Of a stretch of 64,000 bases of DNA, positions 1-64,000 are shown piece by piece. Within the stretch, counting starts at the first letter, position 1; every line of letters begins with the position of its first letter. The position numbers were made by a program, and so were the translations under genes. Location of the stretch: IMG/VR virus record IMGVR_UViG_3300027798_006580; one strand, written 5' to 3'. Below the pieces are notes generated by a model. The model did not search any database and was not told the origin of the DNA. It worked only from the letters and a program-made list of their open reading frames with translations. Origin of the DNA: a virus.

Positions 1-27
1 GCCTGCAAGTATGTTGGAGGTTGTTTA

Positions 28-237
28 ATGTCTACTTGGTTTTTAATTATCTTCCTTTCATTGCCCACAGGTGAAAGTGTGGATAAGGTAGCAGTTCAAA
101 TGAAAGGTACTGTGGAGCATAGTTGTGTTAAAGACAAGACTGGTATTTGGCGATACCCTAGCCCAATTGAAGGTGTTGATCGTCACAAAATTTTAACAGT
201 ATGCGTCAGTGAAAAACATTGGCGTGGTAAAGAGTAA
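28..237 (+). CDS. hypothetical phage protein
   Basis: 69-aa ORF with SD-like ggagg upstream. Confidence 0.6.
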   Translation: MSTWFLIIFLSLPTGESVDKVAVQMKGTVEHSCVKDKTGIWRYPSPIEGVDRHKILTVCVSEKHWRGKE

Positions 238-255
238 TACTTTTAGGAGATAAAA

Positions 256-432
256 ATGTTAGATAAATTCATTGTTTGGTTTGGTAATAATCGCAAAGCT
301 ATTGGTTACAGTATTGGCGGCGTTAATGTGTTAAGCGGAATCAATTTCGCTGTCCAAGGAAATTATGGCCTAGCATTGTTATGGTTGATCATTGGCGGTG
401 CTATAATTCTTGACTCCTACGAATTCAAATGA
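256..432 (+). CDS. small hydrophobic membrane protein (not in ORF track)
   Basis: aggaga SD, ATG 256, MLDKFIVWFGNNRKAIGYSIGG..., TGA overlaps next ATG. Confidence 0.6.
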   Translation: MLDKFIVWFGNNRKAIGYSIGGVNVLSGINFAVQGNYGLALLWLIIGGAIILDSYEFK

Positions 433-662
433 ATAATAGAATCGAAGACTTGATGTATCAGTCCGGACTCACTGCCACTGGCTGTTGGGATGAAATGGAT
501 GACTACGCTCACAAGTCCATTGAAAAGTTTGGCAAGTTAACTGTCGAGGATTGTATCCAAGTATTAATCAATCATGGCTACACTGATGCGGCTCGTGCGT
601 TGACCGAAGCTCATTTTGGCGAAGAACCTGAATGGCAAGTATATAAATTTCCGGAGATTTGA
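429..662 (+). CDS. hypothetical phage protein (MNxRI...EKF family)
   Basis: shares MNxRI...EKFxxLxVxxC pattern with 7307 and 7528. Confidence 0.65.
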   Translation: MNNRIEDLMYQSGLTATGCWDEMDDYAHKSIEKFGKLTVEDCIQVLINHGYTDAARALTEAHFGEEPEWQVYKFPEI

Positions 663-985
663 TAATGGGATTTTTTAGTTGGAAGTGTGCCAAATCTGAA
701 AAACCAGTGATGGCAGAAGTTGCAGTACAAGGAACTCCTTGGAGTTTTGCCAGCGATGTTATTGTACTGTTTAAAAATGGCGATCGTATCAGCGGCACCT
801 ATGATGGTTATGGTCGAGTCGATGGTTTCGAACTAATTGATCGCCCAGAAGAATCTTGGCGCATGGTCATAGAACGTTATTACAACGGAGAAGCATTCAA
901 AGAATTGTCACAGAATAAATATGATCAAGGACAGGGATTCTTTTATAGTGACGAAGATTTAGAAAAAGAATTTAGTATTTCATAA
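659..985 (+). CDS. hypothetical phage protein
   Basis: ORF coupled to the previous gene; MGFFSWKCAKS...GTYDGYGRV. Confidence 0.65.
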   Translation: MIMGFFSWKCAKSEKPVMAEVAVQGTPWSFASDVIVLFKNGDRISGTYDGYGRVDGFELIDRPEESWRMVIERYYNGEAFKELSQNKYDQGQGFFYSDEDLEKEFSIS

Positions 986-1003
986 ATGAAGTTTATCAAT
1001 GAT

Positions 1004-1032
1004 TTGACATATAAAAGATTTTAGTGTATAAT
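1004..1032 (+). promoter_or_regulatory. sigma70-type promoter
   Basis: TTGACA-N17-TATAAT upstream of clpP. Confidence 0.85.
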
Positions 1033-1058
1033 TAATTTTTAAAACAAAAAGGAAGTTT

Positions 1059-1679
1059 ATGAGTTTAGTTCCAATGGTTCTAGAGCGCACGGGTAATACA
1101 GAACGTGCCATGGATTTGTATAGTCGCTTAATGCGAGACCGAATCATCATGTTGGAAGGCGAAGTAGAAGATCAAATGGCTAACCTTATCGTGGGTCAGC
1201 TATTGTTCCTTGAAAGCGAAGATGCTGGTAAAGACATTACAATGTTTATCAACAGTCCCGGCGGCAGTGTAACGGCTGGCTTGGCTATCTACGATACTAT
1301 GCAGTTTATTAAACCAGATGTATCTACTTATGTCATGGGACAGGCAGCAAGCATGGGTTCATTTCTAGCGCAGGCAGGTGCACCATGTAAGCGTTTTGTG
1401 CTACCAGAAAGTCGTACAATGATCCATCGTGTTAGTTCGGGCACACGTGGCACCAGTGGATCTATTCACGTACAGGATCTACAGTTTGAAGATCAAAAAC
1501 GTAGCTTTGAGGAAAGTGTGCGAATCAACAAAAGATTGACAGAATTGTATGTGCGTCACAATACCGCTGGCAAGACATATGACGAACTGTTTGCTACAAT
1601 GAAGTTTGATACTTTCCTATCAGCAGAAGAAGCAGTGGCAAGCGGTTTGGCCGACCAAGTAATTTACAAACGACCATGA
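1059..1679 (+). CDS. clpP: ATP-dependent Clp protease proteolytic subunit
   Basis: [43 protein letters not shown] (catalytic Ser), RTMIH. Confidence 0.95.
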
Positions 1680-1996
1680 TGGACTTCTTCACTGATACAA
1701 TCTTTTGGGTAGTTGTATTTTGGCTGGTTATAAAAATATGGCAAAAGTATCTTACTGCTAAGAATATCATTTTAGAAGAAGAGATCAAAGGAATGGCTGA
1801 TCAAATTAAAAATAATTTTATTCGCGTCGACATTGAAAAACATGATAATATGTTTTATTTGTACGAAAAAGATACCCGAGAATTTATTGCACAAGGCAGT
1901 AACTTTGAAGAAGTCAAGCAACGTTGTGAAGCTAGGTTCAAAGGCAAAGCAGTGGTTGCTGATGAAACTCAAATGAAAATGTTTGATTTTAAATAA
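1676..1996 (+). CDS. hypothetical protein with N-terminal TM segment
   Basis: ATGA overlap with clpP; hydrophobic N-terminus. Confidence 0.65.
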
Positions 1997-2004
1997 TTTA
2001 AGTG

Positions 2005-2034
2005 TTGACAGCCCACTTGAATTAGTGTTATAAT
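2005..2034 (+). promoter_or_regulatory. sigma70-type promoter
   Basis: TTGACA-N18-TATAAT. Confidence 0.75.
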
Positions 2035-2067
2035 TAGGCTGTGTTTTTAATTTAATAGGATAGTAAA

Positions 2068-2247
2068 ATGTCAAATATGACTTGGACAGTAACTTGTGGC
2101 AAATTCCGCAAAGTGTTTGAAGACTTCCAATCAGCAAAGGCCGAGGCAGAAAAGGAATCGTGGCTACAGGACCGTAGTGCGGAGATTAAAACTAACTTGG
2201 GTAAATCCAAGCGAGTTAAAGTTCGCAAGCCATACAGCTTTGCATAA
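2068..2247 (+). CDS. small hypothetical protein (not in ORF track)
   Basis: agga SD, MSNMTWTVTCGKFRKVF..., TAATG overlap with next gene. Confidence 0.55.
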   Translation: MSNMTWTVTCGKFRKVFEDFQSAKAEAEKESWLQDRSAEIKTNLGKSKRVKVRKPYSFA

Positions 2248-2471
2248 TGGGATTTAACGTGTCTTGGAGTGTTAGCAAAATTAAAGGTGACCTCCAGATG
2301 ATGAGTCGTGAATGCTGTTATCCTGGAAATGACGGCTTCACACAATTTGAAATTAAGAAGGACTTAATGGAAATTAAGTTTCTTCTTGAGGACCTAATTG
2401 AAAAGTCACCAAAGTTTTCCGGTGAAGAAGAATGGATGCATGAGCGTCTAATAAATAAACTTTCAAAATGA
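2247..2471 (+). CDS. hypothetical phage protein
   Basis: translationally coupled ORF. Confidence 0.6.
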   Translation: MGFNVSWSVSKIKGDLQMMSRECCYPGNDGFTQFEIKKDLMEIKFLLEDLIEKSPKFSGEEEWMHERLINKLSK

Positions 2472-3316
2472 AAATCAAAGTTGTCTCTGATCTACACTTA
2501 GAGTTCAGTGACGTTAATATTCCCAATGATGAGAACTGTGATGTTCTCATCCTCAGCGGCGACATTATGACAGCCGAGGACCTGCACGACCATCCCGAGT
2601 CTAGTTATGGTATGTACAGTAATGTCAATTTGGATAACTTGGGTCGTAGACAAGCCGTGGCCAAGCGATTCCGTGATTTCCTAAAACGTTGCAGTTTTCA
2701 ATTCCCGCATGTAGTTTATGTGGCAGGTAATCATGAATTCTATCACGGAAGATGGGATGCCAGCTTGGATCATCTACGTGAAGAATGTGCTAAGTTCAAC
2801 AATGTATATTTTCTAGAACGAGATATGAAAGTCATCGATGATGTGGTATTTGTCGGCGGCACTCTTTGGACAGATATGAACAAGCACGATCCGTTGACAC
2901 TTCATGCTGTGCGTGATATGATGAACGACTTTAGAGTTATTAAAAAAGATAAAGCAGGCTTTACTAATTTAAAACCCGAAGACACTGTTGTTCGCCATAC
3001 ACAGACTTTGGGTTATATTAAACAGATTGTCACAGAACATAAGGACAAGAAGTGCGTGGTAGTTGGGCATCATAGTCCCAGTCATTTAAGCACTCATGAG
3101 ATGTATAAAGACGAGTCTATTATGAATGGTGCTTATCATAGCAGATTAGAAGAGTTTATATTAGATCATCCGCAGATTGTAATATGGACACATGGACATA
3201 CTCATTATTGTTTTGATTATGTTATAGGTGAGACTCGTGTTTTTTGCAATCCTAGAGGATATGAAGGACACGAGCCAGACAGTGGTTGGGACAAAACTAA
3301 GTTTATTAACATTTAA
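2468..3316 (+). CDS. calcineurin-like metallophosphoesterase
   Basis: SDLHLE, LSGDI, AGNHEFY, GHHSP, HGHTH motifs. Confidence 0.9.
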   Translation: MKIKVVSDLHLEFSDVNIPNDENCDVLILSGDIMTAEDLHDHPESSYGMYSNVNLDNLGRRQAVAKRFRDFLKRCSFQFPHVVYVAGNHEFYHGRWDASLDHLREECAKFNNVYFLERDMKVIDDVVFVGGTLWTDMNKHDPLTLHAVRDMMNDFRVIKKDKAGFTNLKPEDTVVRHTQTLGYIKQIVTEHKDKKCVVVGHHSPSHLSTHEMYKDESIMNGAYHSRLEEFILDHPQIVIWTHGHTHYCFDYVIGETRVFCNPRGYEGHEPDSGWDKTKFINI

Positions 3317-3324
3317 GGACAAAT

Positions 3325-3840
3325 ATGATTACGCTAAAAGAATGGATGGAAGTGGTCGAGTATCGTGTTACTGAAGGCAGCAACTTTTGCTGGGATTGCT
3401 ATGGAGCAGACTCTTACAGTCTAGACAGTTGGAGCGGTGAACAAGACGGGAATAGCTTCACAGTCATCTTTGATACAAAGACACAAGTTGTCTACGAAGT
3501 TCAAAGTCATGATTATAGGGCTCAACGTGCTTATCGTTTAGTCAATCCTGATTTCAAATCAGAACGTGACACTGAAAGCACTGACCGAAACGTGGCATTG
3601 AACCAAGCATGGGACGATGTCAACTATGTTGATTTGGAAACAGATGATGATTGGATTCAAAAGGCCTTGGCCATTGTTGCAGGTGAGGACTATGATACTC
3701 GTGTTGTTATTCCTTTGGACTTGGAAGACGACTTGGTCTTTACTTTGATGAAAATGGCACATGAGCGTGATTTGACATTCAACGAATTTGTGGAAGAAAT
3801 TCTACGCGAGCAGTTGACCAAACTGGGTGCTAAACTTTAA
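3325..3840 (+). CDS. hypothetical phage protein with possible C-terminal ribbon-helix-helix
   Basis: SD aagga; C-terminal IPLDLEDD...AHERDLTFNEFVEEIL. Confidence 0.65.
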   Translation: MITLKEWMEVVEYRVTEGSNFCWDCYGADSYSLDSWSGEQDGNSFTVIFDTKTQVVYEVQSHDYRAQRAYRLVNPDFKSERDTESTDRNVALNQAWDDVNYVDLETDDDWIQKALAIVAGEDYDTRVVIPLDLEDDLVFTLMKMAHERDLTFNEFVEEILREQLTKLGAKL

Positions 3841-3869
3841 TTGACATGAATTGATTTTGGTGTTATACT
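3841..3869 (+). promoter_or_regulatory. sigma70-type promoter
   Basis: TTGACA-N17-TATACT. Confidence 0.75.
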
Positions 3870-3875
3870 TTACAT

Positions 3876-4235
3876 ATGAAAGTTAAAGTACAAAATCCGC
3901 AGTTTAATCGTCCTGGCATTTGGATGTTTGACCAACCCGAATTCTTCGAATATGAAGGTGATGAGGTACAGGTCAAATGGCTAAATCCAGGACAGATTGC
4001 GTTGAGCACTGGCAATCCAGAATTCCCATTTAGAGTATTAAATAGGTCAACTATTGTTTCAATAAATAATCAAACAATAGAACAAAAAGAATCTACGGTT
4101 AAAACTTTTACTGTCAAAGGCAGTAAAGGCGATACTTATACAGTAACAGTTAATTCTGGTAAAAGTCATTGCACTTGCAGTGGATTTCAATTTAGAAAAT
4201 CTTGTAAACATGTAAAGGAAGTTGATTATGCGTAA
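3876..4235 (+). CDS. SWIM zinc-finger protein
   Basis: CTCSGFQFRKSCKH (CxC...CxH). Confidence 0.8.
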   Translation: MKVKVQNPQFNRPGIWMFDQPEFFEYEGDEVQVKWLNPGQIALSTGNPEFPFRVLNRSTIVSINNQTIEQKESTVKTFTVKGSKGDTYTVTVNSGKSHCTCSGFQFRKSCKHVKEVDYA

Positions 4236-4584
4236 AATAGTATATGGTACTTTAGTACTAATTGCCCTTTCGGGTTGTGCCACACATCAGCAAAGTAATG
4301 AATTAACTGGTGCAGTCGTCGGCGGAGTAATTGGTCGTCAGCTTGGTGGCACTGGCGGTGCCATTCTTGGCGCTGGTGTAGGAACAATAATTGGTGGCCA
4401 ACAACCAACTCAGCGTGGCCAAACCGTGTATGTGGAGCGACAAGTCATTGTGCCAAATCGCAGTTATCAATGCCAACAATACGCAGACCGAGAACGTAAT
4501 TGTTGGAACATGCAATACCGAGATACCCGTGCTATGTGCATAGAGGATGCTCGCCAGCACTATCAAAGTTGCATGACTAGATAA
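4228..4584 (+). CDS. glycine-zipper lipoprotein
   Basis: lipobox LSGC; GAVVGGVIG...GAILGAGVGTIIG. Confidence 0.75.
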   Translation: MRKIVYGTLVLIALSGCATHQQSNELTGAVVGGVIGRQLGGTGGAILGAGVGTIIGGQQPTQRGQTVYVERQVIVPNRSYQCQQYADRERNCWNMQYRDTRAMCIEDARQHYQSCMTR

Positions 4585-4585
4585 C

Positions 4586-5083
4586 CTATTCCAGGTTATA
4601 TAATTTTTTAAGTTCGATCCAATCTAAAAACCAAGTAGCTTGAAAAATTCTTTTATCTTTTAATTGAAGTTCTTTGGCACCGTGTAGGCGCCAACCGGTT
4701 TTTCTATATCTCCAATCACTTAGATCACATGAAACATGATGTGATGTTTTATCACTATTGTTTAGTTTGTTTTCGTGACACAATTTGACTTTGAATTCCA
4801 TCAACGCATTCCAAACACCCATTTTCCTAAATTTAGGAACCGTATATGATAATCTATGATAGATTTTCCATGTTTGATCATTGATGTTGAAATATTTAAC
4901 TAAGGCACTACACCCTGCGAATTCATCGTTAATCTTGGCTATAAAATACCAATGATTGGCATCTTCTTTTTCTATACCATTAGTGTAAAATGAAGTATCT
5001 AAAAATACATTGTCTTGCAACAATATATCTTCAAAAGTCTTAAGGAAATCGTATGTAGTTTCTTGTATAAACAGTTTATTCAT
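4586..5083 (-). CDS. GNAT-like acetyltransferase
   Basis: YTVPKFRKMGVW acetyl-CoA-binding motif; start reassigned to the ATG 5 nt after TATAAATA. Confidence 0.65.
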   Translation of the reverse strand: MNKLFIQETTYDFLKTFEDILLQDNVFLDTSFYTNGIEKEDANHWYFIAKINDEFAGCSALVKYFNINDQTWKIYHRLSYTVPKFRKMGVWNALMEFKVKLCHENKLNNSDKTSHHVSCDLSDWRYRKTGWRLHGAKELQLKDKRIFQATWFLDWIELKKLYNLE

Positions 5084-5172
5084 CATATTATTTATATACC
5101 TGCTTCGCCAACAAAATTGTCTATTTAATAGAAAAAGATAAATAATTAACAAATAACTAAGGAGAAGTAGAT

Positions 5173-5466
5173 ATGGTTAAAGTAACTAAATCTTATACAC
5201 GTCAGAGCACAAACACACCGTGGTTCAATAGCACCGCACAAGCAGAGACACACTTCGCATACATGTCAACTAATCATAATCGTACGTCATCTTTTCAAGA
5301 TAGTGCAAATGGATTGGTCAGAACATATACTATAATATACCCAGATTTTGAGGCATATGCAAGTTTTATCAGTGATGATACTATTCAAAACGGAATTTCG
5401 ACAAGAAAGCTGTACAATTATAATAATAATATAACAGAGAGTTTTGCGGCTAAAGAAACAATTTAA
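5173..5466 (+). CDS. hypothetical protein
   Basis: TAAATA plus strong SD aaggag. Confidence 0.7.
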   Translation: MVKVTKSYTRQSTNTPWFNSTAQAETHFAYMSTNHNRTSSFQDSANGLVRTYTIIYPDFEAYASFISDDTIQNGISTRKLYNYNNNITESFAAKETI

Positions 5467-5495
5467 TTGACATAAACTCCCTGTTATGCTATAAT
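5467..5495 (+). promoter_or_regulatory. sigma70-type promoter (AATTGACATAAA class)
   Basis: TTGACA-N17-TATAAT. Confidence 0.85.
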
Positions 5496-5523
5496 ACTTG
5501 TATTGTAACAAAACGGGGGTTGT

Positions 5524-6195
5524 ATGGCATACTCAACTAGTAAAAAAGTATCTTTTCCCATTAGCCTTGCATGGTCGGCTATCTCTGCCGCCGATCGTAT
5601 CAACGAAGGCCGATATATCAATCAAAATACTCACCCCTTTCCAGAAGGCGCCAAGTTTAACAAAGACTTGGCCATGAGCCTCTGCGAAAATCCCGGTGCC
5701 CTTACAGATGAAGATAAAGAGTTTGGTGAAAAACTTGCCAAGCATTTTTCAGGCCTACTGTTTAAAACTTTGTCAGGTCCGATTGCCAACGGCTTTATGG
5801 CCACCATTGCTAATATTGTTGCCATGGAGTCAGTGGGAAAATATGAAATCGCTTGCATGTCCTGTTTAGTGCAGACATATCGTAAGGACCTTGAGCGTGA
5901 AGTCAAGCAGGAAAAGAAACAAACATTCATGGCCACTTCAATGTTCGTTGGCACAGAAGCCAGCAAGCACGAACTTGACGTAGAAATTATTGATACATTT
6001 TATAGCAAAAACTATAATATTTTTATCAATACTGCTACAGATGGAGTAAATATATTTAAGTTCTCCACAGCACATGGCAAGGATATTTTCCCTGCCAACG
6101 AAAAGATTCGTGTTAAAGGAAGTGTAAAGCGTCATGACGTTGACAAATACACTGGTGTCAAGGAAACTTGGTTAACCCGTGTCAAAAGGATCTAA
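5524..6195 (+). CDS. hypothetical protein with possible C-terminal OB-fold
   Basis: IRVKGSVKRH...ETWLTRVK. Confidence 0.6.
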   Translation: MAYSTSKKVSFPISLAWSAISAADRINEGRYINQNTHPFPEGAKFNKDLAMSLCENPGALTDEDKEFGEKLAKHFSGLLFKTLSGPIANGFMATIANIVAMESVGKYEIACMSCLVQTYRKDLEREVKQEKKQTFMATSMFVGTEASKHELDVEIIDTFYSKNYNIFINTATDGVNIFKFSTAHGKDIFPANEKIRVKGSVKRHDVDKYTGVKETWLTRVKRI

Positions 6196-6196
6196 A

Positions 6197-6394
6197 ATGG
6201 AAGTAAGCAGAATTTCTCAACAATCGATTGAGATATATAATCGTAATTTGGCTAAACAAGCAGACATTCGTCACACAGAGCGAGTGCTTGAAGAGCGCAG
6301 AGCTAAAGAAAATGCAACTATTGCAGAACAAAAACGCATGGAAATGAATTGTCGTATGAATCGCAATGGACAAAACGTAGATAAAATGGCATGA
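6197..6394 (+). CDS. hypothetical protein
   Basis: SD aagga, ATG 6197. Confidence 0.6.
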   Translation: MEVSRISQQSIEIYNRNLAKQADIRHTERVLEERRAKENATIAEQKRMEMNCRMNRNGQNVDKMA

Positions 6395-6508
6395 TTAAAT
6401 TTATTACAAATCGGGAAGGCAGTATCAACTATCCCTGGGAACCAGGCCTACTTGAATGGCTACACGAAAACTATCCCTATAGCGGTTACTATGTCAAGGA
6501 GATTGCGT

Positions 6509-7096
6509 ATGCCTAATTGGTGTTCTAATGTTGTTACACTTACGCACAGTGATCGCACAATGATCAGTCGTGCAGTCAAGTCTGCTCAAAAAGATGCTTT
6601 ATTTAATGAATTTGTTCCTGTGCCACAGGCATTGGCAGACACCACAGAAGGATCATATGGTGATAAGTTAGAACACGCAAGACTAACTGCCCAGCGCGAA
6701 GGCAATGTCAAGACATATGGCTATGCAAGTTGGTATGATTTTGCCATAGGTGAATGGGGTTGTAAGTGGGATATCAGCAATGGCGGCGATGACTACGAAA
6801 TTAAAAAAGTCAATGCTGGTTATGCTGTTACTTTGAGTTTCGATACAGCATGGAGTCCTCCCATTAATTTTTATGACAAGTTAGTGGAACTTGAATTCGA
6901 TGTAGAAGCAATGTACTATGAATCCGGCGAAAACTTTTGTGGCCAATATTTTGATGGCAGCGAAGAAAACTACGACCTATCCAGTTTGACTAGTGCCCAA
7001 GTTAAAGAACAAGTACCAGAAGAACTTGACGACACCTTTGGTATCAGCGAACAACTGGCTGAACAAGAAGCCGAAGAAGAGGAAGAAAATGATTGA
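6509..7096 (+). CDS. DUF1281/YubB-like ferredoxin-fold phage protein
   Basis: MPNWCSN...WYDF...WGCKWD...FDTAWSPP. Confidence 0.75.
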   Translation: MPNWCSNVVTLTHSDRTMISRAVKSAQKDALFNEFVPVPQALADTTEGSYGDKLEHARLTAQREGNVKTYGYASWYDFAIGEWGCKWDISNGGDDYEIKKVNAGYAVTLSFDTAWSPPINFYDKLVELEFDVEAMYYESGENFCGQYFDGSEENYDLSSLTSAQVKEQVPEELDDTFGISEQLAEQEAEEEEEND

Positions 7097-7310
7097 TAAA
7101 GAACTAACATTGACTTGCATTGACAACGGAAAGAAAGTACAATGTCATGTATTAGCTTTTAAAGAACATGCATTCATGGATGTGGCAGTTAATACAGTTC
7201 GTATTAAATTGACTTACAATATGGGCACGTATGCTGGTAGCTTGGGTGGCTACGAGTTTAGCATTAAAGAAAATCAACTGCCACAAACAGGCAAGGAGTA
7301 TCGACGATGA
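7089..7310 (+). CDS. hypothetical protein
   Basis: MIDKELTLTC..., overlaps both neighbours. Confidence 0.6.
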   Translation: MIDKELTLTCIDNGKKVQCHVLAFKEHAFMDVAVNTVRIKLTYNMGTYAGSLGGYEFSIKENQLPQTGKEYRR

Positions 7311-7531
7311 ACGAACGAATTAAAGAGTTGGCTGAACAGGCTAGTGTATCCTCTCTTTGGATGTCCGGTACAGATCAACAAGGAAATCCAATACTTGAAA
7401 AATTCGCCGAGTTGATTGTGCGGGAATGTGCAGAAATGGTAAGAATACAAAATGAGCAATTTATGGAGAATGAATCTCATTATGGAGTTGTCTCGGCAGA
7501 TGTGTTAAAACATTTTGGAGTAGAAGAATGA
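7307..7531 (+). CDS. hypothetical phage protein, paralog A
   Basis: MNERIKELAEQA...KFAELIVREC. Confidence 0.75.
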   Translation: MNERIKELAEQASVSSLWMSGTDQQGNPILEKFAELIVRECAEMVRIQNEQFMENESHYGVVSADVLKHFGVEE

Positions 7532-7622
7532 ACCAACGATTAAAACAACTTGCTGAACAGGCTAGTGTATCCTCTCTTTGGATGTCCGGTACAGATCAAC
7601 AAGGAAATCCAATACTTGAAAA
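7331..7622 (+). repeat. 71-bp identical direct repeat (7331-7401 and 7552-7622)
   Basis: gctgaacaggctagtgtatcc...caatacttgaaaa occurs twice. Confidence 0.9.
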
Positions 7623-7752
7623 GTTCGCCCAGTTGATTGTCAAGGAATGTGTTGCTATTGCTAATAGACAGTTTAGTGCGGCAACGGGATTGGATGACCG
7701 TGACTGTTTGACTGCTCAACAGATGAAACAACATTTTAGAGTTGAAGAATGA
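7528..7752 (+). CDS. hypothetical phage protein, paralog B
   Basis: MNQRLKQLAEQA...KFAQLIVKEC. Confidence 0.75.
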   Translation: MNQRLKQLAEQASVSSLWMSGTDQQGNPILEKFAQLIVKECVAIANRQFSAATGLDDRDCLTAQQMKQHFRVEE

Positions 7753-8147
7753 AAATCGGAACAAGTCTGGGCAAGTGTGTTAAAAGTATACTTGCCGGAG
7801 AAGTCAATGAAGAAGATGTATTGTTCGTTGTCAGCAATACAAACTGCCCTACTATAGAAACATTAATGAATGTCATCGAACAATACTACTATGAACATCA
7901 AGGTAGTGGTAGAAGAGCTGCCTATGATATGAGCGCCTACAGCTTGGCCGATGCCTGTGCCGTTGCTCAACGTTTGTTTGAAAGCGGCAAGCTACATCAG
8001 CCTAGAGCAGTTGTCAAGGGCATGTATAGTAATGCTCATAGTTTGCAAGACACTTGGTATGACATTGTACCTAGTCCTGTGTCAGATAATGAAAGTGTGC
8101 AGTCGGCGTGGAATCACTACACAATGATCAAAAGTCTTGCGGCATGA
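7749..8147 (+). CDS. hypothetical phage protein
   Basis: MKIGTSLGKCVKSIL...GKLHQPR. Confidence 0.7.
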   Translation: MKIGTSLGKCVKSILAGEVNEEDVLFVVSNTNCPTIETLMNVIEQYYYEHQGSGRRAAYDMSAYSLADACAVAQRLFESGKLHQPRAVVKGMYSNAHSLQDTWYDIVPSPVSDNESVQSAWNHYTMIKSLAA

Positions 8148-8758
8148 TTAACTTATTAGGTGAACTGCCCCAGCAACCAGTTATTGCTGTCAGCGGCGGT
8201 GTTGACAGCATGGCTGTGGCAGACTTTATTAGCCGTAGTAGAGAAATTAAATGTGCGTTCTTTCATCACGGCACACCGGCAAGTCAACTAGGATTTGAAT
8301 TAGTATCGCAATATTGTGTGCATCGTAAATGGCCCTTGGCATTGGGACGTATTAGTAGCCCTAAAGTTAAGATAGAAAGCCTAGAAGAGTTTTATCGCAA
8401 TCAACGCTATAGTTGGTTAGATACACTAGGCCAAGGTGTTATTACAGCACATCATTTAGATGATTGTGTAGAAACTTATCTTTGGAGTATGATGCATGGA
8501 ACTGCTAAAATAATTCCTTATCGTAGAAATAAAGTTGTTAGACCTTTTTTACTTACACCTAAAGAGGAACTAATTGACTGGGCTAATCGTAATCAAGTAC
8601 CTTGGGTCAATGATGAAAGCAACAAGGATACAAAATTCATGCGTAATTATGTTCGTCATGAACTCGTGCCACATGCTGTTCATGTCAATCCTGGCTTGGC
8701 AAAAGTTGTAGCAAGGAAAGTAAAAGAAATTTATGAAAGCATTGACACAAATATATAA
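8144..8758 (+). CDS. tilS: tRNA(Ile)-lysidine synthetase, short form
   Basis: PP-loop AVSGGVDS, TAHHLDDCVET, VVRPFL, DESN...RNYVRH; adjacent to an Ile2-type CAT tRNA. Confidence 0.9.
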   Translation: MINLLGELPQQPVIAVSGGVDSMAVADFISRSREIKCAFFHHGTPASQLGFELVSQYCVHRKWPLALGRISSPKVKIESLEEFYRNQRYSWLDTLGQGVITAHHLDDCVETYLWSMMHGTAKIIPYRRNKVVRPFLLTPKEELIDWANRNQVPWVNDESNKDTKFMRNYVRHELVPHAVHVNPGLAKVVARKVKEIYESIDTNI

Positions 8759-8770
8759 ACCTGTTATAAT
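8742..8770 (+). promoter_or_regulatory. sigma70-type promoter of first tRNA group
   Basis: TTGACA-N17-TATAAT. Confidence 0.8.
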
Positions 8771-8804
8771 TGCTACATAAATAAAAGTAGTATATAATTA
8801 TTTA

Positions 8805-8881
8805 GGGACTCTAGCTCATTAGGTTAGAGCAGTGGACTCATAATCCATTGGTGCTGTGTTCGAATCACAGGAGTCCCACCA
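8805..8881 (+). tRNA. tRNA-Ile2 (CAT, lysidine type)
   Basis: cloverleaf, anticodon loop CT-CAT-AA, ileX-like body, CCA. Confidence 0.85.
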
Positions 8882-8887
8882 GAATTT

Positions 8888-8973
8888 GCGAGTATGGAGA
8901 AATTGGTAGACTCAAGAGACTTAAAATCTCTCGCTGTAATGGCATCCCGGTTCGACCCCGGGTACTCGCACCA
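8888..8973 (+). tRNA. tRNA-Leu (TAA)
   Basis: cloverleaf with long variable arm, CCA. Confidence 0.95.
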
Positions 8974-8980
8974 TAAACAA

Positions 8981-9055
8981 CCGGCCTTAGTATAATGGAT
9001 AATACAGCGGTCTTCTACACCGTGAATATGGGTTCGATTCCTGTAGGCCGGACCA
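8981..9055 (+). tRNA. tRNA-Arg (TCT)
   Basis: stem gcggt/accgt, loop CT-TCT-AC, CCA. Confidence 0.9.
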
Positions 9056-9105
9056 AACAAAACTTGTATCATGCAGATTCTTAATTTTAATCGCTAAATA
9101 TCAAC

Positions 9106-10521
9106 ATGACTATAAAAGGAAATAATTTTAGCAACGAAAGTTTTTGTCCAGAAGTATATAATCAGATTCAGATTGATATGCAAGGCGATTTAAGAGTTTG
9201 CTGTTTGTCTTCTGACGGCGGCCTAACCAGAGAGGCCAACGGAACTCCAATGAATGTAAAAACACATTCAATCATCACGGCAATGAACAGCGAAATACAC
9301 AAACAACACAGGTTAGATTTAAGTAATAACATTAAACCTCAACGATGTAGTAATTGCTATAATTGGGAAAATTACAGCAATGATACGAGTCGTCGTAAAA
9401 AGTTTATCAGATTATCTCAAAATAAACTTGACTATGTCAAAGCCGGTGAAGCATTTGATGTAACAAACGATGATGGCTCCGTTGATGTCGACACTACTAA
9501 GTTAATTAATTTAGATATAAGATTTGGTAATCTGTGTAACCTCAAGTGCATTATGTGTGATCCAGGAAATAGTAGTCTGTGGTATGAAGACTGGGATCTG
9601 CTGTCTAGAAAATTTTCAAAAACTGAAGCCAGCGGACGATCAGTTAAATTTCAATTGGGTGGAATAGATCCAGTCACTGGAAATACTCAGTACTGGAAAG
9701 ATAAAACTAAATTTTATTCTCTTGAAAAGAATCAGTTAGGCAAATTGAAATTGCAAAATGAAGAAAACTGGTGGGAAACTGAATCGTGGAAAAATCAGTT
9801 TAAAAAAATTGCGCCCCAGTTACAGCATATTTACTTTACAGGCGGAGAGCCCTTGCTGGTACCAGCAATGGAAGAACACTTAACTTATCTAATTGAAAAC
9901 GATTTTGCTAAAAATATTATGCTGTGTTACGACACAAACTTGACAGTTGTCAATTCAAACATAATTAACAAATGGAAATTTTTTAAAGAAGTTGAATTGA
10001 GGGTCAGCGTCGACGACACTGGTGACCGCTATAATGTGGTTCGAAATCCTGGAAATTTTGACAAGTTATATGATAACATAACTCGAATTCAAGAAGCCAA
10101 CATAAAAATTAAATACATAAGCATAGTTTGTCACTTGGCCAATGTTTATGGTGTAATTCGCGTTGCAAAGTTAGCAAAACAGATAGGTGCTTCGATGTCA
10201 TTGAGATTTGTAACTAGACCGGGATGGATGAATGTGTCGAATTTACCTAATTCTGCTAAAGAAGAAGTAATTTCAGTGCTTACTAAATTTTTAGAATCCG
10301 AAGAATGTGAATCTATCCGAGGATATGAAAATTTCGTTCAACAACAAATAAAGCATTTTCGTGACAACCCAACAACATCTACACCAAACACGGAATCAAA
10401 TTTGGAAACTTTTGTGCAAGTAATGAATCTAATGGATCAGTCTAGAAATCTAAACTGGAAACATACATTGTCTGATATTGCAGAACTTTTAAAGAAACAT
10501 GTGCCGGGATTGGACATATAA
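9106..10521 (+). CDS. radical SAM protein with N-terminal SPASM/twitch-like Cys cluster
   Basis: CNLKCIMC, FTGGEP; N-terminal FCP...VCC...CSNC. Confidence 0.9.
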   Translation: MTIKGNNFSNESFCPEVYNQIQIDMQGDLRVCCLSSDGGLTREANGTPMNVKTHSIITAMNSEIHKQHRLDLSNNIKPQRCSNCYNWENYSNDTSRRKKFIRLSQNKLDYVKAGEAFDVTNDDGSVDVDTTKLINLDIRFGNLCNLKCIMCDPGNSSLWYEDWDLLSRKFSKTEASGRSVKFQLGGIDPVTGNTQYWKDKTKFYSLEKNQLGKLKLQNEENWWETESWKNQFKKIAPQLQHIYFTGGEPLLVPAMEEHLTYLIENDFAKNIMLCYDTNLTVVNSNIINKWKFFKEVELRVSVDDTGDRYNVVRNPGNFDKLYDNITRIQEANIKIKYISIVCHLANVYGVIRVAKLAKQIGASMSLRFVTRPGWMNVSNLPNSAKEEVISVLTKFLESEECESIRGYENFVQQQIKHFRDNPTTSTPNTESNLETFVQVMNLMDQSRNLNWKHTLSDIAELLKKHVPGLDI

Positions 10522-10581
10522 AAGAAAAATATATTGACACAAAATTGTAAATACAGTACAATAGACACAAGTTAAACAAAA

Positions 10582-10657
10582 GCCCTTATAGCTCAGCTGG
10601 TAGAGCAACTGATTTGTAATCAGTAGGTCCGGTGTTCGAATCATCGTGGGGGCACCA
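10582..10657 (+). tRNA. tRNA-Thr (TGT)
   Basis: cloverleaf, CCA; own TTGACA-N17-TACAAT promoter at 10534-10562. Confidence 0.95.
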
Positions 10658-10687
10658 AAATTAGTTTTTATGTTTACTCAAAAGTAA

Positions 10688-10716
10688 TTGACATAAAAGA
10701 TAAATAAATGTATAAT
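10688..10716 (+). promoter_or_regulatory. sigma70-type promoter upstream of attenuator
   Basis: TTGACA-N17-TATAAT. Confidence 0.9.
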
Positions 10717-10765
10717 ATACACATACGCTAAAGAAAGCGTTAAGAAAGAAATTTTAGGAAAAGAT

Positions 10766-10891
10766 ATGCAAACGATTGTGAATCATAAACATTTTAATAC
10801 ATCCAAGCAGATGGGCTTAGTGCCGTCTATTTGGTTTATTAGCTATGATGATTCACAAGAGCGTATCGGGGTCCTGGAGACCAAAGTGTAA
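10766..10891 (+). CDS. putative 41-aa attenuator leader peptide
   Basis: SD agga; MQTIVNHKHFNTSKQMGLVPSIWFISYDDSQERIGVLETKV*; 3' codons carry the antiterminator arm. Confidence 0.6.
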   Translation: MQTIVNHKHFNTSKQMGLVPSIWFISYDDSQERIGVLETKV

Positions 10892-10916
10892 TAAGATTAC
10901 ATTTTAACTTCCAAGG

Positions 10917-10950
10917 ACCCTAGGCTTAAAAACCCTAGGGTTTTTTGTTT
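10917..10950 (+). terminator. intrinsic terminator (conditional)
   Basis: ACCCTAGG-N9-CCTAGGGT followed by TTTTTGTTT. Confidence 0.85.
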
Positions 10951-10963
10951 GCGAAAAGGAATT

Positions 10964-11128
10964 ATGACAGACGTAGATATTAAGAAACAAAAAGAAGCTG
11001 AGTGGATTCGACAGCATACGTTAACTCGAGAAGAAACTAAACAGTTGATTCTTAACAAATTTAAACGTGCTGAAGTCATGCACTTAGCTTTGAAAAAGCG
11101 GGAGATGTTTGTCAGCAAGCATCGTTGA
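10964..11128 (+). CDS. small basic protein directly after the attenuator (not in ORF track)
   Basis: SD aagga; MTDVDIKKQKEAEWIRQH...KHR*. Confidence 0.55.
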   Translation: MTDVDIKKQKEAEWIRQHTLTREETKQLILNKFKRAEVMHLALKKREMFVSKHR

Positions 11129-11252
11129 TCGCAGAGTGTGTAATAAGAGCAGAAATGCCCAGGAAACGAGGTCCTGACATCGCACTATAAACATTGATGT
11201 AAACGGGCGGCGACTAGGATGGAATCCCTTGTGTGGGACTAAAAATTAGATC

Positions 11253-11315
11253 GTATTAAAGCATATTACTAAATTAAGGATGGTCCACTACATTGGCCTT
11301 AGTATGCTTTAATAC
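11253..11315 (+). ncRNA. long-stem cassette RNA 1
   Basis: 15-bp stem gtattaaagcatatt/agtatgctttaatac, 33-nt loop. Confidence 0.55.
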
Positions 11316-11340
11316 ACACATTCCAAAGAGTGTGTTTAAA

Positions 11341-11934
11341 TTATTCTTCGGGATATGTTACTGTAATATTAGTATAATCGGTTCTATAATGGTGCCCGTG
11401 AAACTTATAATGCATGTGAGACCAGTTATATGGTTTTGTGGCATCAAATGGCTTTCCTATAGATAATGTTATTGGAGCAATCAGTTGACCCGAAGCTTCG
11501 TCAATTTGAATATACTTTTTTAAAGTATCCCAAGCTGACATTGCATGAATCTTGAAACTACAGCAGAAGCCAGTTAAATATCCTTGTTCAATTGCTAGCA
11601 TGCCTAGTTTAGTTTGTAACCTGCCAATTTGCATCATTGAGTGCATATCGTTATTTCTTTTTGGCGTACACAAGATTAATATAGGTGCTATTACCTGAGT
11701 ATTAGTTTTCCATGCAAACTTAGGTAATTCATATTCGTGATTAGCACTTGAATGAATTAATTTTATCTCTGATTCGTCGGTAATAACAAAACTGTTTATA
11801 TCTAACTTTTCGTGAGAAATAAAGTCATCGTGTGTGTTTTTTATTAAATTCATAAATTCACCGTCAAGCTGATTGTGAACATCAAAGGATCGTTGACATT
11901 TTTTAAATGTATCTTGTTTAATAAAATTATACAT
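11341..11934 (-). CDS. nitroreductase-like protein
   Basis: KCQRSFD N-terminus; LAIEQGYLTGFCCSF; ITLSIGKP. Confidence 0.55.
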   Translation of the reverse strand: MYNFIKQDTFKKCQRSFDVHNQLDGEFMNLIKNTHDDFISHEKLDINSFVITDESEIKLIHSSANHEYELPKFAWKTNTQVIAPILILCTPKRNNDMHSMMQIGRLQTKLGMLAIEQGYLTGFCCSFKIHAMSAWDTLKKYIQIDEASGQLIAPITLSIGKPFDATKPYNWSHMHYKFHGHHYRTDYTNITVTYPEE

Positions 11935-12256
11935 TGATTATGAACCTCGCATTAATTTCATCGTCGACGACAAAAATTTCTTTAGAATAATTAAGTTTTT
12001 TATCAGTTAAGTAGTACTCTATAGAACCTATTGCAATGCCAGTGGCGTGCCATTTTTCTATTAATTTTTGATAGTCTTCTTGATAGTTAGGGAATGGATT
12101 TACCACTCGATCTCCAAAAAAATCTAAAGTAGATGATATCTCTACTTTAATTGTAGAATTTGATATTGGAGATATGTTAGCACGAAAATATGTTTTTAAA
12201 AAACGAGCAGGGCTCCTTTTAAATATTTCGTTAAGTTCGGTGAATATCTCATTCAT
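11927..12256 (-). CDS. hypothetical protein
   Basis: ORF overlapping the nitroreductase-like start. Confidence 0.55.
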   Translation of the reverse strand: MNEIFTELNEIFKRSPARFLKTYFRANISPISNSTIKVEISSTLDFFGDRVVNPFPNYQEDYQKLIEKWHATGIAIGSIEYYLTDKKLNYSKEIFVVDDEINARFIINV

Positions 12257-12341
12257 ATAAATTATTAGTTTAATATATTTATTATTTTAATACACATATT
12301 GATCTGGCCTGGACTAAAATGTCGCAGACAGTATGTTTAAT

Positions 12342-12426
12342 GGAGATGAAGCATCAATGGTGATGCAGTGGACTGTAAATCCGCCGCCTTAGGGCACGAC
12401 TGGTTCGATCCCAGTAATCTCCACCA
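12342..12426 (+). tRNA. tRNA-Tyr (GTA)
   Basis: cloverleaf with variable arm, CCA. Confidence 0.9.
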
Positions 12427-12432
12427 AATTTA

Positions 12433-12507
12433 GGTGCGTTCATATAACGGTTATTATCTCGGATTGTCTATCCGAAGACGGGAGTTCGACTCTCCCACGC
12501 ATCGCCA
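12433..12507 (+). tRNA. tRNA-Asp (GTC)
   Basis: tcgga-TT-GTC-TA-tccga, CCA. Confidence 0.9.
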
Positions 12508-12510
12508 AGT

Positions 12511-12729
12511 TTTGTAAGTGTCAGCAAGTGAAGTCACGCTGTTCAGTATTCTTCGAAGGTACTGTCTAGTAAAAGGTTGCGGGTTCGATGCCCGACTGAT
12601 CGCCTTCGTTGGTAATCGGTATACATTATGGCGTATCAGCTGGATGAATCCCAAGTGACGTACCGACTCCCGTCCGGACTAGTATAATCGGGTGAATGGT
12701 GCTGATAACGTGGTAGCACTACTTACAAA
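12511..12729 (+). ncRNA. candidate ~220-nt structured RNA with T-loop
   Basis: closing stem tttgtaagt/acttacaaa and tcagca/tgctga; cggg-TTCGATG-cccg. Confidence 0.55.
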
Positions 12730-12737
12730 TTCAATTC

Positions 12738-12811
12738 GTATCCATAGTGTAATGGCAGCATCGCGGTCTCCAAAACCGTCAGTCTAGGTTCGAGTCCTAG
12801 TGGGTACGCCA
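12738..12811 (+). tRNA. tRNA-Trp (CCA)
   Basis: cloverleaf, CCA end. Confidence 0.95.
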
Positions 12812-12844
12812 AATAAGTAATGCCAGTGTACTAAATAATAGACT

Positions 12845-14095
12845 ATGTCAAAAACCAAATTCTCTCAAACTGTTATATGTCCAAATCCATGGACTGCAAT
12901 GTATTTTCATATCAACTCTCCAAGTCCGTGCCATATCATAAGAAACGGTCTCATGAACATGACCATGGAAGAGTATATAAACAGCGAGTGGTTAGTAGAC
13001 ATTAAACAAAAAATGATTAATGGCATACGCCCAAAAGAATGCGAAAATTGCGAAACGAAAGAAGGATTAGGTCTCAAAAGTACCAGGGGTGCTTCTTGGC
13101 GTTACTGGAACATAGGTGAAGAGCCCTATCTAGAAGATCAACCATGGTTTGACGATATAACTGTTGATACTCCCACAAAGCCTAAACGAATAGAATTGAG
13201 ATTTAGTAATTTGTGCAATATGAAATGCAGAATGTGTGACGAAACATCGAGTTCTGAAATTGCAAAAGAAAAACAAAAATACAATTTAGCCAGTAATGGT
13301 ATTCATAATCCCGATAATATCTTTTTCGAAGACACTGACGACAGCGTGTTAAAAATTACTGATGATAATATTCAAGGTTTAAAGAATATCGAATTACTAA
13401 GTGAATTGCGTAAAGTATGTTTTACTGGCGGGGAACCATTTCTAATCAAAGGTTATTATGATTATCTTGATTTTTTAATTGAACACAAATTTAACGAGCA
13501 AGTTGAATTAGAATTATTTACAAATACAAGTGTATATAATAAACTGTTTGTAGATCGTTTAATGAAATTCCCTAAAGTAGAATTTACCATGAGCATCGAC
13601 GGCGTTGGTAAAACAGCTGAATACATTAGACACGGTACAAAGTGGGACACAATTGAAAAAAATGTATTAACATTCAATTCTATGCCAAAGCCAATATTAT
13701 GCTCGATAAATGTTGCAATTTCAGCTTATGTTTTGTTAGATGTATCTAATCTGGCATTATTTTTGATGAGACTATATCGTGAAAATAATAACATATTGAT
13801 TAAATGTTATACTATATTAGTGCAAAGTCTTCGTTTTACATCTGCACCTGCACATCTCAAAGAACGTATGTTACGTGAAATTGATTTAGCAGTAGATATA
13901 TTAGACTGTCCTAATTTTGCAATATTTAGAAATGAATTGCTGAATTTACGTCCGAAGGTGGTGAAGATGTTGAATGTTTCTAGGCCGCTCGATGAGAAGA
14001 ACTTTATAGAGTTTACTCAAACATACGATAAGATTAGAAACGAATCGTTCGAGAATACATTTGGTATCCCGTTAATTTTAGATAAGGAAAAATGA
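12845..14095 (+). CDS. radical SAM protein with N-terminal SPASM/twitch-like cluster
   Basis: CNMKCRMC, FTGGEP, MSIDG; paralog of 9106. Confidence 0.9.
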   Translation: MSKTKFSQTVICPNPWTAMYFHINSPSPCHIIRNGLMNMTMEEYINSEWLVDIKQKMINGIRPKECENCETKEGLGLKSTRGASWRYWNIGEEPYLEDQPWFDDITVDTPTKPKRIELRFSNLCNMKCRMCDETSSSEIAKEKQKYNLASNGIHNPDNIFFEDTDDSVLKITDDNIQGLKNIELLSELRKVCFTGGEPFLIKGYYDYLDFLIEHKFNEQVELELFTNTSVYNKLFVDRLMKFPKVEFTMSIDGVGKTAEYIRHGTKWDTIEKNVLTFNSMPKPILCSINVAISAYVLLDVSNLALFLMRLYRENNNILIKCYTILVQSLRFTSAPAHLKERMLREIDLAVDILDCPNFAIFRNELLNLRPKVVKMLNVSRPLDEKNFIEFTQTYDKIRNESFENTFGIPLILDKEK

Positions 14096-14206
14096 CATGA
14101 AACGTTCGGCGAAACGATAGTGTCATCTTTGACCCGTATGGTCATGGATGGCACGTAAAAGAAAATTTTTACAAATCCATCCACGCTCTTGGAGCATGGA
14201 TCATAT

Positions 14207-14282
14207 GGGACTATAGCTCAGCCGGTAGAGCAGCGGACTTTTAATCCGTTGGTCGCGAGTTCGAATCTCGCTGGTCCCACCA
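14207..14282 (+). tRNA. tRNA-Lys (TTT)
   Basis: cloverleaf, CCA. Confidence 0.95.
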
Positions 14283-14358
14283 TATAGAAACACATTTTTT
14301 AACTAGGCATGCCTCTGCAAGGGTTTAACAGCAGTTTTAAGTGTGTTTCTATATGGTG
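14278..14358 (+). ncRNA. long-stem cassette RNA between tRNA-Lys and tRNA-Met
   Basis: 20-bp stem caccatatagaaacacattt/aagtgtgtttctatatggtg, 41-nt loop. Confidence 0.6.
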
Positions 14359-14429
14359 ATATAGCACAGTGGTAGTGCATCCGCTTCATACGCGGCCGGT
14401 CGTTAGTTCAAATCTAACTATCACCACCA
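14355..14429 (+). tRNA. tRNA-Met (CAT, elongator)
   Basis: loop TT-CAT-AC, paired 1:72, CCA. Confidence 0.85.
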
Positions 14430-14430
14430 T

Positions 14431-14506
14431 GGAGTTGTTAGTGTAACGGTTAACACCACGGATTGTGATTCCGTTAATACGGGTTCGATTCCCGTACGAC
14501 TCCCCA
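14431..14506 (+). tRNA. tRNA-His (GTG)
   Basis: G-1:C73, cloverleaf, CCA. Confidence 0.95.
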
Positions 14507-14515
14507 ATCAAATTT

Positions 14516-14591
14516 GCCGCAGTAGCTCCAATGGTAGAGCAGAGGATTGAAAATTCTTGTGTTACTGGTTCAAGTCCAGTTTGTGGCACCA
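14516..14591 (+). tRNA. tRNA-Phe (GAA)
   Basis: cloverleaf, CCA. Confidence 0.9.
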
Positions 14592-14597
14592 AAATTT

Positions 14598-14672
14598 ACT
14601 CGATTCGTCTATCGGTTAGGACATCTGGTTTTCAACCAGGTAAGAGCGGTTCAACTCCGCTATCGAGTACCA
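14598..14672 (+). tRNA. tRNA-Glu (TTC)
   Basis: cloverleaf, CCA. Confidence 0.9.
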
Positions 14673-14676
14673 TTTT

Positions 14677-14753
14677 AGCCTCATAGCTCAGTTGGTTAGA
14701 GCAATGTGTTGATAACGCATAGGTCCTCTGTTCGAGTCAGAGTGAGGCTACCA
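14677..14753 (+). tRNA. tRNA-Ile (GAT)
   Basis: cloverleaf, CCA. Confidence 0.95.
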
Positions 14754-14909
14754 AGTTTCGGGATAGACGATGGGTTCGAGTCCCTGTCAATCTAGTCACA
14801 GTGGGGTTAACTGTGATGACACTATAGTATGATTGATGGGTGTATAAACTTGCCTATACGAGACACGCTAGTCTATAGTACAAAGACTAGTTCCTGAAAA
14901 CCTTTTTAT

Positions 14910-14983
14910 TCCCGGGTAGTGTAGTGGCAGCACAACAGACTTTGACTCTGCTAGTATAGGTTCGATTCCTATCCCGGGTGCCA
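14910..14983 (+). tRNA. tRNA-Gln (TTG)
   Basis: cloverleaf, unpaired 1:72, G73, CCA. Confidence 0.9.
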
Positions 14984-14990
14984 AAAAAAT

Positions 14991-15066
14991 GCGGCTGTAG
15001 CTCAGTTGGTAGAGCATCACGTTGCCAACGTGAATGTCACCGGTTCGAACCCGGTTAGCCGCTCCA
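14991..15066 (+). tRNA. tRNA-Gly (GCC)
   Basis: cloverleaf, CCA. Confidence 0.95.
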
Positions 15067-15072
15067 AATAAA

Positions 15073-15160
15073 GGAAGTGTGGCAGAGTGGTCTATTGCAA
15101 CAGTCTTGAAAACTGTCGGGTCGAAAGGCTCCGTGAGTTCGAATCTCACCGCTTCCGCCA
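15073..15160 (+). tRNA. tRNA-Ser (TGA)
   Basis: long variable arm, CCA. Confidence 0.95.
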
Positions 15161-15196
15161 AAAATAAAAAAAGCATATTTGACCTTTAAATACACG

Positions 15197-16126
15197 ATGA
15201 AACAACCTATTAAAATTATTCCCAAAAAACCAGTTATAAATATATACTGGAAGCTCACTGATTTTTGTAACTTTAAATGCAATTACTGTCCTAGTTTCTT
15301 GCACAGCGGAAAGTATGCCAATGGAAAATTACCAGGCTTTCCAATTTATTCTGACATTATAATTTTTATGGACAAGCTGAAAGCTGTGGCAGCTTCCGGA
15401 ACGCATTTAAATCTTCAGTTTGGTGGTGGCGAACCGACATTGCATCCTAATTTCCTTGACATTATAAAATATATGAGTGTAGAAAATGTTTATCTAGGTG
15501 TCACTACCAACGGATCTAGAAGTGATGAATGGTGGAGCGAAGCTTTGCCATTTTTAGATAATGTAACAATGTCCCTTCATCCAGAGTTTACAAAGATAGA
15601 TAAAGTAAATAATCTGGCAAAATCTATAGTAGAGTCCGGCACTTCGATATTGTTCAACCTTAGTTGCGATCCTGACAGATGGGATACTGTATTAGAGTTA
15701 TACGACAATATAGATGATTATTTGAAACCAATGGTAACTACAAAAGTTCTAAATTATTTAGAAACAACTAGAGAAAATTATTCTTATACAGATGAACAAA
15801 CCGCATGGATTAAAAACCACATTGCGAATCCGTCATCATCCCGTGGCTTTATTAACTCAGTGATATATTTCGACGACGGATCAGCTGAAAATTTAGTCCT
15901 GGGTAAAATTACTATCAATAATTGGAATGAATTTAAAGGTTGGAAATGTAAAGTAGCTAGTCAAAGTTTAGTGATTGATTTTAACGGAAAAGTCAATGCC
16001 GGAATATGTAATGCTAAATCTCTGGGTCACATAACTGATTTTAATTTAGATACTAACTATCTAGCCTGTCCATTTAAATATTGTACTTGTCCGACTGATA
16101 TTAGGTCTGAAAAATATAAAATTTAA
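15197..16126 (+). CDS. radical SAM protein with C-terminal SPASM/twitch-like domain
   Basis: CNFKCNYC, GGGEPTLHP, VTTNGS; C-terminal WKC...GIC...CPFKYCTC. Confidence 0.9.
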   Translation: MKQPIKIIPKKPVINIYWKLTDFCNFKCNYCPSFLHSGKYANGKLPGFPIYSDIIIFMDKLKAVAASGTHLNLQFGGGEPTLHPNFLDIIKYMSVENVYLGVTTNGSRSDEWWSEALPFLDNVTMSLHPEFTKIDKVNNLAKSIVESGTSILFNLSCDPDRWDTVLELYDNIDDYLKPMVTTKVLNYLETTRENYSYTDEQTAWIKNHIANPSSSRGFINSVIYFDDGSAENLVLGKITINNWNEFKGWKCKVASQSLVIDFNGKVNAGICNAKSLGHITDFNLDTNYLACPFKYCTCPTDIRSEKYKI

Positions 16127-16130
16127 CCCG

Positions 16131-16207
16131 CGGTCCTTAACTCAATTGGATAGAGTGCCAGTCTTCGAAACTGGAAGTTGGGAGTTCGAATCTCTCAGGG
16201 CCGGCCA
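16131..16207 (+). tRNA. tRNA-Arg (TCG)
   Basis: ccagt-CT-TCG-AA-actgg, CCA. Confidence 0.9.
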
Positions 16208-16210
16208 TTA

Positions 16211-16756
16211 TTAAATAGTTTCTTCCCAGGGTCCAGGAAACAATCTTATTAAGATCATGATCCTAGTCTGATCACCATTATTGACAACTCTGTGCGGAGT
16301 TTTTACTCCCAATATGTATGGCTCATATGTTTCAGCTTCATATATTAGTTCGCACTGGTCTTCGGTGTATCTAAAAAATTGATGAGTCTTACCCTTATTG
16401 TTTACTTTGACAATGGTATAATCAGAGTTCACTTTAAAAAAATTAATCCAAGTATTTTCACAGCCGATTATTGGTATATTTAAACTATGTTTAAAAGGAC
16501 CACTGTCCATGTGATAAGTTCCGGCGTCTTTTCCAACGGTTACGTTGACAGCAATCGAACCCACTGAATCGAGCATTTTTTTACTTTTTAAAAAATCGCG
16601 TAGTGCGGCAACTTTAAGAAATATTTCCTTATTATTTTCTATATAAGTTAATGTTGTTTTATCGAGTAAATATTCAGGTATTAATTTTAATACTTCTTGT
16701 TGTATTTCGTTGAGATTTTCGATGTGTACAGGCTTATAAAAATCAGCAGTGTTCAT
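16211..16756 (-). CDS. 2OG-Fe(II)/cupin oxygenase-like protein
   Basis: HMD...PHRVVN...RIMILIR. Confidence 0.7.
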   Translation of the reverse strand: MNTADFYKPVHIENLNEIQQEVLKLIPEYLLDKTTLTYIENNKEIFLKVAALRDFLKSKKMLDSVGSIAVNVTVGKDAGTYHMDSGPFKHSLNIPIIGCENTWINFFKVNSDYTIVKVNNKGKTHQFFRYTEDQCELIYEAETYEPYILGVKTPHRVVNNGDQTRIMILIRLFPGPWEETI

Positions 16757-16785
16757 AAAAAGTATTTATACCTATAAATATAATT

Positions 16786-17325
16786 ATGCAATTTATCAAA
16801 CTTAATAAAAAATTTGATGTTAGTAATTTTACAGAAACATCATTGATCAACGAATATGCCATCAATGGCAAGGGCATTGGATTCTATAACATTGATAATT
16901 ACAATAAAGATTTGATGCTTTCGGTTATCCCTGAGAGATATAGAAAAGATTTCTTTGCAAGAGAAATGAAAATAAATTATAACATTCCTCCTCATACAGA
17001 TAGCTACGTGTATGCTACTATAAATTTTTATGTCAAAGCCGTTGATTGCCAAACAAATTTCTTTAAGAAAGTAGATGCTAGCCTAGGAGTTAAAATGACT
17101 ACTCAAACTACTGGCAGGACATTTAAAGAAGAAAATTTAGAACACGCTGGAAGTTTTGTAGCAGAATCCGGAGATGCTTGGTTATTGGATGTGTCTAGCC
17201 CACACAGCGTTAAGAATCTAAAATCCAGTACTGTTGACAGAGTTGCTCTGGTATTACAATCAAGTAACTATACCTTTGATCAGGTACACAGTATGTTGCA
17301 AGAAACTGGTTACATCGACGATTAG
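16786..17325 (+). CDS. 2OG-Fe(II)/cupin oxygenase-like protein
   Basis: PHTD...PHSVKN...RVAL. Confidence 0.7.
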   Translation: MQFIKLNKKFDVSNFTETSLINEYAINGKGIGFYNIDNYNKDLMLSVIPERYRKDFFAREMKINYNIPPHTDSYVYATINFYVKAVDCQTNFFKKVDASLGVKMTTQTTGRTFKEENLEHAGSFVAESGDAWLLDVSSPHSVKNLKSSTVDRVALVLQSSNYTFDQVHSMLQETGYIDD

Positions 17326-17873
17326 ATTATAAATTCCTGAAATCTAAGTTTCGCTTCTGCCATAGTAAGTCTTTTTTTTGTTATTAAATCAACCAATACC
17401 ACAGTAATGCATAAACGATCTTCTTTTGTAGTAGTTACATTATGCGGACATCCCGCTTGCACTAAACTAGGATAACTTAATGGGCTACTTTCCGCCAAGT
17501 CGACCATATCTGGTCTCCATGGTATATATTGGGTATTGATCGGTGTTTTTTCTACTACGGCTGGCGCAGAAGATGTTTCTTTTACTTTATACCAATGCAT
17601 TAGACTGCCATGGCCGCCGTATATAAAATTTATTTTAACGTAATCACCTCCCATGCAATCTGTGTGGATTCCTTGTTTACTTAGGTTGGCATACGGACGA
17701 GAATAAAATGATTCCATGTACCAAATTTGTATACCAAGATTTTTTAAAAAATTAATAAAATCAGGATTTATATTTTCATGATCAATGGGAGTTTGATATT
17801 TCTTTTTCAACTCGAGGTGATCTATGGTCGCTGGATTAATATTTAAATTTAAATATACGCAATAATCGGACAT
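17322..17873 (-). CDS. 2OG-Fe(II)/cupin oxygenase-like protein
   Basis: IHTD...PHNV...RLCI; start reassigned to MSDYC; paralog of 39469. Confidence 0.7.
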   Translation of the reverse strand: MSDYCVYLNLNINPATIDHLELKKKYQTPIDHENINPDFINFLKNLGIQIWYMESFYSRPYANLSKQGIHTDCMGGDYVKINFIYGGHGSLMHWYKVKETSSAPAVVEKTPINTQYIPWRPDMVDLAESSPLSYPSLVQAGCPHNVTTTKEDRLCITVVLVDLITKKRLTMAEAKLRFQEFII

Positions 17874-17939
17874 AATTATATTTAGTCGTCGTTTGACTCG
17901 AACATCAAAGTATAGTATAATACAAACAAAGGAAAAATA

Positions 17940-18407
17940 ATGCCATGGATTGAAAACGTAGCCGCAGATGATATCCCAAAAAGATTCCATCACGAGCCTG
18001 GTGAGAACAGTATGCTGATCAGTATTGTCGATCCAGCAAGCTGGAGACCTATACCTGCTCACAAGTTTAAAGAACAGCATAATTTTGAGTTCCTTGACAT
18101 TGAAAAGAATGACTTTGCATTAGATGAAGCCATGCGTTGTAGCCAAGAGCAGGCCAATGAATTGGTAAGACTACTGCAACACGCCAAGCTCAATAGAATG
18201 AATGTTGTCGTTCATTGCTATGCAGGCATTTGTCGTAGTGGCGCGGTCTGCGAAGTCGGAGTGATGATGGGTTTTGAAGATACTGGACGATTCCGTAGCC
18301 CTAACTTACTTGTCAAGCATCGCATGATGAAAGCACTGGGATGGACTTATGATGAAGATGAAAAGCCCAACATTGATGATTGGCGAACTTTTAAAAATAA
18401 TATATAA
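17940..18407 (+). CDS. protein-tyrosine/dual-specificity phosphatase-like protein
   Basis: HCYAGICRS (CX5R); own TTGACT-N17-TATAAT promoter at 17893-17921. Confidence 0.8.
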   Translation: MPWIENVAADDIPKRFHHEPGENSMLISIVDPASWRPIPAHKFKEQHNFEFLDIEKNDFALDEAMRCSQEQANELVRLLQHAKLNRMNVVVHCYAGICRSGAVCEVGVMMGFEDTGRFRSPNLLVKHRMMKALGWTYDEDEKPNIDDWRTFKNNI

Positions 18408-18487
18408 AGTTAGTAGTTCGGATCTTTTCGGACATAATTTATTATAAATATATTACATGAATGTGTATTTAAATATTGGAGAATTAT

Positions 18488-19162
18488 ATGTATGATCAAC
18501 TAAAAACTTTGGTAGAAAAAAGAAAAACTCCACGTTTAGTAGAAACTGATAATATATCTGAAGAAAATATTCAAAAAATTCTAGATATTGCAAAATTAGC
18601 ACCCTCTCTTGATCAAAATTATGGATATAAAATCCATGCGTTAACTAATAGTACAGCCGGTATAGAAAAAAAAGAAGCTTTGTTAAAATATTATAGATGT
18701 ATGAATGGCGACGGCACACATCCAAAAATAACAGATCCGTATAGTGGCAGAGAAATGATACAACCAATTTTAAGTGGATTAAGTTTGGTATTTGTAGTTA
18801 CGCCTAAACGAGCTGTTACTATGAAGACCAATGGTATAGATACTTTGATTTTTTGTATCAGGGATGCAATGATATCGGCAACTTATGCCATGATGGCCGC
18901 AGAAAGCCTTGGCTTCAAAGCAGGAGTGTTTGGTAATGTAGATAATAACGGTTTAGAACATTACCCCAGCGCAACAGCATTGTTCAGTGATGCACCCGGA
19001 GCTAGAATTATATTAACAGTTACAGTGGCTAATAAACTAGTTTCCATTCCAGAAGTTGATGAGAATGGCCGGCATTGGTTTGATTACAAAGGAGAACGTC
19101 CTTATGTTTTACCCAATAAACACCAACAGAAAACTGTAATGCCCGAAGTTATCATGACATGA
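18488..19162 (+). CDS. nitroreductase-like protein
   Basis: KRKTPR...AKLAPS...YAMMAAESLG. Confidence 0.65.
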   Translation: MYDQLKTLVEKRKTPRLVETDNISEENIQKILDIAKLAPSLDQNYGYKIHALTNSTAGIEKKEALLKYYRCMNGDGTHPKITDPYSGREMIQPILSGLSLVFVVTPKRAVTMKTNGIDTLIFCIRDAMISATYAMMAAESLGFKAGVFGNVDNNGLEHYPSATALFSDAPGARIILTVTVANKLVSIPEVDENGRHWFDYKGERPYVLPNKHQQKTVMPEVIMT

Positions 19163-19731
19163 TACCTTTTAAATATATATCAATTAAAGAACATCAACTA
19201 ATTTCTGATAAGTTATATGATTATGTTTTACATCACACTGATGTATTAAAAAACGCATCTCCTTGGACTACTTTAAAAAAGGATGATGTTTTAAAATTTG
19301 TTCCTGAGTTAGCAGTTGAATTAAGAAAAATAGTCGATGCAGATATAGAAATGATTTCTATAATACATAGAAAGCCCAAAGTTTACGGGGGTGTACACAT
19401 AGACTCTGGTGGCCTTATTAGGATGTTATTTCCGGTTAGAAATTGTGCAGGATCTTATACTAAGTTTTTTGATTTGAACGGAAACAGTGTCATCGAAAAA
19501 AAAGGCAATGAAGGAGACACATTCTTTGCTATAAGCCAATATGACGCAGTCAATGACTGTATTATTGGAAACGGAAATCCGTTAAAGGAAATTTGTGCAG
19601 CCGAATTAATTTCCCCAATCGTGTTTGATTCAGGAATAGCCCACGGTGTGTACACAAATCCCGATTGTCTAGGACCCCGGCTAACTGCCACCATTGCGTT
19701 CACCAAAGATATAAAATATTTACTACAATAA
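19159..19731 (+). CDS. 2OG-Fe(II)/cupin oxygenase-like protein
   Basis: VHID...AHGV...RLTATI. Confidence 0.7.
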   Translation: MIPFKYISIKEHQLISDKLYDYVLHHTDVLKNASPWTTLKKDDVLKFVPELAVELRKIVDADIEMISIIHRKPKVYGGVHIDSGGLIRMLFPVRNCAGSYTKFFDLNGNSVIEKKGNEGDTFFAISQYDAVNDCIIGNGNPLKEICAAELISPIVFDSGIAHGVYTNPDCLGPRLTATIAFTKDIKYLLQ

Positions 19732-19819
19732 TAACTTATTGCATGTAATTGTTTTTCAATAATATTGACATATATCAGTGTATATGTTAAAATACAAATT
19801 CAAATGAAAGGAGCAATAT

Positions 19820-20422
19820 ATGCCCAGTGTATTTTTAGTCAGCGACACGCATTTCGGTCACACCGGAGTATGTCGCTTCACACGCAACGACGGAGTTACA
19901 AAACTTCGCCCATGGGACGATGCCGACGAAATGGACGAAGAAATGATCCGTCGTTGGAATGACAGCGTTCGACCCAACGACAAAGTTTATCACCTGGGCG
20001 ATGTTGTCATTAACCGTAAGTCATTGAAAACTCTTGCTCGTCTAAACGGCGACAAGGTGCTAATTCGTGGCAACCACGACATCTTTCGAGATGACGAGTA
20101 TAGAGAATACTTTCGAGAACTACGTGCTTACCATGTTATGAACGGAATGATACTTAGCCATATTCCTGTACACAGTGATAGCTTAGGTCGTTTTGGCACT
20201 AACATTCACGGACACTTACACGCAAATCGTGTACGTAAGGCCCGCGGAGTCGATGCACGTACCGGAGAAATCTTATACAGTGACGAACCGGATGTACGCT
20301 ATCATTGTGTTTGTGTAGAGCAAACTGACTTTGCTCCTATCTTATTTGAAGATGTTATCAAACGTATTGAAGAAGAAGGCGGAAGTGTAGGTTTTAAAAA
20401 CGGCAATAATACTATTACATAA
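19820..20422 (+). CDS. calcineurin-like phosphoesterase
   Basis: SDTHFGH, HLGD, GNHD, HGHLH; sigma70 promoter at 19765-19793. Confidence 0.9.
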   Translation: MPSVFLVSDTHFGHTGVCRFTRNDGVTKLRPWDDADEMDEEMIRRWNDSVRPNDKVYHLGDVVINRKSLKTLARLNGDKVLIRGNHDIFRDDEYREYFRELRAYHVMNGMILSHIPVHSDSLGRFGTNIHGHLHANRVRKARGVDARTGEILYSDEPDVRYHCVCVEQTDFAPILFEDVIKRIEEEGGSVGFKNGNNTIT

Positions 20423-20458
20423 TAGTATTATACAATTTTACTTGAAAGAAATATTAAA

Positions 20459-21274
20459 ATGAAATATCTAATTAGTTTACTAATGTTTTTAATTAGTGGA
20501 TGTGTCAGTGTTAATTCGTCTGGTATGTCTAGGCAGACTGTAGATTCAACAACAGTTGACATTATTATTACTAACAATAATGGCCCTACAATACTATACA
20601 TTCCTGGGTGTAATGGATTAGATAAATCAGGCAAACAGTATCAGCAATATCATTTGAAAAAATTCCAAGAAGTATGGCCCAGCGCCAACATTGTCATATC
20701 GCAGTATGTGAATGACTATACTAAAGGTGAAACTGGCGGGAAGTGTGATTGGTCTGATGATAATGTCAAACTTATTGGAAAACAAATTAGTAATCAAGCC
20801 GAACATACTCAGAAACTTGGAGATTGGATCAAAACACAGCCGTGGTCCAATGGTGATGTTCATTTGTTCGGATTTAGTTATGGCGGCGCTGTTGGTTTAT
20901 GGGCACCTGCTCATAACCGCTCTACTGTTACCGGTAAGCCTTATCTGTTTAAAACAGTGGCCTTAATTTGGCCAGATTGTAGGCCGCGCCGCCAGTTTTT
21001 TGGAAATATACATACACCCTTGCGTATTTGGTCAACTGAACTCGATCCGTTGAGTATTCCTAATAATTGTTCATCTTTTTATACAGACAGTGATAAAAAA
21101 TTATCATTGAAGCTTTATCCGGGCGATACACACAGTTGGATGACATCCCCTAACTTTACTCCGTTTACTAGGTACTGGCCCAATCAAAAAGTTCATGTCC
21201 GCCATGAGTTTAAAAAGGAATGGGCAGATGAAACTTTTAGAGAGTGGCAACAGTGGGCGTTGCAACCAAACTAA
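20459..21274 (+). CDS. lipoprotein alpha/beta hydrolase (dienelactone hydrolase-like)
   Basis: lipobox ISGC; GFSYGG nucleophile elbow; D and H (YPGDTHS). Confidence 0.7.
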   Translation: MKYLISLLMFLISGCVSVNSSGMSRQTVDSTTVDIIITNNNGPTILYIPGCNGLDKSGKQYQQYHLKKFQEVWPSANIVISQYVNDYTKGETGGKCDWSDDNVKLIGKQISNQAEHTQKLGDWIKTQPWSNGDVHLFGFSYGGAVGLWAPAHNRSTVTGKPYLFKTVALIWPDCRPRRQFFGNIHTPLRIWSTELDPLSIPNNCSSFYTDSDKKLSLKLYPGDTHSWMTSPNFTPFTRYWPNQKVHVRHEFKKEWADETFREWQQWALQPN

Positions 21275-21320
21275 TAAGAGTTTTAATTATAAGTATTTGA
21301 TAACTAACATTGGAGAAATT

Positions 21321-21548
21321 ATGACAGATCAAGAAAAATTCGACTTTCTAAGATCAGCTTTTACAGACCTTTTTAAAAAGGAAATGCCAGACGTTACTAG
21401 ACTCACACCGCTTCAAGATCTGGGATTAGATAGTTTGGATATTGTAGAACTACAACTAGAATTCGAAGAACGTTACAGTGTAGAAATCTCAGATCCTAAA
21501 AATGATATTAAAACAGTGGGCGATTTGTTAGATCATTTGGCAATGTAA
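21321..21548 (+). CDS. acpP: acyl carrier protein
   Basis: DLGLDSLDIVEL phosphopantetheine site, IKTVGD; SD ggag. Confidence 0.9.
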   Translation: MTDQEKFDFLRSAFTDLFKKEMPDVTRLTPLQDLGLDSLDIVELQLEFEERYSVEISDPKNDIKTVGDLLDHLAM

Positions 21549-21549
21549 T

Positions 21550-22368
21550 ATGCAGTCTAGTGATGAACTTTATACCAGTAGAATTAAACCAATTAGAGAT
21601 GATTTTGTTTCTAGTATAATTTCATCGGCAACGGCCGAAACGTTTAGTCCCTATGATAAAGAATTCAATTGGGCTGAACGCATCGGTCCAATTAAGCGTT
21701 TACAAATTACCACTCTGCGCTGGTCTGCGAATTGGTTAACTGGTTTAGAAAAATTCCCTTTTATGTATGTTACTGATGGTAACACCGATTATCTAATCAG
21801 CCTATTTAATCGCAGTTACAATATAGCATGGAATAAGGATGACTATAGTTATTACCAACATTGGCATAGTGCAACAGGCAGACCCTATACAGAGTTATCT
21901 GAACCTGCAGATGTCGACGACTTAGTAGTATCCTGGCCAGGATATAATTATGGTGATAATACTGAATTAACATTTGCCAATCAATGCACTGCTAAAAGAA
22001 TGCATTTAGACTGCGCTTATTTGGGTATGGTAAAGCCCACTAATCTAGATGTCAGTAATTTTGAAACCGTTGGGATTAGTTTTAGTAAAACATTGTCAAT
22101 TCCGTATAATCGAATAGGCGTGTGCTTTAGTAAAACAGAAATAAAAGACATATCTTTATTGAATAAGATAGGCTACGTAAACTTATCCGGAGTTAAGCTG
22201 GCAACTCATATTATGAGTAAACTACCACCTGATTATTTTTGGAATACTTACGGTGGCGACAGATTGACTGCTATGTGCGAAAAACACGGACTAACAAAAA
22301 CAGACAGCATATTGATTGCCTATAAAAATGGCAAAAGAGTTGGCACTGCTCCTTACTGGCAGGAATAA
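21550..22368 (+). CDS. PLP-dependent (fold type I) enzyme
   Basis: LDCAY and SFSKTL...RIG motifs. Confidence 0.7.
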   Translation: MQSSDELYTSRIKPIRDDFVSSIISSATAETFSPYDKEFNWAERIGPIKRLQITTLRWSANWLTGLEKFPFMYVTDGNTDYLISLFNRSYNIAWNKDDYSYYQHWHSATGRPYTELSEPADVDDLVVSWPGYNYGDNTELTFANQCTAKRMHLDCAYLGMVKPTNLDVSNFETVGISFSKTLSIPYNRIGVCFSKTEIKDISLLNKIGYVNLSGVKLATHIMSKLPPDYFWNTYGGDRLTAMCEKHGLTKTDSILIAYKNGKRVGTAPYWQE

Positions 22369-22376
22369 ATAATTGC

Positions 22377-23024
22377 ATGAAAGAAACTTTTTTATTTAAA
22401 ATTCTAGAAATAGAAAATATCAGTATTTTAGAACAAGAGCTGGCTGTTTTTTATAAGCGGCACAGAACTGTTGGAGTAGTAAATCGTAAAAATAAAGACG
22501 GTAATACAATTATGATATTATCCGATCCCAACAACCCCGAAGCTGATAGTTTGGGTCCATTGGAAAAATTTACATTTGTTCATTTAGATTCTAATCGTGT
22601 AATGAATCATTTGCCAGAATTACAAAAATATTTTATTAAAAATAATTTAGGTGACATCGAACGCATAGCCTATGTAAGCACTCCCCCACATTCAATAAAT
22701 GCAACACACATGGATCAGGGACCAGAAATTCTGGCATTAAATTTTCCATTAACAGATTGTTCTAGTTCTTATACTCAATTTTTAAAAAACAACGGACGAT
22801 TAGAAGCAGTGGAGTTAATAGACATTGTTAAAGGAACCAAAGAGAAACGAAAGTTTATGAAGTTTGTCACCGACGATCCCATTGAAGTTGGAAGATACAC
22901 ACTAAATGGGCCAGTGATGTTAAATATAAAACAACCACACGGAGTTATTAATTACGGACCAGTGCTTAGAGCCGGAATAAGTTTTAGATTTAAAAAAGAC
23001 CCTTGGCATCTTGTTGGAGAGTAA
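22377..23024 (+). CDS. 2OG-Fe(II)/cupin oxygenase-like protein
   Basis: HMD...PHGVIN...RAGISFRF. Confidence 0.7.
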   Translation: MKETFLFKILEIENISILEQELAVFYKRHRTVGVVNRKNKDGNTIMILSDPNNPEADSLGPLEKFTFVHLDSNRVMNHLPELQKYFIKNNLGDIERIAYVSTPPHSINATHMDQGPEILALNFPLTDCSSSYTQFLKNNGRLEAVELIDIVKGTKEKRKFMKFVTDDPIEVGRYTLNGPVMLNIKQPHGVINYGPVLRAGISFRFKKDPWHLVGE

Positions 23025-23026
23025 AA

Positions 23027-23830
23027 ATGTTAAAATATAATTTAAAAATGGTATCTGACACCCCGCTGGAAGTAATGCCAAAAGAACTAGTAGATAGGAT
23101 ATTAGAGTGGCATGACAGTAAGAAACATAAACTTGATAATATTGGCGCAAGCACATTGGATTATCCTTGGGCAAGTTCACATATTAGAAATGACGTAGAT
23201 ATCAACGATCCTGTGAGAGTGGACAACTCAATTCCAGGAAATCCGTGGAATAATGAATTTGTTGTTAAATTTCCCGAAGCTTTGCATTATTTTAATCAAT
23301 TGCCATTGACTTATATTGAAAGAATTGTATTATTAGAATCCACTAAAGAAGTTCTTAGCCATGTAGACCGTAGTAAAAGTCACGTGCCCGATGCTACATG
23401 TGAACCCGCTAGCTATCGAATGCATCTTCGAGGCTGTGAAAAGAAGGGTTTTTATGTACAAGGTAAGCCTATGTCCGAATGGGGCAGTAGACGTGCTATA
23501 GAGCCGGTTAGTGCAGGATTTACACATTTAACTAAACGTTTACCTAAGAAATTTTGGCAAGGAAAAATAGGCAGCTGGTGGCTATTAAATAATTTCTGTG
23601 CCCAACATGGATCTACCTACGAACCGGGTGATAACAAAGTTATTATTTCGGTACAAGGTACTATTGATTCAGTACGGCACAAAAAATTGCTAGAGAACAA
23701 TGAGGACCGAGGATTGAATTGTATCAAGCACGAAGAACTATACAAATACGAAGAACAATATACTCCTGAAGAAAGACGTACATTTGAACATTTGATCAAC
23801 GAAACAAAGTTTAATGAACATGTCTGGTAA
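23027..23830 (+). CDS. 2OG-Fe(II)/cupin oxygenase-like protein
   Basis: HVD...QHGSTY...KVII. Confidence 0.65.
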   Translation: MLKYNLKMVSDTPLEVMPKELVDRILEWHDSKKHKLDNIGASTLDYPWASSHIRNDVDINDPVRVDNSIPGNPWNNEFVVKFPEALHYFNQLPLTYIERIVLLESTKEVLSHVDRSKSHVPDATCEPASYRMHLRGCEKKGFYVQGKPMSEWGSRRAIEPVSAGFTHLTKRLPKKFWQGKIGSWWLLNNFCAQHGSTYEPGDNKVIISVQGTIDSVRHKKLLENNEDRGLNCIKHEELYKYEEQYTPEERRTFEHLINETKFNEHVW

Positions 23831-24560
23831 TTATTTTAAGAATATTGTTGCCTGCGGTGACAGTGTAACCCATGGCTATTATTTAGAAAATGACTATCAT
23901 GATGAAACACACATAGTCAAATCTAATCAAGGATATCCAGAGATTGTGGCAGAAACACTGGGAGCAAGTATTGTAAATTTGTCTAAGCCTGGCGCCAGTA
24001 ATTACTGTATTGCCAAGCAACTAGACTATGCGTTTACACTCCAACCAGACTTTATAATCATAGGACTAACAACTGGTATGAGGTTTGATTATACTACAGA
24101 TATATTTGCAGATAAACACTGGAAAGATAATATTCCTACAATACAAGATTTTGACTACAGAAATCACAGCCGGTCCGAGCACACAAACAATCATGGCCTA
24201 ATCGAATCACAGCCATTGAGCAGTATCGAAACTTATCATGATAGAAAAGATTTAGTAAACTATATTGCAAAATACATAGACATCGACATTAAGCGTGATC
24301 AAGACAGACATATCATAATGGGTATGTTATGGAAACTTGCCGTTAAAAAAATTCCGTATGTAATAGTCGACTGGACCGAAATGATTCTATATGAATATAC
24401 CAGTCGCGCAGTTATAAGAGACTTAAAGTTATCCGAATATCGTAATCTATATCCCTGCGCCGATGGAGTACATTTCAATCAAGAAGGTCATCGCGCGGCA
24501 GCCGCAAGAATTAATAGATTCATAACTGCGTTCTTTCAGCTTAATAAATTAAAAATATGA
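23814..24560 (+). CDS. SGNH/GDSL hydrolase or acyltransferase
   Basis: CGDSVT, NLSKPGASN, DGVHFNQEGH. Confidence 0.85.
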   Translation: MNMSGNYFKNIVACGDSVTHGYYLENDYHDETHIVKSNQGYPEIVAETLGASIVNLSKPGASNYCIAKQLDYAFTLQPDFIIIGLTTGMRFDYTTDIFADKHWKDNIPTIQDFDYRNHSRSEHTNNHGLIESQPLSSIETYHDRKDLVNYIAKYIDIDIKRDQDRHIIMGMLWKLAVKKIPYVIVDWTEMILYEYTSRAVIRDLKLSEYRNLYPCADGVHFNQEGHRAAAARINRFITAFFQLNKLKI

Positions 24561-25201
24561 TACCTATAGAACAAATAATTTCAGTGCCATTGGATTTACC
24601 CAAGTTTGAGCCCGACAGCTGGACAGACTTTTGGCAAGTATGGAATGAAGATGCAAAAATTTTTAAACGTCATCATCCAGATGCAAATGGCAACGGACAA
24701 GTAGAGCCTGGTTGGAAAGGTTTCGTTTGGGAAATAACTGGTAACAAAGATATTCCCATGTTCACTACCACAATCAAAGATTACAGTGATGTATTTCCCA
24801 AGCTACGAGCACGGATTGATGCGCTGCCATTTACTACTCGTAGAATTCAATTTATCAGTAATTACAGAATAATTGGAGAACATCGCGACGGGTTATATCT
24901 TACCAAGGATACAATCGTGGGGCCAACAGCGCCCCGCATAATGTTTTATGATGCCAACACTGAGCCAACTTTTTACTATACTAAAAAAAGATTAGATGCA
25001 AAAAAATATTATCAAACACTACCAGAAGATACAAATTCATTTGCCTTTGATAATGATAGAACATATCATGGAGCAGTTTATGCTAATAGACTTAAAATTA
25101 TGTGCAGTTTAGTAATCAGCGATATTGATCAACCAGCGTGGACTGCGCTATTACAACGGAGTGCAGAAAAATATCAAAGTTACTGCATCACACATTCATG
25201 A
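24557..25201 (+). CDS. 2OG-Fe(II)/cupin oxygenase-like protein
   Basis: HRD...YHGAVY...KIM. Confidence 0.65.
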   Translation: MIPIEQIISVPLDLPKFEPDSWTDFWQVWNEDAKIFKRHHPDANGNGQVEPGWKGFVWEITGNKDIPMFTTTIKDYSDVFPKLRARIDALPFTTRRIQFISNYRIIGEHRDGLYLTKDTIVGPTAPRIMFYDANTEPTFYYTKKRLDAKKYYQTLPEDTNSFAFDNDRTYHGAVYANRLKIMCSLVISDIDQPAWTALLQRSAEKYQSYCITHS

Positions 25202-25722
25202 AAAATAATTTCATATATAAATATTTCGATAATTTACCCAAGGAACAAATACAACAAGAAATAGTTGCTTATCATCGGACAAAAAAATTTCCAATGCATT
25301 TTTATCCCACAGATATACCAGAATTATTATTAAATTTACCCACTATTAATACGTGGTTTAAGGAACAAGGACTTACTGTACACACATGTGCTCATTTAGT
25401 TCAACTAGCACATAGTAAGCAGGCTATACATGTTGATACTGGAAATCAAAATATTGCACTTAATTTTCCAATAGAAGTTATACCTGATGCATATACTGTA
25501 TTTTATAAACTCAAAGGAATAATAGTAGAAAAATTCACTCCAGTTACTAATATAAAATATGCAGAATATATTGATCACGATCTAGAAGAACTGGGCAGAT
25601 ATGTACTCAAACAACCAACATTTATAAACATTAAACTACCACATTCTATTATTAATAAATCTGATTCAGATAGATATTGTTTTAGTTTTAGATTTAAAGA
25701 GGATCCGTGGCATCTAATTTAG
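25198..25722 (+). CDS. 2OG-Fe(II)/cupin oxygenase-like protein
   Basis: HVD...PHSIIN...RYCFSFRFKEDPWHL; paralog of 22377. Confidence 0.7.
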   Translation: MKNNFIYKYFDNLPKEQIQQEIVAYHRTKKFPMHFYPTDIPELLLNLPTINTWFKEQGLTVHTCAHLVQLAHSKQAIHVDTGNQNIALNFPIEVIPDAYTVFYKLKGIIVEKFTPVTNIKYAEYIDHDLEELGRYVLKQPTFINIKLPHSIINKSDSDRYCFSFRFKEDPWHLI

Positions 25723-26537
25723 ATAAAATATTATTGTTGCGTAGTATATGGAGTTTTAGAGTGCATTGGACTTTAAATCCAAGATCCACTGCCTTGGATT
25801 TATTTTTAAATGCAATTTGCCAATTGTATGCCGCAGACAATTATATAGAATACGGTGCATTCAAAGGCGAGTCTGCGTTTTTTAATACGTCATTGACAAC
25901 ACATGGATATTTGATAGATAATTTTTCACAGGTAAATTATTACAGGGACTTTGATAAACAAAAAATAATTAATTATGATGTTGTTAATAGAAATATACAG
26001 CAATTATTACAAATTAATATGCAACTCATTGGCAATACTAATTATTCTATAATAGACATGGACGTAAAAAATAATGCAATAATAGATAAAGATGCTGGCG
26101 TAATTTTTTGGGACTTGTTTAATAAAAACAGAGATATTGAAGTAGATTGTCTTTTGAATGTAATCAACGATTGTATAACAAAATCAAAAAAAGTTATTAT
26201 TATAGTTGATGACGCAGTACATGAACGCGGAGATGATAATATACTTTTTAATAGAAAATGGAAAAAAATTTATGAAAGTAGAATATCTAAATATTTCACT
26301 CCTTTAGCAGTAACAAGTAACAGGGTGTATCTTTCAAATTTTCAAGTCGACCCTGGATTTAATAAAATTCTACAATTATTTGAAAAAATAAAATATATCA
26401 AACAACAGCAACCATCCAAGACATCTGAATTATACGGTCAACCTATATATGATTCTATTATAGATTTTTCGTCCATGGAGTTTATTGAAAATGATCAGTT
26501 ATGGGCAGACTTATCTAAATGCTTGTCAAATATATAA
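25707..26537 (+). CDS. putative class I SAM-dependent methyltransferase
   Basis: IEYGAFKGES motif I; IIIVDD. Confidence 0.55.
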   Translation: MASNLDKILLLRSIWSFRVHWTLNPRSTALDLFLNAICQLYAADNYIEYGAFKGESAFFNTSLTTHGYLIDNFSQVNYYRDFDKQKIINYDVVNRNIQQLLQINMQLIGNTNYSIIDMDVKNNAIIDKDAGVIFWDLFNKNRDIEVDCLLNVINDCITKSKKVIIIVDDAVHERGDDNILFNRKWKKIYESRISKYFTPLAVTSNRVYLSNFQVDPGFNKILQLFEKIKYIKQQQPSKTSELYGQPIYDSIIDFSSMEFIENDQLWADLSKCLSNI

Positions 26538-26558
26538 ATTTAATTATAAATACATATA

Positions 26559-27191
26559 ATGAACAATTTATCGACTATTAGTTATTTTATACCCAATCTG
26601 CCTAGGCTAGAATTGGATAAAGATAAATTTTGGGCTTGGTGGGACTGCGTAAACATTCCCATTAATAGAACACAAAAAGACAGCAGAGGAAACGGCAGTG
26701 GCTATAACGGTGAGTTTTGGGACGGCGTTACCATATGGCAAAAGCCAGACTATCAAAAAACTATAGTATGGAAAGTGAACTATCATCCCAATGAAGAGTT
26801 ATTTTCGCAACTAATCAAAGATGTAATTAAAGCCTTACCCTGGTATGATGTGCAGGGATTGACATTGTGGTCAAACAAAATCGCAATTCCCATGCATCAA
26901 GATGGACTACCGCGTGATCCATTTCCCAGTGCTCCTAGAATTGCATTATTCGATGACTGTGAAAATAGAACTTTTTTTCTTTTTGAAAAAACAAAACTTA
27001 AGAAGTCCTTTCCTGATTTAACAACAGGCCCAAACTTATTTTTCTTCAACAACGAAAATTGTTTCCATGGTGCCACAGCACCTATTAACGGACGTAAAAT
27101 TCTAATTAGAATAGACGGGCCATTAGTGGATACTGATGGATTTAAAGAATATATAAAATTACAACTAGAGCAAGGTGCTATACATGAGTGA
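26559..27191 (+). CDS. 2OG-Fe(II)/cupin oxygenase-like protein
   Basis: HQD...FHGA...KILIRIDG. Confidence 0.65.
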   Translation: MNNLSTISYFIPNLPRLELDKDKFWAWWDCVNIPINRTQKDSRGNGSGYNGEFWDGVTIWQKPDYQKTIVWKVNYHPNEELFSQLIKDVIKALPWYDVQGLTLWSNKIAIPMHQDGLPRDPFPSAPRIALFDDCENRTFFLFEKTKLKKSFPDLTTGPNLFFFNNENCFHGATAPINGRKILIRIDGPLVDTDGFKEYIKLQLEQGAIHE

Positions 27192-27975
27192 AAAATTATT
27201 GTTTACTCGAAACCGTGTGAGGACTTGGGCAAATAAATTACATGATATTTCTGTTACAGATATAGAATCACAATGGGGTAAGTATTGTCTGACACCGCTA
27301 GATATTCCCAATGTAAATGTAGACGGTATTGCCGAATGGTTCTTTGACAGAAAGAAGCCGGTTGTCAAACGTGTGGCAGATATTGCTGGCGGCCAGCCCG
27401 GGCAAGGTGACTATAATAGTGTCGACATTAACCTGTCTTCGATTCCACTAAGTTACTGGACACGCAATGAAGAACATAATTTTTTAGAAGAGTTTCCTTA
27501 CTTTGTTGATCAGTTAATGGATTTATTTCCTTTTAAAAAGATCCATATGTTTAGATTCTGGGAAAGTACCAAATCAATTGGTCTGCACAGGGATGACAAT
27601 GATTTTAGAGATTTCCCTAATAATTTTAGAACGATGGTATACGATGAAAATCCAGATTCAACTTTATTCTCGGAAGAATGGTTACCTGATGCAACCGTTG
27701 CAACTGGCCAGCGTAAATTTATTCCCAGATTGTCAGAAACAAATAGTTGGGCTTGGAATAATTTAAGAACTAGGCACGGCAGCACTTATGATCCTAATTA
27801 TAAAAAGATCTTGCTGATTGTCAGCGGATTTGAAATTGACGGAAATAAATACAATAGGATAATGCAACACAGTATAAACAAATATTCAGAATATGTTATG
27901 ACTAGTGAAAGAGATAAAACAGATTATATTATACCAATAAGTGATCATGCACTAAAAAAATTAGAAAAATTATAA
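27184..27975 (+). CDS. 2OG-Fe(II)/cupin oxygenase-like protein
   Basis: HRD...RHGSTY...KILL. Confidence 0.65.
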   Translation: MSEKLLFTRNRVRTWANKLHDISVTDIESQWGKYCLTPLDIPNVNVDGIAEWFFDRKKPVVKRVADIAGGQPGQGDYNSVDINLSSIPLSYWTRNEEHNFLEEFPYFVDQLMDLFPFKKIHMFRFWESTKSIGLHRDDNDFRDFPNNFRTMVYDENPDSTLFSEEWLPDATVATGQRKFIPRLSETNSWAWNNLRTRHGSTYDPNYKKILLIVSGFEIDGNKYNRIMQHSINKYSEYVMTSERDKTDYIIPISDHALKKLEKL

Positions 27976-27985
27976 AGGAAGAACA

Positions 27986-28648
27986 ATGGATCTAAGTAAA
28001 ATAGGATATTTCATCCCGGACGTCGACCCGTTACTGCCGCATGACATGGACAAATTTTGGGATATATGGAAGCACTACAAAGAACCATTAACTAAAGTAA
28101 AAGCAGATGGTATTGAATCTAGCACAGGTAATGACTTAAAATCATTGTACGACGAGGCCAACTTTGAAGGTATGGTTACTTGGTTGAAAACAGATGCTTA
28201 CCTAAAAGGCAGCACGTGGAAACAAAATGTAGTATTAGAACCCAGTCTATGGGATCCATATGTAGAAGCATTAGAAGAAAAAATGCCTTGGTATGAATGC
28301 GATTCTATTATACTATGGGCCGCAATTAAACCTGTATATTTTCACATAGATCCTGCTCCAATGGCGCCAGCACCAGTGGCTGTTAGAAGTTTAATATACG
28401 ATACTAATCCAAGTCCTACATTCAAATTACGCCATGGACCGGCTGGCGAAGAACGTTATGTTCCATATAACGCAGAACAAAATTTATTTGCGTTTAACAA
28501 TAGACATTTTTATCATGGCGCAGACTATCATCCTGAATATTACAAAATTTTAATGAAATCATTTGGCAGAGTTAAATATCCAGAATTGTTAGCAAAACAA
28601 ATTAAAGAAACAAAAGAAAAAGGCTTTCCAATTTGGGAGGCAGAATAA
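27986..28648 (+). CDS. 2OG-Fe(II)/cupin oxygenase-like protein
   Basis: HID...YHGADY...KILM. Confidence 0.65.
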   Translation: MDLSKIGYFIPDVDPLLPHDMDKFWDIWKHYKEPLTKVKADGIESSTGNDLKSLYDEANFEGMVTWLKTDAYLKGSTWKQNVVLEPSLWDPYVEALEEKMPWYECDSIILWAAIKPVYFHIDPAPMAPAPVAVRSLIYDTNPSPTFKLRHGPAGEERYVPYNAEQNLFAFNNRHFYHGADYHPEYYKILMKSFGRVKYPELLAKQIKETKEKGFPIWEAE

Positions 28649-29299
28649 ATGGACAATATTTCAGAAGATAATTTAATTTGGACAGTATTAGATGCTCCAA
28701 AAATACAACCCAATGATTGGAATTTTTTCTGGGAACAATGGAAAAAATATTCAGGTGCAAGCCACATTGTAAAAAGTGATCCAGCTGGTAACATAGCTTC
28801 AGAAACATCTAAAGGTATAGATTTTTTCAAAGGCTTGAACATCTACGCTAAACATCCTGATATGTTAAAAGACAATCACTGGCAAGTACCATTTTTAGAT
28901 TATCGGGAAATATTTCCAAATGTTATAGATGATTTACATAGTGCAGTACCGTGGGCCGAAATACATTTTTGTAGATTATGGATGAGCAATGTTCCTATTC
29001 CGTTTCATAGAGATCACACGAAAGAAGATGTTGCTCTTAGAGCAATGATATACAACGAAAATCCACGCGGTACATTTAAAGTATTCAAAGCGGCGGCCGG
29101 AGTTAATTATGTAGAATTACCAGAAGATTCAAATATGTTTGCATATAATAATGCAAAATGTTTGCATGGATCAGACAGGGAAGAAGGTGTTAATAAAATG
29201 ATTTTATTAACAATTCATAAAACAAAAGATAAACAAGCAATGGAAGAGCATTTTAAACGTAGTGCAGGAAAATATCCAGGAAGGTTTAAGTACTCTTGA
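28649..29299 (+). CDS. 2OG-Fe(II)/cupin oxygenase-like protein
   Basis: HRD...LHGSD...KMIL. Confidence 0.65.
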   Translation: MDNISEDNLIWTVLDAPKIQPNDWNFFWEQWKKYSGASHIVKSDPAGNIASETSKGIDFFKGLNIYAKHPDMLKDNHWQVPFLDYREIFPNVIDDLHSAVPWAEIHFCRLWMSNVPIPFHRDHTKEDVALRAMIYNENPRGTFKVFKAAAGVNYVELPEDSNMFAYNNAKCLHGSDREEGVNKMILLTIHKTKDKQAMEEHFKRSAGKYPGRFKYS

Positions 29300-29453
29300 T
29301 GTTTTTATTAATACGTGTTACAATAACAAATCGTTGTTCATTGCTGAGTTTAGGCCACTCGGCCACTTCTTCTTTGGTGCGATAACAACCAATGCAAATA
29401 TTATTATCATTTAGCTTACAAATGCTTTTACAAGGATTAGGGATTAGTTTCAT
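29286..29453 (-). CDS. DUF1289-like small Cys protein (not in ORF track)
   Basis: MKLIPNPCKSICKLNDNNICIGCYRTKEEVAEW... Confidence 0.75.
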   Translation of the reverse strand: MKLIPNPCKSICKLNDNNICIGCYRTKEEVAEWPKLSNEQRFVIVTRINKNIKST

Positions 29454-29455
29454 TT

Positions 29456-30616
29456 ATGTATAAAAATCAAGTTACGACTTGGATCAAAGATGATGTATTG
29501 GATTCGATCTACGAAGATCTTAGAAAGAAACATTACATCAAAACAGGCCATCGTTTGTATAAAAATTACTCTGAATATCATATTCAGGAAGTTAGTGCCA
29601 AGAGTATTTATTGGGGTCATTCAGGAGAACCGGAGATTATCGCTAGTATATTAACAAGGCCTTGTTGGCCAGCCGGCATTTTTCGTATTTTAAATAGATT
29701 ATGGAAACCTGCCATGCTGACAAATCCTATTTTTGAGATCAGCGAAGGTTTCGTTAAATTAATAGAAGATCAAATTAGTTGGTGTGAAATTAGAAAAGCC
29801 AAAGGTGCCTTTATGAGTAGACAAGGCGACACAGCATGGAGAGAATGGGCAATACACGAACTACAAAATAAAACAGATTTAAAATTTTATTTACCACCAC
29901 AAAAGTTTTTAACCTGTGCCACCGAAGAACACAACGACTGTTGGCAAAAAATTATGTACTGCGGGGATGAAAGTGAATTAGATAACTGGAAGAAAAAAGA
30001 AGTTCCAGTTAAGCAGGGATTACGTCTTTTAGACATGACTGATTTTAAACAGCTAAAAGAATTAGTTGATTCAAAAAGTAATATTAAGGAAATTGTAGCA
30101 GATAATTTAAGTGATATATTGCAATATAGAGCTAGATGGATTGAAGGAATGCAAACTTATTATCTAGTAGACGGCTCAAAAACTCATTATCTATATGGAT
30201 GGTACATTGACGGAATCTTAATAAGTTGCATGGGTTGGCGTTGTGATTTACCTGCTCCGTATAATGACGGCTGGGTAGTAGGAAATTTAAAAAGTCGGCC
30301 CGGGTATACCGTGAAAACAAATGGTATCTTAGAACTATGGAATAAAATGTTTGAAATCTGCGAAGGTAAAGGATTAACAAAATGGCACATGGTTATTCCA
30401 GTTTCAAATAGCAGAAGGTATCAGCTAGTAGCCGATCGTTATTTTAAAGAAATTGACAGTAGTTATGAATATGAGTGGTCTATTATTATTCCTCCGAATG
30501 AGCGTCCTACACAGGACTGGGTTTGGGGAAGTATAGGCAGAATTAAACTAAATACAGAGATAAGAGTAAGAACAGGCACAAAAAGAGCGTCTATGTTGTA
30601 CCAAAATAGTAACTAA
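29456..30616 (+). CDS. two-domain protein, probable tandem GNAT-like folds
   Basis: two halves with GNAT-like strand/helix pattern (LRLLDMTDF...YLYGWYIDGILI...EICEGKGL). Confidence 0.5.
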   Translation: MYKNQVTTWIKDDVLDSIYEDLRKKHYIKTGHRLYKNYSEYHIQEVSAKSIYWGHSGEPEIIASILTRPCWPAGIFRILNRLWKPAMLTNPIFEISEGFVKLIEDQISWCEIRKAKGAFMSRQGDTAWREWAIHELQNKTDLKFYLPPQKFLTCATEEHNDCWQKIMYCGDESELDNWKKKEVPVKQGLRLLDMTDFKQLKELVDSKSNIKEIVADNLSDILQYRARWIEGMQTYYLVDGSKTHYLYGWYIDGILISCMGWRCDLPAPYNDGWVVGNLKSRPGYTVKTNGILELWNKMFEICEGKGLTKWHMVIPVSNSRRYQLVADRYFKEIDSSYEYEWSIIIPPNERPTQDWVWGSIGRIKLNTEIRVRTGTKRASMLYQNSN

Positions 30617-30628
30617 AATAGGAATAAA

Positions 30629-31441
30629 ATGCGTAAACAATTAACTTTCGTTGATTTTTTTAAATTAACTTTTAAATATAAAAATTTATGGGCGGGCCTG
30701 ATTCCCATGAATTTAATAGCCATAGCCGCCATTATATCTGTATTTAATGGTATGTGGGAAAATTTATATTGGCTGTATTTAGGTCTGGGATATTTTTGCA
30801 TCATGATGCTGGGAGTTACTATTGGCTATCATAGATATGTTAGTCATAAAAGTTTTGAAACATATACTCCAATCAAATACATTATTCTATTCTTTGCTAT
30901 GCTAGCGGGTCAGGGCAGTCCTATTTTCTGGACAGCGACACATCGAGATCTGCATCATCCCTATAGTGATGGCGAAAAAGATCCGCATAGTCCCAATAAA
31001 GGATTGATGACTAGCTGGTTTTTATGGCTTTGGAAGATAGAAGAAAAGGATATTAATTACAGACATATTATTGATTTATTAAAAAATCCAGTATATGCAT
31101 TCTGTCACAAATATTATATGGAACTATATTGGACTGCAAATTTAGTAATAGCATTAATTAGTTTTGAATTTTGGATTTGGTTCGTTATAGTTCCTAGTTT
31201 TATCACTTTTCATAGCTACAGTATTACAAATTCATTGAATCATTTTAAAGTAATGGGTTATCAAAACTATGAATCCGGCGACAACAGTGTTAATAGTCCG
31301 TGGTTATTTCCGTTTGTATTAGGTGAATGCTGGCATAATAATCATCATGGCGACGTGCAAGCATATAATTTTGGACGAGTACGCTGGTGGGAAATTGATC
31401 CTAGCGGCTGGATAATTGATTTAATCAAAAAGAAAAGCTAA
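30629..31441 (+). CDS. membrane acyl-CoA/lipid desaturase (delta-9 type)
   Basis: His boxes HRYVSH, HRDLHH, HNNHH; DPHSP. Confidence 0.92.
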   Translation: MRKQLTFVDFFKLTFKYKNLWAGLIPMNLIAIAAIISVFNGMWENLYWLYLGLGYFCIMMLGVTIGYHRYVSHKSFETYTPIKYIILFFAMLAGQGSPIFWTATHRDLHHPYSDGEKDPHSPNKGLMTSWFLWLWKIEEKDINYRHIIDLLKNPVYAFCHKYYMELYWTANLVIALISFEFWIWFVIVPSFITFHSYSITNSLNHFKVMGYQNYESGDNSVNSPWLFPFVLGECWHNNHHGDVQAYNFGRVRWWEIDPSGWIIDLIKKKS

Positions 31442-31444
31442 CTA

Positions 31445-32581
31445 ATGACACGCATAAAAATTTATAAGGAAGAAGTTCCTAATAATAGGCCCTGCCATGT
31501 TTGGATTGAAAATAATTACAAATTAATTGATAAAATGAACAAGTTGACTCCCAAGCACGACGGGAAACAGCTGACTAGGTTGAAGTTAGATTTTGATACT
31601 GATCAACTTTTATTAGATATTAAAAAAGCAACATACAAACACAAATGGTGGGGCTGGATTAATAAAAATAGTAGTACTGGATATTTAGAAGATAATAAAA
31701 TTACCAGGATGTACGAAGGCAGAGACTTTTTAAATCGCGGCAGTTATTATGGCGGCTGGAGTATTAAAAATAATCCTATTTATTGCAGTAGTCATGGCCT
31801 TACTCCTGAAAGTGCCGGCATGGGAGAACTACCAAGTCCGATTAGTTGGTTCATTTTTTCTTCACTGGGCAGTGAAATTTTTAAAAAATTAGAACAAAGT
31901 CAGAAATTATTACCGCTGACTCGTGTTGCTGTAGAAGAAGGTTACCAGCAAGTTCTAAGATTATTAGTTCAATCAGAACTTATTACTGCTGAACAAGCAG
32001 AATCTATAAAATTACCTGTCGAAGAAAAATTAAGTCCCCATCATCAAGAAAAAGATAGTTATTACGATACATGGAGTTTTACCAACTGGACTGATGCCGC
32101 AACAGAAAGCGGAGTTCGCACTCTAGCTGAAAGTGCTAACTGTCAATTACTCAGAAGTCGAGTAGCATGGCAACGCGGCGCATTTAGAGATTATAGAATT
32201 GCTAACAAGGAGTACGAAAATAGAAATGATCGATGGACTTGGCACAGCGATGAACCCATAGTTCATAATACTCGTGTTATTATCCCTGTGCAAACTACCA
32301 ATGCATATGCCATGGAAATTGCAGAAAATGGACCGCGTGTTCCTGAAAAAGGATATGCTTATACATGGGATACTAACATTGTACACAGACAAATACAAAT
32401 TGATAACACAGATAAAACAGATCGAATCTATGTTATTCTTGGATTTAATCCATGGTTCAACTGGATTCCAGAAGAACAAGCATGGGAAAGCAATGACTTC
32501 TATGGTAAAATGCATCCTTTAGATATGATGATGGACGGACTAATTTTGCCAAATGTTAAATTTGATAAGGTAATAGAATGA
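31445..32581 (+). CDS. Asp/Asn beta-hydroxylase-like 2OG oxygenase
   Basis: LRSRV...WHSDE...RVIIPV...WDTNIVHR...RIYVILG. Confidence 0.65.
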   Translation: MTRIKIYKEEVPNNRPCHVWIENNYKLIDKMNKLTPKHDGKQLTRLKLDFDTDQLLLDIKKATYKHKWWGWINKNSSTGYLEDNKITRMYEGRDFLNRGSYYGGWSIKNNPIYCSSHGLTPESAGMGELPSPISWFIFSSLGSEIFKKLEQSQKLLPLTRVAVEEGYQQVLRLLVQSELITAEQAESIKLPVEEKLSPHHQEKDSYYDTWSFTNWTDAATESGVRTLAESANCQLLRSRVAWQRGAFRDYRIANKEYENRNDRWTWHSDEPIVHNTRVIIPVQTTNAYAMEIAENGPRVPEKGYAYTWDTNIVHRQIQIDNTDKTDRIYVILGFNPWFNWIPEEQAWESNDFYGKMHPLDMMMDGLILPNVKFDKVIE

Positions 32582-33330
32582 ACGGCATAGGCGGAAAACC
32601 TTTTATTAACTGTGAACAATTTCTAGATATTAAAACTTTAGAAGACCTAAATCTATCTATTTGTACAGGTATTGCGGTCAGTGATATTAAAGCAGGTGTA
32701 TACGGACCGGGCGTTGAAAATGCAGAACGTTATGGTAACTTCATGAAAATGAAAAATCAAATGTTGTCTGATCAAACTGAAATAGGTCAACGATGGAAGC
32801 GTATGACTCACAATCAACAAAATATATTTGCTAAATTATATTTTCATCTATATAATCCCAGTACAGTTTGTTATCTAAGGGAACCTGCAAAAGGCACAGA
32901 TCCTATACTTGCTTACATGAGAAAAGGCAGTGAAGATTCCTACGAATGGACTAATAATATTAAAAATTTTCCCGAGCTAAAAACTTGGCTGGATAGTTTG
33001 ATAGGCACAGTATTTGAACAGTACGGTCGTATATTATTCTTTATTCATGAACATGACTGCGGTTTGTTATTGCATAAAGATGGAATGAAATATGTGCCGC
33101 ATAAAAGCGAGTTTTTGTGGGTCAATCCCACAGGCTTAAAAAAGTTTTATATATATGACGAACACACCAGTATAAAACATGACGTGTATCCCAAGGCAGT
33201 ATTTTTCAATGACTTGGATATGCATGGCGGAGAGCCTACCAGTCAAATGACATGGTCGTTAAGAATAGATGGTGTATATACTCAAAAATTTAGAGAAAAA
33301 TTGGGTATAGATCATTTGTTAAATTATTAA
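32578..33330 (+). CDS. 2OG-Fe(II)/cupin oxygenase-like protein
   Basis: GRIL...LHKD...MHGG...SLRIDG. Confidence 0.6.
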   Translation: MNGIGGKPFINCEQFLDIKTLEDLNLSICTGIAVSDIKAGVYGPGVENAERYGNFMKMKNQMLSDQTEIGQRWKRMTHNQQNIFAKLYFHLYNPSTVCYLREPAKGTDPILAYMRKGSEDSYEWTNNIKNFPELKTWLDSLIGTVFEQYGRILFFIHEHDCGLLLHKDGMKYVPHKSEFLWVNPTGLKKFYIYDEHTSIKHDVYPKAVFFNDLDMHGGEPTSQMTWSLRIDGVYTQKFREKLGIDHLLNY

Positions 33331-33686
33331 GAATTTATAACTTCGATTTCAATTTGATAACCAACGCTATTGGTTTTTAATTCTAATTGTTTTTTAGTAT
33401 ATGTGTCAAGTAATTTGTTCTTAATACCTAATGCTTTCTCTTCATCTTTTTCTTCGATAATTAAAGTAGTAATCCAATTTACTTCCTCGCCTATAGGTTT
33501 AGTCTGAGTTACCTTAATAGGAAAACTTCTAAAGGTATCAAAAGATAAAATTGCATCGTCAATACTTTGGCCGCCCGTTTCTATCAAGTGCTCGGTGGCA
33601 GATTTTTTCTTACTGGGATTAAATGAACTAGGCAGGGTATCATCCCAGTTTGGACCTCCAAGCCATTTAACATTAATAGTGTACAT
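33327..33686 (-). CDS. hypothetical protein
   Basis: TAAATA and SD aagga upstream. Confidence 0.6.
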   Translation of the reverse strand: MYTINVKWLGGPNWDDTLPSSFNPSKKKSATEHLIETGGQSIDDAILSFDTFRSFPIKVTQTKPIGEEVNWITTLIIEEKDEEKALGIKNKLLDTYTKKQLELKTNSVGYQIEIEVINS

Positions 33687-33747
33687 AAATTTCCTTTCTA
33701 TTCTTCATAAATTTATTTATGATATATATTCTTAGAATTAGTTGACA

Positions 33748-34401
33748 TTAAACTAATGTTAAGAAATCTATAACCAAATGTGTTCTGGGACTTGTGCCGT
33801 TGTTTTGTACTGAATGCCGCATTAAATTATTAAGAATAAAACATTCTCCCGTGTCAAAATGACGTTTTTCGTCATTACATGTAATGTAGCTTTCGTTGTT
33901 TGTTTCTAATACCAAATGAACTCTTGTAGTTTCTTCTACAAGTCGATGGCCATCTATATGACTTTTAATTTGTGTATTCGATGTTAGTGTGTTGATTTCC
34001 ACTCCGTGTGTATAATATTGTCGCTGATTGTAATTGTTCAACGCAGTCATCATTTTTGTAGCCAATGGCACAATTAGATCTCGTACATTACGACTAAACT
34101 CCATGCGTTCAATGCTGTTATCAAGTCCAAGATGCCAAAACAGGCCGGCCCAATTGGCATCAGTGTTTTCTTCAGGATTGATACAGCCATTTGCCAATCG
34201 TATATATTTAGATTCGGCGAAGTCAGCTCTTCCTTTGATGTTCGGAGTCAGTAAATGTTGTACTGCCGGATCACTGATGTATGCTAAAAGATTGTTTATT
34301 TCTTCTTTTGTAATATCAACGGTCAGTGATTGAAAAGGAACGTTCAGCTTGACATTGGATTTCAAATAATTAAGCGTTTTAAATAATAGTCCAAATTCCA
34401 T
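33748..34401 (-). CDS. Asp/Asn beta-hydroxylase-like 2OG oxygenase
   Basis: SHID...RVHLVL...HSVQN...RTHLVIDF. Confidence 0.75.
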   Translation of the reverse strand: MEFGLLFKTLNYLKSNVKLNVPFQSLTVDITKEEINNLLAYISDPAVQHLLTPNIKGRADFAESKYIRLANGCINPEENTDANWAGLFWHLGLDNSIERMEFSRNVRDLIVPLATKMMTALNNYNQRQYYTHGVEINTLTSNTQIKSHIDGHRLVEETTRVHLVLETNNESYITCNDEKRHFDTGECFILNNLMRHSVQNNGTSPRTHLVIDFLTLV

Positions 34402-34438
34402 AACATTATTTATAACAATAAATAGACTACACTATTAA

Positions 34439-34560
34439 TTGACATAAAGTAAAAGATGTTGTATAATAGACTTTGTTAAGCAGTAATTCATTGTAGTCAT
34501 TGTTTACCAATAACTAGTTGGCCAAATCTAATTGACATAAATTGGATTCTGTGTTATAAT
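34439..34560 (+). promoter_or_regulatory. tandem sigma70 promoters (34439-34467, 34532-34560)
   Basis: two AATTGACATAAA...TATAAT promoters, each with a 17-bp spacer. Confidence 0.9.
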
Positions 34561-34584
34561 AGTTCTATGTTAAGCAATTAGCAT

Positions 34585-34596
34585 TGTTCTTTAAAA
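34585..34596 (+). promoter_or_regulatory. boxA-like antitermination site
   Basis: TGTTCTTTAAAA versus rrn boxA TGCTCTTTAACA. Confidence 0.65.
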
Positions 34597-34629
34597 ATTT
34601 ATCCCACATATGAAACGCTGTGAAGCGTC

Positions 34630-34850
34630 ATTCATATGTAAATGTATTATAGGTTACCTACACCGTTAGGTACTTAAGGCGAGGACAGTGAGGCCGCTCA
34701 CGCTCAATATAAGTATATGAAACAGGAGCGCAAGCTCTGGAGATGCGACGGAGTATGTAGGAAGTAATGACCGTACAGGCCCTTGACGGAGACGTTCCCC
34801 TGGGTAGACATAGATGTACAATGGTTCCTATAGTATTTTTACATATGAAT
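34630..34850 (+). ncRNA. candidate ~220-nt structured RNA
   Basis: closing stem attcatatgtaaa/tttacatatgaat plus tattatagg/cctatagta; gagc-GCAA-gctc; abuts tRNA-Leu. Confidence 0.55.
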
Positions 34851-34927
34851 GCCCAGGTGACGGAATTGGTATACGTGTTGGTCTTAGAAGCCAAATTTTG
34901 AGAGTTCGAGTCTCTCCTTGGGCACCA
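34851..34927 (+). tRNA. tRNA-Leu (TAG) with short variable loop
   Basis: ttggt-CT-TAG-AA-gccaa, 5-nt variable loop, A73, CCA. Confidence 0.85.
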
Positions 34928-35184
34928 AGTTTTGTGGTAAGGAAAGTAAAAGGAGAATGGGAAAGTTATTGACTAATCAATAACCGGATACCTCACCTGC
35001 CATGTTTTAATTTTGAGAGCCACATCGCCTGGACACTTCCTTTGGTAACAAAGCACTAGGTCCTGCAACCGTGGCTCTCCCCTTTTTAATTTACACTAAA
35101 GTGTGACTGCGTCACTGGCAACAGTGAGAGGCCTGTTCTAGCTACAGGACATTAGTGTGAGTTGATATCATAAGTAAGTACATT

Positions 35185-35272
35185 GGAGCATTGGCCGACC
35201 GGTTAAGGCAACAGATTGCTAATCTGTCATTCAGCAATGGGTGAGTAGGTTCGATTCCTACATGCTCCGCCA
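35185..35272 (+). tRNA. tRNA-Ser (GCT)
   Basis: long variable arm, CCA. Confidence 0.95.
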
Positions 35273-35287
35273 AAGTAAAAGGTTAAT

Positions 35288-35428
35288 ATGACAACTAACG
35301 AAATAATTGAAAAAGCCTATGGGAATATTCCTAAAGAAGTTGGCATGAGTTTCGATTTGTCATGGATACCTACACCACGTGGTGTTAAGTACTACTGGTT
35401 AGTTCTAGTAAGAAAATTTACAAGATAA
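35288..35428 (+). CDS. 46-aa hypothetical protein within tRNA array
   Basis: MTTNEIIEKAYGNIPKEV... Confidence 0.5.
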   Translation: MTTNEIIEKAYGNIPKEVGMSFDLSWIPTPRGVKYYWLVLVRKFTR

Positions 35429-35430
35429 TC

Positions 35431-35506
35431 GGGTCGTTAGCTCAGTTGGTAGAGCGTCTGCCTTACACGCAGAATGTCGGCAGTTCGAGCCTGTCACGAC
35501 CCACCA
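35431..35506 (+). tRNA. tRNA-Val (TAC)
   Basis: cloverleaf, CCA. Confidence 0.95.
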
Positions 35507-35512
35507 AATTAT

Positions 35513-35588
35513 TCCTCAGTAGCTCAGTTGGTAGAGTAGCGGACTGTTAATCCGTTGGTCGCTGGATCGTGCCCAGCCTGAGGAGCCA
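35513..35588 (+). tRNA. tRNA-Asn (GTT) with atypical T-loop
   Basis: canonical Asn body; T-loop ATCGTGC. Confidence 0.9.
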
Positions 35589-35600
35589 AGTTTTTATAAT

Positions 35601-35676
35601 GGGGGTGTAGCTCAGTTGGGAGAGCGGTTGCTTTGCAAGCAATAGGTCGCAGGTTCGATCCCTGTCTCCTCCACCA
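35601..35676 (+). tRNA. tRNA-Ala (TGC)
   Basis: G3:U70, CCA. Confidence 0.95.
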
Positions 35677-35682
35677 TTTTTC

Positions 35683-35757
35683 GGAGCGTTCGTCTATCGG
35701 TTAGGACACTGGCCTTTCACGTCGGTAAGAGGAGTTCGATTCTCCTACGCTCTACCA
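35683..35757 (+). tRNA. tRNA-Glu (TTC), second copy
   Basis: cloverleaf, CCA. Confidence 0.9.
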
Positions 35758-35760
35758 AAC

Positions 35761-36010
35761 ATGCCAAGTATCGTTGGCTACTCTGACCCAGAGGATGAAG
35801 TGCAGTGATGTGTACGGGTGGTTCGAGCAAGGGCCTGCCCCCAGCAATGGGGATGGTAAATCTGCTCCGGCGCAAGCCGCAGTTAAACCGAACTGGCGTT
35901 AGCAATACGAGAACGGTCCCTGTCGGGAAGCGGGTGGAAGGTACGTGTGATGGGTATGATAGCGTCATATCTTGATGTACTACAATTACCGCCGGGGGAT
36001 GCAGAGCATA
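35761..36010 (+). ncRNA. candidate ~250-nt GC-rich structured RNA
   Basis: three GCAA-tetraloop hairpins, a GTTCGA motif, ctctg/cagag closing helix. Confidence 0.6.
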
Positions 36011-36090
36011 TTGAAACACATTAAAGATAGGGTCGTAGCGGTTCAATGAACTTGAGTACATACCAAGGTAGTTAGTGTGTTTCAATATGT
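36006..36090 (+). ncRNA. long-stem cassette RNA
   Basis: 19-bp stem gcatattgaaacacattaa/ttagtgtgtttcaatatgt, 47-nt loop. Confidence 0.6.
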
Positions 36091-36159
36091 CCTGGCAAAA
36101 CGCAAATTGACATAAAATGACATCTATAGTATACTACAATCTTAGTACAAGGAGACATA

Positions 36160-37278
36160 ATGTCCAAAAGAGAGATAACTGTAGAAAAGTTTAAAAACAA
36201 ATTTACAGACGTAGTCCGCCATACCAAAATGGAAGTGGTGGACATCGTCATTGCACTAGAGAAAATGGATCCCACTAAGAACTTGCAGTATGTTCCTTGG
36301 CTGGCCAAACAACTAATCAATAACCAATTTAAGTTTGAGGATACAGAAAGAGTTAAAACTGTATTAACAAATTTTGACAAGCTAAAACCTCGTTTGGCTA
36401 AGCGAGACATTAACCAATTTAGTTTTTATGAGCTAGATGAGACCATAGATAAAGTTCTCAATCCTGAGATTAAGGAAGTACTAGTAACTAAAACTGTAAA
36501 AGAAGAAGGTGCCTTTCCAATTATTAAAAACACAAAGATATTGTACAATGGTCCTTTTGGCCAGTTGGCCAGTCCACAAACCGCTACCGCCGCAAGACAT
36601 TTGGGTGCAGGCACAAAGTGGTGTACTACACAGGCAACTTTCTTTAAAGACTACACTGAGACCAGTGATTTATATGTTTGGAGAGACCGCAATGGTAGCA
36701 AGTACCAATATCAGATCCAACATGACTATGCTAACAGAATTACATTATATGATGCCCGAGATAGAAGATTAGATTGGGCAGAGCAACAAAAATTTGAAGA
36801 ACATCCTGTACTTGGTCAGATTATAAAAAACCAAATAAAAGCATACACAGATTATCTGTTTAAGCAAAAGAAGGCACAACACGAGCAGGACCGACTCTAC
36901 GACATGGTCAAATATGTTTTAGATGAAACGGGCATTAACATTAAGCACGTTAAAAAGATTAACTCCTATGCTGGCGGCATGGAAGGCTTTTGTAAAGACC
37001 TGTTAGCTAAAAAGTATGACCTAATAGAGCCGCAGATGGCCCTGGGTCCACGTAGTAGCCAAGAATATGCTATGTTTATTAAAAAGGCAAGATGGGTAGA
37101 ACAGGAACCTCTCATTGCTAAACATGCAGTAAGTTGGACAATGTACAGTAGAGAAATACTGGGCACTAACAATATGACAAAGGCAGGCCGTACGCAACGA
37201 GATAAGATGCGTAAGGAAGTGTTAAAGACAATTGGTCTCAAACTTACTTCTAAAATGAAGAAACTTCCACAATGGTGA
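36160..37278 (+). CDS. hypothetical phage protein (WCT motif)
   Basis: sigma70 promoter at 36107-36135, SD aggag; AARHLGAGTKWCTT. Confidence 0.75.
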   Translation: MSKREITVEKFKNKFTDVVRHTKMEVVDIVIALEKMDPTKNLQYVPWLAKQLINNQFKFEDTERVKTVLTNFDKLKPRLAKRDINQFSFYELDETIDKVLNPEIKEVLVTKTVKEEGAFPIIKNTKILYNGPFGQLASPQTATAARHLGAGTKWCTTQATFFKDYTETSDLYVWRDRNGSKYQYQIQHDYANRITLYDARDRRLDWAEQQKFEEHPVLGQIIKNQIKAYTDYLFKQKKAQHEQDRLYDMVKYVLDETGINIKHVKKINSYAGGMEGFCKDLLAKKYDLIEPQMALGPRSSQEYAMFIKKARWVEQEPLIAKHAVSWTMYSREILGTNNMTKAGRTQRDKMRKEVLKTIGLKLTSKMKKLPQW

Positions 37279-37282
37279 TATA

Positions 37283-38107
37283 ATGGCAACAAGAAAAACA
37301 CAAACACAAACACAAACACAGACTAACATAGATCTCGACAACATCTTTAAGACAGGCACAGCCCGTCCCATCGTCAAGCACACAGAAAAACCCAAGGTTA
37401 AACCTGAGGCAAAACAAGACAATCCTAAAGTTGTAAAAGTTAACAAGGCCAGTGTTAGTAAAACATTGGCGGCCACAGGTAAAATTAAACCTACCAGGGC
37501 CATGCAGGATGTGCTAGGTAAGATGTTAGACATCAAACTTGATGCCGACCTGCCGTCATATAACGCTAGTATTGAGCAACAGCCTGTAAAGACTGTGCAA
37601 AAACAGACTAGTAGTGTTGAGCCCGAGACACCTGAGATGGTACCTGTAGTTGTAGTTAAGACTACAACATTAGCAACAACAGCAGAATACGCATTACGCA
37701 AGGCAGGCTACTTGGTACCAGACTTCCATCAAGTGGCAGCACTACCAGGTAACGTCAAAGACCAAATTAGACAGCTGGGGCGTAGTGTCTTTAAGACTAT
37801 GACAACGACACCTACTAGCAAAATCTTTGTAGTAGCTAACTTGGGCGGCATGGGTCCTAACACAGACAGAGAAGTACAAAGTGTGGCAGATTGGGTTAGA
37901 CAGCATGGCCAGGACTATGGTGATGGCAGCATTAACTTTGATAGGTCTATCCCGGGCTATGAGGCGGAGACACACATGTACACAGCCGCAGGCATTACAT
38001 GGTTGTTGGTCAAGGACTTTGCAGGACAATACATTTATGCTTGGCCAGAAAAAGAAAGTGTGTTTAGAATAGAAGTTAACAAGTTATTGCAGAAGTGCAT
38101 AACTTAG
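37283..38107 (+). CDS. hypothetical phage protein
   Basis: low-complexity TQ/K-rich N-terminus, globular C-terminus. Confidence 0.7.
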   Translation: MATRKTQTQTQTQTNIDLDNIFKTGTARPIVKHTEKPKVKPEAKQDNPKVVKVNKASVSKTLAATGKIKPTRAMQDVLGKMLDIKLDADLPSYNASIEQQPVKTVQKQTSSVEPETPEMVPVVVVKTTTLATTAEYALRKAGYLVPDFHQVAALPGNVKDQIRQLGRSVFKTMTTTPTSKIFVVANLGGMGPNTDREVQSVADWVRQHGQDYGDGSINFDRSIPGYEAETHMYTAAGITWLLVKDFAGQYIYAWPEKESVFRIEVNKLLQKCIT

Positions 38108-38114
38108 GTAAGTT

Positions 38115-38189
38115 GGTCTCATAGTATATCGGTTAGTATAATGGCCTGTCACGCCGTAGGGACGAGTTCGATTCTCGTTGAGACCGCCA
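38115..38189 (+). tRNA. tRNA-Asp (GTC), second copy
   Basis: cloverleaf, CCA. Confidence 0.95.
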
Positions 38190-38208
38190 AATTTTTAAAG
38201 GAATTAAT

Positions 38209-38406
38209 ATGTTAGTAGATAGACGAGAGTTGTTAGAACATGATGTTAGGAAGCTACACGCAGAGGCCGCAGCCATGTATTTTGACATTGTAACTCATAG
38301 TAAAGATGTACACAATGCAGAATACCAGGCTCTTAAAGAAAAAATCTCTAGCTTAGAGTTCGACCTTAATGTAGTTAATAGACTGATTGCACAAAGTCAA
38401 AAATAA
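38209..38406 (+). CDS. hypothetical protein
   Basis: SD aagga. Confidence 0.65.
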   Translation: MLVDRRELLEHDVRKLHAEAAAMYFDIVTHSKDVHNAEYQALKEKISSLEFDLNVVNRLIAQSQK

Positions 38407-38423
38407 TTTAAAGGAAATATAAA

Positions 38424-38582
38424 ATGGCATACGATCCAAGAGCAGTTAAAATCCCCAAAGCAATTAGACGCTTTGCGGCCTATGAAACAGATCCACACAA
38501 GCGTGGTGAAATTATGAGAAGTTATGTAAAAGTGTTTGAATCAGACTTGCGCGGTAACAAGCGTGGTCCAAAAGACAAGTAA
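38424..38582 (+). CDS. small basic hypothetical protein (not in ORF track)
   Basis: SD aagga; MAYDPRAVKIPKAIRRFAA... Confidence 0.6.
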   Translation: MAYDPRAVKIPKAIRRFAAYETDPHKRGEIMRSYVKVFESDLRGNKRGPKDK

Positions 38583-38904
38583 AGATTAAAGTTTTTTGGT
38601 AGTATATCCACAAGATAACTACCCGGAGAAAAGAAAGAGATGAGAACTAACACCGTTATCGCTTCATGCGATACCGAACAAATTATTGGCTGGCGCCTTG
38701 AAAACGCCTCGTGCCTGTGTGCTCCAACCCTCGGGATATGACAGAATTGTGTCTTGCTCCTGGATATACACAGGTCTCTGTGCCTTGTGCATTGTGACTT
38801 GTCAGGATTTTAGTTAAAGCTAATCCGCATGTTATTTGTCCAGTTGGTTACTTTCTTTCTTGACTCTGTTTTTATTTTGTTGTATAATTATTTAAAGGAA
38901 ATAT

Positions 38905-39474
38905 ATGAATATCAGTCTACGTAAAGCCAGTGTATTGCAGAACAGTATCAATGATGTCGTCAAAGGCATCGACCTTAAAGGTCAAGTTAGTCTAACGGAA
39001 TTCCATGATCCAATCATGGAAATTTATAAAGCTACGACTGTGTTTAAAACTAATTTGAATCGTCGAGATTCTTTGGTTAAAGCACTGTATGACATTCGCA
39101 AGCAAGTCAGCGCAGTTAACAGTCGTGTGGGCATAGACGACAAACTCACAGAGATTGCTGGTCTTGAAAAGCAAATTCAGAACTACACAGAGTTGTCTGG
39201 CTTTGCAGTTCGCGAACAAGAAGCAGTTGTGTTGGGCAAGTTGGACAAGATTAAAAATCGTAAAGAAGAAGGTCGCAGTATCTACGGTTACGAAAGCACA
39301 GTGGCCACTAGTGTGTTCACTGAAGAAGACATCAAGGGCTTTAAAGTTTTTGTAAATCTGGCCAAGAAAGCTAAACAACGTCTTCAAGACGAAGTTCTGG
39401 AATTGAATGTGCGTACTGACATCGGTCTAAGTGTAGACACGGTTCAAATATTGAAGTCAGAAGAATTATTATAA
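38905..39474 (+). CDS. coiled-coil hypothetical protein
   Basis: promoter TTGACT-N17-TATAAT at 38860-38888, SD aagga. Confidence 0.75.
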   Translation: MNISLRKASVLQNSINDVVKGIDLKGQVSLTEFHDPIMEIYKATTVFKTNLNRRDSLVKALYDIRKQVSAVNSRVGIDDKLTEIAGLEKQIQNYTELSGFAVREQEAVVLGKLDKIKNRKEEGRSIYGYESTVATSVFTEEDIKGFKVFVNLAKKAKQRLQDEVLELNVRTDIGLSVDTVQILKSEELL

Positions 39475-40002
39475 GTATTGTTCGAACATTTCAATTGATT
39501 CTGCCATAGTTAATCTAGTATTATCTTGTTTTTTTAATACTAAACTTAGGCAGTATCTGGGTTCTTCAAAATTATGTATGTTATGAGGAATACCAACTTG
39601 AACTATACTAGGAAAATTTACTGGCTGTTTATCGATTAAGTCAACTTGGTCGATCTTATAATCTATATAAAAACTATCGGTTGAGTTGAGTTCTGCACTA
39701 TTCGATATATTAGGTTTTTGTTTCCACCAATACATTAAACTGTTTTTGCCGCCGAATACATAATTGAGTTTGATATAATCTCCGCCTGTGTCATCGAGAT
39801 GTATTGTACTAAAACGAAAAGGACGATTGTAAAATAATTCTACCCGGCCAATGGTTAGATTTAAAGTTTTTAAAAATAAAATTAAATCATTGTTAATATC
39901 GTCAATTGATATTTTAATATGATTGTGTGTGCCATATGAGTTTATATTTAAATCCTTTCTCAGAGGACTTATGTCTAGATTTATATTAAGACAATTAATC
40001 AT
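39469..40002 (-). CDS. 2OG-Fe(II)/cupin oxygenase-like protein
   Basis: IHLD...PHNIHN...RYCLSL; start reassigned to MINCL. Confidence 0.7.
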   Translation of the reverse strand: MINCLNINLDISPLRKDLNINSYGTHNHIKISIDDINNDLILFLKTLNLTIGRVELFYNRPFRFSTIHLDDTGGDYIKLNYVFGGKNSLMYWWKQKPNISNSAELNSTDSFYIDYKIDQVDLIDKQPVNFPSIVQVGIPHNIHNFEEPRYCLSLVLKKQDNTRLTMAESIEMFEQYL

Positions 40003-40014
40003 AAATATATTTAT

Positions 40015-40090
40015 CGCGGGGTACGTCAGTTGGTAGACTATCAGGCTCATAACCTGGAAGACGGAGGTTCGAGTCCTTCCCCCGCAACCA
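40015..40090 (+). tRNA. initiator tRNA-fMet (CAT)
   Basis: C1:A72 mismatch, cgcgggg acceptor, CCA. Confidence 0.9.
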
Positions 40091-40091
40091 A

Positions 40092-40256
40092 TTATAAACT
40101 GTGAATATAATCTAAAGCAGAATCTAAGTTAGTAAAGTACAGCATTTCAAAGTCATTGCTAAAAATATCTTTGACAATGATATAGCAGATGCCTTGCTTG
40201 CTTAGACTTACATGAAAATGTAGGCCTGCTTCGGTGACAATGTCATAGGATTGCAT
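40092..40256 (-). CDS. 54-aa hypothetical protein (not in ORF track)
   Basis: TAAATA-N5-ATG; MQSYDIVTEAGLHFHV... Confidence 0.5.
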   Translation of the reverse strand: MQSYDIVTEAGLHFHVSLSKQGICYIIVKDIFSNDFEMLYFTNLDSALDYIHSL

Positions 40257-40476
40257 AGTAGTATTTAATCAAAGAAAACCCGGTTACACTTTGACGTCTA
40301 AAGTGGGTAGGGCAGTTACCATAAAGAGTGCTAGGTATGTAGTGCTATGACCATCCGTGCTCTGTTGTGGAGTGGCGGGAACGCATTAGGTAAGGTATAA
40401 CACCTGCCCAAAAGAATAAATGTTATGGACAGAGTAACAGCTCAGTTTAGGGCCTATGTGGTGTAGGTAGCTAAAC

Positions 40477-40542
40477 ACTTTATTATAGCATATTGTAATC
40501 AAATGAGTGTGCAATGTCTGCTGAAGTGTGCTATAATAAAGT
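40477..40542 (+). ncRNA. long-stem cassette RNA directly before tRNA-Gly
   Basis: 18-bp stem actttattatagcatatt/agtgtgctataataaagt, 30-nt loop. Confidence 0.6.
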
Positions 40543-40544
40543 AT

Positions 40545-40618
40545 GCGGGATTAGTTTAATGGTAAAACAGCAGATTTCCAATCTTCGGTCAAGAGTTCGA
40601 TTCTCTTATCCCGCTCCA
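40545..40618 (+). tRNA. tRNA-Gly (TCC)
   Basis: cloverleaf, CCA. Confidence 0.9.
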
Positions 40619-40637
40619 ATTTATTAAAGGATTCATC

Positions 40638-40817
40638 ATGGCACATGAAGCAGGCAAAGGTTCAATTCCCAGGCCATTTAGTATCGCGCAAGAAGAGTAC
40701 AATTCTAGATGGGACGCTATATTTGGTCGCGATTCAAAAAAAGAAAAACAAGAAGACGTATTGTCCGACGACAATCGTTTAGATTCTAAATTTGATAAAC
40801 TAAAAGAAGAAAATTAA
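40638..40817 (+). CDS. small hypothetical phage protein
   Basis: SD aagga; GKGSIPRPFS...RWDAIFG. Confidence 0.6.
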   Translation: MAHEAGKGSIPRPFSIAQEEYNSRWDAIFGRDSKKEKQEDVLSDDNRLDSKFDKLKEEN

Positions 40818-40818
40818 A

Positions 40819-41271
40819 ATGTTACATTTAATTCAAAATCTCAGTGATAAATTTGTCGACTTGATTGGTCAAGATCCAGTGCGTCCACACATTCCCCGGA
40901 CAGAGCGTGTTGGTGCAAACAAAGATATTTTTGTAACCAGAGACGAGAATGACAATGTGCAAGCAATTACCTGTGTCAGTTATCAACTAACTGTGCCTTG
41001 TTCTGAATCCGAATTATTTGAAACCTGCAATGAGCCCAAAGTTGCTGTATTTTATACTATTTGGAGTTATGCACCGGGCGCAGGGAAAAAATTAATCTTT
41101 AATGCAGTAAAACATATCAAAGAAAATCAAAAAACAATTAACAGATTCGTAACGCTGAGTCCAAAAACTGATATGGCTAGAAAATTTCATATTAAAAATG
41201 GAGCCGTGGTTTTTAGAGACAACGAAGAATCTGTTAACTACGAATACATAAACAACGAAGTCGAAAGTTAA
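40819..41271 (+). CDS. minimal malonyl-CoA-decarboxylase-like (GNAT-fold) protein
   Basis: AVFYTI, RFVTLSP, ARKFHIKNGA resemble MCD catalytic-domain motifs. Confidence 0.55.
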   Translation: MLHLIQNLSDKFVDLIGQDPVRPHIPRTERVGANKDIFVTRDENDNVQAITCVSYQLTVPCSESELFETCNEPKVAVFYTIWSYAPGAGKKLIFNAVKHIKENQKTINRFVTLSPKTDMARKFHIKNGAVVFRDNEESVNYEYINNEVES

Positions 41272-41284
41272 GTAAATATATATT

Positions 41285-41361
41285 CGGAGTGTAGCGCAGT
41301 CTGGTAGCGCACCTGGTTTGGGACCAGGGGGTCCAAGGTTCGAATCCTTGTACTCCGACCA
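41285..41361 (+). tRNA. tRNA-Pro (TGG)
   Basis: cloverleaf, CCA. Confidence 0.95.
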
Positions 41362-41391
41362 AGTTTAAGAGCAATTTAAATAAATATTGTT

Positions 41392-42171
41392 ATGAATTAC
41401 AAACGAATCATCAACAATGCTCTTGCGTCTAACACGCAATATCTACCCTATGTACAACTCAGTGCTACAGCACTGGTTCTACTCTATGCATTACTTTTAC
41501 CACAAGTTGGTTCACTGTGGTTGTTAAGTGTGCTAATGTATGTGGGCATAGGCGGCCTTGGAATCAGTATAGGCTTTCATAGACTATTAACACACAAAAG
41601 TTTTAAGACCAGTAAATTCTGGGAATACTTTTGTGCCACATGGGGTGCGCTAGCTTTTACTGGCAGTGCAATAGGTTGGGTAGGCATGCACAGGGATCAT
41701 CACAAGTACAGCGACAAGCCCGGTGACCCACACAGTCCCATGGTCAGTGGTCCCAAGATGTTGGTAGCTGCCTATGACTATGAGCCAAACAAATGGAAAA
41801 TACGACACTTGATTTTTGACAAGTATCATATCTTCATGCACAAGTGGTATTTTGGTCTGCTATTATTATGGACAATATTCTGGGCCGTCATAGATCCTGT
41901 GTTGGCCATGCACGTTGTTGTCATCCCCGCGGTGTTCAGCGTTTGGAGTAGTACAACTAGTAACTATATGAACCATCGCTGGGGTTATAAGAATTTCGAA
42001 ACCAGTGACAACAGTCGCAACCTTTGGATCAATGCTGTGTTCACATTTGGCGAAGGATGGCACAACAATCACCATGCACGACCAGGTAACTATGACTTTG
42101 GATCTGGCACCAGCGGCAAGTGGTGGGAATTCGATCCTGCTGCCAGAGTCATTGAATTAATTAGACGATGA
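41392..42171 (+). CDS. membrane acyl desaturase (delta-9 type)
   Basis: HRLLTH, HRDHH, GEGWHNNHH. Confidence 0.92.
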   Translation: MNYKRIINNALASNTQYLPYVQLSATALVLLYALLLPQVGSLWLLSVLMYVGIGGLGISIGFHRLLTHKSFKTSKFWEYFCATWGALAFTGSAIGWVGMHRDHHKYSDKPGDPHSPMVSGPKMLVAAYDYEPNKWKIRHLIFDKYHIFMHKWYFGLLLLWTIFWAVIDPVLAMHVVVIPAVFSVWSSTTSNYMNHRWGYKNFETSDNSRNLWINAVFTFGEGWHNNHHARPGNYDFGSGTSGKWWEFDPAARVIELIRR

Positions 42172-42923
42172 TATTTGGATCCACAAGTAGAAATATAAAT
42201 CTACTAACTATTTTTGTTTTTATTAACAGCGTAGTTGGATTGTTTTTTGTTGATTACACATTAAACAACATACTAATCATGTTAACAAGTTTTTATGTTT
42301 TGAACATCCTAGGAGTATGGATGACATTTCATAGATATTATAGTCATAAAAGTTTTGCACTAAATCCCGTGCTTAAATGGCTGTTCTCTGCTATTGCTTT
42401 ATTAACAGGTCGCGGCAGTATTTTAGGATGGGTTTATTTGCATAGACTGCATCATGCATATAGTGACCAAGACAAAGATCCGCATAGCCCGCATAATTTA
42501 GGATATAAATTATTTGGCTTTGGACACATGAAACAACAAGAGGGTGAAATGAAGATATTCTTAGTTAAAGAATTAATGACACCGGCTCAATTGTTTATAC
42601 ACAAATGGTACATGCTTTTATTACTGCCTGTGATTTCTGTATTAGCTTTAATAGATCTGCAATTATTCTATTGGGCTTGGCTAGTTCCTGCCATGCTAAT
42701 ACAAATTAGTACCAGCAATTTTAATTATTTTGGTCATAGGTTTGGTTATCGTAATCACGAAACAAAAGATCATAGTAGAAATAATGCATGGCTTTGGCCC
42801 ATTATACTGGGCGAAGCATGGCACAATAATCATCACAGCGATGCAAAGAATCCCAGCACAACATATAAATTCTGGGAAATAGATCCTTTGGCATGGATGA
42901 TTAAACTAGTATGTACAAAGTAA
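42168..42923 (+). CDS. membrane acyl desaturase (delta-9 type)
   Basis: HRYYSH, HRLHH, GEAWHNNHH. Confidence 0.92.
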   Translation: MIFGSTSRNINLLTIFVFINSVVGLFFVDYTLNNILIMLTSFYVLNILGVWMTFHRYYSHKSFALNPVLKWLFSAIALLTGRGSILGWVYLHRLHHAYSDQDKDPHSPHNLGYKLFGFGHMKQQEGEMKIFLVKELMTPAQLFIHKWYMLLLLPVISVLALIDLQLFYWAWLVPAMLIQISTSNFNYFGHRFGYRNHETKDHSRNNAWLWPIILGEAWHNNHHSDAKNPSTTYKFWEIDPLAWMIKLVCTK

Positions 42924-43552
42924 AAAAATACAATAAATTAACCAAGTCAGAACTAAAACATTTTTGGGATACTATAGAATCGGAATGTCAAAAAGATTCC
43001 AGTCCTGCCATGGTCAATATGCACAGCAAAACTTGGCGAAATGAAAATAATACTCTGCGCTATATATTGGAAGTGGACGACAAATTCAATCTCGGTGAAT
43101 ACTTTGTGTTGTTTGACGATGAACTACCTGTGGCCAGTGGCGGAGTTTACTTCAGTGAATGGACTGATGATATCGCAATGGCGGGTATCAGAACATGGGC
43201 ACACACTGAACATAGAAACAAATTATTGGTCGCTGAATACATTCTTCCCGCATGTAAAGCATGGGCAGTTGAAAACAAATGTAAATCTATTACGTTGACA
43301 TTTAATGATTACAATAAAAATTTAATCAAAGTATGTATTAGAACTCGTGCCGGTGAAAGTGCTACTAGAATTTCTGGCAGAACTCCGCGACGATTATTCT
43401 ATAATGGTGCAAATGTACTTGACTTTCCTTTGGAAATCAACTATACTAAGCAATGGCTGATATACGAAAAGTTAGACAGTGAATTTTTATTTAATTGGGA
43501 AGAATTTAAATGGCGGGACAAGATGAAGATAGTAAAGAGAAAACTGGGTTAA
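42911..43552 (+). CDS. GNAT-like protein
   Basis: YFVLFDDELPVASGG...RTWAHTEHRNKLL. Confidence 0.55.
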   Translation: MYKVKKYNKLTKSELKHFWDTIESECQKDSSPAMVNMHSKTWRNENNTLRYILEVDDKFNLGEYFVLFDDELPVASGGVYFSEWTDDIAMAGIRTWAHTEHRNKLLVAEYILPACKAWAVENKCKSITLTFNDYNKNLIKVCIRTRAGESATRISGRTPRRLFYNGANVLDFPLEINYTKQWLIYEKLDSEFLFNWEEFKWRDKMKIVKRKLG

Positions 43553-44121
43553 ATTCCAGCCCTGCTCGCGGCTCTTTCCACATCGACAATTTAATCAAGC
43601 ATGTAGAAAATGGTACAAAGTCTGCCGAAGCCGCCGAAGAAATGTTGGACTTTTATAAATCGCATGCCGAACTACGTCAAGAACTAGAAGCCACAGAACA
43701 ATGGCGCGAAGATAACATGGAGTACGATCTGCGTAGTAATACTTGGATCTGTGACAAAGTCAAAGGCGATGATGTTTATGCACAAAACTTATATGCCGCC
43801 ATGTGTAACAATGACTTTCAACGCAATGACATGATACCTATTCTAAAAGATCAAAAATGGAGTTGTAGTTGGAGACATGCCGGTGGTATTATTGCAGACA
43901 TGCAAGAAAAAGGTGACTACATTGACTGGTACTGTAGCGGTATAAAAAATGCTGGTCCAATAGAACAAAGTGAATGGGATAATTTAACTTTGGAACAACA
44001 ACTACGATACAAGGAAACAGAAGCCTATGTATCGGAAAGTGTGGTCACTGACGAAATTCGCAGTGACTTAAAGAAACTAGGTTGGCTAGTTTTGGTAGAT
44101 AACAACGAAATGGAAATATAA
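43510..44121 (+). CDS. hypothetical phage protein
   Basis: YAQNLYAAMCNN...WSCSWR...DWYCSG; start uncertain. Confidence 0.7.
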   Translation: MAGQDEDSKEKTGLNSSPARGSFHIDNLIKHVENGTKSAEAAEEMLDFYKSHAELRQELEATEQWREDNMEYDLRSNTWICDKVKGDDVYAQNLYAAMCNNDFQRNDMIPILKDQKWSCSWRHAGGIIADMQEKGDYIDWYCSGIKNAGPIEQSEWDNLTLEQQLRYKETEAYVSESVVTDEIRSDLKKLGWLVLVDNNEMEI

Positions 44122-44122
44122 A

Positions 44123-44323
44123 ATGGCTAGAATTACCAGTGAAAAAGCAGTGGAAGCAGTGGGAAACAGATTTGATCTAGTGTTGATCGCTAGTCAACGT
44201 ACCCGAGAATTGAAGCGTGGCGCTATGCCAAAAGTTTCAAGTAAAAATAGCGCAGTAGTAACAGCATTGCGTGAAATCGAAGCAGGCCACATAGGTCGTG
44301 ATTATTTAAAACGTATTAGATAA
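44123..44323 (+). CDS. rpoZ: RNA polymerase omega subunit
   Basis: MARIT...VGNRFDLVLIAS.R.REL...VTALREIEAG. Confidence 0.9.
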   Translation: MARITSEKAVEAVGNRFDLVLIASQRTRELKRGAMPKVSSKNSAVVTALREIEAGHIGRDYLKRIR

Positions 44324-44367
44324 TCAAATTTATCTTCTGATGACTTGTGCATCTATATAAATATTGT

Positions 44368-45066
44368 ATGAGATCATCAGAAGATAAAGAATTGCTAGTG
44401 TCCAGATTCACTGACACTATCTATGTAGAAGAATTTCTACAGCCTGAAGAAATCCAGTATCTAGTCGAGTTGTTTGATAACTCAAACAACAAAATTTACA
44501 AGAACACAGGACCAGTGACCTGCGATTCTATTATGAAAGATCCTATTCTAGAATCTATAGTAGAAAGACTCCGACCTTTAATTGGTGATTTTAAGATTTA
44601 TTCTGCGGCATTCTTTAATGTAAAAACGCCGCATATCATACACAATGATGACGAGAAGTCATTTCCTTTGACTTATAAAGCAATTACATTGCCATTGAAA
44701 TTAGAGTATTTTGTGGTTTCTACAGAGCTACCCAGTCTATGTATCTTTGATCAGTATTACTTGGAAGGACCAAGTAAATTTTTTAATGGCTCCAATAATA
44801 TTCCTACATATTATAATCAACAAGTCTACGAATACTCTCAAGTACAAAACAAATCCTTGACTGGTATCAGTGCCAATGACATGCAGAAATATCTAACACA
44901 TATAAAACCAAATTGGTTACATGGACTTAGTTTAAATTCGATTCATGCATGGAAGCCGGGATCTGCAATTATATTCGATGCATTAAAACTTCATTGTGCC
45001 AGCGACTTTAGACAGCGCGGCATTATCAGCAAACTGGGTATCAGTATTTTTACATACACTGATTAA
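44368..45066 (+). CDS. 2OG-Fe(II)/cupin oxygenase-like protein
   Basis: IHND...LHCAS...KLGISIF. Confidence 0.6.
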   Translation: MRSSEDKELLVSRFTDTIYVEEFLQPEEIQYLVELFDNSNNKIYKNTGPVTCDSIMKDPILESIVERLRPLIGDFKIYSAAFFNVKTPHIIHNDDEKSFPLTYKAITLPLKLEYFVVSTELPSLCIFDQYYLEGPSKFFNGSNNIPTYYNQQVYEYSQVQNKSLTGISANDMQKYLTHIKPNWLHGLSLNSIHAWKPGSAIIFDALKLHCASDFRQRGIISKLGISIFTYTD

Positions 45067-45068
45067 TT

Positions 45069-45671
45069 TTACAAAAATAAAATTTTACTGTCGTTGACAT
45101 TTTTTGCGGCATCTTCATAATCTTGGAATACTTTTATGTAGGTAAGGTCAAACAAAAGACTTGTTCTTTTACCTACATAATTATCCACTGCATGTATCGC
45201 TGAATTATTAATTAGATACCATTTGTTAAGATCAAATTTATATCGATTTATTTCTGTCAGTTCACTTTTTTCAAACATTCTAGCAGCCACGGTATTACTA
45301 ATATCCTTTTGTTTGTAAAATACAGTATCAGCCGCGCCTTCTACTACATAGATTATACTCATCTTTCTAAAGGTATCTGTATGCGGCGGCAGTTCGTTGA
45401 TACTTCGTTGCAGTGTTATATATTCTAAAAATTTTCTATTAATTTTGTGACCATGAAAAATCTCATCAAGGAAATTCATATGCTCTGGCCATTTCTGCAA
45501 TTGATAAGATCCAGCCGTTTCAACTTCAAAATCATCCTGAACCATACTTTTACCCTGTTCTATTCTTTTGAACCTTTTTCCGTAATGCTTGTACTGTTCA
45601 TAATGTTTGATTATTTTTTCAGAGACTTCTGTGCCCAATGGCGGCCAGTTTAACTCAATGGCATTATTCAT
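45069..45671 (-). CDS. 2OG-Fe(II)/cupin oxygenase-like protein
   Basis: PHTD...IHAVDN...RTSL. Confidence 0.7.
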   Translation of the reverse strand: MNNAIELNWPPLGTEVSEKIIKHYEQYKHYGKRFKRIEQGKSMVQDDFEVETAGSYQLQKWPEHMNFLDEIFHGHKINRKFLEYITLQRSINELPPHTDTFRKMSIIYVVEGAADTVFYKQKDISNTVAARMFEKSELTEINRYKFDLNKWYLINNSAIHAVDNYVGKRTSLLFDLTYIKVFQDYEDAAKNVNDSKILFL

Positions 45672-45676
45672 ATAAA

Positions 45677-46393
45677 TCAATGCCCGTGTTTAAGATTTGC
45701 AATCAATTTAGATACATTGTCAGTGGTAAACGGTACATTGAGAATCAGATGTATGCTGTTGTCGACCCAGCTAATTGTTCTATGTGTTCGTCTAGTGTTA
45801 ATGTAATAAGCCCGGCCTTCTTCAATTTGGAGTTTTGTATCGGTGCCGATTATCCAGTCATAGTCATAGGTTCCGCAATTTTTTAAAAACACTGCAATTC
45901 TAAATGTTTCTCTTGGTATTTCAGGATGGTCCCTGTGTGGAGTAAAATATCCGCCCATGTTACTTTTTACTAAAAATGTTCTGCCCAATGGAGAGAATGT
46001 ATCCAATAAAGGATGTAAACTGGGACAATTTTGGTAAACTTCTGTGTGGTGAGAAAACTCTTTCTCAAATACTTTTCTACCGGCAGCATGACTGGCCTGT
46101 GCTTGGCTGGGATTATCCTGATGTGTTTTGCCTTCAAGGTTAGTAACCGCTAGACCTTTTCTATTATTAAGTCTATCTGCTCTTGGCAAATAATCTACCC
46201 AGTCACTGTCAAATTTCGCAATTTCACGATTGAACTGTCCTGGATCTATAAAAAAGTTTAAAGATTCAAAGTCTCCCAGTGTTAATAACGCTAATTCATC
46301 CGTGACAGTTTCTTGGCTAATTGTGGCGCTGTTATATTTGGTGGGTCTTCTCACAGCATGTTTTTTACCTACAATAATATTTTTGTTATTCAT
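45677..46393 (-). CDS. Asp/Asn beta-hydroxylase-like 2OG oxygenase
   Basis: GGYFTPHRD...INTRRTH...HLILN. Confidence 0.7.
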   Translation of the reverse strand: MNNKNIIVGKKHAVRRPTKYNSATISQETVTDELALLTLGDFESLNFFIDPGQFNREIAKFDSDWVDYLPRADRLNNRKGLAVTNLEGKTHQDNPSQAQASHAAGRKVFEKEFSHHTEVYQNCPSLHPLLDTFSPLGRTFLVKSNMGGYFTPHRDHPEIPRETFRIAVFLKNCGTYDYDWIIGTDTKLQIEEGRAYYINTRRTHRTISWVDNSIHLILNVPFTTDNVSKLIANLKHGH

Positions 46394-46525
46394 ATTATAA
46401 TTTATTATCTCTATTCAGAATACAAGATGCACATTGCGATTATCAATCTCACCGATACTACCTGCAAAAGACTGTTATTGTGATAAACGACATTAGAGAT
46501 TCGACTATCTTGAATAAATATCAAT

Positions 46526-47041
46526 ATGCATATACAGTTTAAATCAATGTACCCTGAATTCAAAGAAATAGTGGATCAATGTATATATCTAGGCAAGCAA
46601 TACGCTGATTGGCCGAATAACGAAGACGGCCAGCTGGCTATTCAAACAGATGATCCAAATATAGATAACTGGACTTCTGGAATAGGAAAAAGTGTTGCAA
46701 AAACTCCCGAGTGGGAGCAACAATTTAAATATATTCAACCAAGTTTAATTGGCACGCCCGTAGATAAATATATCAAATGGCTAGGTATTCCCGTTTATCG
46801 AGCAAGAATTATGTTATCTAAATCTAAATCTTGTTACAGTGTTCATAGTGATCACAGTCCAAGATTGCATTTACCGTTGATAACTAATAAGCAATGCAAT
46901 TTTTTAATAACAAATCCGATACAAATGTTTCATCTACCAGCAAATGGAATGACAACTTGGATTGATACAACTAAACCACATACTTTTATGAATGGCAGTT
47001 TGGAAAATAGATTACATCTAGTAATGATAACAAAGGAATAA
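46526..47041 (+). CDS. Asp/Asn beta-hydroxylase-like 2OG oxygenase
   Basis: YRARIM...HSD...RLHLPL...HTFMNG...RLHLV. Confidence 0.75.
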
Positions 47042-47042
47042 T

Positions 47043-47366
47043 ATGATCACAATTACAGAAAACGTTGATACAAAAGTATCGTCAATCTTAAAAGAAGAAA
47101 ATGATCCTACCGCAAGTCTACGAGTATTTGTGCAAGGCGGCGGCTGTTCAGGAATGAGTTATGGCTTTACTTTGGAAACTGAACAAAATGAAGATGATTT
47201 TGTCATCGAACAACAAGGAGTAAAATATCTTGTTGATGCAATGAGTATGCAATACTTACAAGGTTCTGTCATTGATTACAAAGAAGACATTGAAGGTTCA
47301 AACTTTGTAATTAAAAATCCCAATGCAGAAACCAGTTGTGGTTGCGGCAGTAGCTTCAGCGTATGA
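47043..47366 (+). CDS. erpA: A-type Fe-S cluster carrier
   Basis: [26 protein letters not shown]. Confidence 0.92.
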
Positions 47367-47608
47367 TGGTCAGTAAAATCACTGAAGCAGTGATCTACGA
47401 AAGTCCGGATGGTGGCGAAACCATCTATGTGCGAGAGTCGGGTAGTAGTCAACGACAACTTCACGTCCAAAGTCCGCGAGCAGTTAGTCTTCATGAACAA
47501 CTAAAAGAAGATAAACTTTGGGGCGATATACGCAGAGTTGCCAAAACCAATTCCGCATTAAAACACGCATTAGACGAAGCTATTCTAATCTATACTTTAT
47601 CAAAATAA
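47363..47608 (+). CDS. hypothetical phage protein
   Basis: [15 protein letters not shown]. Confidence 0.7.
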
Positions 47609-47660
47609 TTGACATAAAATCTCTTCTGTAGTATAATATACAAATATTACTGGAGAACCT

Positions 47661-48053
47661 ATGAGTATGCATCTTCATCACCCTAGCCTTAGCTACAACG
47701 GCAAGAAAAAAGGCAAGGTTAAATTTGCCAGTGCGGCAGCAAAACACAAGGCGGAACAATTGGACAAAGAATGGAAAGAACTCCAGGCTAAATGGGGAGT
47801 AGACGCAGAAGAGAAAAAGCGTAAGCGAGCGATGTCTGCCGAACCTTTGGATTATAAACTGTCTGCACCTGTGGGCAGAGAAACACAAAAGATTGCCAGT
47901 CGAGACACTGGACATAGTGGTGCAGTTAAAACTAAAGGTATTCCACAATATACAGGTACAAAAGTTTTGGGTATCGGTACTATGCATAAAAGTAATGCTG
48001 TTCCAATTTTCAGTAATGAAGAAGCCATTGCAATTTCATCAATGCGCCGATAA
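47661..48053 (+). CDS. hypothetical phage protein
   Basis: sigma70 promoter at 47609-47637; YTGTKVLGIGTMHKSNAVP. Confidence 0.75.
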   Translation: MSMHLHHPSLSYNGKKKGKVKFASAAAKHKAEQLDKEWKELQAKWGVDAEEKKRKRAMSAEPLDYKLSAPVGRETQKIASRDTGHSGAVKTKGIPQYTGTKVLGIGTMHKSNAVPIFSNEEAIAISSMRR

Positions 48054-48076
48054 ATAATAGTTAAGAGGAAATATAA

Positions 48077-48400
48077 ATGACTTATGTCGTAACAGAAAAC
48101 TGCATTAAGTGCAAACACACAGATTGCGTGGCTGTTTGTCCAGTAGATTGCTTCTACGAAGGCCCAAACTTTCTAGTAATTAATCCCGACGAATGTATCG
48201 ACTGTGCAGTGTGTGTGCCAGAATGTCCCATTGATGCAATTTATGCTGACACTGATTTACCAGAAGATCAAAAAGTCTTTATAGAATGGAATAAAGAATT
48301 GAGTAAATCTTGGAAGAGAATTACTAAACAAAAACCCGCCCTGCCTGATCACGAGGAATGGAACGGTAAACCCAACAAACGTGATTTATTAGAAAGGTAA
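48077..48400 (+). CDS. fdxA: 7Fe ferredoxin
   Basis: [26 protein letters not shown]...[13 protein letters not shown]. Confidence 0.93.
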
Positions 48401-48405
48401 TTGAA

Positions 48406-49074
48406 ATGGAATTTGCAATTTATAGAAGTGCCACTGAAATTAATTCAGCCATGGGCCGTGTTTATGGACACATGAGTCTAGCAGTTATCATCAGCATGAT
48501 TGTTAGTTATTTTGTAGGAACTACTCCTGAACTATTAGAATTTTTCTTTACAGGCGTATTGAAATGGATTGTAATCTTTGCGCCACTTGTTGCAATTTTT
48601 GCAATTAGTTTTGCCATGGAAAAGGTAAACAAACAAGGTGCTCAACTCATGCTCTATGGATTTTCAGCATTAATGGGATTGAGTTTTGCTACAATCTTCG
48701 CTATGTTTACTATGGGTAGTATTGTAAGTGCATTCATGGGAGCCGCAATTTTGTTTGCTGTGATGAGTGGATATGGCTATTTTACCAAACGTAGTTTGGA
48801 TAGTGTTGGCAAATTTATGTTTGTAGGTTTAATTGCTATTGTCATTGCCAGTATTGTCAATATCTTCATCGGTAGTACTGTTATGCAGATGGTGATTTCA
48901 GCATTGGCTATCATCATCTTCCTTGGATTAACTGCTTATGATACACAAAAGATTAGAGAAGAAGTTAGTTATGAAACTAACGGAGTTGCTGAAGTTCGCG
49001 GTGCGCTAATTCTGTACATGAATTTTATTAACTTGTTTCTTAATTTATTAAATTTATTTGGAGATAGAAAATGA
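48406..49074 (+). CDS. Bax inhibitor-1/YccA family membrane protein
   Basis: multi-TM; GLTAYDTQKI...GALILYMNFINLF. Confidence 0.88.
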   Translation: MEFAIYRSATEINSAMGRVYGHMSLAVIISMIVSYFVGTTPELLEFFFTGVLKWIVIFAPLVAIFAISFAMEKVNKQGAQLMLYGFSALMGLSFATIFAMFTMGSIVSAFMGAAILFAVMSGYGYFTKRSLDSVGKFMFVGLIAIVIASIVNIFIGSTVMQMVISALAIIIFLGLTAYDTQKIREEVSYETNGVAEVRGALILYMNFINLFLNLLNLFGDRK

Positions 49075-49580
49075 CATTGGCATTGAAAAAAGGACAGACA
49101 GTAGACCTTGGTGTAGTATATAGAATTAACCCCAACGGACTTCATGAAAGCGTGAGTATCAAAGATCTGTTCGAAGGTAAAAGATTATTGGTATTCATGG
49201 GTCCGGCACCATTCAGTAAATTAGATACTGAGCAAGCGATTGAATTTGAACGTCAAAGTAAAAAAATTCTTGCATGTAAAATAGATGACATTATTGGATT
49301 ATATGTTCAAGATGCATTTGTCATGAAGAAGTTTCAAGAACATGTGCAGGCTGTTGCTGGTACAAACAATGTTCAGTTTTATGGAGACGGTGATGGATTC
49401 TTTGTTAAAGCAAACAACTTATCGCACGATTTTACATTTGAAGGTCTAAGTACACGATGCGGAAGATGGGCATTTGTCGTCAATAATGGCGTTATAGAAT
49501 ATGTAACAGTCGACGATTATTCTGTAGTAGAAACAACCAGTGCCAATAGTATTCTAAAACAATTAAAGAATGAAGCCTAA
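49071..49580 (+). CDS. peroxiredoxin-5-like protein lacking the peroxidatic Cys
   Basis: DLFEGK...PAPFSKLD, DAFVM, DGDG, RWAFVVNNG. Confidence 0.65.
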   Translation: MTLALKKGQTVDLGVVYRINPNGLHESVSIKDLFEGKRLLVFMGPAPFSKLDTEQAIEFERQSKKILACKIDDIIGLYVQDAFVMKKFQEHVQAVAGTNNVQFYGDGDGFFVKANNLSHDFTFEGLSTRCGRWAFVVNNGVIEYVTVDDYSVVETTSANSILKQLKNEA

Positions 49581-50025
49581 GTTTCAAAAATTATATAACA
49601 ACATCGCCCACGAAGTAGCCAAAATGAGTCATGCTCGTAGGCTACAAGTGGGCGCCGTTATTGTTAAAGACGACAGAGTTATCAGTATGGGCTACAATGG
49701 CATGCCCGCAGGTTGGGATAACAACTGTGAAAGCGAAGAAACAGAATTTGATCTTGTTACTAAAACTCGAACAGGTAATGGTATATTGACAACAAGACCA
49801 GAGGTACTTCATGCAGAAAGTAATTCTATTGCAAAATTGGCCAAGTCTAATGACAGTGGTGACGGTGCAGACATTTTTATTACTCATGCTCCTTGCATGG
49901 AATGCAGTAAACTTATATTTCAATCAGGCATTCGTAGGGTTTTTTATAGTGAAAATTATAGAGACGATAATGGAATCAAATTTCTTAAACAAAGCGGAGT
50001 AGAGGTAATCAAACATGACGAATAA
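49570..50025 (+). CDS. dCMP deaminase
   Basis: QVGAVIV, GYNG, HAESN, PCMEC. Confidence 0.92.
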   Translation: MKPKFQKLYNNIAHEVAKMSHARRLQVGAVIVKDDRVISMGYNGMPAGWDNNCESEETEFDLVTKTRTGNGILTTRPEVLHAESNSIAKLAKSNDSGDGADIFITHAPCMECSKLIFQSGIRRVFYSENYRDDNGIKFLKQSGVEVIKHDE

Positions 50026-50245
50026 GTGGACAATTACACTGGAAGAAGCAGATGACGGCAGCGGTGATTTGGTTATGCCGTTGCCACAAGATTTGCTCGT
50101 CGGAGCAGGCTGGCAGGAAGGCGACACGCTTAACTGGACAGATCTGGGCAATGGCGCTTGGAGTTTGACAAAGCAAGTGCATGATGTTACAATAGAAGAA
50201 GAGGAAGCGTGGCGCAACCTCGAAGCAAAACAATCAAAGGCTTGA
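50015..50245 (+). CDS. AbrB/MazE-like small protein
   Basis: GDLVMPLPQDLL..AGWQEGDTL. Confidence 0.6.
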   Translation: MTNKWTITLEEADDGSGDLVMPLPQDLLVGAGWQEGDTLNWTDLGNGAWSLTKQVHDVTIEEEEAWRNLEAKQSKA

Positions 50246-50246
50246 C

Positions 50247-50810
50247 ATGGCAGACATTATGGTGGACATTGAAACCCTTGCCACCACTCCTAATTCGGTG
50301 GTAATTACCATAGGCGCAATTCGCTTTGATCCCTTTGCCGATGATCGTGAAAGTTTCGAAGGCGACAAGATCCTCATGGATACTTTCTATCGTCGAATAG
50401 ACCCTGCTAGCTTTACGTGGCCCAGTGCTCACATTGATGACAACACTCTGGCTTGGTGGAGTAAACAAAAACCTGAAGTACAACACGAAGCATTCACAGA
50501 CGATGATAGACATCCTATTCAACAAGTAATGTTAGACTTTTATCGTTGGTGCGGCAGCTATAACAATATGTGGGCCAATGGTCCTGCCTTTGACATTGTT
50601 ATTTTAGAAGAAGTGTGTAAACAACTTAAACGAGGTGCGCCATGGAAGTATTGGCAGGTAAAAGATACTAGAACAGTCTATGGCCTAGTAGAACACGAAC
50701 GTCCTAATCCGAGACTACACCATGCCGCTTGGGATTGTTGGAGTCAAATTGTGGCACTACAAAGTTGTTTCAGGAACTTAAATATAACACAATACCCTGA
50801 GAGAAAATAA
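50247..50810 (+). CDS. DEDDh 3'-5' exonuclease
   Basis: MVDIET, WANGPAFD, DTRT, HHAAWD. Confidence 0.85.
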   Translation: MADIMVDIETLATTPNSVVITIGAIRFDPFADDRESFEGDKILMDTFYRRIDPASFTWPSAHIDDNTLAWWSKQKPEVQHEAFTDDDRHPIQQVMLDFYRWCGSYNNMWANGPAFDIVILEEVCKQLKRGAPWKYWQVKDTRTVYGLVEHERPNPRLHHAAWDCWSQIVALQSCFRNLNITQYPERK

Positions 50811-51766
50811 TGGAAACGAACGGCAAGGACACACTGAGTTGGTTACACGGCTTAGAAGATTTTTTAAAATTTACAGATAGAGATGAAGCAGTAGAATATG
50901 TGCATCATTATCTAAACTTAAATTACTCAGACGATCCGCTGAATACTGTTAAAAAATTAATAATCTCTGCCAAAGAAAAAACCAGCGAAGAAGATTTTCC
51001 CAAGGTATTGACTTTTGTGCTGAAAGCATTCAAGGCAATTGCAACTGACAGTGAAGAGAATATTGAAGTAGATGAATGGGCCAAAATTGCTAAAATTATG
51101 TTTCCCGACGAAAAGATATTTTTTCAACTGCACAGATATTTCAGACACGAACAAAGTAGTTCGGATGCTATATCGGATGCATTTAGTAGGGGTCAAATAC
51201 AAAGTAAACTTTGGCTTGCAGATGAATTATATAAGATACAAAAAAATCACGATAACGTGCTGGTGCTAGCAGGATGGTTTGGACAATTCAAATCGATATA
51301 TGTTAAAAAGTTAACTTACAGTAAAATGAGATTTGTAGACTTGGACCGTCTGAGTTGTGAAATCAGCGATGGTGTGTTCAATTTATATGATCTAGAAAAC
51401 TATAAAGTTAAAAGCTCATGTGCAGATATTAACAATATGATATTACATAAAAACGGCTACGAATTAGATTTGGAAAATTTTACGACTGGTAAAGTACTTA
51501 AAGAAAAATTCTTGCCAGATTTAATTATTAATACCAGTGCAGAACACATGGATGAAGAATGGTTCGATCAAATTCGATTTAAAGAAATGGAAAGTAATCC
51601 AATTGTCGCTATCCAAAGCAATAACTTATTCGATATACCCGAGCATATTAATTGTGTGCATGGCATTGATCATATGAAGAAAAAGTTTCCAATGAAAGAA
51701 ATTTTATTTGAAGGTGAACTTCAATTAAAAGGGTACAAACGAGTCATGCTAATCGGCAGGCCTTGA
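50810..51766 (+). CDS. putative SAM-dependent methyltransferase-like protein
   Basis: QSKLW, VLAGWFG, FVDLD, INTSAEHM. Confidence 0.6.
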   Translation: METNGKDTLSWLHGLEDFLKFTDRDEAVEYVHHYLNLNYSDDPLNTVKKLIISAKEKTSEEDFPKVLTFVLKAFKAIATDSEENIEVDEWAKIAKIMFPDEKIFFQLHRYFRHEQSSSDAISDAFSRGQIQSKLWLADELYKIQKNHDNVLVLAGWFGQFKSIYVKKLTYSKMRFVDLDRLSCEISDGVFNLYDLENYKVKSSCADINNMILHKNGYELDLENFTTGKVLKEKFLPDLIINTSAEHMDEEWFDQIRFKEMESNPIVAIQSNNLFDIPEHINCVHGIDHMKKKFPMKEILFEGELQLKGYKRVMLIGRP

Positions 51767-51777
51767 TAAGTACTTAC

Positions 51778-51846
51778 AGCGGCCTTTGAGCATCATCCCG
51801 CTTTACAAATTCTGCTGCCTATGCTATAATTAACATAGGAGAAAAC
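51778..51846 (+). promoter_or_regulatory. structured queD leader (riboswitch candidate)
   Basis: agcgg/ccgct stem; cctatg/catagg hairpin over the SD. Confidence 0.45.
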
Positions 51847-52353
51847 ATGGCAAATCTACAACCTGTACAATATATGTACACATCAACAAAAGAGTATCAC
51901 GACGCATTTCCCTGCGCTTATCGTCAGTGGAGGGCAGATAGTCACTGTAACACAATTCATGGCTACTCGTTTAGCATGAAGTTTTACTTTGGTACCAACT
52001 ATCTAGATGCACGAAACTGGGCAGCTGACTACGGCGGCTTAAAAGAACTTAAAGGTGTATTGGAAAGTCAATTTGATCATACACTACTTGTTTCCGAAGA
52101 TGATCCTCATATGGATCTGTATCTAGAAATGCAAAAGCGTGGCATTGCTAAACTTACTATACTACCAAAAGTAGGTTGTGAAGGCCTAGCAGATCAGCTT
52201 TACAAGTACGTTAATGGTGTGTATATCCCGGATTATCTAGGACATGGTGAGGCTCAACGCTTGTGGTGCTATCGTGTAGAAGTACGTGAGACACAAAGCA
52301 ACATGGCTTTTAGAGAAGGTCATCGTGAATGGAATGAGAATTTGTTTGCGTGA
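51847..52353 (+). CDS. queD: 6-pyruvoyl-tetrahydropterin synthase/QueD family
   Basis: HCNTIHGY, ADYGGLK, FDHTLL, VEVRET. Confidence 0.8.
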   Translation: MANLQPVQYMYTSTKEYHDAFPCAYRQWRADSHCNTIHGYSFSMKFYFGTNYLDARNWAADYGGLKELKGVLESQFDHTLLVSEDDPHMDLYLEMQKRGIAKLTILPKVGCEGLADQLYKYVNGVYIPDYLGHGEAQRLWCYRVEVRETQSNMAFREGHREWNENLFA

Positions 52354-52541
52354 ATAGCTTAGAACGTATTTGGGCTAGAGCAACAGGACACCTAATGGGC
52401 ACGTCGGATCATGATCGCCCCGACGTGCCCATACTTACCTTACGTGAAGCAAGGATTGCACTGTTCTTTAAAACATTTTGGGTAGTGATCCACGTTGTTA
52501 CCTGCTTTTTTATTATAGCAAATACTATTCGTCATTGGTAA
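52350..52541 (+). CDS. small membrane protein
   Basis: hydrophobic C-terminus, GTGA overlap. Confidence 0.6.
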   Translation: MNSLERIWARATGHLMGTSDHDRPDVPILTLREARIALFFKTFWVVIHVVTCFFIIANTIRHW

Positions 52542-52680
52542 CACAATGCGGACACTCACAGTCGGGGCAGGTATCACATTCACAGCCCGTATTGCAGTGA
52601 TGTTGACAACTACAGGCTAGACATTTACAAGCGACGGTGAACCTCTTGTAAGAATCATAGTCGTCCATGTAGGTTTCCAT
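52525..52680 (-). CDS. 51-aa Cys-rich metallothionein-like peptide (not in ORF track)
   Basis: CKCLACSCQHHCNTGCECDTCPDCECPHC; TAATG overlap with the endolysin stop. Confidence 0.7.
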   Translation of the reverse strand: METYMDDYDSYKRFTVACKCLACSCQHHCNTGCECDTCPDCECPHCVTNDE

Positions 52681-53318
52681 TATAGGTCTGCTTCGAATAA
52701 CTCAATACATTCATTCCAGTGATGAATACGATCTGCTAGTCCCAGTGTACCGCCATTGATTCGTTTAGACAATAAGACTACGTCACCCTTGTCGCAGATA
52801 TCGTTTAATTTATTTTTATGCCAAAACCAACAGGCACTTAAAACTGCGTATTCTGGTTCACAGACTAGATCTGGATTTTGTACAAGACAATCATCACCAA
52901 ACAAGTCTTTGCTACACTGTGTGTAATTTGCACGTCCTGTGAGTTGCACTAGTCCACGACCACGGAATTTAAATCCATCACCGCTGGCTTCAGGGCCGTT
53001 GCCCATGCGATTAGCATAAACTCTATTGGCAATCTTCTCTGGTTTTCTTGCATAAGGTGTGGCTGTTGCTAGATCAGGGAAGTATTTTTTAAATGTTCCT
53101 ACAAGACCCTTATCACTATAATTTAAGTTTTCTACTAGTGCAGTAAAGTCTGCGCTTTCGTGTTGACATTGGCTGATAAAACCAGCAACTCTAGCTGGGG
53201 TAACAATGGCAAATTGTGGTAATTGATTGCATAAACCCTCGTACCATTCGTTGGGGTTTTTATTTTTCTTGATGCATTTTGCCAGCATCTCGGCAGTGAA
53301 TTCAAAGGTAAAGTCCAT
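52680..53318 (-). CDS. glycoside hydrolase family 19 endolysin
   Basis: QCQHES, ENLNYS, FRGRGLVQLTGRANY, INGG. Confidence 0.92.
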   Translation of the reverse strand: MDFTFEFTAEMLAKCIKKNKNPNEWYEGLCNQLPQFAIVTPARVAGFISQCQHESADFTALVENLNYSDKGLVGTFKKYFPDLATATPYARKPEKIANRVYANRMGNGPEASGDGFKFRGRGLVQLTGRANYTQCSKDLFGDDCLVQNPDLVCEPEYAVLSACWFWHKNKLNDICDKGDVVLLSKRINGGTLGLADRIHHWNECIELFEADL

Positions 53319-53364
53319 GATTGTCTCCTATATGAATATTTACCTTTTTACAATCAAACTAAAT

Positions 53365-54081
53365 TTATGTCAGGTTGACTCGTTTAACTATGTCTTCAAA
53401 TGCAGGCCGAGGATATACTTTTTCTACATTAGACGGAGAAAACGGAATTCGTTTAAAGCTGTCAACTCTGGGGTCAAAATATTTATGCCAAGAGTGTTGA
53501 TCTTTACCGTATCCCACTCCCATAATAAATCTAAAATCCAATGCTCGTGGATCATTATCTATGTTAAAAATCTCAGTGGCTCGTTTATAATTATTACAAA
53601 TATTTTGACACATTCCAGTTTGTATGCCTTTGTTAGCAAGAGACAGCATTATATATGCTGAAAATATGCCAATTTCTATATTTTCTGTTTGTCTCTGGCC
53701 GCCGTCGATGTCATTGGTTCTGTGTTTCCCTTTTCCAAAGCCGTCAAGTGTTCCTCTAATTGATTCAGTTTCGTAGCGCACTTCCAAGTCACCAACCCAT
53801 CTAGCACTAAAACCCAGTAACCAAGGTGCAAGTACTTGTGGATTTCCGGGATCTTCTTCAATGGTTGCATGACCGTTTCGTTGACATATGGTCATTATTT
53901 CTTTTCTAATAGCAGGGTCATTATTTCTTAACAAATGTACTTGATATGGAAATTGCAGATTCTTACTTGGAATATGCTGATATACTTCTTGTAATGCTGA
54001 CAATATTATACTTTCTTCAGGTACAGCATCGTCCCAAGCAAATGTTGTATGCCTGGCTGTTATCAGTGGGATCCAGTCCAT
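53365..54081 (-). CDS. nitroreductase-like protein
   Basis: ARHTTFAW...IPSK...NPQV.AP...GIQTGMCQ...MGVGY. Confidence 0.6.
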   Translation of the reverse strand: MDWIPLITARHTTFAWDDAVPEESIILSALQEVYQHIPSKNLQFPYQVHLLRNNDPAIRKEIMTICQRNGHATIEEDPGNPQVLAPWLLGFSARWVGDLEVRYETESIRGTLDGFGKGKHRTNDIDGGQRQTENIEIGIFSAYIMLSLANKGIQTGMCQNICNNYKRATEIFNIDNDPRALDFRFIMGVGYGKDQHSWHKYFDPRVDSFKRIPFSPSNVEKVYPRPAFEDIVKRVNLT

Positions 54082-54146
54082 GTCAACTCCTTAATATTAT
54101 TATTGATACATTGTGCCAGCATCTCGTCTGTAAAATCAAAGTTCAT
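54063..54146 (-). pseudogene. remnant copy of the endolysin 5' end
   Basis: MNFDFTDEMLAQCINNN versus FEFTAEMLAKCIKKN; 33/39 nt identical. Confidence 0.7.
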
Positions 54147-54224
54147 AAATGTCTACTATACAGTTATTTATCCATAGCTCTGTCTAAAATTAAATAAATA
54201 CACATATTATAAGGAGATAAAATC

Positions 54225-54341
54225 ATGTTAGAAACATTATTTTGGTTAGCACTGGGTGCTTTTATTGGTTGGAATTTTCCACAACCACAATTTGCGAAAA
54301 ATATACAAGCCAAAGTATTGGCTATGCTTAAAAAGGATTAA
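54225..54341 (+). CDS. 38-aa membrane peptide (not in ORF track)
   Basis: SD aaggag; MLETLFWLALGAFIGWNFPQP. Confidence 0.65.
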   Translation: MLETLFWLALGAFIGWNFPQPQFAKNIQAKVLAMLKKD

Positions 54342-54343
54342 TC

Positions 54344-54907
54344 ATGGCATTAATTGATTCAGTATTAAACTTAATTAACAAACAACCTAAAGATCCAGAT
54401 GCACCTAAGCCTCCAGTGGGATCACGTAGTGAACGTGAAGCAAAATTAAAAGATCGAGCAGGTATGGTTATTAGCGTATTTGCTTTGCTTTTGGCAGTCA
54501 ACGCATGGTATGGTGGCAAATTGTCTAGCACAGTATTAAACAATACGCTGGGTGCTAACAACACATGGGCACAATATCAAGCTAAAGCAGGTCGTGGCGT
54601 TACATACGAAATTGCCGCAAAGACCGCATCTGATCCAAAACTACGTGCAGAATTCCAAGCCGAGAAAGAACGCATGGATGAAGATAAAAAAGAACTTGCT
54701 GTTAAAGCACGAGCTATGGAAGCTGAACGAGAAATTGCTAAAAAATCTAGTCCATGGATTGGTTATGCGTCAACAGCTTACCAACTGGCCATTGTTGTGC
54801 TATCTGCTAGTATTTTAGCAGTCAGCGTAGGCATGTTCTGGGGTAGCTTTTTTGTTGCAGGGCTGGGCATATTACTAAGCCTAAACGGCTTGTTTCTTTG
54901 GATGTAA
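54344..54907 (+). CDS. DUF4337-like membrane protein
   Basis: NNTWAQYQAK; QLAIVVLSASIL. Confidence 0.65.
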   Translation: MALIDSVLNLINKQPKDPDAPKPPVGSRSEREAKLKDRAGMVISVFALLLAVNAWYGGKLSSTVLNNTLGANNTWAQYQAKAGRGVTYEIAAKTASDPKLRAEFQAEKERMDEDKKELAVKARAMEAEREIAKKSSPWIGYASTAYQLAIVVLSASILAVSVGMFWGSFFVAGLGILLSLNGLFLWM

Positions 54908-54943
54908 TGAAAAATACATTATATTAAACATAAATATAACATT

Positions 54944-55762
54944 ATGAAAAAACTAATCACCCTACTATTCGTACTGGTTTCCTCACTAGTCCAGGCACAG
55001 ATGCCAGGTTCCACAGTACCCTTACCCGCAGATATTGCCGCAATTAAGAAGGCCAACGTTCTTGTTGTGGCAATGACTAAAAAAGATGTTCCACCTTTCT
55101 TCTCAGGAGAAGGTGACAACATTCGAGGTCTTGACGTTGAAATTGCTCGACGTATTGGAGTATTACTTGGAGTTCCTGTACAATTCAGACGTGATGCAGA
55201 AAGCTTCGCTGAAGTCGTAGAACAAGTTCGTGATGGTAAAGCAGACATTGCAGTCAGTAAATTATCTGTAACTGGTCCACGTTTACAAGTTGTCAAGTTC
55301 AGCGCACCTTATGTTAAACTAAGACAGAGTTTGGTTATTAACCGATTGTGGCTAAGTCAAAACAGCAAAGGCAAAGAAGTTTATCAAGTTATCCGTGATT
55401 TTAACGGCAAGATTAGTTTTATACGCAATTCAAGCTATGACACATTTGCTCGTATTAACTTCCCTAACGCAACATTCCTTCCAGAAGATAAGTGGGACGT
55501 AATCATTGACAATGTTACAAAAGGCACTATTGCAGCCGCTTATCGTGATGAATTTGAAATCAAGAAAATTGCTTTTGAAAAGCCTGATGCGGCCATTACT
55601 ACAAAGAGTATCACAATATCCGACAGTGTAGATAACATTGCTATCGCAGTAAATCCACGAGCTATTCAATTATTAAGCATTGTTGATTATGTGATTAAAA
55701 ATGAATTCAGCAACATTGACACTAAAAAGTTAATGGATCGCTATAAAGCTGAAAAGAAATAA
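54944..55762 (+). CDS. amino-acid substrate-binding protein (family 3)
   Basis: signal peptide; PPF...GLDVEIAR...GKADIAVS...VKFSAPY. Confidence 0.88.
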   Translation: MKKLITLLFVLVSSLVQAQMPGSTVPLPADIAAIKKANVLVVAMTKKDVPPFFSGEGDNIRGLDVEIARRIGVLLGVPVQFRRDAESFAEVVEQVRDGKADIAVSKLSVTGPRLQVVKFSAPYVKLRQSLVINRLWLSQNSKGKEVYQVIRDFNGKISFIRNSSYDTFARINFPNATFLPEDKWDVIIDNVTKGTIAAAYRDEFEIKKIAFEKPDAAITTKSITISDSVDNIAIAVNPRAIQLLSIVDYVIKNEFSNIDTKKLMDRYKAEKK

Positions 55763-55771
55763 GGATACAAA

Positions 55772-55987
55772 ATGAGATCAATAACAATATTATTTGCTAC
55801 CGCAATATTTTCTACGGTATGCCAAGCAACATGGAACCCTAGTGAGGCAGAGGTCGCATTAAGTGCAAAAGAAGATGCTAGAGATATTGCATTATTTAAA
55901 TTAATGACACCTAGTGCTGATGAAATCAAATTAAGTGCCAAAGAAGATGCAAGAGACCTTGCACTATATAAACTACTTGCAAAATAA
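55772..55987 (+). CDS. small secreted protein with internal repeat
   Basis: LSAKEDARD(I/L)AL occurs twice. Confidence 0.6.
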   Translation: MRSITILFATAIFSTVCQATWNPSEAEVALSAKEDARDIALFKLMTPSADEIKLSAKEDARDLALYKLLAK

Positions 55988-55996
55988 GGACTTACT

Positions 55997-57274
55997 ATGA
56001 CAACAGCACATTTAAAAAGTTTCCTGGTTAGTCCATGGACTATTCTTGGATCAATTATCGTAGGTATTTTAAGCGGAGTATATGCTCCTGAGTTCAGCAT
56101 AGGACTGGACAGCATTGGCAGTATCTATATTAGTTTATTAAAGGTAGTTGTACTACCATTCTTGTTGGCAACTATTCTAGTTGGTATTATTGGCTTGCTA
56201 CAAAAAGAAGGCAGTCAAACTTTAATCCGCAGGATTATCATTGGCTTTGTCAGCAGTATGTTTATTGCCGCAGTCATTGGTGTAGGTACTGTAATGATTA
56301 CAGGCACAGAAATGACACCTGAGAAGAAGACACAGCTTGGTGTTTTAGTCAATGACAAAGACAGTGGCACTGATTTGAACATCACTCTTAAAGAACCAAT
56401 GCCAGTGGCAGCAGAAGTTAGTGCTGGTAAAATGGCAGAAAAGTTTATCCCAGAAAACATTTTCAACACATTAAACAATGGTGAGAGTTTAAAGATCGTT
56501 ATCTTCTGTTTAATCTTTGGTGTAGCATTAGGACACTTAAAAACAGAGGGTCAACGTATGTTGGTTGAAGTTCTAAAGAGCGTTCAACAAGCAAGTATTA
56601 GTATTTTTAAATTCCTAAACTACTTCCTACCAATTGCCTTATTAGCAATGATTTCATCGCAGGTTGGCAAAGTTGGCGTTGGTATTTTTATGACCATGTT
56701 TGACTTTGTATTCCAACAAGCAATTGGTGGATTCTTAGTGATTGCTCTAGGTACAGTAGTAATTTGGATGCGTAGTGGATTGAGCCTTGCTACTGTTATC
56801 CGTGAAACTAAAGAAACATTAATTGTTGCTGTGAGTTCACGTAGTAGTTTGGCTTGTATCCCATATGCACAAGAAGCACTACACAAGTTGAAGTTCGACA
56901 AAGGTGGAGTTGAACTAACTGTTCCACTAAGTTTCACTGTTAACCGTATTGGTAGTATTGTTTACTATGCTATTGCTACAGTATTCATTGCTAATATCTA
57001 TGACTCACCATTAGGTTTAACAGGACTAGCAGTTGTATTGTTTGGTAGTATCTTAGCTGGTCTGGCAAGTGCAGGCACAACAGGTATTCTTACAGTTGCT
57101 ACAGTGGCAGTTGTCTGTGACTTGTTAAAACTACCAAGTGAAGCTGTATTAGTATTACTAATTGCAGTTGATCCATTAATGGATATGATTCGCACAGCAA
57201 GTCACGTACACGGAAACGTAGCAGTCACAGCATTTGTCTGTGACAAAGAGGCACCGGAAAGTGGACAAACTTAA
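55997..57274 (+). CDS. dicarboxylate/amino acid:cation symporter (DAACS)
   Basis: IPENIF, SSRSS, VPLSFTVN, AVDPLMDMIRT. Confidence 0.9.
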   Translation: MTTAHLKSFLVSPWTILGSIIVGILSGVYAPEFSIGLDSIGSIYISLLKVVVLPFLLATILVGIIGLLQKEGSQTLIRRIIIGFVSSMFIAAVIGVGTVMITGTEMTPEKKTQLGVLVNDKDSGTDLNITLKEPMPVAAEVSAGKMAEKFIPENIFNTLNNGESLKIVIFCLIFGVALGHLKTEGQRMLVEVLKSVQQASISIFKFLNYFLPIALLAMISSQVGKVGVGIFMTMFDFVFQQAIGGFLVIALGTVVIWMRSGLSLATVIRETKETLIVAVSSRSSLACIPYAQEALHKLKFDKGGVELTVPLSFTVNRIGSIVYYAIATVFIANIYDSPLGLTGLAVVLFGSILAGLASAGTTGILTVATVAVVCDLLKLPSEAVLVLLIAVDPLMDMIRTASHVHGNVAVTAFVCDKEAPESGQT

Positions 57275-57863
57275 AGATTTTCTTTTAAGTTTATTGACAT
57301 ACATAGGCGAAAGTCCATTTCGCCTATTCACTGTTGTATTCTTATGTATACTGGGCTTCGGTGGCTGGATAGTTTATTCTGAAAAAGATAACTTTATGGC
57401 CAGCTACCGTGCTCAGCAGGCATTGCCTAAGATGAATGGTCGGTATGAAGAAGCATATAATTTCTTGTTGAAGCACACAGATGTAGAACTTGTGTCTATC
57501 ATGGAAGTCAACACATTAATAAACACAAGAAAAATTGTGTTCTTGGCCACACGCAATGGCGGAAAGATTAAAGAACACAATGGATTAGACGTTGGGTTGT
57601 TTAGTAAAAACTATGACAACAACAATGATGTCATAGGACTAATGTCCGGTAAAATTCCTTGTAGTCCATATCTCAAACCGCAGAGTCTTATTGGCTTTAC
57701 TTATAAAGATAGTGGTGTTAACTATATGTGCCGTATCAGTGTGCCAGCAGAACCCGGTGTATTCATAGGACAAATCAGTGTAGGTTGGAAAGAACAGCCT
57801 GCAGATGTCGAAGCGGCACAAACAGCATTAGTCATTGCTTCTGCGTTATTATTTAAAAAATGA
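57261..57863 (+). CDS. membrane-anchored hypothetical protein
   Basis: single N-terminal TM followed by a globular domain. Confidence 0.6.
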   Translation: MDKLKDFLLSLLTYIGESPFRLFTVVFLCILGFGGWIVYSEKDNFMASYRAQQALPKMNGRYEEAYNFLLKHTDVELVSIMEVNTLINTRKIVFLATRNGGKIKEHNGLDVGLFSKNYDNNNDVIGLMSGKIPCSPYLKPQSLIGFTYKDSGVNYMCRISVPAEPGVFIGQISVGWKEQPADVEAAQTALVIASALLFKK

Positions 57864-57918
57864 GACTTCCTACTGTCATTGCTGTTGGTATTTTTATAAT
57901 CATTGTATTTTTTATACT

Positions 57919-58611
57919 ATGAAACGTTTAGGTATATTAGGTGGTATGGGTCCTGCAGCCAGTGCCGAGTTCGTTAACAGGCTTATAGCACAAACTCCTG
58001 CAACATGCGATCAAGAACACATACCTTTTGTTTTGTGGAACAATCCACAAATCCCAGACCGTAGTACAAGTATGCGAGCTGGTGACAACAAACCATTACC
58101 GTTTTTACTGGAAGGAATTCGAGGCCTAAAAGCCGCAGGCTGCGATACTATTGTTATACCCTGTAACACTGCACATTTTTGGTTCAATGATATAATTAAA
58201 ATAAATCTTGGCACTATTCATATTGTCGACAGCGTGGCTAATGCATTGCGTGATGTAAAAGTAACTAATACAACTATAGGCGTTATAGGAACACAAGCTA
58301 CTGTAGAACTAGGATTATATCAAACTAGATTAAATGATCAGGGATGGAATTGCATCGTCCCATCTAAAGAAGAAATGTCGACATTGGTGCAACCTGCCAT
58401 TGATCTAATTAAGAGTGGCAAACTTGAACAGTCACATCCAATGTTTATGTCTGTAGTGGATAGTTTGATAGCACGTGGTGCTCAAGCAGTGGTATTGGGG
58501 TGTACTGAAATACCATTGGCAGTCAAGGAAGACAACCATAATGGTATTCCATTAATCAACAGCATAGACAGCTTGGTCAAAGCGGCTATTAAAGAATTCA
58601 GCAGGCCTTAA
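57919..58611 (+). CDS. aspartate/glutamate racemase
   Basis: GILGGMGPAAS, IPDR, PCNTAH, LGCTEIP (two catalytic Cys). Confidence 0.92.
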   Translation: MKRLGILGGMGPAASAEFVNRLIAQTPATCDQEHIPFVLWNNPQIPDRSTSMRAGDNKPLPFLLEGIRGLKAAGCDTIVIPCNTAHFWFNDIIKINLGTIHIVDSVANALRDVKVTNTTIGVIGTQATVELGLYQTRLNDQGWNCIVPSKEEMSTLVQPAIDLIKSGKLEQSHPMFMSVVDSLIARGAQAVVLGCTEIPLAVKEDNHNGIPLINSIDSLVKAAIKEFSRP

Positions 58612-58614
58612 AAG

Positions 58615-59235
58615 TTATTTGTTGGCCAGGGGATTGTCAATAGCTTTTTGTATCTTGCTATCAACTTCTTTCTTTAGCTGTTCAACTTCACGATTGATTT
58701 CTCTGCGAGCTGATGTAAATTCACTGTTGATTTCTTTACGTGTTGATTCCATGTCTTTACGGATTGCGGCAGCTTCTGTTCTTGCTCGTTCTAAGTCTTC
58801 ACGTACTGCTTTACGCATTTCGCGCATTTCGCTTTCAGTTTCACGCTGTGCATTTTTAACACTGCGCTCTACTTGTTCCGTAACGGTTTCATTGCGACGA
58901 ATATCATTCTTCAAATCAACTTTAATATCACGAGTATAGTCAGCACCTTTTTGGCTATTTTCTTCTATGACTGCTAGTCGTTTGTCAAAACCACTTAGGT
59001 CTGGCGCAGAGTAATCAGCAATCTTTTTCTTCATGCCTTGATAGTCCTTGTATACTTCAAAGGTACCATAAAGTCCGCCTAGTATAGATGACACTAGTGT
59101 AAATGCCACCATTAGTTTTGCTGGCGTAAATTCATATCCACCAATACTGATAACAGTGTCCTTGCTGGCATATTTCTTTGCGGCTGCTTCGAGTTCATCA
59201 ACTTTAGCGTTTACGTCTTTAATTTCTTCTGTCAT
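58615..59235 (-). CDS. membrane-anchored coiled-coil protein
   Basis: TM segment then heptad repeats, ends DNPLANK. Confidence 0.75.
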   Translation of the reverse strand: MTEEIKDVNAKVDELEAAAKKYASKDTVISIGGYEFTPAKLMVAFTLVSSILGGLYGTFEVYKDYQGMKKKIADYSAPDLSGFDKRLAVIEENSQKGADYTRDIKVDLKNDIRRNETVTEQVERSVKNAQRETESEMREMRKAVREDLERARTEAAAIRKDMESTRKEINSEFTSARREINREVEQLKKEVDSKIQKAIDNPLANK

Positions 59236-59246
59236 TTTATTTTCCT

Positions 59247-60992
59247 TTATCTATATTGTAGGTTCACCAAATCTTGGTGTAATTTATCACTAGACAATTG
59301 ACGCAAAACTTTTGCATTGTCTACATTCACTTGATTCTTGTAAATCTCTTTTGGTGCATAGAATGCTACATCAGGTATCATCATTGAATATGCTTGATAT
59401 CCTGCGGGCTGTGTTGCCATGCCAGCAATATCCACACGTCCAGCCAGTTCATTTGGCTGTACATTTCTGTTTACTGATTCAGTTTTTTGTTCTTGTACGT
59501 TATTACTTTGTAACATTGGGCGCTGTTCCATTGCATCATTTAATGCTGAACGTCCACCAATCTTAATACCTTCATTCTGCGGTACTTCTATTTCTGGTTG
59601 TTTACTACTATTTGTTGGTGCCTGCAAACTATACATATCAACTTGACCCTGCGACATGTTTGATGACGAAGACATACTAGGATCAGCAAATACACTTTGC
59701 GTTACTGGTCGTAAGCCACCGACATTGACTACACTAGTTTGTGATACACTAGCTACATTTACCACAGTCATTTGTGATTGACTGCTGGTTACTACTGTCG
59801 ATCCAGTACTTGTACTAGACTGTGCCATACTGCTGGTAATGCTTTGTGTAGTTAATGTGCCTGCTACTGTTTCTGCTTGTTGCTGTGCTTGTTGTGCATC
59901 TTTGGCAGCGGCAGTTTCTGCAGCCTGTACAACAGACTTGGCCTCATTGCCTATTCTAGCTTGATTGCTACTAATCATACTCATAACATTGCCTAGACTA
60001 GGTCCCGTCTTATCACTTGCTGTTTTATTATCACCTGCTGTTTTAACTTCACCTGCTCGAGGTTGACTACCGCCGCCCTGCGGAGGAGGTTGATTTGCTG
60101 GTGGTGGTGAGCCAGGATTATTGCCTGGTCCAGGAGCTCCGGGTGGTGGTGGGCCTGCCATAGGTCCATCAGCAGGAGGAGGACTACCAAGCGGGGGTGG
60201 GCCACCAGGTGGTGGCGGAGCCGCTTCGTCAGGTGGCGGTGCCGGTCCAACGGTTTCAGGATTAACTACAACTGGATTTAGTTTGGCCATTGCATCGTTA
60301 TAGCCTCTGCAACTAGGAGAGTATAGTGGATTGGTAGCACAAGGATCAACACTATATTTCAAACTAAAATTTACATTGATGATTTCCGGACCGTATGGTC
60401 CAACCCAATAATTATTGTCCCTGCCAACAAATCCATACTGGGCATTGCCAACATTAGATACACTGTATGCGTTGGTAAAAGTTTTACTGTACTCAAAGGT
60501 TCTCCAACCTTGTGTGTTATAGGACAAGTCCCAGTTGTAGTTTTCTACCACTTTTGAATTTGTATTGTTGTAGATGTTTACGTAAGCACTTAGAGTGTCG
60601 GTCATTCCGTTGTCCCAGCCGTTGCCGTTCTTGGCTTGAAAACTAAAATTGAAACCATTGACTTGTAATCCTGTACCACTGTTGGGCAATGCATTTTTAA
60701 TAGCAACAGTTTGATTTAAGTCAGTTAATCCATATGAGAAGTTGATAACATTGCTGCCAACACCCCAGGCCCCAACTCTAGGAAGTGGACCACAATAACC
60801 CGGATCACCCCCTGCCCAGCAAGTTAATGGTTCTCCAATTGTGCCGGCGTTTTGCCAAGTAGAGGTAGTACTGTTAGCCTGACTAGTAAAGTTAGTCAAG
60901 TTACCGGTCGTATCAACTTGTTGACTGTTAGAATAACTTGTGGACAAGAACGCCAAGGATAGCGCCAATGCCAATTTTCTTATAAGTATCAT
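59247..60992 (-). CDS. secreted protein with Pro/Gly-rich linker
   Basis: signal peptide; DPC..NPLYSPSC; PPPPG tract. Confidence 0.75.
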   Translation of the reverse strand: MILIRKLALALSLAFLSTSYSNSQQVDTTGNLTNFTSQANSTTSTWQNAGTIGEPLTCWAGGDPGYCGPLPRVGAWGVGSNVINFSYGLTDLNQTVAIKNALPNSGTGLQVNGFNFSFQAKNGNGWDNGMTDTLSAYVNIYNNTNSKVVENYNWDLSYNTQGWRTFEYSKTFTNAYSVSNVGNAQYGFVGRDNNYWVGPYGPEIINVNFSLKYSVDPCATNPLYSPSCRGYNDAMAKLNPVVVNPETVGPAPPPDEAAPPPPGGPPPLGSPPPADGPMAGPPPPGAPGPGNNPGSPPPANQPPPQGGGSQPRAGEVKTAGDNKTASDKTGPSLGNVMSMISSNQARIGNEAKSVVQAAETAAAKDAQQAQQQAETVAGTLTTQSITSSMAQSSTSTGSTVVTSSQSQMTVVNVASVSQTSVVNVGGLRPVTQSVFADPSMSSSSNMSQGQVDMYSLQAPTNSSKQPEIEVPQNEGIKIGGRSALNDAMEQRPMLQSNNVQEQKTESVNRNVQPNELAGRVDIAGMATQPAGYQAYSMMIPDVAFYAPKEIYKNQVNVDNAKVLRQLSSDKLHQDLVNLQYR

Positions 60993-62052
60993 CTATTTTT
61001 ACCTCATCCAATTTTGGAATCTTATCTGGATTTGCATCCCAAGATGCTTTGGCTTGTTCACCGATCTTACCTTCATATGGGCACGGTGTTCCTGCGGCTA
61101 ACATGGCATCAAATACTCTGCGATCTTGACACATAGTGGCAACTGCGGCTACTTTCATGCCCATGTCATATAATGTTTTAGATAACTTTAATCTTTCGCA
61201 ATTCATGTCCCGAACAGTGCCGCCCGAACTTACACCGAAAACTTGTGTCTGCACACTACCACTACTACCAGTACTACACAAATCAGCATTACCACCCGAC
61301 AACATAGCAGGAGCCACTGCTGTTGGAGGAGGCTGAATAATACGTTGTGTAATCTCAGTGGAGTTGATATTTCGATTAGTCATGTCACCTGTCTGTACGT
61401 TTTGATTAACGGCTGTACTAGCGTTAACATTATTATTAACATTATTACTTGTACTTGTACTTGTATTGACATTTCGATTTGTCATGTCACCGGTGTTGAC
61501 ATTGTTATTAGTGGCAGTGCTAGTGTTAACATTGTTGTTGTTATTTGTAGCTGTACTTGTACTAGCATTATTGTTATTGTATGTCATTGTACCACTATTG
61601 ATGTTGTTGTTGGTGTTTACGTTGGTACTTGTACTTGTATTGACGTTGTTGTTATTGTACGTCATTGTTCCAGAGTTGACATTGTTATTATTGTATGTCA
61701 TTGTTCCAGAGTTTACGTTGTTATTGTTAATAGTGCTTGTACCACTGTTGATATTATTATTTGTGTTTACACTGGTACTGTTGTTATTGTTTATATTGTT
61801 GCTGGTGCTATTAACAGCGGCTGTGCTGGCACTGGTGCTATTGCTAGTGGTATTGCTGTTTGAAGTAACGGTGCTGGTACTGTTGCTGGTGCTATTGGTA
61901 TCTACTAGTGATTTAGAATCATAGCTTCCTTGATTAATTAATGTGGCAGTACCGGTTGTTGTTCCACCTGTTGTGCCTGATGTGGTGGTTGTTTGTGCTG
62001 ATACAGAAATTGCAATGGCTGTCAAAGCAAAGGTAACAAGTGTTCTTTTCAT
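60928..62052 (-). CDS. secreted Asn/Thr-repeat protein
   Basis: signal peptide; NNNNVNSGTMTY-like repeats; C-terminal CERLKLS...AGTPCP domain and TM. Confidence 0.8.
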   Translation of the reverse strand: MKRTLVTFALTAIAISVSAQTTTTSGTTGGTTTGTATLINQGSYDSKSLVDTNSTSNSTSTVTSNSNTTSNSTSASTAAVNSTSNNINNNNSTSVNTNNNINSGTSTINNNNVNSGTMTYNNNNVNSGTMTYNNNNVNTSTSTNVNTNNNINSGTMTYNNNNASTSTATNNNNNVNTSTATNNNVNTGDMTNRNVNTSTSTSNNVNNNVNASTAVNQNVQTGDMTNRNINSTEITQRIIQPPPTAVAPAMLSGGNADLCSTGSSGSVQTQVFGVSSGGTVRDMNCERLKLSKTLYDMGMKVAAVATMCQDRRVFDAMLAAGTPCPYEGKIGEQAKASWDANPDKIPKLDEVKIDDTYKKIGIGAILGVLVHKLF

Positions 62053-62170
62053 GAGTTTACTCCTATACCATTAAATGGCTTTTTAGTATTTAAAGTAAAA
62101 TGCGGTCGAGTAAAATACTATTAAAACTAATTACGTATAATGGTTATACTGACTTTTTTATAAATAGTCA

Positions 62171-62476
62171 ATGAAACATATTTTAATTTTTCTAACTTCT
62201 ATGGCGGCTATTACAGCATCAGCTCAACCAGCAACTACAAAAAAAGAAGTTTACTGTGATAAAATCGAAACAATGATTTCGATTTTAAAAGGACGAGACT
62301 ATGAAGAATCGCCTATTTGGTTGGGCACGGAAAAGGACAGTAAAGCACCAAACTATTCCTTGTTTGTTAACCAAGAAACCAAAACCTGGACTATAATCCA
62401 ATTCAACAAAGAAACAGCCTGCGTTCTAGGCGCAGGCGAGGATTTCATCGTACTTTCCAAAAAATCATACATTTAA
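62171..62476 (+). CDS. secreted hypothetical protein
   Basis: signal peptide; TKTWTII...ACVLGAG. Confidence 0.7.
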   Translation: MKHILIFLTSMAAITASAQPATTKKEVYCDKIETMISILKGRDYEESPIWLGTEKDSKAPNYSLFVNQETKTWTIIQFNKETACVLGAGEDFIVLSKKSYI

Positions 62477-62570
62477 CCGTTTAACTTGACAGTTAAGCCA
62501 TTAAGTGCTATTATAACGAATGTATCGTAACAGATACGTAATTAACCAACCGCGTAAAAGGAGGAGACTT

Positions 62571-63095
62571 ATGATACGCATCATGAAAATCGTTGCTACT
62601 TTTGTAGGACTAATGCTGGTAGTTTTTGTGGCAAGATATGCCTACGACTACAAAGTAACGTCACTGAAAGCAGCTCAAAATTTAAATTCCAGTGTGATCA
62701 CTGCTGAAGTTCGCAATACCCAACTCGACTGTTTGACCAGAAATATTTACTACGAAGCAGGACACGAACCCTTCGAAGGTAAAGTTGCTGTGGCCCAAGT
62801 TACATTAAACAGAGTCGACAGCGGAAAATTTCCCAATGACATCTGTAAAGTAGTTTACCAAAAAGACAATGCACTAGGACTGTGCCAGTTCAGTTGGTAC
62901 TGCAACGGCGATGTAAGAAAACCCAAAAACTTGGCCGCTTATCGTGAAAGCGAGATTGTTGCAAAACAAGTTTTACTGGAAAAATTTAGACTACCAGGTC
63001 TAAACCATGCTCTTTATTTTCACGGAACATATATTAATCCGGGATGGAAAAAAGAAAAAGTAGCCATTATCGGCAATCATATATTTTACAAATAA
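62571..63095 (+). CDS. SleB-like cell wall hydrolase
   Basis: CLTRNIYYEAGHE..GKVAVAQV.LNRV, CQFSW, GNHIFY. Confidence 0.9.
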   Translation: MIRIMKIVATFVGLMLVVFVARYAYDYKVTSLKAAQNLNSSVITAEVRNTQLDCLTRNIYYEAGHEPFEGKVAVAQVTLNRVDSGKFPNDICKVVYQKDNALGLCQFSWYCNGDVRKPKNLAAYRESEIVAKQVLLEKFRLPGLNHALYFHGTYINPGWKKEKVAIIGNHIFYK

Positions 63096-63106
63096 GAAAG
63101 ACTAAA

Positions 63107-63427
63107 ATGAATATTTTCAAAACACTCAACGATTTTACCAGTGAGAGTGCAAAAAATCTGAAAGAGCAATTGGTCACAGTCAGTGCAGAGACACTTGGCT
63201 GGGTTGCTGTTATCCTTGTACACTTGGCTACTATTCCTACGTTAGTTGCCATACTAACTGGTCTCACTGAAAAGACTCCTCCGGTTGATCTAGTATTGTT
63301 AGCTTGGGCAGGTTTGTTCTTATTCTTTGTTAAAGCTACCATCAGTAAAGATATTTTAAATATTGTTACGATTGGCTTTGGATTTTTTATTCAAGCATGT
63401 TTGATGGCCCTTATCATTTTTAAATGA
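63107..63427 (+). CDS. small membrane protein
   Basis: three hydrophobic segments. Confidence 0.65.
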   Translation: MNIFKTLNDFTSESAKNLKEQLVTVSAETLGWVAVILVHLATIPTLVAILTGLTEKTPPVDLVLLAWAGLFLFFVKATISKDILNIVTIGFGFFIQACLMALIIFK

Positions 63428-63675
63428 TCAAGTTGGTTGTTAAGACACTAAAAGTAGGGGATGTTGAAGATCCAGACATATATCTAGGTGCTGTTTCCTA
63501 CGACTGGTTACAGACCGATCATGGTAAGTATGTTAAAGAGAAGGCAAGAGATTTGACGTACCACCAAATACAGCCAGGCAGCGACTACTATTATGGATAT
63601 CAATATAATATCACAGCAGTGTTTGAAGATGAAGAAGCAGTTATATACAAATTAAAATTTGGTGATGTCAAGTAA
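63424..63675 (+). CDS. hypothetical phage protein
   Basis: GDVEDPDIY...YKLKFG. Confidence 0.65.
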   Translation: MIKLVVKTLKVGDVEDPDIYLGAVSYDWLQTDHGKYVKEKARDLTYHQIQPGSDYYYGYQYNITAVFEDEEAVIYKLKFGDVK

Positions 63676-64000
63676 TCCCACTGCACATTATAACAGTTCT
63701 AAGTTATGCTGGGAAATTCTCTTAGAAGAAGCTCAGGGTGATAGAATGGTGTTAGTGCATAAAGAAGCTAATACTGCACACAAGATGTTAAAAGAACGGG
63801 GAATTAAATTTATTGATGCAAAAGTCAGTAAATTCAGTGCCCCTATGTTATTAATCTCTGACTGGATATTTTGGCATCGGAATGAAGAAGAAATATTTGA
63901 CTGGTGCACCGAAAGTCGTGTACAATGTACACTAGCAGGTATGATACTTGAATTTGATAGTCAAGAAGATAAGATGATGTTTATGTTGCGGTGGAGTTAA
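63665..64000 (+). CDS. hypothetical phage protein
   Basis: ends MFMLRWS* at the window edge. Confidence 0.6.
   Translation: MSSNPTAHYNSSKLCWEILLEEAQGDRMVLVHKEANTAHKMLKERGIKFIDAKVSKFSAPMLLISDWIFWHRNEEEIFDWCTESRVQCTLAGMILEFDSQEDKMMFMLRWS

Follow-up and report, generated by a model that had tools for sequence, protein, structure and literature searches.

What does a short reading frame do when it ends inside a hairpin, ahead of an overlapping terminator and a phage tRNA array? The reasons for which phages carry tRNA arrays are still under debate, as is the control of their timing and dose, with codon compensation and escape from tRNA-targeting defenses among the explanations put forward (e.g., PMC10264068). 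Here, a viral locus with this layout was analyzed computationally together with its relatives. We put at roughly 0.6 the probability that it is an attenuator of transcription, operated by ribosomes and responsive to the rate of translation, which gates a small protein gene (ORF54), a structured RNA, and the tRNAs; this reading has no experimental proof.

A leader module ahead of a phage tRNA array

The window (the whole stretch of DNA analyzed, 64,000 nt) belongs to an IMG/VR virus record of 77 kb. ARAGORN found 26 tRNA genes in the window, and one more, a tRNA-Tyr at 12342-12423, was detected only by Rfam. Close relatives came from lake metagenomes, one of them on a 360-kb contig, which makes this a jumbo freshwater phage lineage. 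A blastn search of the region against the GenBank phage collection returned a tRNA-Thr as its sole match, and a phage database yielded nothing for a large protein of the window. The features of the locus are as follows.

10688-10716, + strand: sigma70-type promoter, TTGACA-17-TATAAT, 12/12 matches
10725-10740, + strand: stem-loop at the 5' terminus of the transcript, ACGCU/AGCGU, from the MFE fold
10756-10759, + strand: Shine-Dalgarno (SD) sequence AGGA, 6 nt upstream of the leader AUG
10766-10891, + strand: leader ORF, 41 codons plus UAA, an open frame in all relatives
10868-10921, + strand: antiterminator hairpin H3, dG of -25.7 kcal/mol, z of -4.8, with 0 of 200 shuffles as stable
10917-10950, + strand: intrinsic terminator, stem 10917-24/10934-41, loop 10925-33, U tract 10942-50, dG of -12.1 kcal/mol
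10964-11128, + strand: ORF54, a basic 54-aa protein, with SD AAGGA, starting 20 nt after the terminator stem
11129-11345, + strand: structured noncoding RNA of ~215 nt, from a consensus fold, with no Rfam match at E <= 1
12342-16207, + strand: tRNA array of 13 tRNAs (ARAGORN and Rfam), lacking its own consensus promoter

Protein searches with the 41-aa leader product gave few matches. Clade A (15 distinct modules) was gathered from the contigs of the protein matches, a DNA-pattern scan of metagenomes, and one viral contig, and clades B, C, and D were reached through homologues of ORF54 (69 homologous clusters). The resulting set comprised 27 homologous loci, with ~21 distinct sequences, in four diverged clades (A to D). 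A 16-mer scan of viral contigs gave mostly chance matches, the only real ones being L016 and a contig that was already known.

The same order was observed in all homologous loci: a consensus promoter, a leader ORF, a stop codon inside a hairpin, an overlapping terminator, a U tract, an SD sequence, and ORF54 (54 aa). The terminator 5' arm is in each case part of the 3' arm of the hairpin that encloses the stop. A tRNA array lies 3' of the module wherever the flank of the locus is long enough, and the module heads the array in every clade. A first-pass annotation of the window had placed it upstream of most of the first tRNA array, and every sequence feature named in that annotation is present where it was said to be. 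Two loci depart from the common layout: in L011, a recombinant, unrelated DNA is joined on after the promoter and the first 26 codons, and L055 has an HNH endonuclease gene inserted directly after the terminator.

The promoter had been annotated as perfect and does match the sigma70 consensus throughout; its hexamers are invariant in the 15 clade-A relatives and are also present in clades B to D, and an A/T-rich stretch upstream of it, from ~10660, is conserved. The 5'-terminal stem-loop is kept with altered sequence (ACGUU/AACGU in clade B and GCAGCA/UGCUGU in clade C); might its role be mRNA stability, as we can only infer? AGGA or AAGGA is kept in three different UTR variants, clade D being leaderless. 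An Rfam match to the eukaryotic snoRNA SNORA53 that lies over the promoter (10667-10725, 20 bits) was rejected as spurious.

Reading frame and translation of the leader

The first-pass annotation had placed an SD and a 41-codon ORF at 10766-10891 and had named conservation of the ORF in related phages as a check on its reading. Both elements are present, and the frame is open in all full-module loci examined, in four clades. Leader lengths are 40 to 45 codons in clade A, 46 or 47 in clade B, 47 in clade C, and 37 or 38 in clade D, and none of the frames is interrupted. At least five indel events fall inside the leader ORF of clade A, every one of them a multiple of 3 nt (chance, ~0.004), and those in the clade-A 5' UTR (1, 4, and 8 to 10 nt) are not frame-keeping.

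The leader has a pN/pS of 0.62, with variable columns spread nearly evenly over the codon positions; the value for ORF54 is 0.32. Between clades, the leader peptide has diverged almost completely, and the initiator Met and one Trp are nearly all that is kept; a Lys-Gln pair is shared by clades A to C, and the C terminus is conserved within clade A. A frame that is strictly kept around a weakly constrained product suggests that selection acts on the act of reading and not on the product. Translation of the leader is supported by comparative evidence only, without ribosome profiling, and a functional peptide is not excluded, since a pN/pS below 1 would allow one. The product had no Pfam or PHROG match and nothing usable in the ESM Atlas. 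A match to a 1,067-aa Ig-repeat protein (E = 6e-10) was rejected, as a weak likeness over 25 residues had been multiplied by the repeats.

These data bear on a reading in which the locus is an ordinary early cassette, made up of a gene for a functional 41-aa protein, a strong promoter, and a partly efficient terminator. Under such a reading, H3 would be a stability element or an RNase III-type site that separates a small mRNA from the tRNA precursor, and its overlap with the terminator would have no regulatory role. The residues that the leader does keep and its pN/pS fit a functional protein, and the genome has many units of a promoter and a small gene; the near-complete divergence of the peptide between clades does not fit. 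We consider this explanation unlikely, and it cannot be excluded without experiments.

It can also be asked whether the ORF is merely fortuitous and 10724-10950 a structured noncoding RNA. The entire transcript folds at -77 kcal/mol (z = -8.2), as such an RNA might. Only the 5' hairpin, H3, and the terminator are kept, however, the other predicted helices being broken in relatives, and the in-frame indels and the conservation of the frame argue for translation; we find this possibility barely credible.

Returning to the leader as part of an attenuator, its amino acid composition is informative about what could be sensed. The peptide contains 18 of the 20 kinds of residue, with Ala and Cys absent, and no run of a single amino acid, which agrees with the first annotation. 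The description of this composition as unusual did not stand, as at least 18 kinds are found in 23% of the 41-residue windows of the phage's own proteins. Codons of the leader were matched by the downstream tRNAs in 24 of 41 cases, against a background of 47%, and the excess was not significant (p = 0.09). With neither an amino acid run nor a significant codon match to the downstream tRNAs, the leader would be a general sensor.

The hairpin around the stop codon and its competition with the terminator

The antiterminator hairpin H3 consists of 12 bp with one bulge, a 3x3 internal loop, 10 bp, and a triloop (~22 bp in 54 nt). Its lower stem is 10868-79/10909-21 with A10913 bulged, its upper stem is 10883-92/10896-905, and its loop is 10893-95. 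The one-bulge pairing of GGGTCCTGGA (10869-78) with TCCAAGGACCC (10910-20) that had been annotated was confirmed, with A10913 as the bulged base, and proved to be the lower stem of this larger hairpin. The last seven codons of the leader and its stop make up the 5' half of H3, so that the UAA (10889-91) lies within the upper stem. In all clades the stop is enclosed by a hairpin and lies 21 to 25 nt 5' of the terminator arm (25 nt in the window), and this placement is kept even where the leader C terminus and the H3 interior differ.

Among the 15 clade-A relatives, 4 of 55 columns at paired positions of H3 and the terminator are variable, versus 37 of 54 in leader codons 17 to 34 (Fisher p = 1e-11), and the remaining variable sites of the block are in the two loops. 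As judged by sequence comparison, this invariance is strong purifying selection and not covariation. The H3 closing pairs 2 to 7 show no change across 15 distinct sequences from clades A to C, and pair 1 is G.U, A-U, or G-C; these pairs were counted by position, as cross-clade MAFFT alignments of H3 were out of register. The interior of H3 has been rebuilt in clade B, which has a new 8-bp upper stem with the stop codon in its loop, and in clade D, where another 5' segment, GUCCAGG, pairs with 6 to 7 nt of the terminator arm.

The conservation of H3 raises the question of whether it is a binding site. In a switch operated by protein or RNA, ORF54 or a phage or host factor would bind H3, or H3 would itself be a cis-acting RNA of processive antitermination, and readthrough would be set as autoregulation or as a timing device. 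H3 is nearly invariant in clade A down to its internal-loop bases, which goes beyond the needs of pairing, and ORF54, a conserved basic helical hairpin, always follows the module. Replacement of the H3 interior in clades B and D, with the geometry of competition kept, argues against a specific binding surface. A search of 10717-11340 against Rfam 15 (E <= 1) gave no meaningful match, antitermination RNAs included, and strict conservation of the leader frame would be left unexplained. Such a switch appears quite improbable to us.

An attenuator, in turn, requires a terminator that H3 can mask. The one at 10917-10950 has an 8-bp G+C-rich stem, a 9-nt loop, and a U6GU3 tail, and an automated terminator scan missed it solely through its loop limit of 8. 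The stem is ACCCUAGG/CCUAGGGU in clade A, ACCCUGGA/UCCAGGGU in clades B and D, and ACCCCAGG/CCUGGGGU in clade C. Compensatory changes were observed in 3 of its 8 pairs, with 80 of 80 cells paired in 10 distinct sequences, and slid controls all reached 70% or less. The first-pass annotation had held the two helices to be mutually exclusive through a shared ACCC; the overlap was found and is ACCCU (10917-21), common to the H3 3' arm and the terminator 5' arm. The unshared part of the terminator 5' arm covaries freely, and most of the shared part is frozen. The shared base at 10921 is either U, with G or A at 10868 and A at 10937, or C, with G at both (clade C). It thus changes together with both of its partners, as mutually exclusive helices predict.

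Covariation of both helices had been named in advance as a check on the attenuator reading. It was obtained for 3 of the 8 terminator pairs and for the shared base and was not obtained for H3 pairs 2 to 7; these pairs and terminator pairs 1 to 4 never vary and are uninformative in this respect. The case that would have refuted the reading, a homologous locus with the terminator and without the upstream complementary arm, was not seen at any homologous locus.

The competition was then considered energetically. Full H3 and the combination of a truncated H3 with the full terminator have the same computed energy (-25.7 kcal/mol each). Extra pairs that extend H3 tilt the balance, and in the window the two states differ by only ~3.6 kcal/mol. 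In the window, for nascent RNA up to 10941, the predicted probability of the terminator, P(terminator), is ~0.01 in free RNA and 0.97 to 0.99 when 10868-10903 is held single stranded, as by a ribosome at the stop; with the ribosome placed further upstream in the folding model, it returns to ~0.01. Across the homologous loci, P(terminator) in free RNA ranges from 0.001 to 0.9 (median, ~0.03), with values of 0.003 to 0.48 in clade A, 0.001 to 0.09 in clade B, 0.53 to 0.73 in clade C, and 0.05 and 0.90 in clade D, and with a ribosome at the stop it is 0.95 to 0.97 in all clades. In clade C and at one clade-D locus (L071), the terminator is already predicted to be favored without a ribosome. The folding model indicates that the competition is conserved but that the antiterminator is not the predicted winner in every clade. 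Masking of the terminator may also be partial, given that the modeled energy gap is small and that strand exchange should be fast. The energy differences between the states are within the error of the folding model. A ribosome whose position decides which helix forms fits the geometry, and this fit comes from the folding model, without measurement.

The locus stands out from the other terminator-like hairpins of the window. Of these 27 structures, 22 reach a P of 0.8 or more; below that fall the one at 10917-10950, with the lowest P of all (0.00), and four more. The hairpin at 10917-10950 is also the strongest and most canonical of the 27 and the sole canonical strong terminator on the + strand.

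Some of these results can be accommodated by an early cassette without regulation. The terminator of clade C and of L071 would form without a ribosome, and H3, at ~22 bp with an internal loop, resembles in shape the RNase III sites of T7 early RNA. T7 early transcripts carry, between cistrons, RNase III processing sites in the form of hairpins some two helical turns long with an internal loop. The phage element is likewise an interrupted hairpin of about two turns between cistrons of a phage early transcript. H3 differs in having the upstream stop codon within it and in sharing sequence with a terminator arm, and the likeness to an RNase III site is one of shape alone. What an early cassette leaves unexplained is that the stop is always inside the hairpin, that the hairpin 3' arm includes the terminator 5' arm in four clades despite rebuilt interiors, and that the shared base covaries with both partners.

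Other helices were examined in the same region. A long hairpin within the ORF (10776-10858), a helix between the start-codon region and 10861-67, and a helix between the SD region and the terminator 3' arm were each rejected as conserved structures, as substitutions in relatives break the pairs or the partner is replaced. Upstream of H3, no conserved anti-antiterminator or 1:2 pause hairpin was found, and no conserved partner of the H3 5' arm was seen. In the absence of a conserved anti-antiterminator, the predicted default without translation is readthrough.

Proposed attenuation and the genes downstream

What lies behind the terminator begins with ORF54, which has its own SD and no promoter between it and the terminator. 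Promoters that match the consensus at 11 or more of 12 positions occur on the window's + strand at 8742, 10534, and 10688, and the next, beyond 13 tRNAs, is at 17893. In clades A to C, no consensus promoter was found after the terminator for ~1.7 to >4.6 kb, across 6 to ~20 tRNAs; clade D has a 12/12 promoter just ahead of its first tRNA. The sigma70 scan is blind to phage-specific promoters, which could feed the tRNAs. An early cassette would not explain why ORF54 (and, in clades A to C, the tRNAs) should be left promoterless behind the sole canonical terminator.

The attenuator reading is supported computationally by the open leaders, the placement of the stop, the exclusive helices with covariation, and the position at the array; no expression data bear on it. 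We infer, and do not observe, that termination depends on the ribosome, and the sign of the regulation in vivo is likewise inferred. The proposed sequence of events is as follows. Host RNA polymerase would start at 10688-10716 and transcribe the 41-codon leader. A ribosome close behind the polymerase, once at the final codons or the stop, would hold the H3 5' arm single stranded and could not pass the stop, 25 nt before the terminator arm; the terminator would fold, and transcription would end at ~10946-10950. If the ribosome were absent, late, or stalled (not past about codon 30), H3 would form first and sequester ACCCU. With the terminator masked, the polymerase would read into ORF54, the structured RNA, and, in the ancestral arrangement, straight on into the tRNA array. 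Transcription into the tRNAs would thus probably take place only when ribosomes lag. The leader would act as a "race track" of ~120 nt that reports the overall rate of translation initiation and elongation and not the supply of one amino acid.

Comparison with known attenuators places this scheme. In trpL, hisL, leuL, and pheL of enterobacterial amino acid operons (summarized in PMC4191407), a ribosome that has reached the leader stop covers the antiterminator 5' strand, and the terminator forms. The phage locus resembles these attenuators in its promoter, SD, short leader, alternative hairpins that share one strand, and U tract. It had been assigned the trp/his-type geometry, and this holds for the alternative hairpins with a shared strand; it fails for the regulatory codon run, which the phage leader lacks, and for the 1:2 hairpin, which is not conserved in the phage. 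The predicted default of an untranslated phage leader is accordingly readthrough and not superattenuation. The phage leader is also 2 to 3 times longer, and the output is tRNAs and not biosynthetic enzymes.

A parallel in logic is bmrB of Bacillus subtilis, whose 53-codon leader senses translation efficiency without an amino acid run and in which translation slowed by antibiotics or rare codons favors the antiterminator (PMC4191407). As in the phage (37 to 47 codons), the BmrB leader of bmrBCD is long and has no amino acid run (PMC4191407), and terminator and antiterminator structures lie at its 3' end. In both, efficient translation would lead to termination and slowed translation to readthrough, the phage side of this being proposed only. 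No sequence relationship was seen. The bmrB terminator is inside the coding region, whereas the phage terminator starts 25 nt after the stop; bmrB gates a bacterial drug-efflux transporter, whereas the phage element would control ORF54, the structured RNA, and the tRNAs; and bmrB has been tested experimentally, whereas the phage element is known from computation only.

What the phage might gain is more tentative. The element may be a feedback governor of phage tRNA supply, a possibility that we entertain at somewhat less than even confidence, in which the leader gauges the speed of ribosome initiation and of the reading of phage-type codons in the infected cell. On this still tentative view, decoding that falls behind transcription would open transcription into the gene of an RNA-associated small protein, into a novel structured RNA, and into a block of at least a dozen tRNAs. 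The physiological trigger is inferred; codon-usage mismatch, starvation, and host anticodon nucleases are conceivable causes of slow decoding, and tRNA cleavage or starvation as the actual trigger is pure inference. In the literature searched, we found no published account of leader-peptide attenuation of phage tRNA genes and no description of demand-driven control of such genes. If the array is indeed headed by a conserved switch that senses translation, the phage makes tRNAs on demand and ties their supply to ribosome performance, and a compact, testable cis-element of ~260 nt becomes available for studying transcription-translation coupling during infection.

The module also points to two unstudied products, ORF54 and the ~215-nt structured RNA, for which coregulation with the tRNAs is proposed. 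The predicted fold of ORF54 is a two-helix hairpin (pLDDT, 89.8); ORF54 belongs to no Pfam or PHROG family, had nothing usable in the ESM Atlas, and had no PDB fold match in a Foldseek search with the model. Of the 41 pairs in the consensus fold of the structured RNA, 17 show compensatory changes across 10 sequences from clades A to C.

In relatives of all four clades, the tRNA array directly follows the structured RNA, with 6 to ~20 genes in the available sequence. In the window and in L002, its closest relative, an insertion of two minus-strand ORFs (11341-12256) separates the structured RNA from the tRNAs, and readthrough in the window would run antisense through them. The array of the window contains tRNAs for Tyr, Asp, Trp, Lys, Met, His, Phe, Glu, Ile, Gln, Gly, Ser, and Arg, the anticodon (GUA) of the tRNA-Tyr missed by ARAGORN having been read from the sequence; scattered among these tRNAs are two radical SAM genes.

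The interval between ORF54 and the tRNA array

Three features follow ORF54, the gene for a 54-residue basic protein that is the first after the terminator; the third of them is the first tRNA of the array.

11129-11345: structured RNA of ~215 nt with a conserved consensus fold, directly 3' of the ORF54 stop codon
11341-12256, minus strand: two ORFs of 197 and 109 aa, separating the structured RNA from the tRNAs
12342-12423: tRNA-Tyr, anticodon GUA, with a long variable arm, detected by Rfam (36 bits) and not by ARAGORN

Compensatory changes were found at 17 of the 41 pairs of the consensus fold across clades A to C, three of the four diverged groups of homologous module loci, and the structured RNA had no match in Rfam. 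The 5' strand of its closing helix (AGUGUG) begins 7 nt past the ORF54 stop codon. Because the 3' partner of this strand (CACACAU) could pair instead with a downstream AGUGUGU, which is followed by U-rich sequence, it is conceivable that the structured RNA acts as a second translation-linked switch.

The two minus-strand ORFs belong to no family in Pfam or PHROG and, among the relatives compared, were present only in the window phage and its nearest relative (L002). Since the remaining relatives run directly into the tRNA array without them, the pair looks like a recent insertion, one that also displaced tRNA-Ile(UAU); the place equivalent to that of tRNA-Tyr is occupied in relatives by tRNA-Ile(UAU) and/or tRNA-Tyr.

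Enzyme genes were also located near the tRNAs, and one of the three radical SAM genes has a SPASM-like domain at its N terminus.

8108-8758: TilS-like PP-loop ATPase gene, upstream of the first tRNAs
9106-10521, 12845-14095 and 15179-16126: three radical SAM genes, among the tRNAs

Promoters and the leader start

Sigma70 promoters with at least 11 of 12 consensus matches numbered 21 on the plus strand of the window, where eight were perfect; the minus strand carried 3.

1004, 2005, 5467, 8742, 10688, 34439, 34532 and 47609, plus strand: sigma70 promoters matching the consensus at 12/12 positions

Judged by these matches alone, the early promoter set is unusually consensus-like. In clade D (L069 and L071, about 1770-1810), the leader AUG lies ~1 nt past the predicted transcription start and no SD is present, so that translation of the leader would take place on a leaderless mRNA.

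Rearranged modules in relatives

In one relative, L055, the U tract (UUUCGUUUUUU) is interrupted and ORF54 displaced by the inserted gene for an HNH-type homing endonuclease, which sits immediately 3' of the terminator stem (~700-770, on the minus strand of that locus). L011 is a recombinant (135-700) that keeps the module from the promoter through the 5' hairpin and SD to leader codon 26 and then continues into unrelated sequence, resulting in an 86-aa ORF without the terminator or H3, the proposed antiterminator hairpin. From this fusion, we infer on sequence grounds that the 5' half of the module also moves as a portable expression cassette.

Follow-up and report, generated by a model that had tools for sequence, protein, structure and literature searches.

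Long hairpins cut out of precursor RNA are well described at the boundaries of stable RNA units. In rRNA operons, at the T7 early R sites and in the valU and lysT operons of Escherichia coli, a long stem is excised by RNase III or RNase P, letting its neighbors mature, and the hairpins right behind the valU and lysT tRNAs are removed by RNase P (PMC4176162). The intervening segment of permuted (two-piece) tmRNA is likewise missing from the mature molecule and is removed by tRNA-processing enzymes (PMC11915505). At the DNA level, PeSL-mediated shuffling has been documented for T4-like phages (PMC2839356, PMC4122927). The T4 tRNA cluster also encodes two small non-tRNA RNAs, species 1 and 2 (rnaC and rnaD), which are cotranscribed and processed with the tRNAs. 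A further point of reference is provided by Y RNAs, whose stem is read by Ro60.

Here, we analyzed a window of 64,000 nucleotides of viral DNA (IMG/VR record IMGVR_UViG_3300027798_006580). The stems among its tRNA genes belong to a widespread RNA hairpin family that is not represented in Rfam and that large uncultured phages carry in their tRNA gene arrays. The stem usually begins at a tRNA CCA end, most often that of tRNA-Lys, and such a hairpin most likely marks a cut site in a long precursor RNA.

Six hairpins in a phage tRNA array

A sequence-only reading had proposed six inverted repeats with a common core among the tRNA genes. All six are real; they lie within 4 nt of where that reading placed them, in the tRNA array and exclusively on the + (tRNA) strand, and, folded as RNA, they reach z-scores between -2.8 and -5.9 relative to dinucleotide shuffles. 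They are listed below with their neighbors and, where matched, with scores from R1, a covariance model for which 50 members from other phages were used.

11253..11315, + strand: hairpin 1, a divergent member; 15-bp stem, 33-nt loop; fold z-score -4.98; R1 23 bits, E 0.002
11316..11336, + strand: mini hairpin; 8-bp core stem, 6-nt loop, no cargo; fold z-score -3.81
12294..12336, + strand: hairpin 3; core-only 8-bp stem, 29-nt loop; no R1 match
12342..12423, + strand: tRNA-Tyr(GUA)-like gene downstream of hairpin 3; Rfam RF00005, 36 bits; missed by ARAGORN
14207..14282, + strand: tRNA-Lys(UUU); hairpin 4 begins with the 4-5 nt of its discriminator-CCA
14278..14358, + strand: hairpin 4, canonical; 20-bp stem, 43-nt loop; R1 57.2 bits, E 9e-13; fold z-score -4.30
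14355..14429, + strand: tRNA-Met(CAU); its first nt can pair with the tRNA-Lys CCA at the base of hairpin 4
35883..36005, + strand: conserved RNA-like element of ~125 nt that stops at the start of hairpin 5
36002..36094, + strand: hairpin 5, canonical; 19-bp stem plus outer pairs, 51-nt loop; R1 48.1 bits, E 3e-10; fold z-score -5.91
36107..36135, + strand: near-consensus sigma-70-type promoter, 11/12 hexamer matches; serves gene 36160-37278
40477..40542, + strand: hairpin 6; 18-bp stem including two U-G pairs, 30-nt loop; fold z-score -3.20; no R1 match
40545..40618, + strand: tRNA-Gly(UCC), downstream of hairpin 6

The core CAYAUU/AGURUG lies beside the loop in all six copies and, as the sequence-only reading held, always with the same U-G wobble, which is the second pair from the loop; the fourth pair shows Y-R covariation. 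With one core mismatch tolerated and at least 3 further pairs needed, a scan of the window returned six + strand matches, or four distinct hairpins, versus a mean of 1.5 and a maximum of 4 in Markov shuffles scanned on both strands. R1 matched 14279-14357 (57 bits), 36005-36091 (48 bits) and 11250-11318, whereas 12294-12336 and 40477-40542 were undetected at E<=5 and the mini copy was likewise not matched. The copies are thus unequal: 14278-14358 and 36002-36094 are canonical and 11253-11315 is divergent, while 11316-11336, 12294-12336 and 40477-40542 have just the core in common with the family. Hairpin 6 shows the family design with diverged arms. Stems of 15-20 bp in hairpins 1, 4, 5 and 6 provide the roughly two-turn double-stranded stem of RNase III sites; those of hairpin 3 and the mini copy measure 8 bp.

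Three hairpins sit against tRNA 5' ends, as had been claimed: 12294-12336 ends 5 nt before the tRNA-Tyr-like gene, 14278-14358 overlaps tRNA-Met by 4 nt, and 40477-40542 ends 2 nt before tRNA-Gly. Hairpin 4 takes up the entire spacer between tRNA-Lys(UUU), which it overlaps by 5 nt, and tRNA-Met; it is the only window copy whose stem starts on ACCA, the others following non-tRNA sequence. Hairpin 1 closes a + strand unit and is faced by two convergent - strand ORFs, and an AT-rich divergent intergenic region lies just before hairpin 3. Hairpin 5 ends a tRNA block, and the promoter begins 13-17 nt past it; the element before it is 79-96% identical in five related loci (L087, L170, L160, L180 and L171) and has no Rfam match at E<=1. 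The window hairpins lack U tails, in agreement with the sequence-only reading, and the terminator scan lists none of them. With no U tract, loops of 29-51 nt, and tRNA (often immediately) or non-U sequence next, they are not intrinsic (Rho-independent) terminators.

A nearly invariant stem with an exchangeable top

The family comprises about 90 members in 59 viral contigs; among 80 pattern-fetched bacterial contigs, a single member was found, on a 1.5-kb contig of a metagenome bin. Rfam 15 holds no matching family: the hairpins had no non-tRNA match over the whole window at the gathering score or over window positions 34000-42000 at E<=1, and they were unmatched in seven related loci at E<=0.1 or E<=0.05. 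The consensus arms, ACCAUAUnnAAACACAUU before the loop and AGUGUGUUUnnAUAUGGU after it, build a nearly invariant 18-bp stem with an exchangeable top. Median arm identity is 93%, versus 71% for the adjacent tRNA-Lys. Sixteen of the 18 pairs are almost fixed in sequence and two central positions are free to vary, each arm having 7 and 9 conserved bp that flank the 2 free bp. Family-wide, the second pair from the loop is U-G (89%) or C-G (11%), the 10th pair is mismatched in about 65% of members, and the free position beside this mismatch covaries between the arms (AU, UA, GC). Along the helix, 94% of cells are paired and double changes occur in 11 of the 18 pairs, a degree of covariation equaled by none of 500 shuffles. 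Wobble changes (U-G to C-G; C-G to U-A via U-G) are of the kind seen in RNA from the + strand.

The tops behave differently from the arms. Loops range from 27 to 98 nt, the 96 compared fall into 80 clusters, and their identity between members is at the shuffled level. They have 48% GC, versus 41% in the loci, and their folding does not, on average, exceed that of shuffles (mean z -0.39), most loops being unstructured. In near-identical phages, loops are swapped exactly between the arms, with flanks 90-97% identical, which bears out the proposed anatomy of a constant handle with variable cargo. The loop differs from that of relatives in four of five window hairpins. In the 97%-identical relative G006, hairpins 1 and 4 retain unchanged arms around unrelated loops of 98 and 38 nt, the mini hairpin is kept with another hexaloop (L066 16112-16131), and a tRNA-like gene takes the position of hairpin 3, homology stopping at 12295. 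The L182 ortholog of hairpin 6 preserves the stem by compensatory changes and carries an unrelated 62-nt loop between flanks 90-96% identical, and the hairpin 5 loop is retained (98%) in L171. G003 and G004 share one loop, whose context differs between the two. Some cargo classes recur across phages; they show a compensatory pair and vary in an apical insert. T-loop motifs are present in 13 of 92 loops, where 0.9 would be expected, and often stack on the 7-bp core in the fashion of a tRNA.

Cassette exchange could also be read as a DNA-level process, in which the inverted arms are recombination or mobility sites that shuffle short cassettes and tRNA genes, after the manner of PeSL cassettes or of the terminal inverted repeats that bound a mobile element with cargo, and the RNA hairpin is a by-product; we regard this as improbable. 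It is favored by the exact end of homology at the arms in near-identical phages, the loop shared by G003 and G004, the gene that replaces hairpin 3 in G006, the resemblance of the arm to a bipartite site (7 + 9 conserved bp around 2 free bp), and the HNH endonuclease genes that recur in these arrays. However, recombination at the arms is expected under any model and therefore does not support this reading specifically. Against it, orientation relative to the tRNA strand is constant, the wobble pairs are those of a + strand RNA, the embedded promoter of PeSLs is missing, and covariation of the free position beside the mismatch indicates that pairing is needed. A miniature inverted-repeat transposable element does not fit the 80 unrelated clusters among 96 loops, such elements not having unrelated interiors, nor the ACCA/UGGU flanks, which are inverted rather than a direct target duplication.

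Proposed excision from tRNA precursors

Position ties the family to stable RNAs. A family hairpin follows 44 of 63 tRNA-Lys(UUU) genes; 49 of 92 members begin on the NCCA of an annotated tRNA and several more on unannotated tRNA-like 3' ends, and about 40 finish at most 20 nt before, or 1-4 nt inside, the next tRNA. All lie on the tRNA strand and orientation is never flipped. Two relatives that are nearly complete (354 and 320 kb) have all their R1 matches at E<=2e-4 within a tRNA zone of ~22 kb, with one weak match outside it (E 0.027). Relatives also place a family hairpin ~5 nt or less after GOLLD RNA. In L085, a family hairpin is the exact intervening sequence of a permuted tmRNA, from ACCA to the 5' G of the coding piece. 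Since this segment is excised, release through tRNA processing, as the sequence-only reading suggested, is plausible (PMC11915505).

The best reading, to which we give about an even chance, is that of a processing hairpin that is excised, has an exchangeable top and punctuates the long transcripts from which tRNAs and other stable RNAs mature. The 18-20 bp stem (ACCAUAUnnAAACACAUU with AGUGUGUUUnnAUAUGGU) would join the upstream discriminator-CCA to the leader of the downstream RNA and in some cases also to that RNA's first bases. Host RNA-processing endonucleases would then excise it: RNase P would cut the 5' end of the downstream tRNA, and the CCA-side cut might be made by RNase P, as on E. 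coli post-tRNA hairpins, or within the stem by RNase III or another enzyme specific for double-stranded RNA. Stems of 18-20 bp suit RNase III-type enzymes, and T7 RNase III sites have an internal mismatch near midstem, as does the family stem. Excision would liberate both neighbors and a tRNA-sized stem-loop, which we infer could accumulate, and recombination between the conserved arms would swap its top among phages as a cassette. That the stem matters by itself follows from cargo-less members (window 11316-11336 and the full-length L146 7722-7761), the covariation, and the compensatory changes in L182.

A tRNA cannot be charged while its CCA end stays paired and extended; the stem behind tRNA-Lys must therefore be removed. 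This argues against passive, uncut structures acting as stability caps that block 3' exonucleases or as insulators that separate the folding of neighboring tRNAs, an explanation that we hold very unlikely together with its variant that the three core-only window copies are chance AT-rich hairpins. In its favor are the stable stems at unit boundaries and the escape of the three weak copies from R1. Nevertheless, insulators need no sequence conservation beyond that of tRNA, hairpin 6 is conserved through compensatory changes, and the mini copy is retained in G006.

Pure processing has its own difficulties. The conservation of the arms above tRNA-Lys (93% versus 71%) and the two retained non-Watson-Crick positions point to a sequence-specific reader; processing enzymes that read shape would not require such conservation, which counts against the processing reading. 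A host enzyme has to be assumed, since the phages carry no RNase III gene, and loops of 27-98 nt with balanced composition and conserved cargo classes are not explained. An alternative is that the released stem-loops are functional small RNAs in a ribonucleoprotein. A phage or host protein would read the invariant stem, including the U-G pair and the mismatch, as Ro60 does with Y RNA, and the tops (tRNA-like modules, conserved motifs or unique single strands) would take part in phage-host conflict as decoys, tethers or guides. We consider this possible but doubtful. With 16 of 18 pairs nearly fixed, the arms resemble the outcome of sequence selection, not of recent spread; the loops are hypervariable, classes of them recur in different phages, and the enrichment in T-loops is reminiscent of the tRNA-like domain of YrlA. 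Furthermore, 60 of 76 tRNA-linked hairpins come after tRNA-Lys(UUU), Gln(UUG) or Glu(UUC), tRNAs that carry a wobble 2-thiouridine and are targets of several anticodon nucleases.

The searches for a partner and for loop targets speak against it. Genes for TROVE/Ro60, TerD, RNase III and PF04308 are absent from the two nearly complete relatives, which gives no backing to the protein-recognized handle that had been proposed; PF05731 (TROVE) is absent from G000, G001, G002, G003 and G006, two of which are at least 92% complete, and no gene cluster is shared by more than 15 of the 59 loci. The guide, antisense or decoy roles once envisaged for the loops did not find support either: complementarity of the window loops to 77 kb of the genome is not above chance, two window loops are absent elsewhere in the viral collection, two (one of them also in the viral search) are absent from the metagenome collection, and matches in 3.1 Mb of DNA are confined to hairpin-like or tRNA T-arm contexts. 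Most loops are also unstructured, and members without cargo exist. Most tops look like passengers, and a few conserved classes may have functions of their own. The other option of the sequence-only reading, RNase III-type processing signals, is better supported than these roles.

Relation to described RNA systems

Y RNAs, especially bacterial YrlA bound to Ro60/Rsr (RF02553), resemble the family in having ends paired in a conserved stem with a noncanonical position, a variable top module that is sometimes tRNA-like with a T-arm, and a location near phage tRNA genes. However, the relatives lack a TROVE/Ro60 gene, Rfam Y RNA models do not match, the stem sequence is another one, and the family hairpin is instead embedded between tRNAs and begins on their CCA. 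T4 rnaC bears a T-arm, like some family cargo loops, but the highest score that R1 reached across the T4 tRNA cluster with filters off was 7.8 bits (E 2), i.e., no homology to rnaC/rnaD, and T4 has two unique RNAs rather than a family built of handle and cassette.

PeSLs share with the family short conserved stem-loop motifs in hyperplastic regions where recombination swaps unrelated sequence among close relatives (PMC2839356, PMC4122927). They are promoter-terminator composites flanking protein genes, whereas the family hairpins lie between stable RNA genes without promoter or U tract, and the swapped part is the hairpin's own loop. Identity with PeSLs was rejected for the window hairpins, which have no strong promoter-like site within or fused to them; consensus promoters are separate, e.g., 36107-36135.

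The intervening sequence of permuted tmRNA (RF01850, RF04321; PMC11915505) is in L085 identical to a family hairpin, running from a CCA 3' end to a mature 5' end. In the window and at most loci, however, the family is flanked by separate tRNAs and not by halves of one RNA, and its stem is, to the extent tested, no part of the tmRNA consensus in Rfam. RNase III and RNase P processing hairpins offer the same long stem at an RNA unit boundary, of a length fit for a double-strand-specific enzyme. The family, for which we infer a comparable cleavage, differs from them in that distant phages have a stem that is nearly invariant in sequence as well as in shape, and in that its members start on CCA and carry a hypervariable top of 27-98 nt.

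Hairpins of the window and their family

The source of the window is a large uncultured phage, represented by a 77-kb record that the collection estimates to be ~22% complete. On its plus strand the window carries 27 tRNA genes (26 called by ARAGORN and one tRNA-Tyr-like gene recognized by Rfam only), and a promoter scan of the window placed consensus sigma-70-type promoters ahead of the tRNA blocks. Three radical SAM genes are interspersed among the tRNA genes. A SPASM domain is present in the first, and related jumbo phages have relatives of the second in their tRNA zones.

Hairpins and neighboring genes of the window
9106-10521, plus strand: radical SAM gene
11253-11315, plus strand: hairpin 1
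11316-11336, plus strand: mini copy
12294-12336, plus strand: hairpin 3
12342-12423, plus strand: tRNA-Tyr(GUA)-like gene (Rfam, 36 bits; missed by ARAGORN; odd D region, CCA end)
12845-14095, plus strand: radical SAM gene
14278-14358, plus strand: hairpin 4
15179-16126, plus strand: radical SAM gene
36002-36094, plus strand: hairpin 5
40477-40542, plus strand: hairpin 6

All stems described in the sequence-only reading are present, on the plus strand only, and share a CAYAUU/AGURUG core with a U-G wobble beside the loop and Y-R covariation. They are more stable than shuffles (fold z -2.8 to -5.9), and a terminator scan found that none resembles an intrinsic terminator, in agreement with that reading. 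Three hairpins adjoin tRNA 5' ends, as had also been noticed, and hairpin 4 occupies the entire tRNA-Lys(UUU)-tRNA-Met spacer and takes in the ACCA of tRNA-Lys. A non-coding-looking stretch 5' of hairpin 6 (40290-40476, plus strand), ~90% identical in the viral locus L182, may be another small RNA.

Relatives were obtained via the neighboring radical SAM gene, and the viral collection was then searched by pattern scan, with a family set seeded with the exact core pattern. After removal of exact duplicates, the family comprises 94 stems, 92 of them with full flanks; they occupy the tRNA strand in 59 loci with up to 32 tRNAs each. Its consensus is ACCAUAUnnAAACACAUU, a loop, and AGUGUGUUUnnAUAUGGU; the loop spans 4-83 nt (median 49) in the 92 scanned members. 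Counted from the loop, pair 2 is U-G for 89% of the family and C-G for the other 11%, pair 10 is non-canonical in ~65% (A-C, C-A, C-C, or U-U), and the neighbor of pair 10 covaries (AU, UA, GC). In a helix test on 50 members, 94% of cells were paired and double changes occurred at 11 of 18 pairs, of which the outer nine alone are unbiased because the core was demanded by the search; no shuffle or slid register came close to this pairing. The proposal that the window copies form one family was borne out in part by R1, a covariance model built from 50 members in other phages: three copies scored 57, 48, and 23 bits, and the other three were missed, their tie to the family resting on design and core only. 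Every confident R1 match in the nearly complete genomes of two relatives (354 and 320 kb) falls within the tRNA zone and on the tRNA strand. Rfam 15 holds no family matching the hairpins, and literature searches, not aimed directly at the motif, returned no published description of them.

As a control, the same pattern was applied to bacterial genome contigs, 80 of which were fetched. These yielded chance-like stems, save for a Haemophilus prophage element and one 1.5-kb metagenome-bin contig, which bears a member and is misbinned. The former is a separate, well-conserved 69-nt hairpin of Haemophilus prophage-like records (L095, L103, L107, L210, and ~15 more loci) that shares the 9-bp core and the U-G pair but not the outer arms; its loop is conserved, tRNAs are absent from its surroundings, and deposited phages gave no match to it. 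Another small hairpin RNA probably lies in the phage tRNA array of L100 (6904-6957, plus strand), scoring 40.4 bits against the 41.5-bit threshold of the Rfam family Dicty_Class_I_RNA.

Three other identities were rejected. A late-promoter reading of the A-rich arm fails since the variable positions are the two inside the would-be box. By inspection, a coding reading has an ATG available in no arm variant other than that whose free positions are GC, with no ribosome-binding site, and tandem guide arrays (CRISPR, TIGR) do not fit dispersed copies whose conserved parts pair across a variable part and whose loops range from 4 to 98 nt.

Loop exchange on conserved arms

The constant stem with a variable top, as first proposed from the sequence, stands as far as structure goes: the arms are conserved and the loops unrelated. 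The 96 loops fall into 80 clusters, 68 of them singletons. For 30 hairpins located behind tRNA-Lys(UUU), median identity is 93% in the arms, 71% in the tRNA, and 52% in the loops, the last being the shuffled value. Between the window and G006, a relative with 97% identical flanks, homology stops exactly at the arms; the loop of hairpin 1 measures 33 nt in the window and 98 nt in G006, that of hairpin 4 43 and 38 nt, respectively, with unrelated sequences, and the position of hairpin 3 is taken in G006 by a tRNA-like gene.

Gene in place of hairpin 3
L066 (G006) 17090-17185, plus strand: tRNA-like gene; extra region of 22 nt, unusual anticodon loop

Elsewhere, L182 preserves the stem of hairpin 6 by compensatory changes with a different loop, L171 retains the loop of hairpin 5, and two related phage genomes (G003 and G004) have an identical loop in different contexts. 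Such swapping would be explained by a recombination cassette acting at the DNA level, similar to PeSLs, but this leaves unexplained why orientation is fixed, why the wobbles follow an RNA-type pattern, and why a free position covaries, and we regard it as improbable.

The loops are richer in GC than their loci (48% versus 41%) and as a class unstructured (mean z -0.39). Of the 92 loops, 13 contain a T-loop motif where 0.9 would be expected, and the motif is often set against the 7-bp core in the fashion of a tRNA. A few cargo classes are shared by different phages, one of them showing both a compensatory pair and an apical insert that varies, and members without cargo exist. One class (L148 2973-3051, L123, and L150 10281-10355) has a self-complementary 8-mer that is still palindromic after a double change from GUGGCCAC to GUGUACAC, which hints at loop-loop pairing or dimerization.

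Position between stable RNAs and candidate roles

The stem starts with the NCCA of an annotated tRNA in 49 of 92 members, and further members start on unannotated tRNA-like 3' ends; in ~40 members the 3' end lies within 20 nt of the next tRNA or reaches a few bases into it. Within the family loci (L061-L189), a hairpin directly follows 76 of 1456 distinct tRNA genes, and these are unevenly distributed: 44 of 63 tRNA-Lys(UUU) genes (70%), 9 of 54 for tRNA-Gln(UUG) (17%), 7 of 65 for tRNA-Glu(UUC) (11%), and less than 10% for any other tRNA. The Fisher p for this link to tRNA identity, ~1e-43, overstates the evidence because tRNA genes share ancestry. These three tRNAs are the ones whose wobble position carries 2-thiouridine, and they are attacked by several anticodon nucleases.

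Other stable RNAs have the same neighbor. In L085, a permuted tmRNA has exactly the hairpin as its intervening sequence, set between the ACCA of the acceptor piece and the initial G of the coding piece; this segment is missing from mature tmRNA, being cut away by tRNA-processing enzymes (PMC11915505). GOLLD RNA is followed within ~5 nt by a family hairpin in four relatives, and hairpin 5 begins at the end of a conserved element in the window.

Non-tRNA units
L062 4406-4872, plus strand, and L067 8775-9237, minus strand: GOLLD RNA (Rfam RF02032; 199 and 212 bits in these two scanned loci)
Window 35883-36005, plus strand: conserved ~125-nt element without Rfam match

The hairpin therefore lies at boundaries between several kinds of stable RNA unit. 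GOLLD RNA, also found in G002 and G004, has an embedded tRNA and sits in the tRNA zone of the related 320-354 kb phages; the loop of the hairpin after it is not alike between phages. The ~125-nt element recurs with 79-96% identity in five further viral loci, four of which have something other than a family hairpin behind it.

These positions suggest that the hairpins are processing stems excised between stable RNA units, a reading to which we give an even chance. A tRNA with a paired, extended CCA is unusable, which makes removal of the stem behind tRNA-Lys necessary, and the tmRNA of L085 offers a case where excision of this same element is known. Cleavage at the downstream tRNA would fall to RNase P. 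The CCA side might be cut by RNase P, which removes hairpins directly 3' of tRNAs in Escherichia coli (PMC4176162), or by RNase III, for which 18-20 bp of stem interrupted midway by a mismatch would be suitable; a host enzyme is assumed because the phages encode no RNase III. Excision leaves unexplained why the stem sequence is more conserved than that of the tRNA, why two non-Watson-Crick positions are fixed, and why the loops are long and of balanced composition. All three favor the sequence-only proposal of a sequence-specific stem reader, perhaps with functional cargo, but neither a partner protein nor loop targets were found, and we consider this proposal doubtful.

As to targets, loop complementarity to the 77-kb record did not exceed chance; exact 21-22-mers had no match in viral_contigs (hairpins 1 and 4) or metagenome_contigs (hairpins 4 and 3), and in 3.1 Mb of DNA, mostly related phage loci, matches were limited to hairpin-like contexts or tRNA T-arm similarity. 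As to partners, genes for TROVE/Ro60, RNase III, TerD, and PF04308 were absent from G000-G003 and G006, and gene clustering in the 59 family loci, covering 5-20 kb each, gave no candidate and no cluster in more than 15 loci. The commonest clusters were metallophosphoesterase, RNase H-like protein (missing in this clade), dual-specificity phosphatase, Rpb6-like protein, and HNH endonucleases; PHROGs added nothing.

Window genes with relatives in hairpin-bearing loci
17940-18407, plus strand: dual-specificity-phosphatase-like gene (11 of 59 loci)
19820-20422, plus strand: metallophosphoesterase gene (15 of 59 loci)

The products of these two genes may be RNA end-healing enzymes. It is conceivable, albeit unlikely, that the family is an RNA cassette system in which a protein would read the nearly invariant stem with its fixed U-G pair and mismatch at mid-stem, while selection diversifies the hypervariable, largely single-stranded tops to serve as decoys, tethers, or guides in conflicts about tRNAs; the tops would be swapped by arm recombination and co-made with tRNA-Lys(UUU), tRNA-Gln(UUG), and tRNA-Glu(UUC), the targets of anticodon nucleases.

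Large phages with 25-50 tRNA genes need to convert very long precursors to working tRNAs, a process that to our knowledge has hardly been studied beyond T4, and the family offers a concrete, testable signal for it. Even as a mere processing mark, the hairpin would improve annotation of phage tRNA arrays and explain unannotated gaps among RNA genes; with functional tops, it would be a novel type of phage small RNA, modular and evolving as fast as cassettes are exchanged.

Comparison with known systems

T4 rnaC and rnaD, the classical examples of non-tRNA RNAs encoded in a phage tRNA cluster, are not homologous to the family, and their region of T4 gave no match. Y RNAs have the handle-plus-module design in common with the hairpins, but Ro60 is absent in the relatives examined. 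PeSLs of the recombination-cassette type are alike in their swapping (PMC2839356, PMC4122927). Closest in kind are the processing stems of stable-RNA operons together with the tmRNA intervening sequence, to which the family adds an invariant stem sequence, a clamp on the CCA end, a tie to tRNA-Lys, tRNA-Gln, and tRNA-Glu, and a cassette-like top as new features.

Follow-up and report, generated by a model that had tools for sequence, protein, structure and literature searches.

What does a large uncultured lake phage gain from a 31-kb stretch in which about half of the genes are of the Fe(II)/2-oxoglutarate (2OG) oxygenase type, and do these genes form one family of enzymes at all? We approached this question in a window of 64,000 nucleotides of the virus record IMGVR_UViG_3300027798_006580, starting from 20 candidate ORFs (c01 to c20, Table 1). 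A minimum of 14 of them, and probably as many as 18, belong to the Fe(II)/2OG-dependent oxygenase superfamily with its double-stranded beta-helix (DSBH) fold. These keep the HxD...H metal ligands, in most cases together with a basic residue in the following strand that would bind the C5 carboxylate of 2OG. A tightly packed, same-strand main block runs from 18.5 to 33.3 kb, and eight of the candidates (c01-c03, c16-c20) lie outside it, some on the opposite strand.

Table 1. Oxygenase candidates and neighbouring genes in the window, with the evidence for each assignment
Feature	Position	Strand	Length (aa)	Assignment	Evidence
c01	16211..16756	-	181	FamA oxygenase-like	blastp to c05, c08, c04; hhalign to FamA profile 99.9%
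c02	16786..17325	+	179	divergent FamA/AspH-like, moderate support	profile and HMM
c03	17322..18080	-		FamC (sister group of FamA)	39% identical to c16; hhalign to FamA 99.0%
c04	19159..19731	+	190	FamA	hhalign 99.8%
ACP	21321..21548	+	about 75	acyl carrier protein, DSLD serine motif	Pfam PP-binding 4e-9; NCBIfam acyl carrier protein 3.4e-12
x21550	21550..22368	+	272	small class-I PLP aminotransferase-like enzyme	family alignment, profile search
c05	22377..23024	+	215	FamA, modelled representative	AF2 model, fold matches
c06	23027..23830	+	267	divergent FamB	hhalign to FamB profile 100%, E 5e-43 (profile includes c06 itself)
GDSL	23814..24560	+		GDSL-type lipase/acylhydrolase	Pfam Lipase_GDSL_2 9.5e-8
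c07	24557..25201	+	214	FamB	family comparison, hhalign
c08	25198..25722	+	174	FamA	35% identical to c05; hhalign 100%
c09	26559..27191	+	210	FamB, modelled representative	AF2 model, fold matches
c10	27184..27975	+	263	FamB, long branch	only in this phage among 5 records
c11	27986..28648	+	220	FamB	orthologues 67-68% identical in 3 relatives
c12	28649..29299	+	216	FamB	orthologues 62-73% identical
x29456	29456..30616	+	386	conserved two-domain protein	conserved; two separate genes in G002, G004
DES1	30629..31441	+		membrane fatty-acid desaturase/hydroxylase family	Pfam FA_desaturase 2.4e-13
c13	31445..32581	+	378	conserved protein	HxD...H...R motif in C-terminal third
c14	32578..33330	+	250	probable distant FamB relative, moderate support	profile-profile, HMM
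c15	33748..34401	-	217	AspH-family oxygenase	Pfam Asp_Arg_Hydrox 1.5e-16, 61 bits vs cut-off 22.6
c16	39469..40050	-		FamC	hhalign to FamA 99.9%
DES2	41392-42171	+		FA_desaturase family	Pfam 3.5e-17
DES3	42168-42923	+		FA_desaturase family	Pfam 1.3e-15
x42911	42911..43552	+		GNAT-type acyl/acetyltransferase	orthologues on Acetyltransf_1: 9.4e-6, 4.3e-4
c17	44368..45066	+	232	motif-only candidate	HxD...H motif
c18	45069..45680	-	203	divergent FamA/c02-like, moderate support	HMM, hhalign
c19	45677..46393	-	238	AspH-like by transitive evidence, moderate support	homology to Mosig_00081
c20	46526..47041	+	171	AspH-family oxygenase	Pfam Asp_Arg_Hydrox 6.2e-5, 23.3 bits vs cut-off 22.6

An earlier note had picked these ORFs by HxD, a distal His and usually a basic residue some 10 positions later, and in this it was correct: all 20 are open at the coordinates it gives or a few codons off its starts, and all contain HxD with a downstream His, while c19 lacks the basic residue near +10. 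Scored loosely as H.D-(35-130)-H-(7-13)-[RK], the pattern also turns up in 12 of the window's 65 remaining non-overlapping ORFs, and shuffling leaves an average of 11.6 matches among 85 proteins; the 32 occurrences observed versus about 12 expected are a real excess. The motif, whose chance frequency among proteins is about 14-18%, is not diagnostic, and membership must therefore rest on homology or fold. Support is strong for 14 ORFs (six of FamB, six of FamA/FamC, c15 and c20) and moderate for c02, c14, c18 and c19, all oxygenase-like; c13 and c17 are candidates by motif only. The description 'oxygenase-like' thus holds for most of the set as DSBH proteins. When links between the groups were sought with hhalign (25 families, 300 pairs), the eight pairs at 15% or above all joined candidate to candidate, and none of the 89 non-candidate ORFs exceeded 4.6% with either the FamA or the FamB profile.

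The three subgroups named in that note are real. The first, its H-x-V/I...R type, corresponds to FamA (c01, c04, c05, c08) and FamC (c03, c16), which together with c02 and c18 make up an AspH-like supergroup marked by PHxVxN...R. H111, D113, H188 and R198 are invariant in 103 FamA sequences, and c01 retains all four residue types. FamA aligns with FamC at 98.1% and with the c02-family profile at 95.9% (c02 as a single sequence, 49%). By the FamA HMM, c02 scores E 2.1e-8 among 153 ORFs (Pfam AspH only 0.17) and c18 8.2e-8, the latter also matching the c02 HMM at 8.6e-6, with 83.7% for c02-c18 in hhalign. For both FamC ORFs the annotated start probably lies too far upstream: Met70 (about 17873) is the likely start of c03, since the long form overlaps a phosphatase gene (17940-18407) and homologues begin at that Met, and Met17 (about 40002) that of c16, since its long form overlaps a tRNA-Met (40015-40090). 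The AlphaFold model of c05 (pLDDT 94.6, pTM 0.90) finds 7v4p (Z 11.9, rmsd 2.9, 137 aligned) and AspH 5apa (Z 11.3) among its top PDB folds, and 7v4f by Foldseek (E 6e-6).

The second group, FamB, comprises the six 'HG(A/S)...K' proteins of the note (c06, c07, c09-c12; motif HxD...R...N-x4-HG...K), with H113, D115, R127, N165, H170 and K180 invariant in 65 sequences; independent support for the divergent c06 comes from the comparison of FB with FB6 (hhalign 95.7%). In the c09 model (pLDDT 96.2, pTM 0.92), H113 lies at a strand end, H170 within strand 168-172 and K180 at the beginning of strand 180-186, the same layout as in c05, where H188 lies in strand 188-192 and R198 in strand 198-205. Its top rows are the prolyl hydroxylase PHD 6f0w (Z 10.6, rmsd 3.4, 160 aligned), proline 3-hydroxylase 1e5r (Z 10.5) and 4iw3 (Z 10.3), with PHD2 at E 7.7e-5 in Foldseek; against 48,161 PDB representatives, 48 of the 50 best rows are oxygenases, hydroxylases or AlkB-type by name. 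Both models thus have Fe(II)/2OG oxygenases as their closest PDB folds. The suggestion that the HG...K proteins are unclassified holds up: neither FamA nor FamB has a match in Pfam, PHROGs or NCBIfam, a Pfam domain is absent from all 66 database relatives of FamB, and all FamA and FamB homologues found come from uncultured contigs. They are phage-specific families named by no curated library. Probably c14 belongs here too: it aligns with FamB profile to profile (49%, E 1.7e-4, 116 columns) with HxD, N-x4-HG and RIDG in register, and in a search with its HMM c09 scores 0.0018, while no non-candidate comes below 0.87.

The third group consists of AspH-family singles, of which c15 and c20 pass the Pfam threshold; the orthologues of c20 score 1.7e-5 and 4.4e-6 on the same model. 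c19 probably joins them, being 31% identical (E 4e-18) to Mosig_00081 of Pelagibacter phage Mosig, which is annotated Asp_Arg_Hydrox and itself reaches PF05118 at E 0.0028 (18 bits, below the cut-off of 22.6).

It is possible, though less likely than not, that some of the 20 are not oxygenases: c13 and c17, and with lower probability c19 and c14, might show HxD...H as a coincidence or use a different fold. The chance rate of the motif speaks for it, as does the lack of a significant profile match for c13 and c17. None of the 37 homologues of c13 (all at least 50% identical) has a Pfam domain, its Ralstonia phage homologues have no Pfam hit, and c17 has no match in Pfam, PHROGs, NCBIfam or the phage database. 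Yet c13 has H267, D269, H314 and R327 unchanged throughout 34 homologues, its insignificant alignment with FamA (hhalign 4.4%) coincides precisely with the distal-His/Arg/(N/D)PW segment, and its nearest Atlas sets include viral clusters with PF05118 in 16% of members. By the FamA HMM, c17 (E 0.0055; hhalign 6.5%) stands above every non-candidate ORF, the first of which scores 0.094.

Are these paralogs recent? The note saw a diversifying arsenal and pointed to the oxygenases of cyanophages; neither such an arsenal nor a cyanophage finds support. The related records are fragments of T4-like freshwater phages (estimated 350 kb, Gp23 in two of five); the nearest cultured homologues are from Pelagibacter, Ralstonia and Limnohabitans phages; the photosystem gene PF00124 was found in none of the five records, which, as all are fragments, is weak evidence against a cyanophage. 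An arms race with hosts through recent duplication and divergence into many specificities would fit the varying number of HMM-detectable oxygenase genes per related contig (17, 11, 8, 15, 13), the unique long branch of c10, and c15, c17, c18 and c19, for which blastp at E 1e-4 recovers no orthologue from the four related contigs (c17 has one weak genome-search match in G003; E 3.6e-5, 24% identity). But FamB orthologues are 60-73% identical between related phages versus 22-32% for paralogs, the stems of the FamB tree (1.2-2.2 changes per site) are 3-10 times longer than its tips (0.1-0.4), and catalytic residues are invariant. Orthogroups c09 and c12 are present in all five records, c11 in four and c07 in three. 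By these sequence comparisons the FamB paralogs are old and individually conserved, which argues against a fast-diversifying arsenal and leaves that reading improbable; the data rather hint at purifying selection on the orthogroups and stable synteny.

The neighbours are conserved as well. The order common to G001-G004 is (ACP) - class-I PLP aminotransferase - FamA - two to four FamB - x29456 - membrane desaturase/hydroxylase - c13 - FamA - c14. All six HG...K genes lie inside the ACP operon in this window, as the note had it, but the ACP adjoins the block, directly upstream of the aminotransferase, in only two of four related contigs (G001, G003); the other two, the fragmentary contigs G002 and G004, yielded no ACP. 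The aminotransferase family (52 sequences) has invariant P130, D154 and K180, the last within an SxSK motif, and its profile finds histidinol-phosphate aminotransferase in the PDB at 1.3e-7. It also occurs naturally fused to a FamA domain in at least two protein clusters (P0118 and P0156, 61% identical over full length); the mixed alignment A8 has 129 members, 13 of which match Aminotran_1_2 (best 1.8e-9) and six AspH (best 4.9e-4). DES1 has orthologues 70-77% identical in all four relatives and matches the NCBIfam DesA-family desaturase model weakly (1.2e-16, 60.8 bits versus a cut-off of 400), x29456 matches nothing in Pfam, NCBIfam or, by sequence, the PDB, and the window copy of x42911 scores only 0.14 on Acetyltransf_1.

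Among the nearest solved folds are protein prolyl hydroxylases, AlkB-type nucleic-acid demethylases and hydroxylases of free amino acids, which lie no more than 1 Z unit apart; a shared fold by itself says nothing on function, and the pathway substrate proposed below is predicted from gene context. AspH hydroxylates proteins. The enzymes could act independently on macromolecules, hydroxylating ribosomal proteins, EF-Tu or structural proteins of host or phage or oxidising or demethylating nucleic acids, and merely be stored in one variable region. The top folds include HIF and EF-Tu prolyl hydroxylases (6f0w, 4iw3), AlkB homologues, FTO, the ribosomal oxygenase YcfD and AspH, and eight candidates are found away from the main block; an AspH-like gene is reported to be core to all pelagimyophages (PMC7029224). 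We nevertheless regard this as rather unlikely: oxygenases of free amino acids and natural products equal the protein hydroxylases in score, the core order with ACP, aminotransferase and desaturase is kept in four relatives, and the fusion of aminotransferase and FamA in two clusters points to small-molecule chemistry.

Alternatively, the enzymes might serve as a metabolic sink or redox device, chiefly consuming 2OG and O2 or producing succinate so as to reshape nitrogen or energy signalling of the host. Such a role has been proposed for cyanomyoviruses, which carry one to five 2OG oxygenase genes (PMC3037559), and the region immediately downstream (47-49.6 kb) carries genes for Fe-S assembly, ferredoxin and redoxin. 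For a sink, however, about 18 ancient paralogs with their own conserved orthologues and distinct substrate-side residues would be superfluous, and linkage or fusion to ACP and aminotransferase would be left unexplained; we consider it very improbable.

We therefore favour, with moderate confidence, the prediction that the oxygenase-superfamily paralogs and their neighbours form one multi-step oxidative tailoring pathway. The conserved core order, the aminotransferase-FamA fusions and the old FamB orthogroups count for it, as do a similar island in a cultured T4-like pelagiphage (nitroreductase, AspH-like, FA_desaturase, 262-aa aminotransferase, TauD, N-acetyltransferase and a second AspH-like gene) and exact metatranscriptome pieces (0-1 mismatches, DNA carry-over possible) over 17.2-34.1 kb in four libraries. 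Neither a phosphopantetheinyl transferase (PF01648) nor an adenylating enzyme (PF00501) was found in the five fragmentary records, so that a self-contained carrier pathway is not demonstrated; the ACP would be loaded by host enzymes. In this scheme a common small molecule would be modified step by step, with every orthogroup accounting for a single regio-specific hydroxylation or desaturation. This substrate would most likely be an acyl- or amino-acyl/amino-lipid intermediate bound to a carrier or to the membrane, to which the aminotransferase may add, or from which it may remove, an amine, while the GNAT enzyme, x29456, the GDSL protein and an alpha/beta-hydrolase would serve acyl transfer or release.

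All 20 candidate open reading frames described in the earlier note (c01 to c20, numbered by position) are present between 16,211 and 47,041, and every one of them encodes HxD with a downstream His. Besides ten tRNA genes, about 41 protein genes lie in this region, so that roughly every second protein gene of the 31-kb stretch is a candidate. The motif is weak evidence when taken alone, since a loose version of it also occurs in 12 of the 65 other ORFs and, after shuffling, in 11.6 of 85 proteins. Two annotated forms are probably too long, the true start most likely being Met70 in c03 and Met17 in c16, whose long form overlaps tRNA-Met. Searching Pfam at E 0.01 or better, as had been proposed, only c15 (Asp_Arg_Hydrox, 1.5e-16) and c20 (6.2e-5) were recognised; these are also the only two of the 20 to pass the PF05118 gathering threshold of 22.6 bits (61.1 bits for c15 and 23.3, just above it, for c20), the other 18 remaining below, among them all members of the families FamA and FamC as well as c02 and c18. 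With E up to 10, c02 matched PF05118 at 0.17 and nothing relevant appeared for the rest. The sole PHROGs match is that of c15 to a family of unknown function, and scanning seven candidates against NCBIfam gave nothing beyond a far sub-threshold match of c15.

Grouping was based on all-against-all blastp, a local profile comparison of 25 families (300 pairs) and HMM searches. FamA comprises c01, c04, c05 and c08; FamC (c03, c16) aligns to it in hhalign at 98.1%, c02 does so at 95.9% with its family profile (FamA HMM 2e-8), and c18 reaches 83.7% to c02 (FamA HMM 8e-8). FamB comprises c07, c09, c10, c11 and c12, plus c06 at 95.7%, and c14 is probably a remote relative, given a profile-profile match to FamB of 49% (E 1.7e-4) with HxD, N-x4-H-G and R-I-D-G in register. 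As controls, all eight family pairs at or above 15% among the 300 joined candidates with candidates, and none of the 89 non-candidate ORFs of the contig exceeded 4.6% with either the FamA or the FamB profile. No sequence kinship was detected between FamA and FamB (hhalign 0.6%), and any kinship of the two would be one of predicted fold only. It should be noted that the c03 row of the joint FamA and FamC alignment was without its C-terminus in the FamA-FamB and PDB profile comparisons; this row was left out of the deeper FamA profile. Profile searches against PDB sequences with that joint alignment, c13, c14 and x29456 (a neighbouring gene of the block) returned spurious matches or none. Altogether, support is strong for 14 ORFs and moderate for four, c13 and c17 being the remaining candidates.

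Structures were predicted for c09 (FamB) and c05 (FamA), and both best match Fe(II)/2OG oxygenases. The c09 model, obtained from a 65-sequence alignment, has a pLDDT of 96.2 and a pTM of 0.92, and its top PDB matches in Foldseek are PHD2, ABH2, AspH and proline 3-hydroxylase (E 8e-5 to 1e-3, TM about 0.45-0.53). This model was further aligned exhaustively to 48,161 PDB representatives and the best 50 rows assessed: these are led by 6f0w (Z 10.6), 1e5r (Z 10.5) and 4iw3 (Z 10.3), and 48 of the 50 are named oxygenases. Closer to c09 than any PDB structure are, among predicted viral structures (BFVD), uncharacterised proteins from uncultured Caudovirales with TM 0.84, 0.78 and 0.78. One of them (TM 0.78, 18% identity) is auto-named phytanoyl-CoA dioxygenase, and the fold matches listed also include P4H and 2OG oxygenases of cyanophages. 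The c05 model (103 sequences, pLDDT 94.6) is closest to the nucleoside-antibiotic hydroxylase 7v4p (Z 11.9), human AspH (Z 11.3), 6n1f and a chlorovirus prolyl hydroxylase; 45 of its best 50 PDB rows are named oxygenases, the others cupins or uncharacterised entries. PhyH structures align to it at Z 8.8-8.9, below the top rows, and no candidate has a Pfam match to PhyH. Both models thus contain a predicted DSBH core.

Fe(II)/2OG oxygenases have a facial triad, HxD/E...H, located where strand II ends and on strand VII, and a basic residue about ten positions past the distal His holds the C5 carboxylate of 2OG. Putative metal triads are formed by H113, D115 and H170 in FamB and by H111, D113 and H188 in FamA, invariant in 65 and 103 sequences, respectively; equally invariant is a basic residue (K180 in FamB, R198 in FamA), which lies ten positions past the distal His and opens the next strand. 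According to DSSP on both models, triad and basic residue occupy canonical DSBH strand positions. Among the other candidates, c19 is without a basic residue after the distal His, and c13 and c14 have an Arg at +13. The earlier description of the ORFs as oxygenase-like agrees well with these predicted folds and invariant triads, and the suspicion that its HG...K subgroup, which corresponds to FamB, might be an unclassified family was borne out, FamB being missed by the curated libraries. We consider the fold and family statement for the candidates very probable.

Three candidates stand apart from these families. The protein encoded by c19 is 31% identical (E 4e-18) to one of Pelagibacter phage Mosig annotated as Asp_Arg_Hydrox, which itself scores 18 bits on PF05118, under the cut-off. 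The 378-aa c13 is strongly conserved, with H267, D269, H314 and R327 invariant; none of its 37 homologues at 50% identity or more has a Pfam domain, a Pfam scan of its Ralstonia phage homologues gave no match, and its profile has no significant link to FamB (0.1%) or FamA (4.4%). An Atlas lead for c13 points to viral clusters with AspH in 16% of members. No homologue of c17 was found in the phage collection, and its FamA-HMM signal is weak (E 0.0055; the best-ranked non-candidate follows at 0.094).

HMM-detectable members number 8-15 per related contig. In the FamB tree, which has starred support on seven inner branches, the orthogroups of c09 and c12 are represented in five of five records, that of c11 in four, of c07 in three and of c06 in two, and c10 forms a unique long branch. 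Stems measure 1.2-2.2 against 0.1-0.4 for the tips, and orthologues share 60-73% identity against 22-32% for paralogs. On these sequence comparisons, the paralogs are ancient and each maintained separately, which argues against the diversifying arsenal that had been envisaged.

Many of the candidates belong to a compact gene block, the features of which are collected in the following table together with those of its surroundings.

Features of the gene block, its surroundings and related loci (window positions unless a locus is named)
Feature	Position	Strand	Description
PP-loop ATPase	8108-8758		near the radical-SAM genes
Three radical-SAM genes	9106-10521, 12845-14095, 15179-16126	+	just upstream; two are NCBIfam N_Twi_rSAM (twitch-domain radical SAM), 4.7e-80 and 5.8e-77
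Gene block	18,476-33,330		same strand, gene ends touching or overlapping
Block order, first part			nitroreductase-like gene, c04, metallophosphoesterase, alpha/beta-hydrolase, ACP
Block order, middle			x21550, c05, c06, GDSL hydrolase, c07, c08, x25707
Block order, last part			c09, c10, c11, c12, x29456, FA_desaturase, c13, c14
x21550	21550-22368		aminotransferase-like gene
c05	22377-23024		modelled FamA representative
c09	26559-27191		modelled FamB representative
x29456	29456-30616	+	conserved 386-aa protein in the block core; no Pfam, NCBIfam or PDB sequence match
x29456 homologues	L027:11493-12634; L025:8289-9438		in two related phages, divided between two neighbouring genes
DES1	30629-31441		FA_desaturase-family gene
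Ten tRNA genes	34851-41361		Leu-tag, Ser-gct, Val-tac, Asn-gtt, Ala-tgc, Glu-ttc, Asp-gtc, Met-cat, Gly-tcc, Pro-tgg; interspersed with oxygenase genes
150-aa ORF	40819-41271	+	weak malonyl-CoA decarboxylase C-terminal domain match (8.8e-5, just under cut-off); between tRNA genes, upstream of two desaturase genes
Second module	41.4-44.1 kb		two further desaturase-family genes and a GNAT
66-aa ORF	44123-44323	+	RNA polymerase Rpb6/omega family (PF01192, 8.3e-15); 49%-identical copy in related record G004
Genes right after c20	47043-50025	+	Fe-S_biosyn, 7Fe-type ferredoxin (DUF3470), Bax1-I family membrane protein, redoxin, dCMP deaminase; order conserved in related records G001 and G003
Transport and racemase genes in a row	54944-58611	+	SBP_bac_3 solute-binding protein, sodium:dicarboxylate symporter (6e-66), Asp/Glu racemase (2.8e-40)
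Aminotransferase-FamA fusion P0118	L021:8061-9464	-	in related record G003

The core order aminotransferase, FamA, FamB, x29456, desaturase, c13, FamA, c14 is kept in all four related contigs; ACP lies directly upstream of the core in two of them and was not found in the other two, which are fragments. The first core gene, x21550, encodes a short (272 aa) class-I PLP aminotransferase-type protein, in whose family Lys180 (the PLP lysine, SxSK) and Asp154 (the pyridine-nitrogen Asp) are invariant in 52 sequences. Against the PDB, its profile retrieves histidinol-phosphate aminotransferase (HisC, 1.3e-7), followed by ACC synthase and AspAT; motif residues and profile together mark it as a putative class-I/II PLP aminotransferase. 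The window copy alone has no Pfam match. When the 129 members of a composite, visibly misaligned aminotransferase-FamA alignment were scanned against Pfam, 13 matched Aminotran_1_2 and six weakly matched PF05118 (AspH, best E 4.9e-4). Aminotransferase and FamA are naturally fused in frame in the G003 protein P0118 (468 aa) and in a second cluster, P0156 (467 aa), which is 61% identical to it. Another protein, P0201 (556 aa), contains two FamA-type stretches.

Contigs with pieces of the block at 0-1 mismatches occur in four metatranscriptome libraries, where DNA carry-over is possible. Some bins at 25.3-28.0 kb are uncovered in three of the four runs, which does not indicate silence, and contig depth is by far highest over the tRNA genes, partly owing to tRNAs of other organisms. 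A phage-encoded omega-like subunit, as in the 66-aa ORF, is unusual. The genes that follow c20 could support iron-enzyme function.

In a virus record of 77,435 bp, classed in IMG/VR as a provirus-type fragment about 22% complete, the first 64 kb correspond to the window in reverse complement. A related-locus search with an orthologue alignment yielded eight viral-contig loci and none in one genome per prokaryote species; with c09 alone as query, none was retrieved. No match was obtained in the phage collection, at the DNA or the protein level, for either the block or c09, and the close relatives of the region are exclusively uncultured viral or metagenome contigs. Because of the sizes and completeness of G001 (142 kb, 40%) and G005 (250 kb, 67%), genomes of roughly 350 kb can be expected; the T4 major capsid family Gp23 was detected in G005 with E 6e-99 and, in part, also in G001. 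Exact DNA of the region is found in lake and freshwater metagenomes. The cyanophage frame in which the region had been placed is not supported, since photosystem reaction-centre (psbA-type) genes were not found in the five records (all fragmentary, so that this absence is not strong) and the nearest cultured homologues of single genes belong to Pelagibacter, Ralstonia and Limnohabitans phages. A transport and racemase gene set such as that at 54944-58611 is unusual in phage and may be host-derived or tied to the 'provirus' label of the record.

As regards known enzymes, FamA resembles the AspH family (PF05118; human 5apa, 9fvu), its model aligning to AspH at Z 11.3 with an rmsd of 3.5 over 150 aligned residues and sharing the distal H-x-V-x-N...R segment. 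Unlike AspH, the proteins of FamA, FamC, c02 and c18 are single-domain, of about 175-215 aa, and have neither TPR nor membrane anchors. LpxO and OlsC, which hydroxylate lipids, are members of the AspH family. The nearest structures to FamB are PHD2, P. putida P4H, proline 3-hydroxylase, IDO and ABH2 (Z 9.7-10.6); with prolyl hydroxylases, AlkB-type and free-amino-acid oxygenases it shares the arrangement of HxD, distal His and basic residue, but identity is 8-15%, the rows lie within 1 Z unit and no family stands out. Peculiar to FamB are the invariant residues R127 and N165, and its distal His is followed by a glycine. SyrB2 and the CurA halogenase are carrier-protein-dependent Fe/2OG tailoring enzymes of NRPS/PKS pathways. 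As in those systems, the block includes an ACP gene, and the fold matches of FamA comprise both SyrB2 (2fcu, Foldseek E 2e-4) and CurA Hal (3nnf, Z 8.7); unlike in them, genes for adenylation, KS or PPTase functions were not found in the fragmentary records. SyrB2-type halogenases have the triad carboxylate replaced by Ala or Gly (HxA/G...H), and this type was rejected, HxD being present in all 20 ORFs with the Asp invariant in FamA and FamB.

DSBH oxygenase genes of phages are already known; in the literature searched, we found neither an island as dense as this one nor the families FamA and FamB described. T4-like cyanomyoviruses have been shown to carry PhyH-like proteins as well as 1-5 2OG-Fe(II) oxygenases (Sullivan et al. 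2010, PMC3037559), and our phage resembles these T4-like phages in carrying several DSBH oxygenase genes of unknown substrate; it differs in that 18-20 are present, mostly invisible to Pfam, PHROGs and NCBIfam, instead of 1-5 Pfam-recognised copies. In the same study, cyanophages P-HM1 and P-HM2 are listed with two asparaginyl beta-hydroxylases, ACP and its synthetase (PMC3037559), whereas no ACP synthetase was found in our five fragmentary records. An AspH-like protein is core to pelagimyophages (PMC7029224). Similar in composition to the block is an island of Pelagibacter phage Mosig EXVC030M (MT647606, Mosig_00072-00088) comprising a nitroreductase, two AspH-like genes, an FA_desaturase, a 262-aa class-I aminotransferase, TauD, an N-acetyltransferase and radical-SAM genes. 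Both c19 and DES1 have direct homologues in Mosig (31% and 33% identity, respectively), but its island contains three DSBH genes as opposed to 18-20, no detectable FamA or FamB member, and an aminotransferase without blast similarity to x21550. Three radical-SAM genes lie beside the Mosig island, as they do upstream of the block.

We tentatively favour, at somewhat less than even confidence, a multi-step oxidative tailoring pathway that would act on an acyl, amino-acyl or amino-lipid substrate, because of the conserved gene context, namely ACP, aminotransferase fusion, desaturases and GNAT, and the similar island in Mosig. Against this count the failure to find PPTase or AMP-binding (adenylating) families in the five records, an absence which is not strong as all are fragments, and the missing ACP in two contigs, as well as the presence of protein and nucleic-acid oxygenases among the fold neighbours. 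Bolder, and in our judgement rather unlikely, is the proposal of a natural-product-like operon in large T4-like freshwater phages, in which at least ten dedicated Fe/2OG oxygenases from two phage-only families, together with membrane diiron desaturase/hydroxylases, a PLP aminotransferase and the ACP of the phage, would make or remodel a poly-oxygenated metabolite, either an amino-lipid or one derived from an amino acid, in the course of infection. If true, phages would be directing a kind of secondary or lipid metabolism that had not been recognised before.

Of the 'auxiliary' phage genes without a known substrate, those for 2OG oxygenases belong to the commonest. FamA and FamB add two well-defined phage-only families, structurally confident as predicted models, which curated libraries miss, and their conserved context (ACP, aminotransferase-oxygenase fusion, desaturases, acyltransferases) makes it possible to frame a testable pathway hypothesis for 'unknown oxygenases'. 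The region is an extreme case, as about every second of its protein genes over 31 kb is a candidate, and it indicates that large phages can give much coding space to oxidative chemistry. Should the pathway be real, it would widen the known range of phage synthesis in infected cells and offer new oxygenase specificities for biocatalysis.
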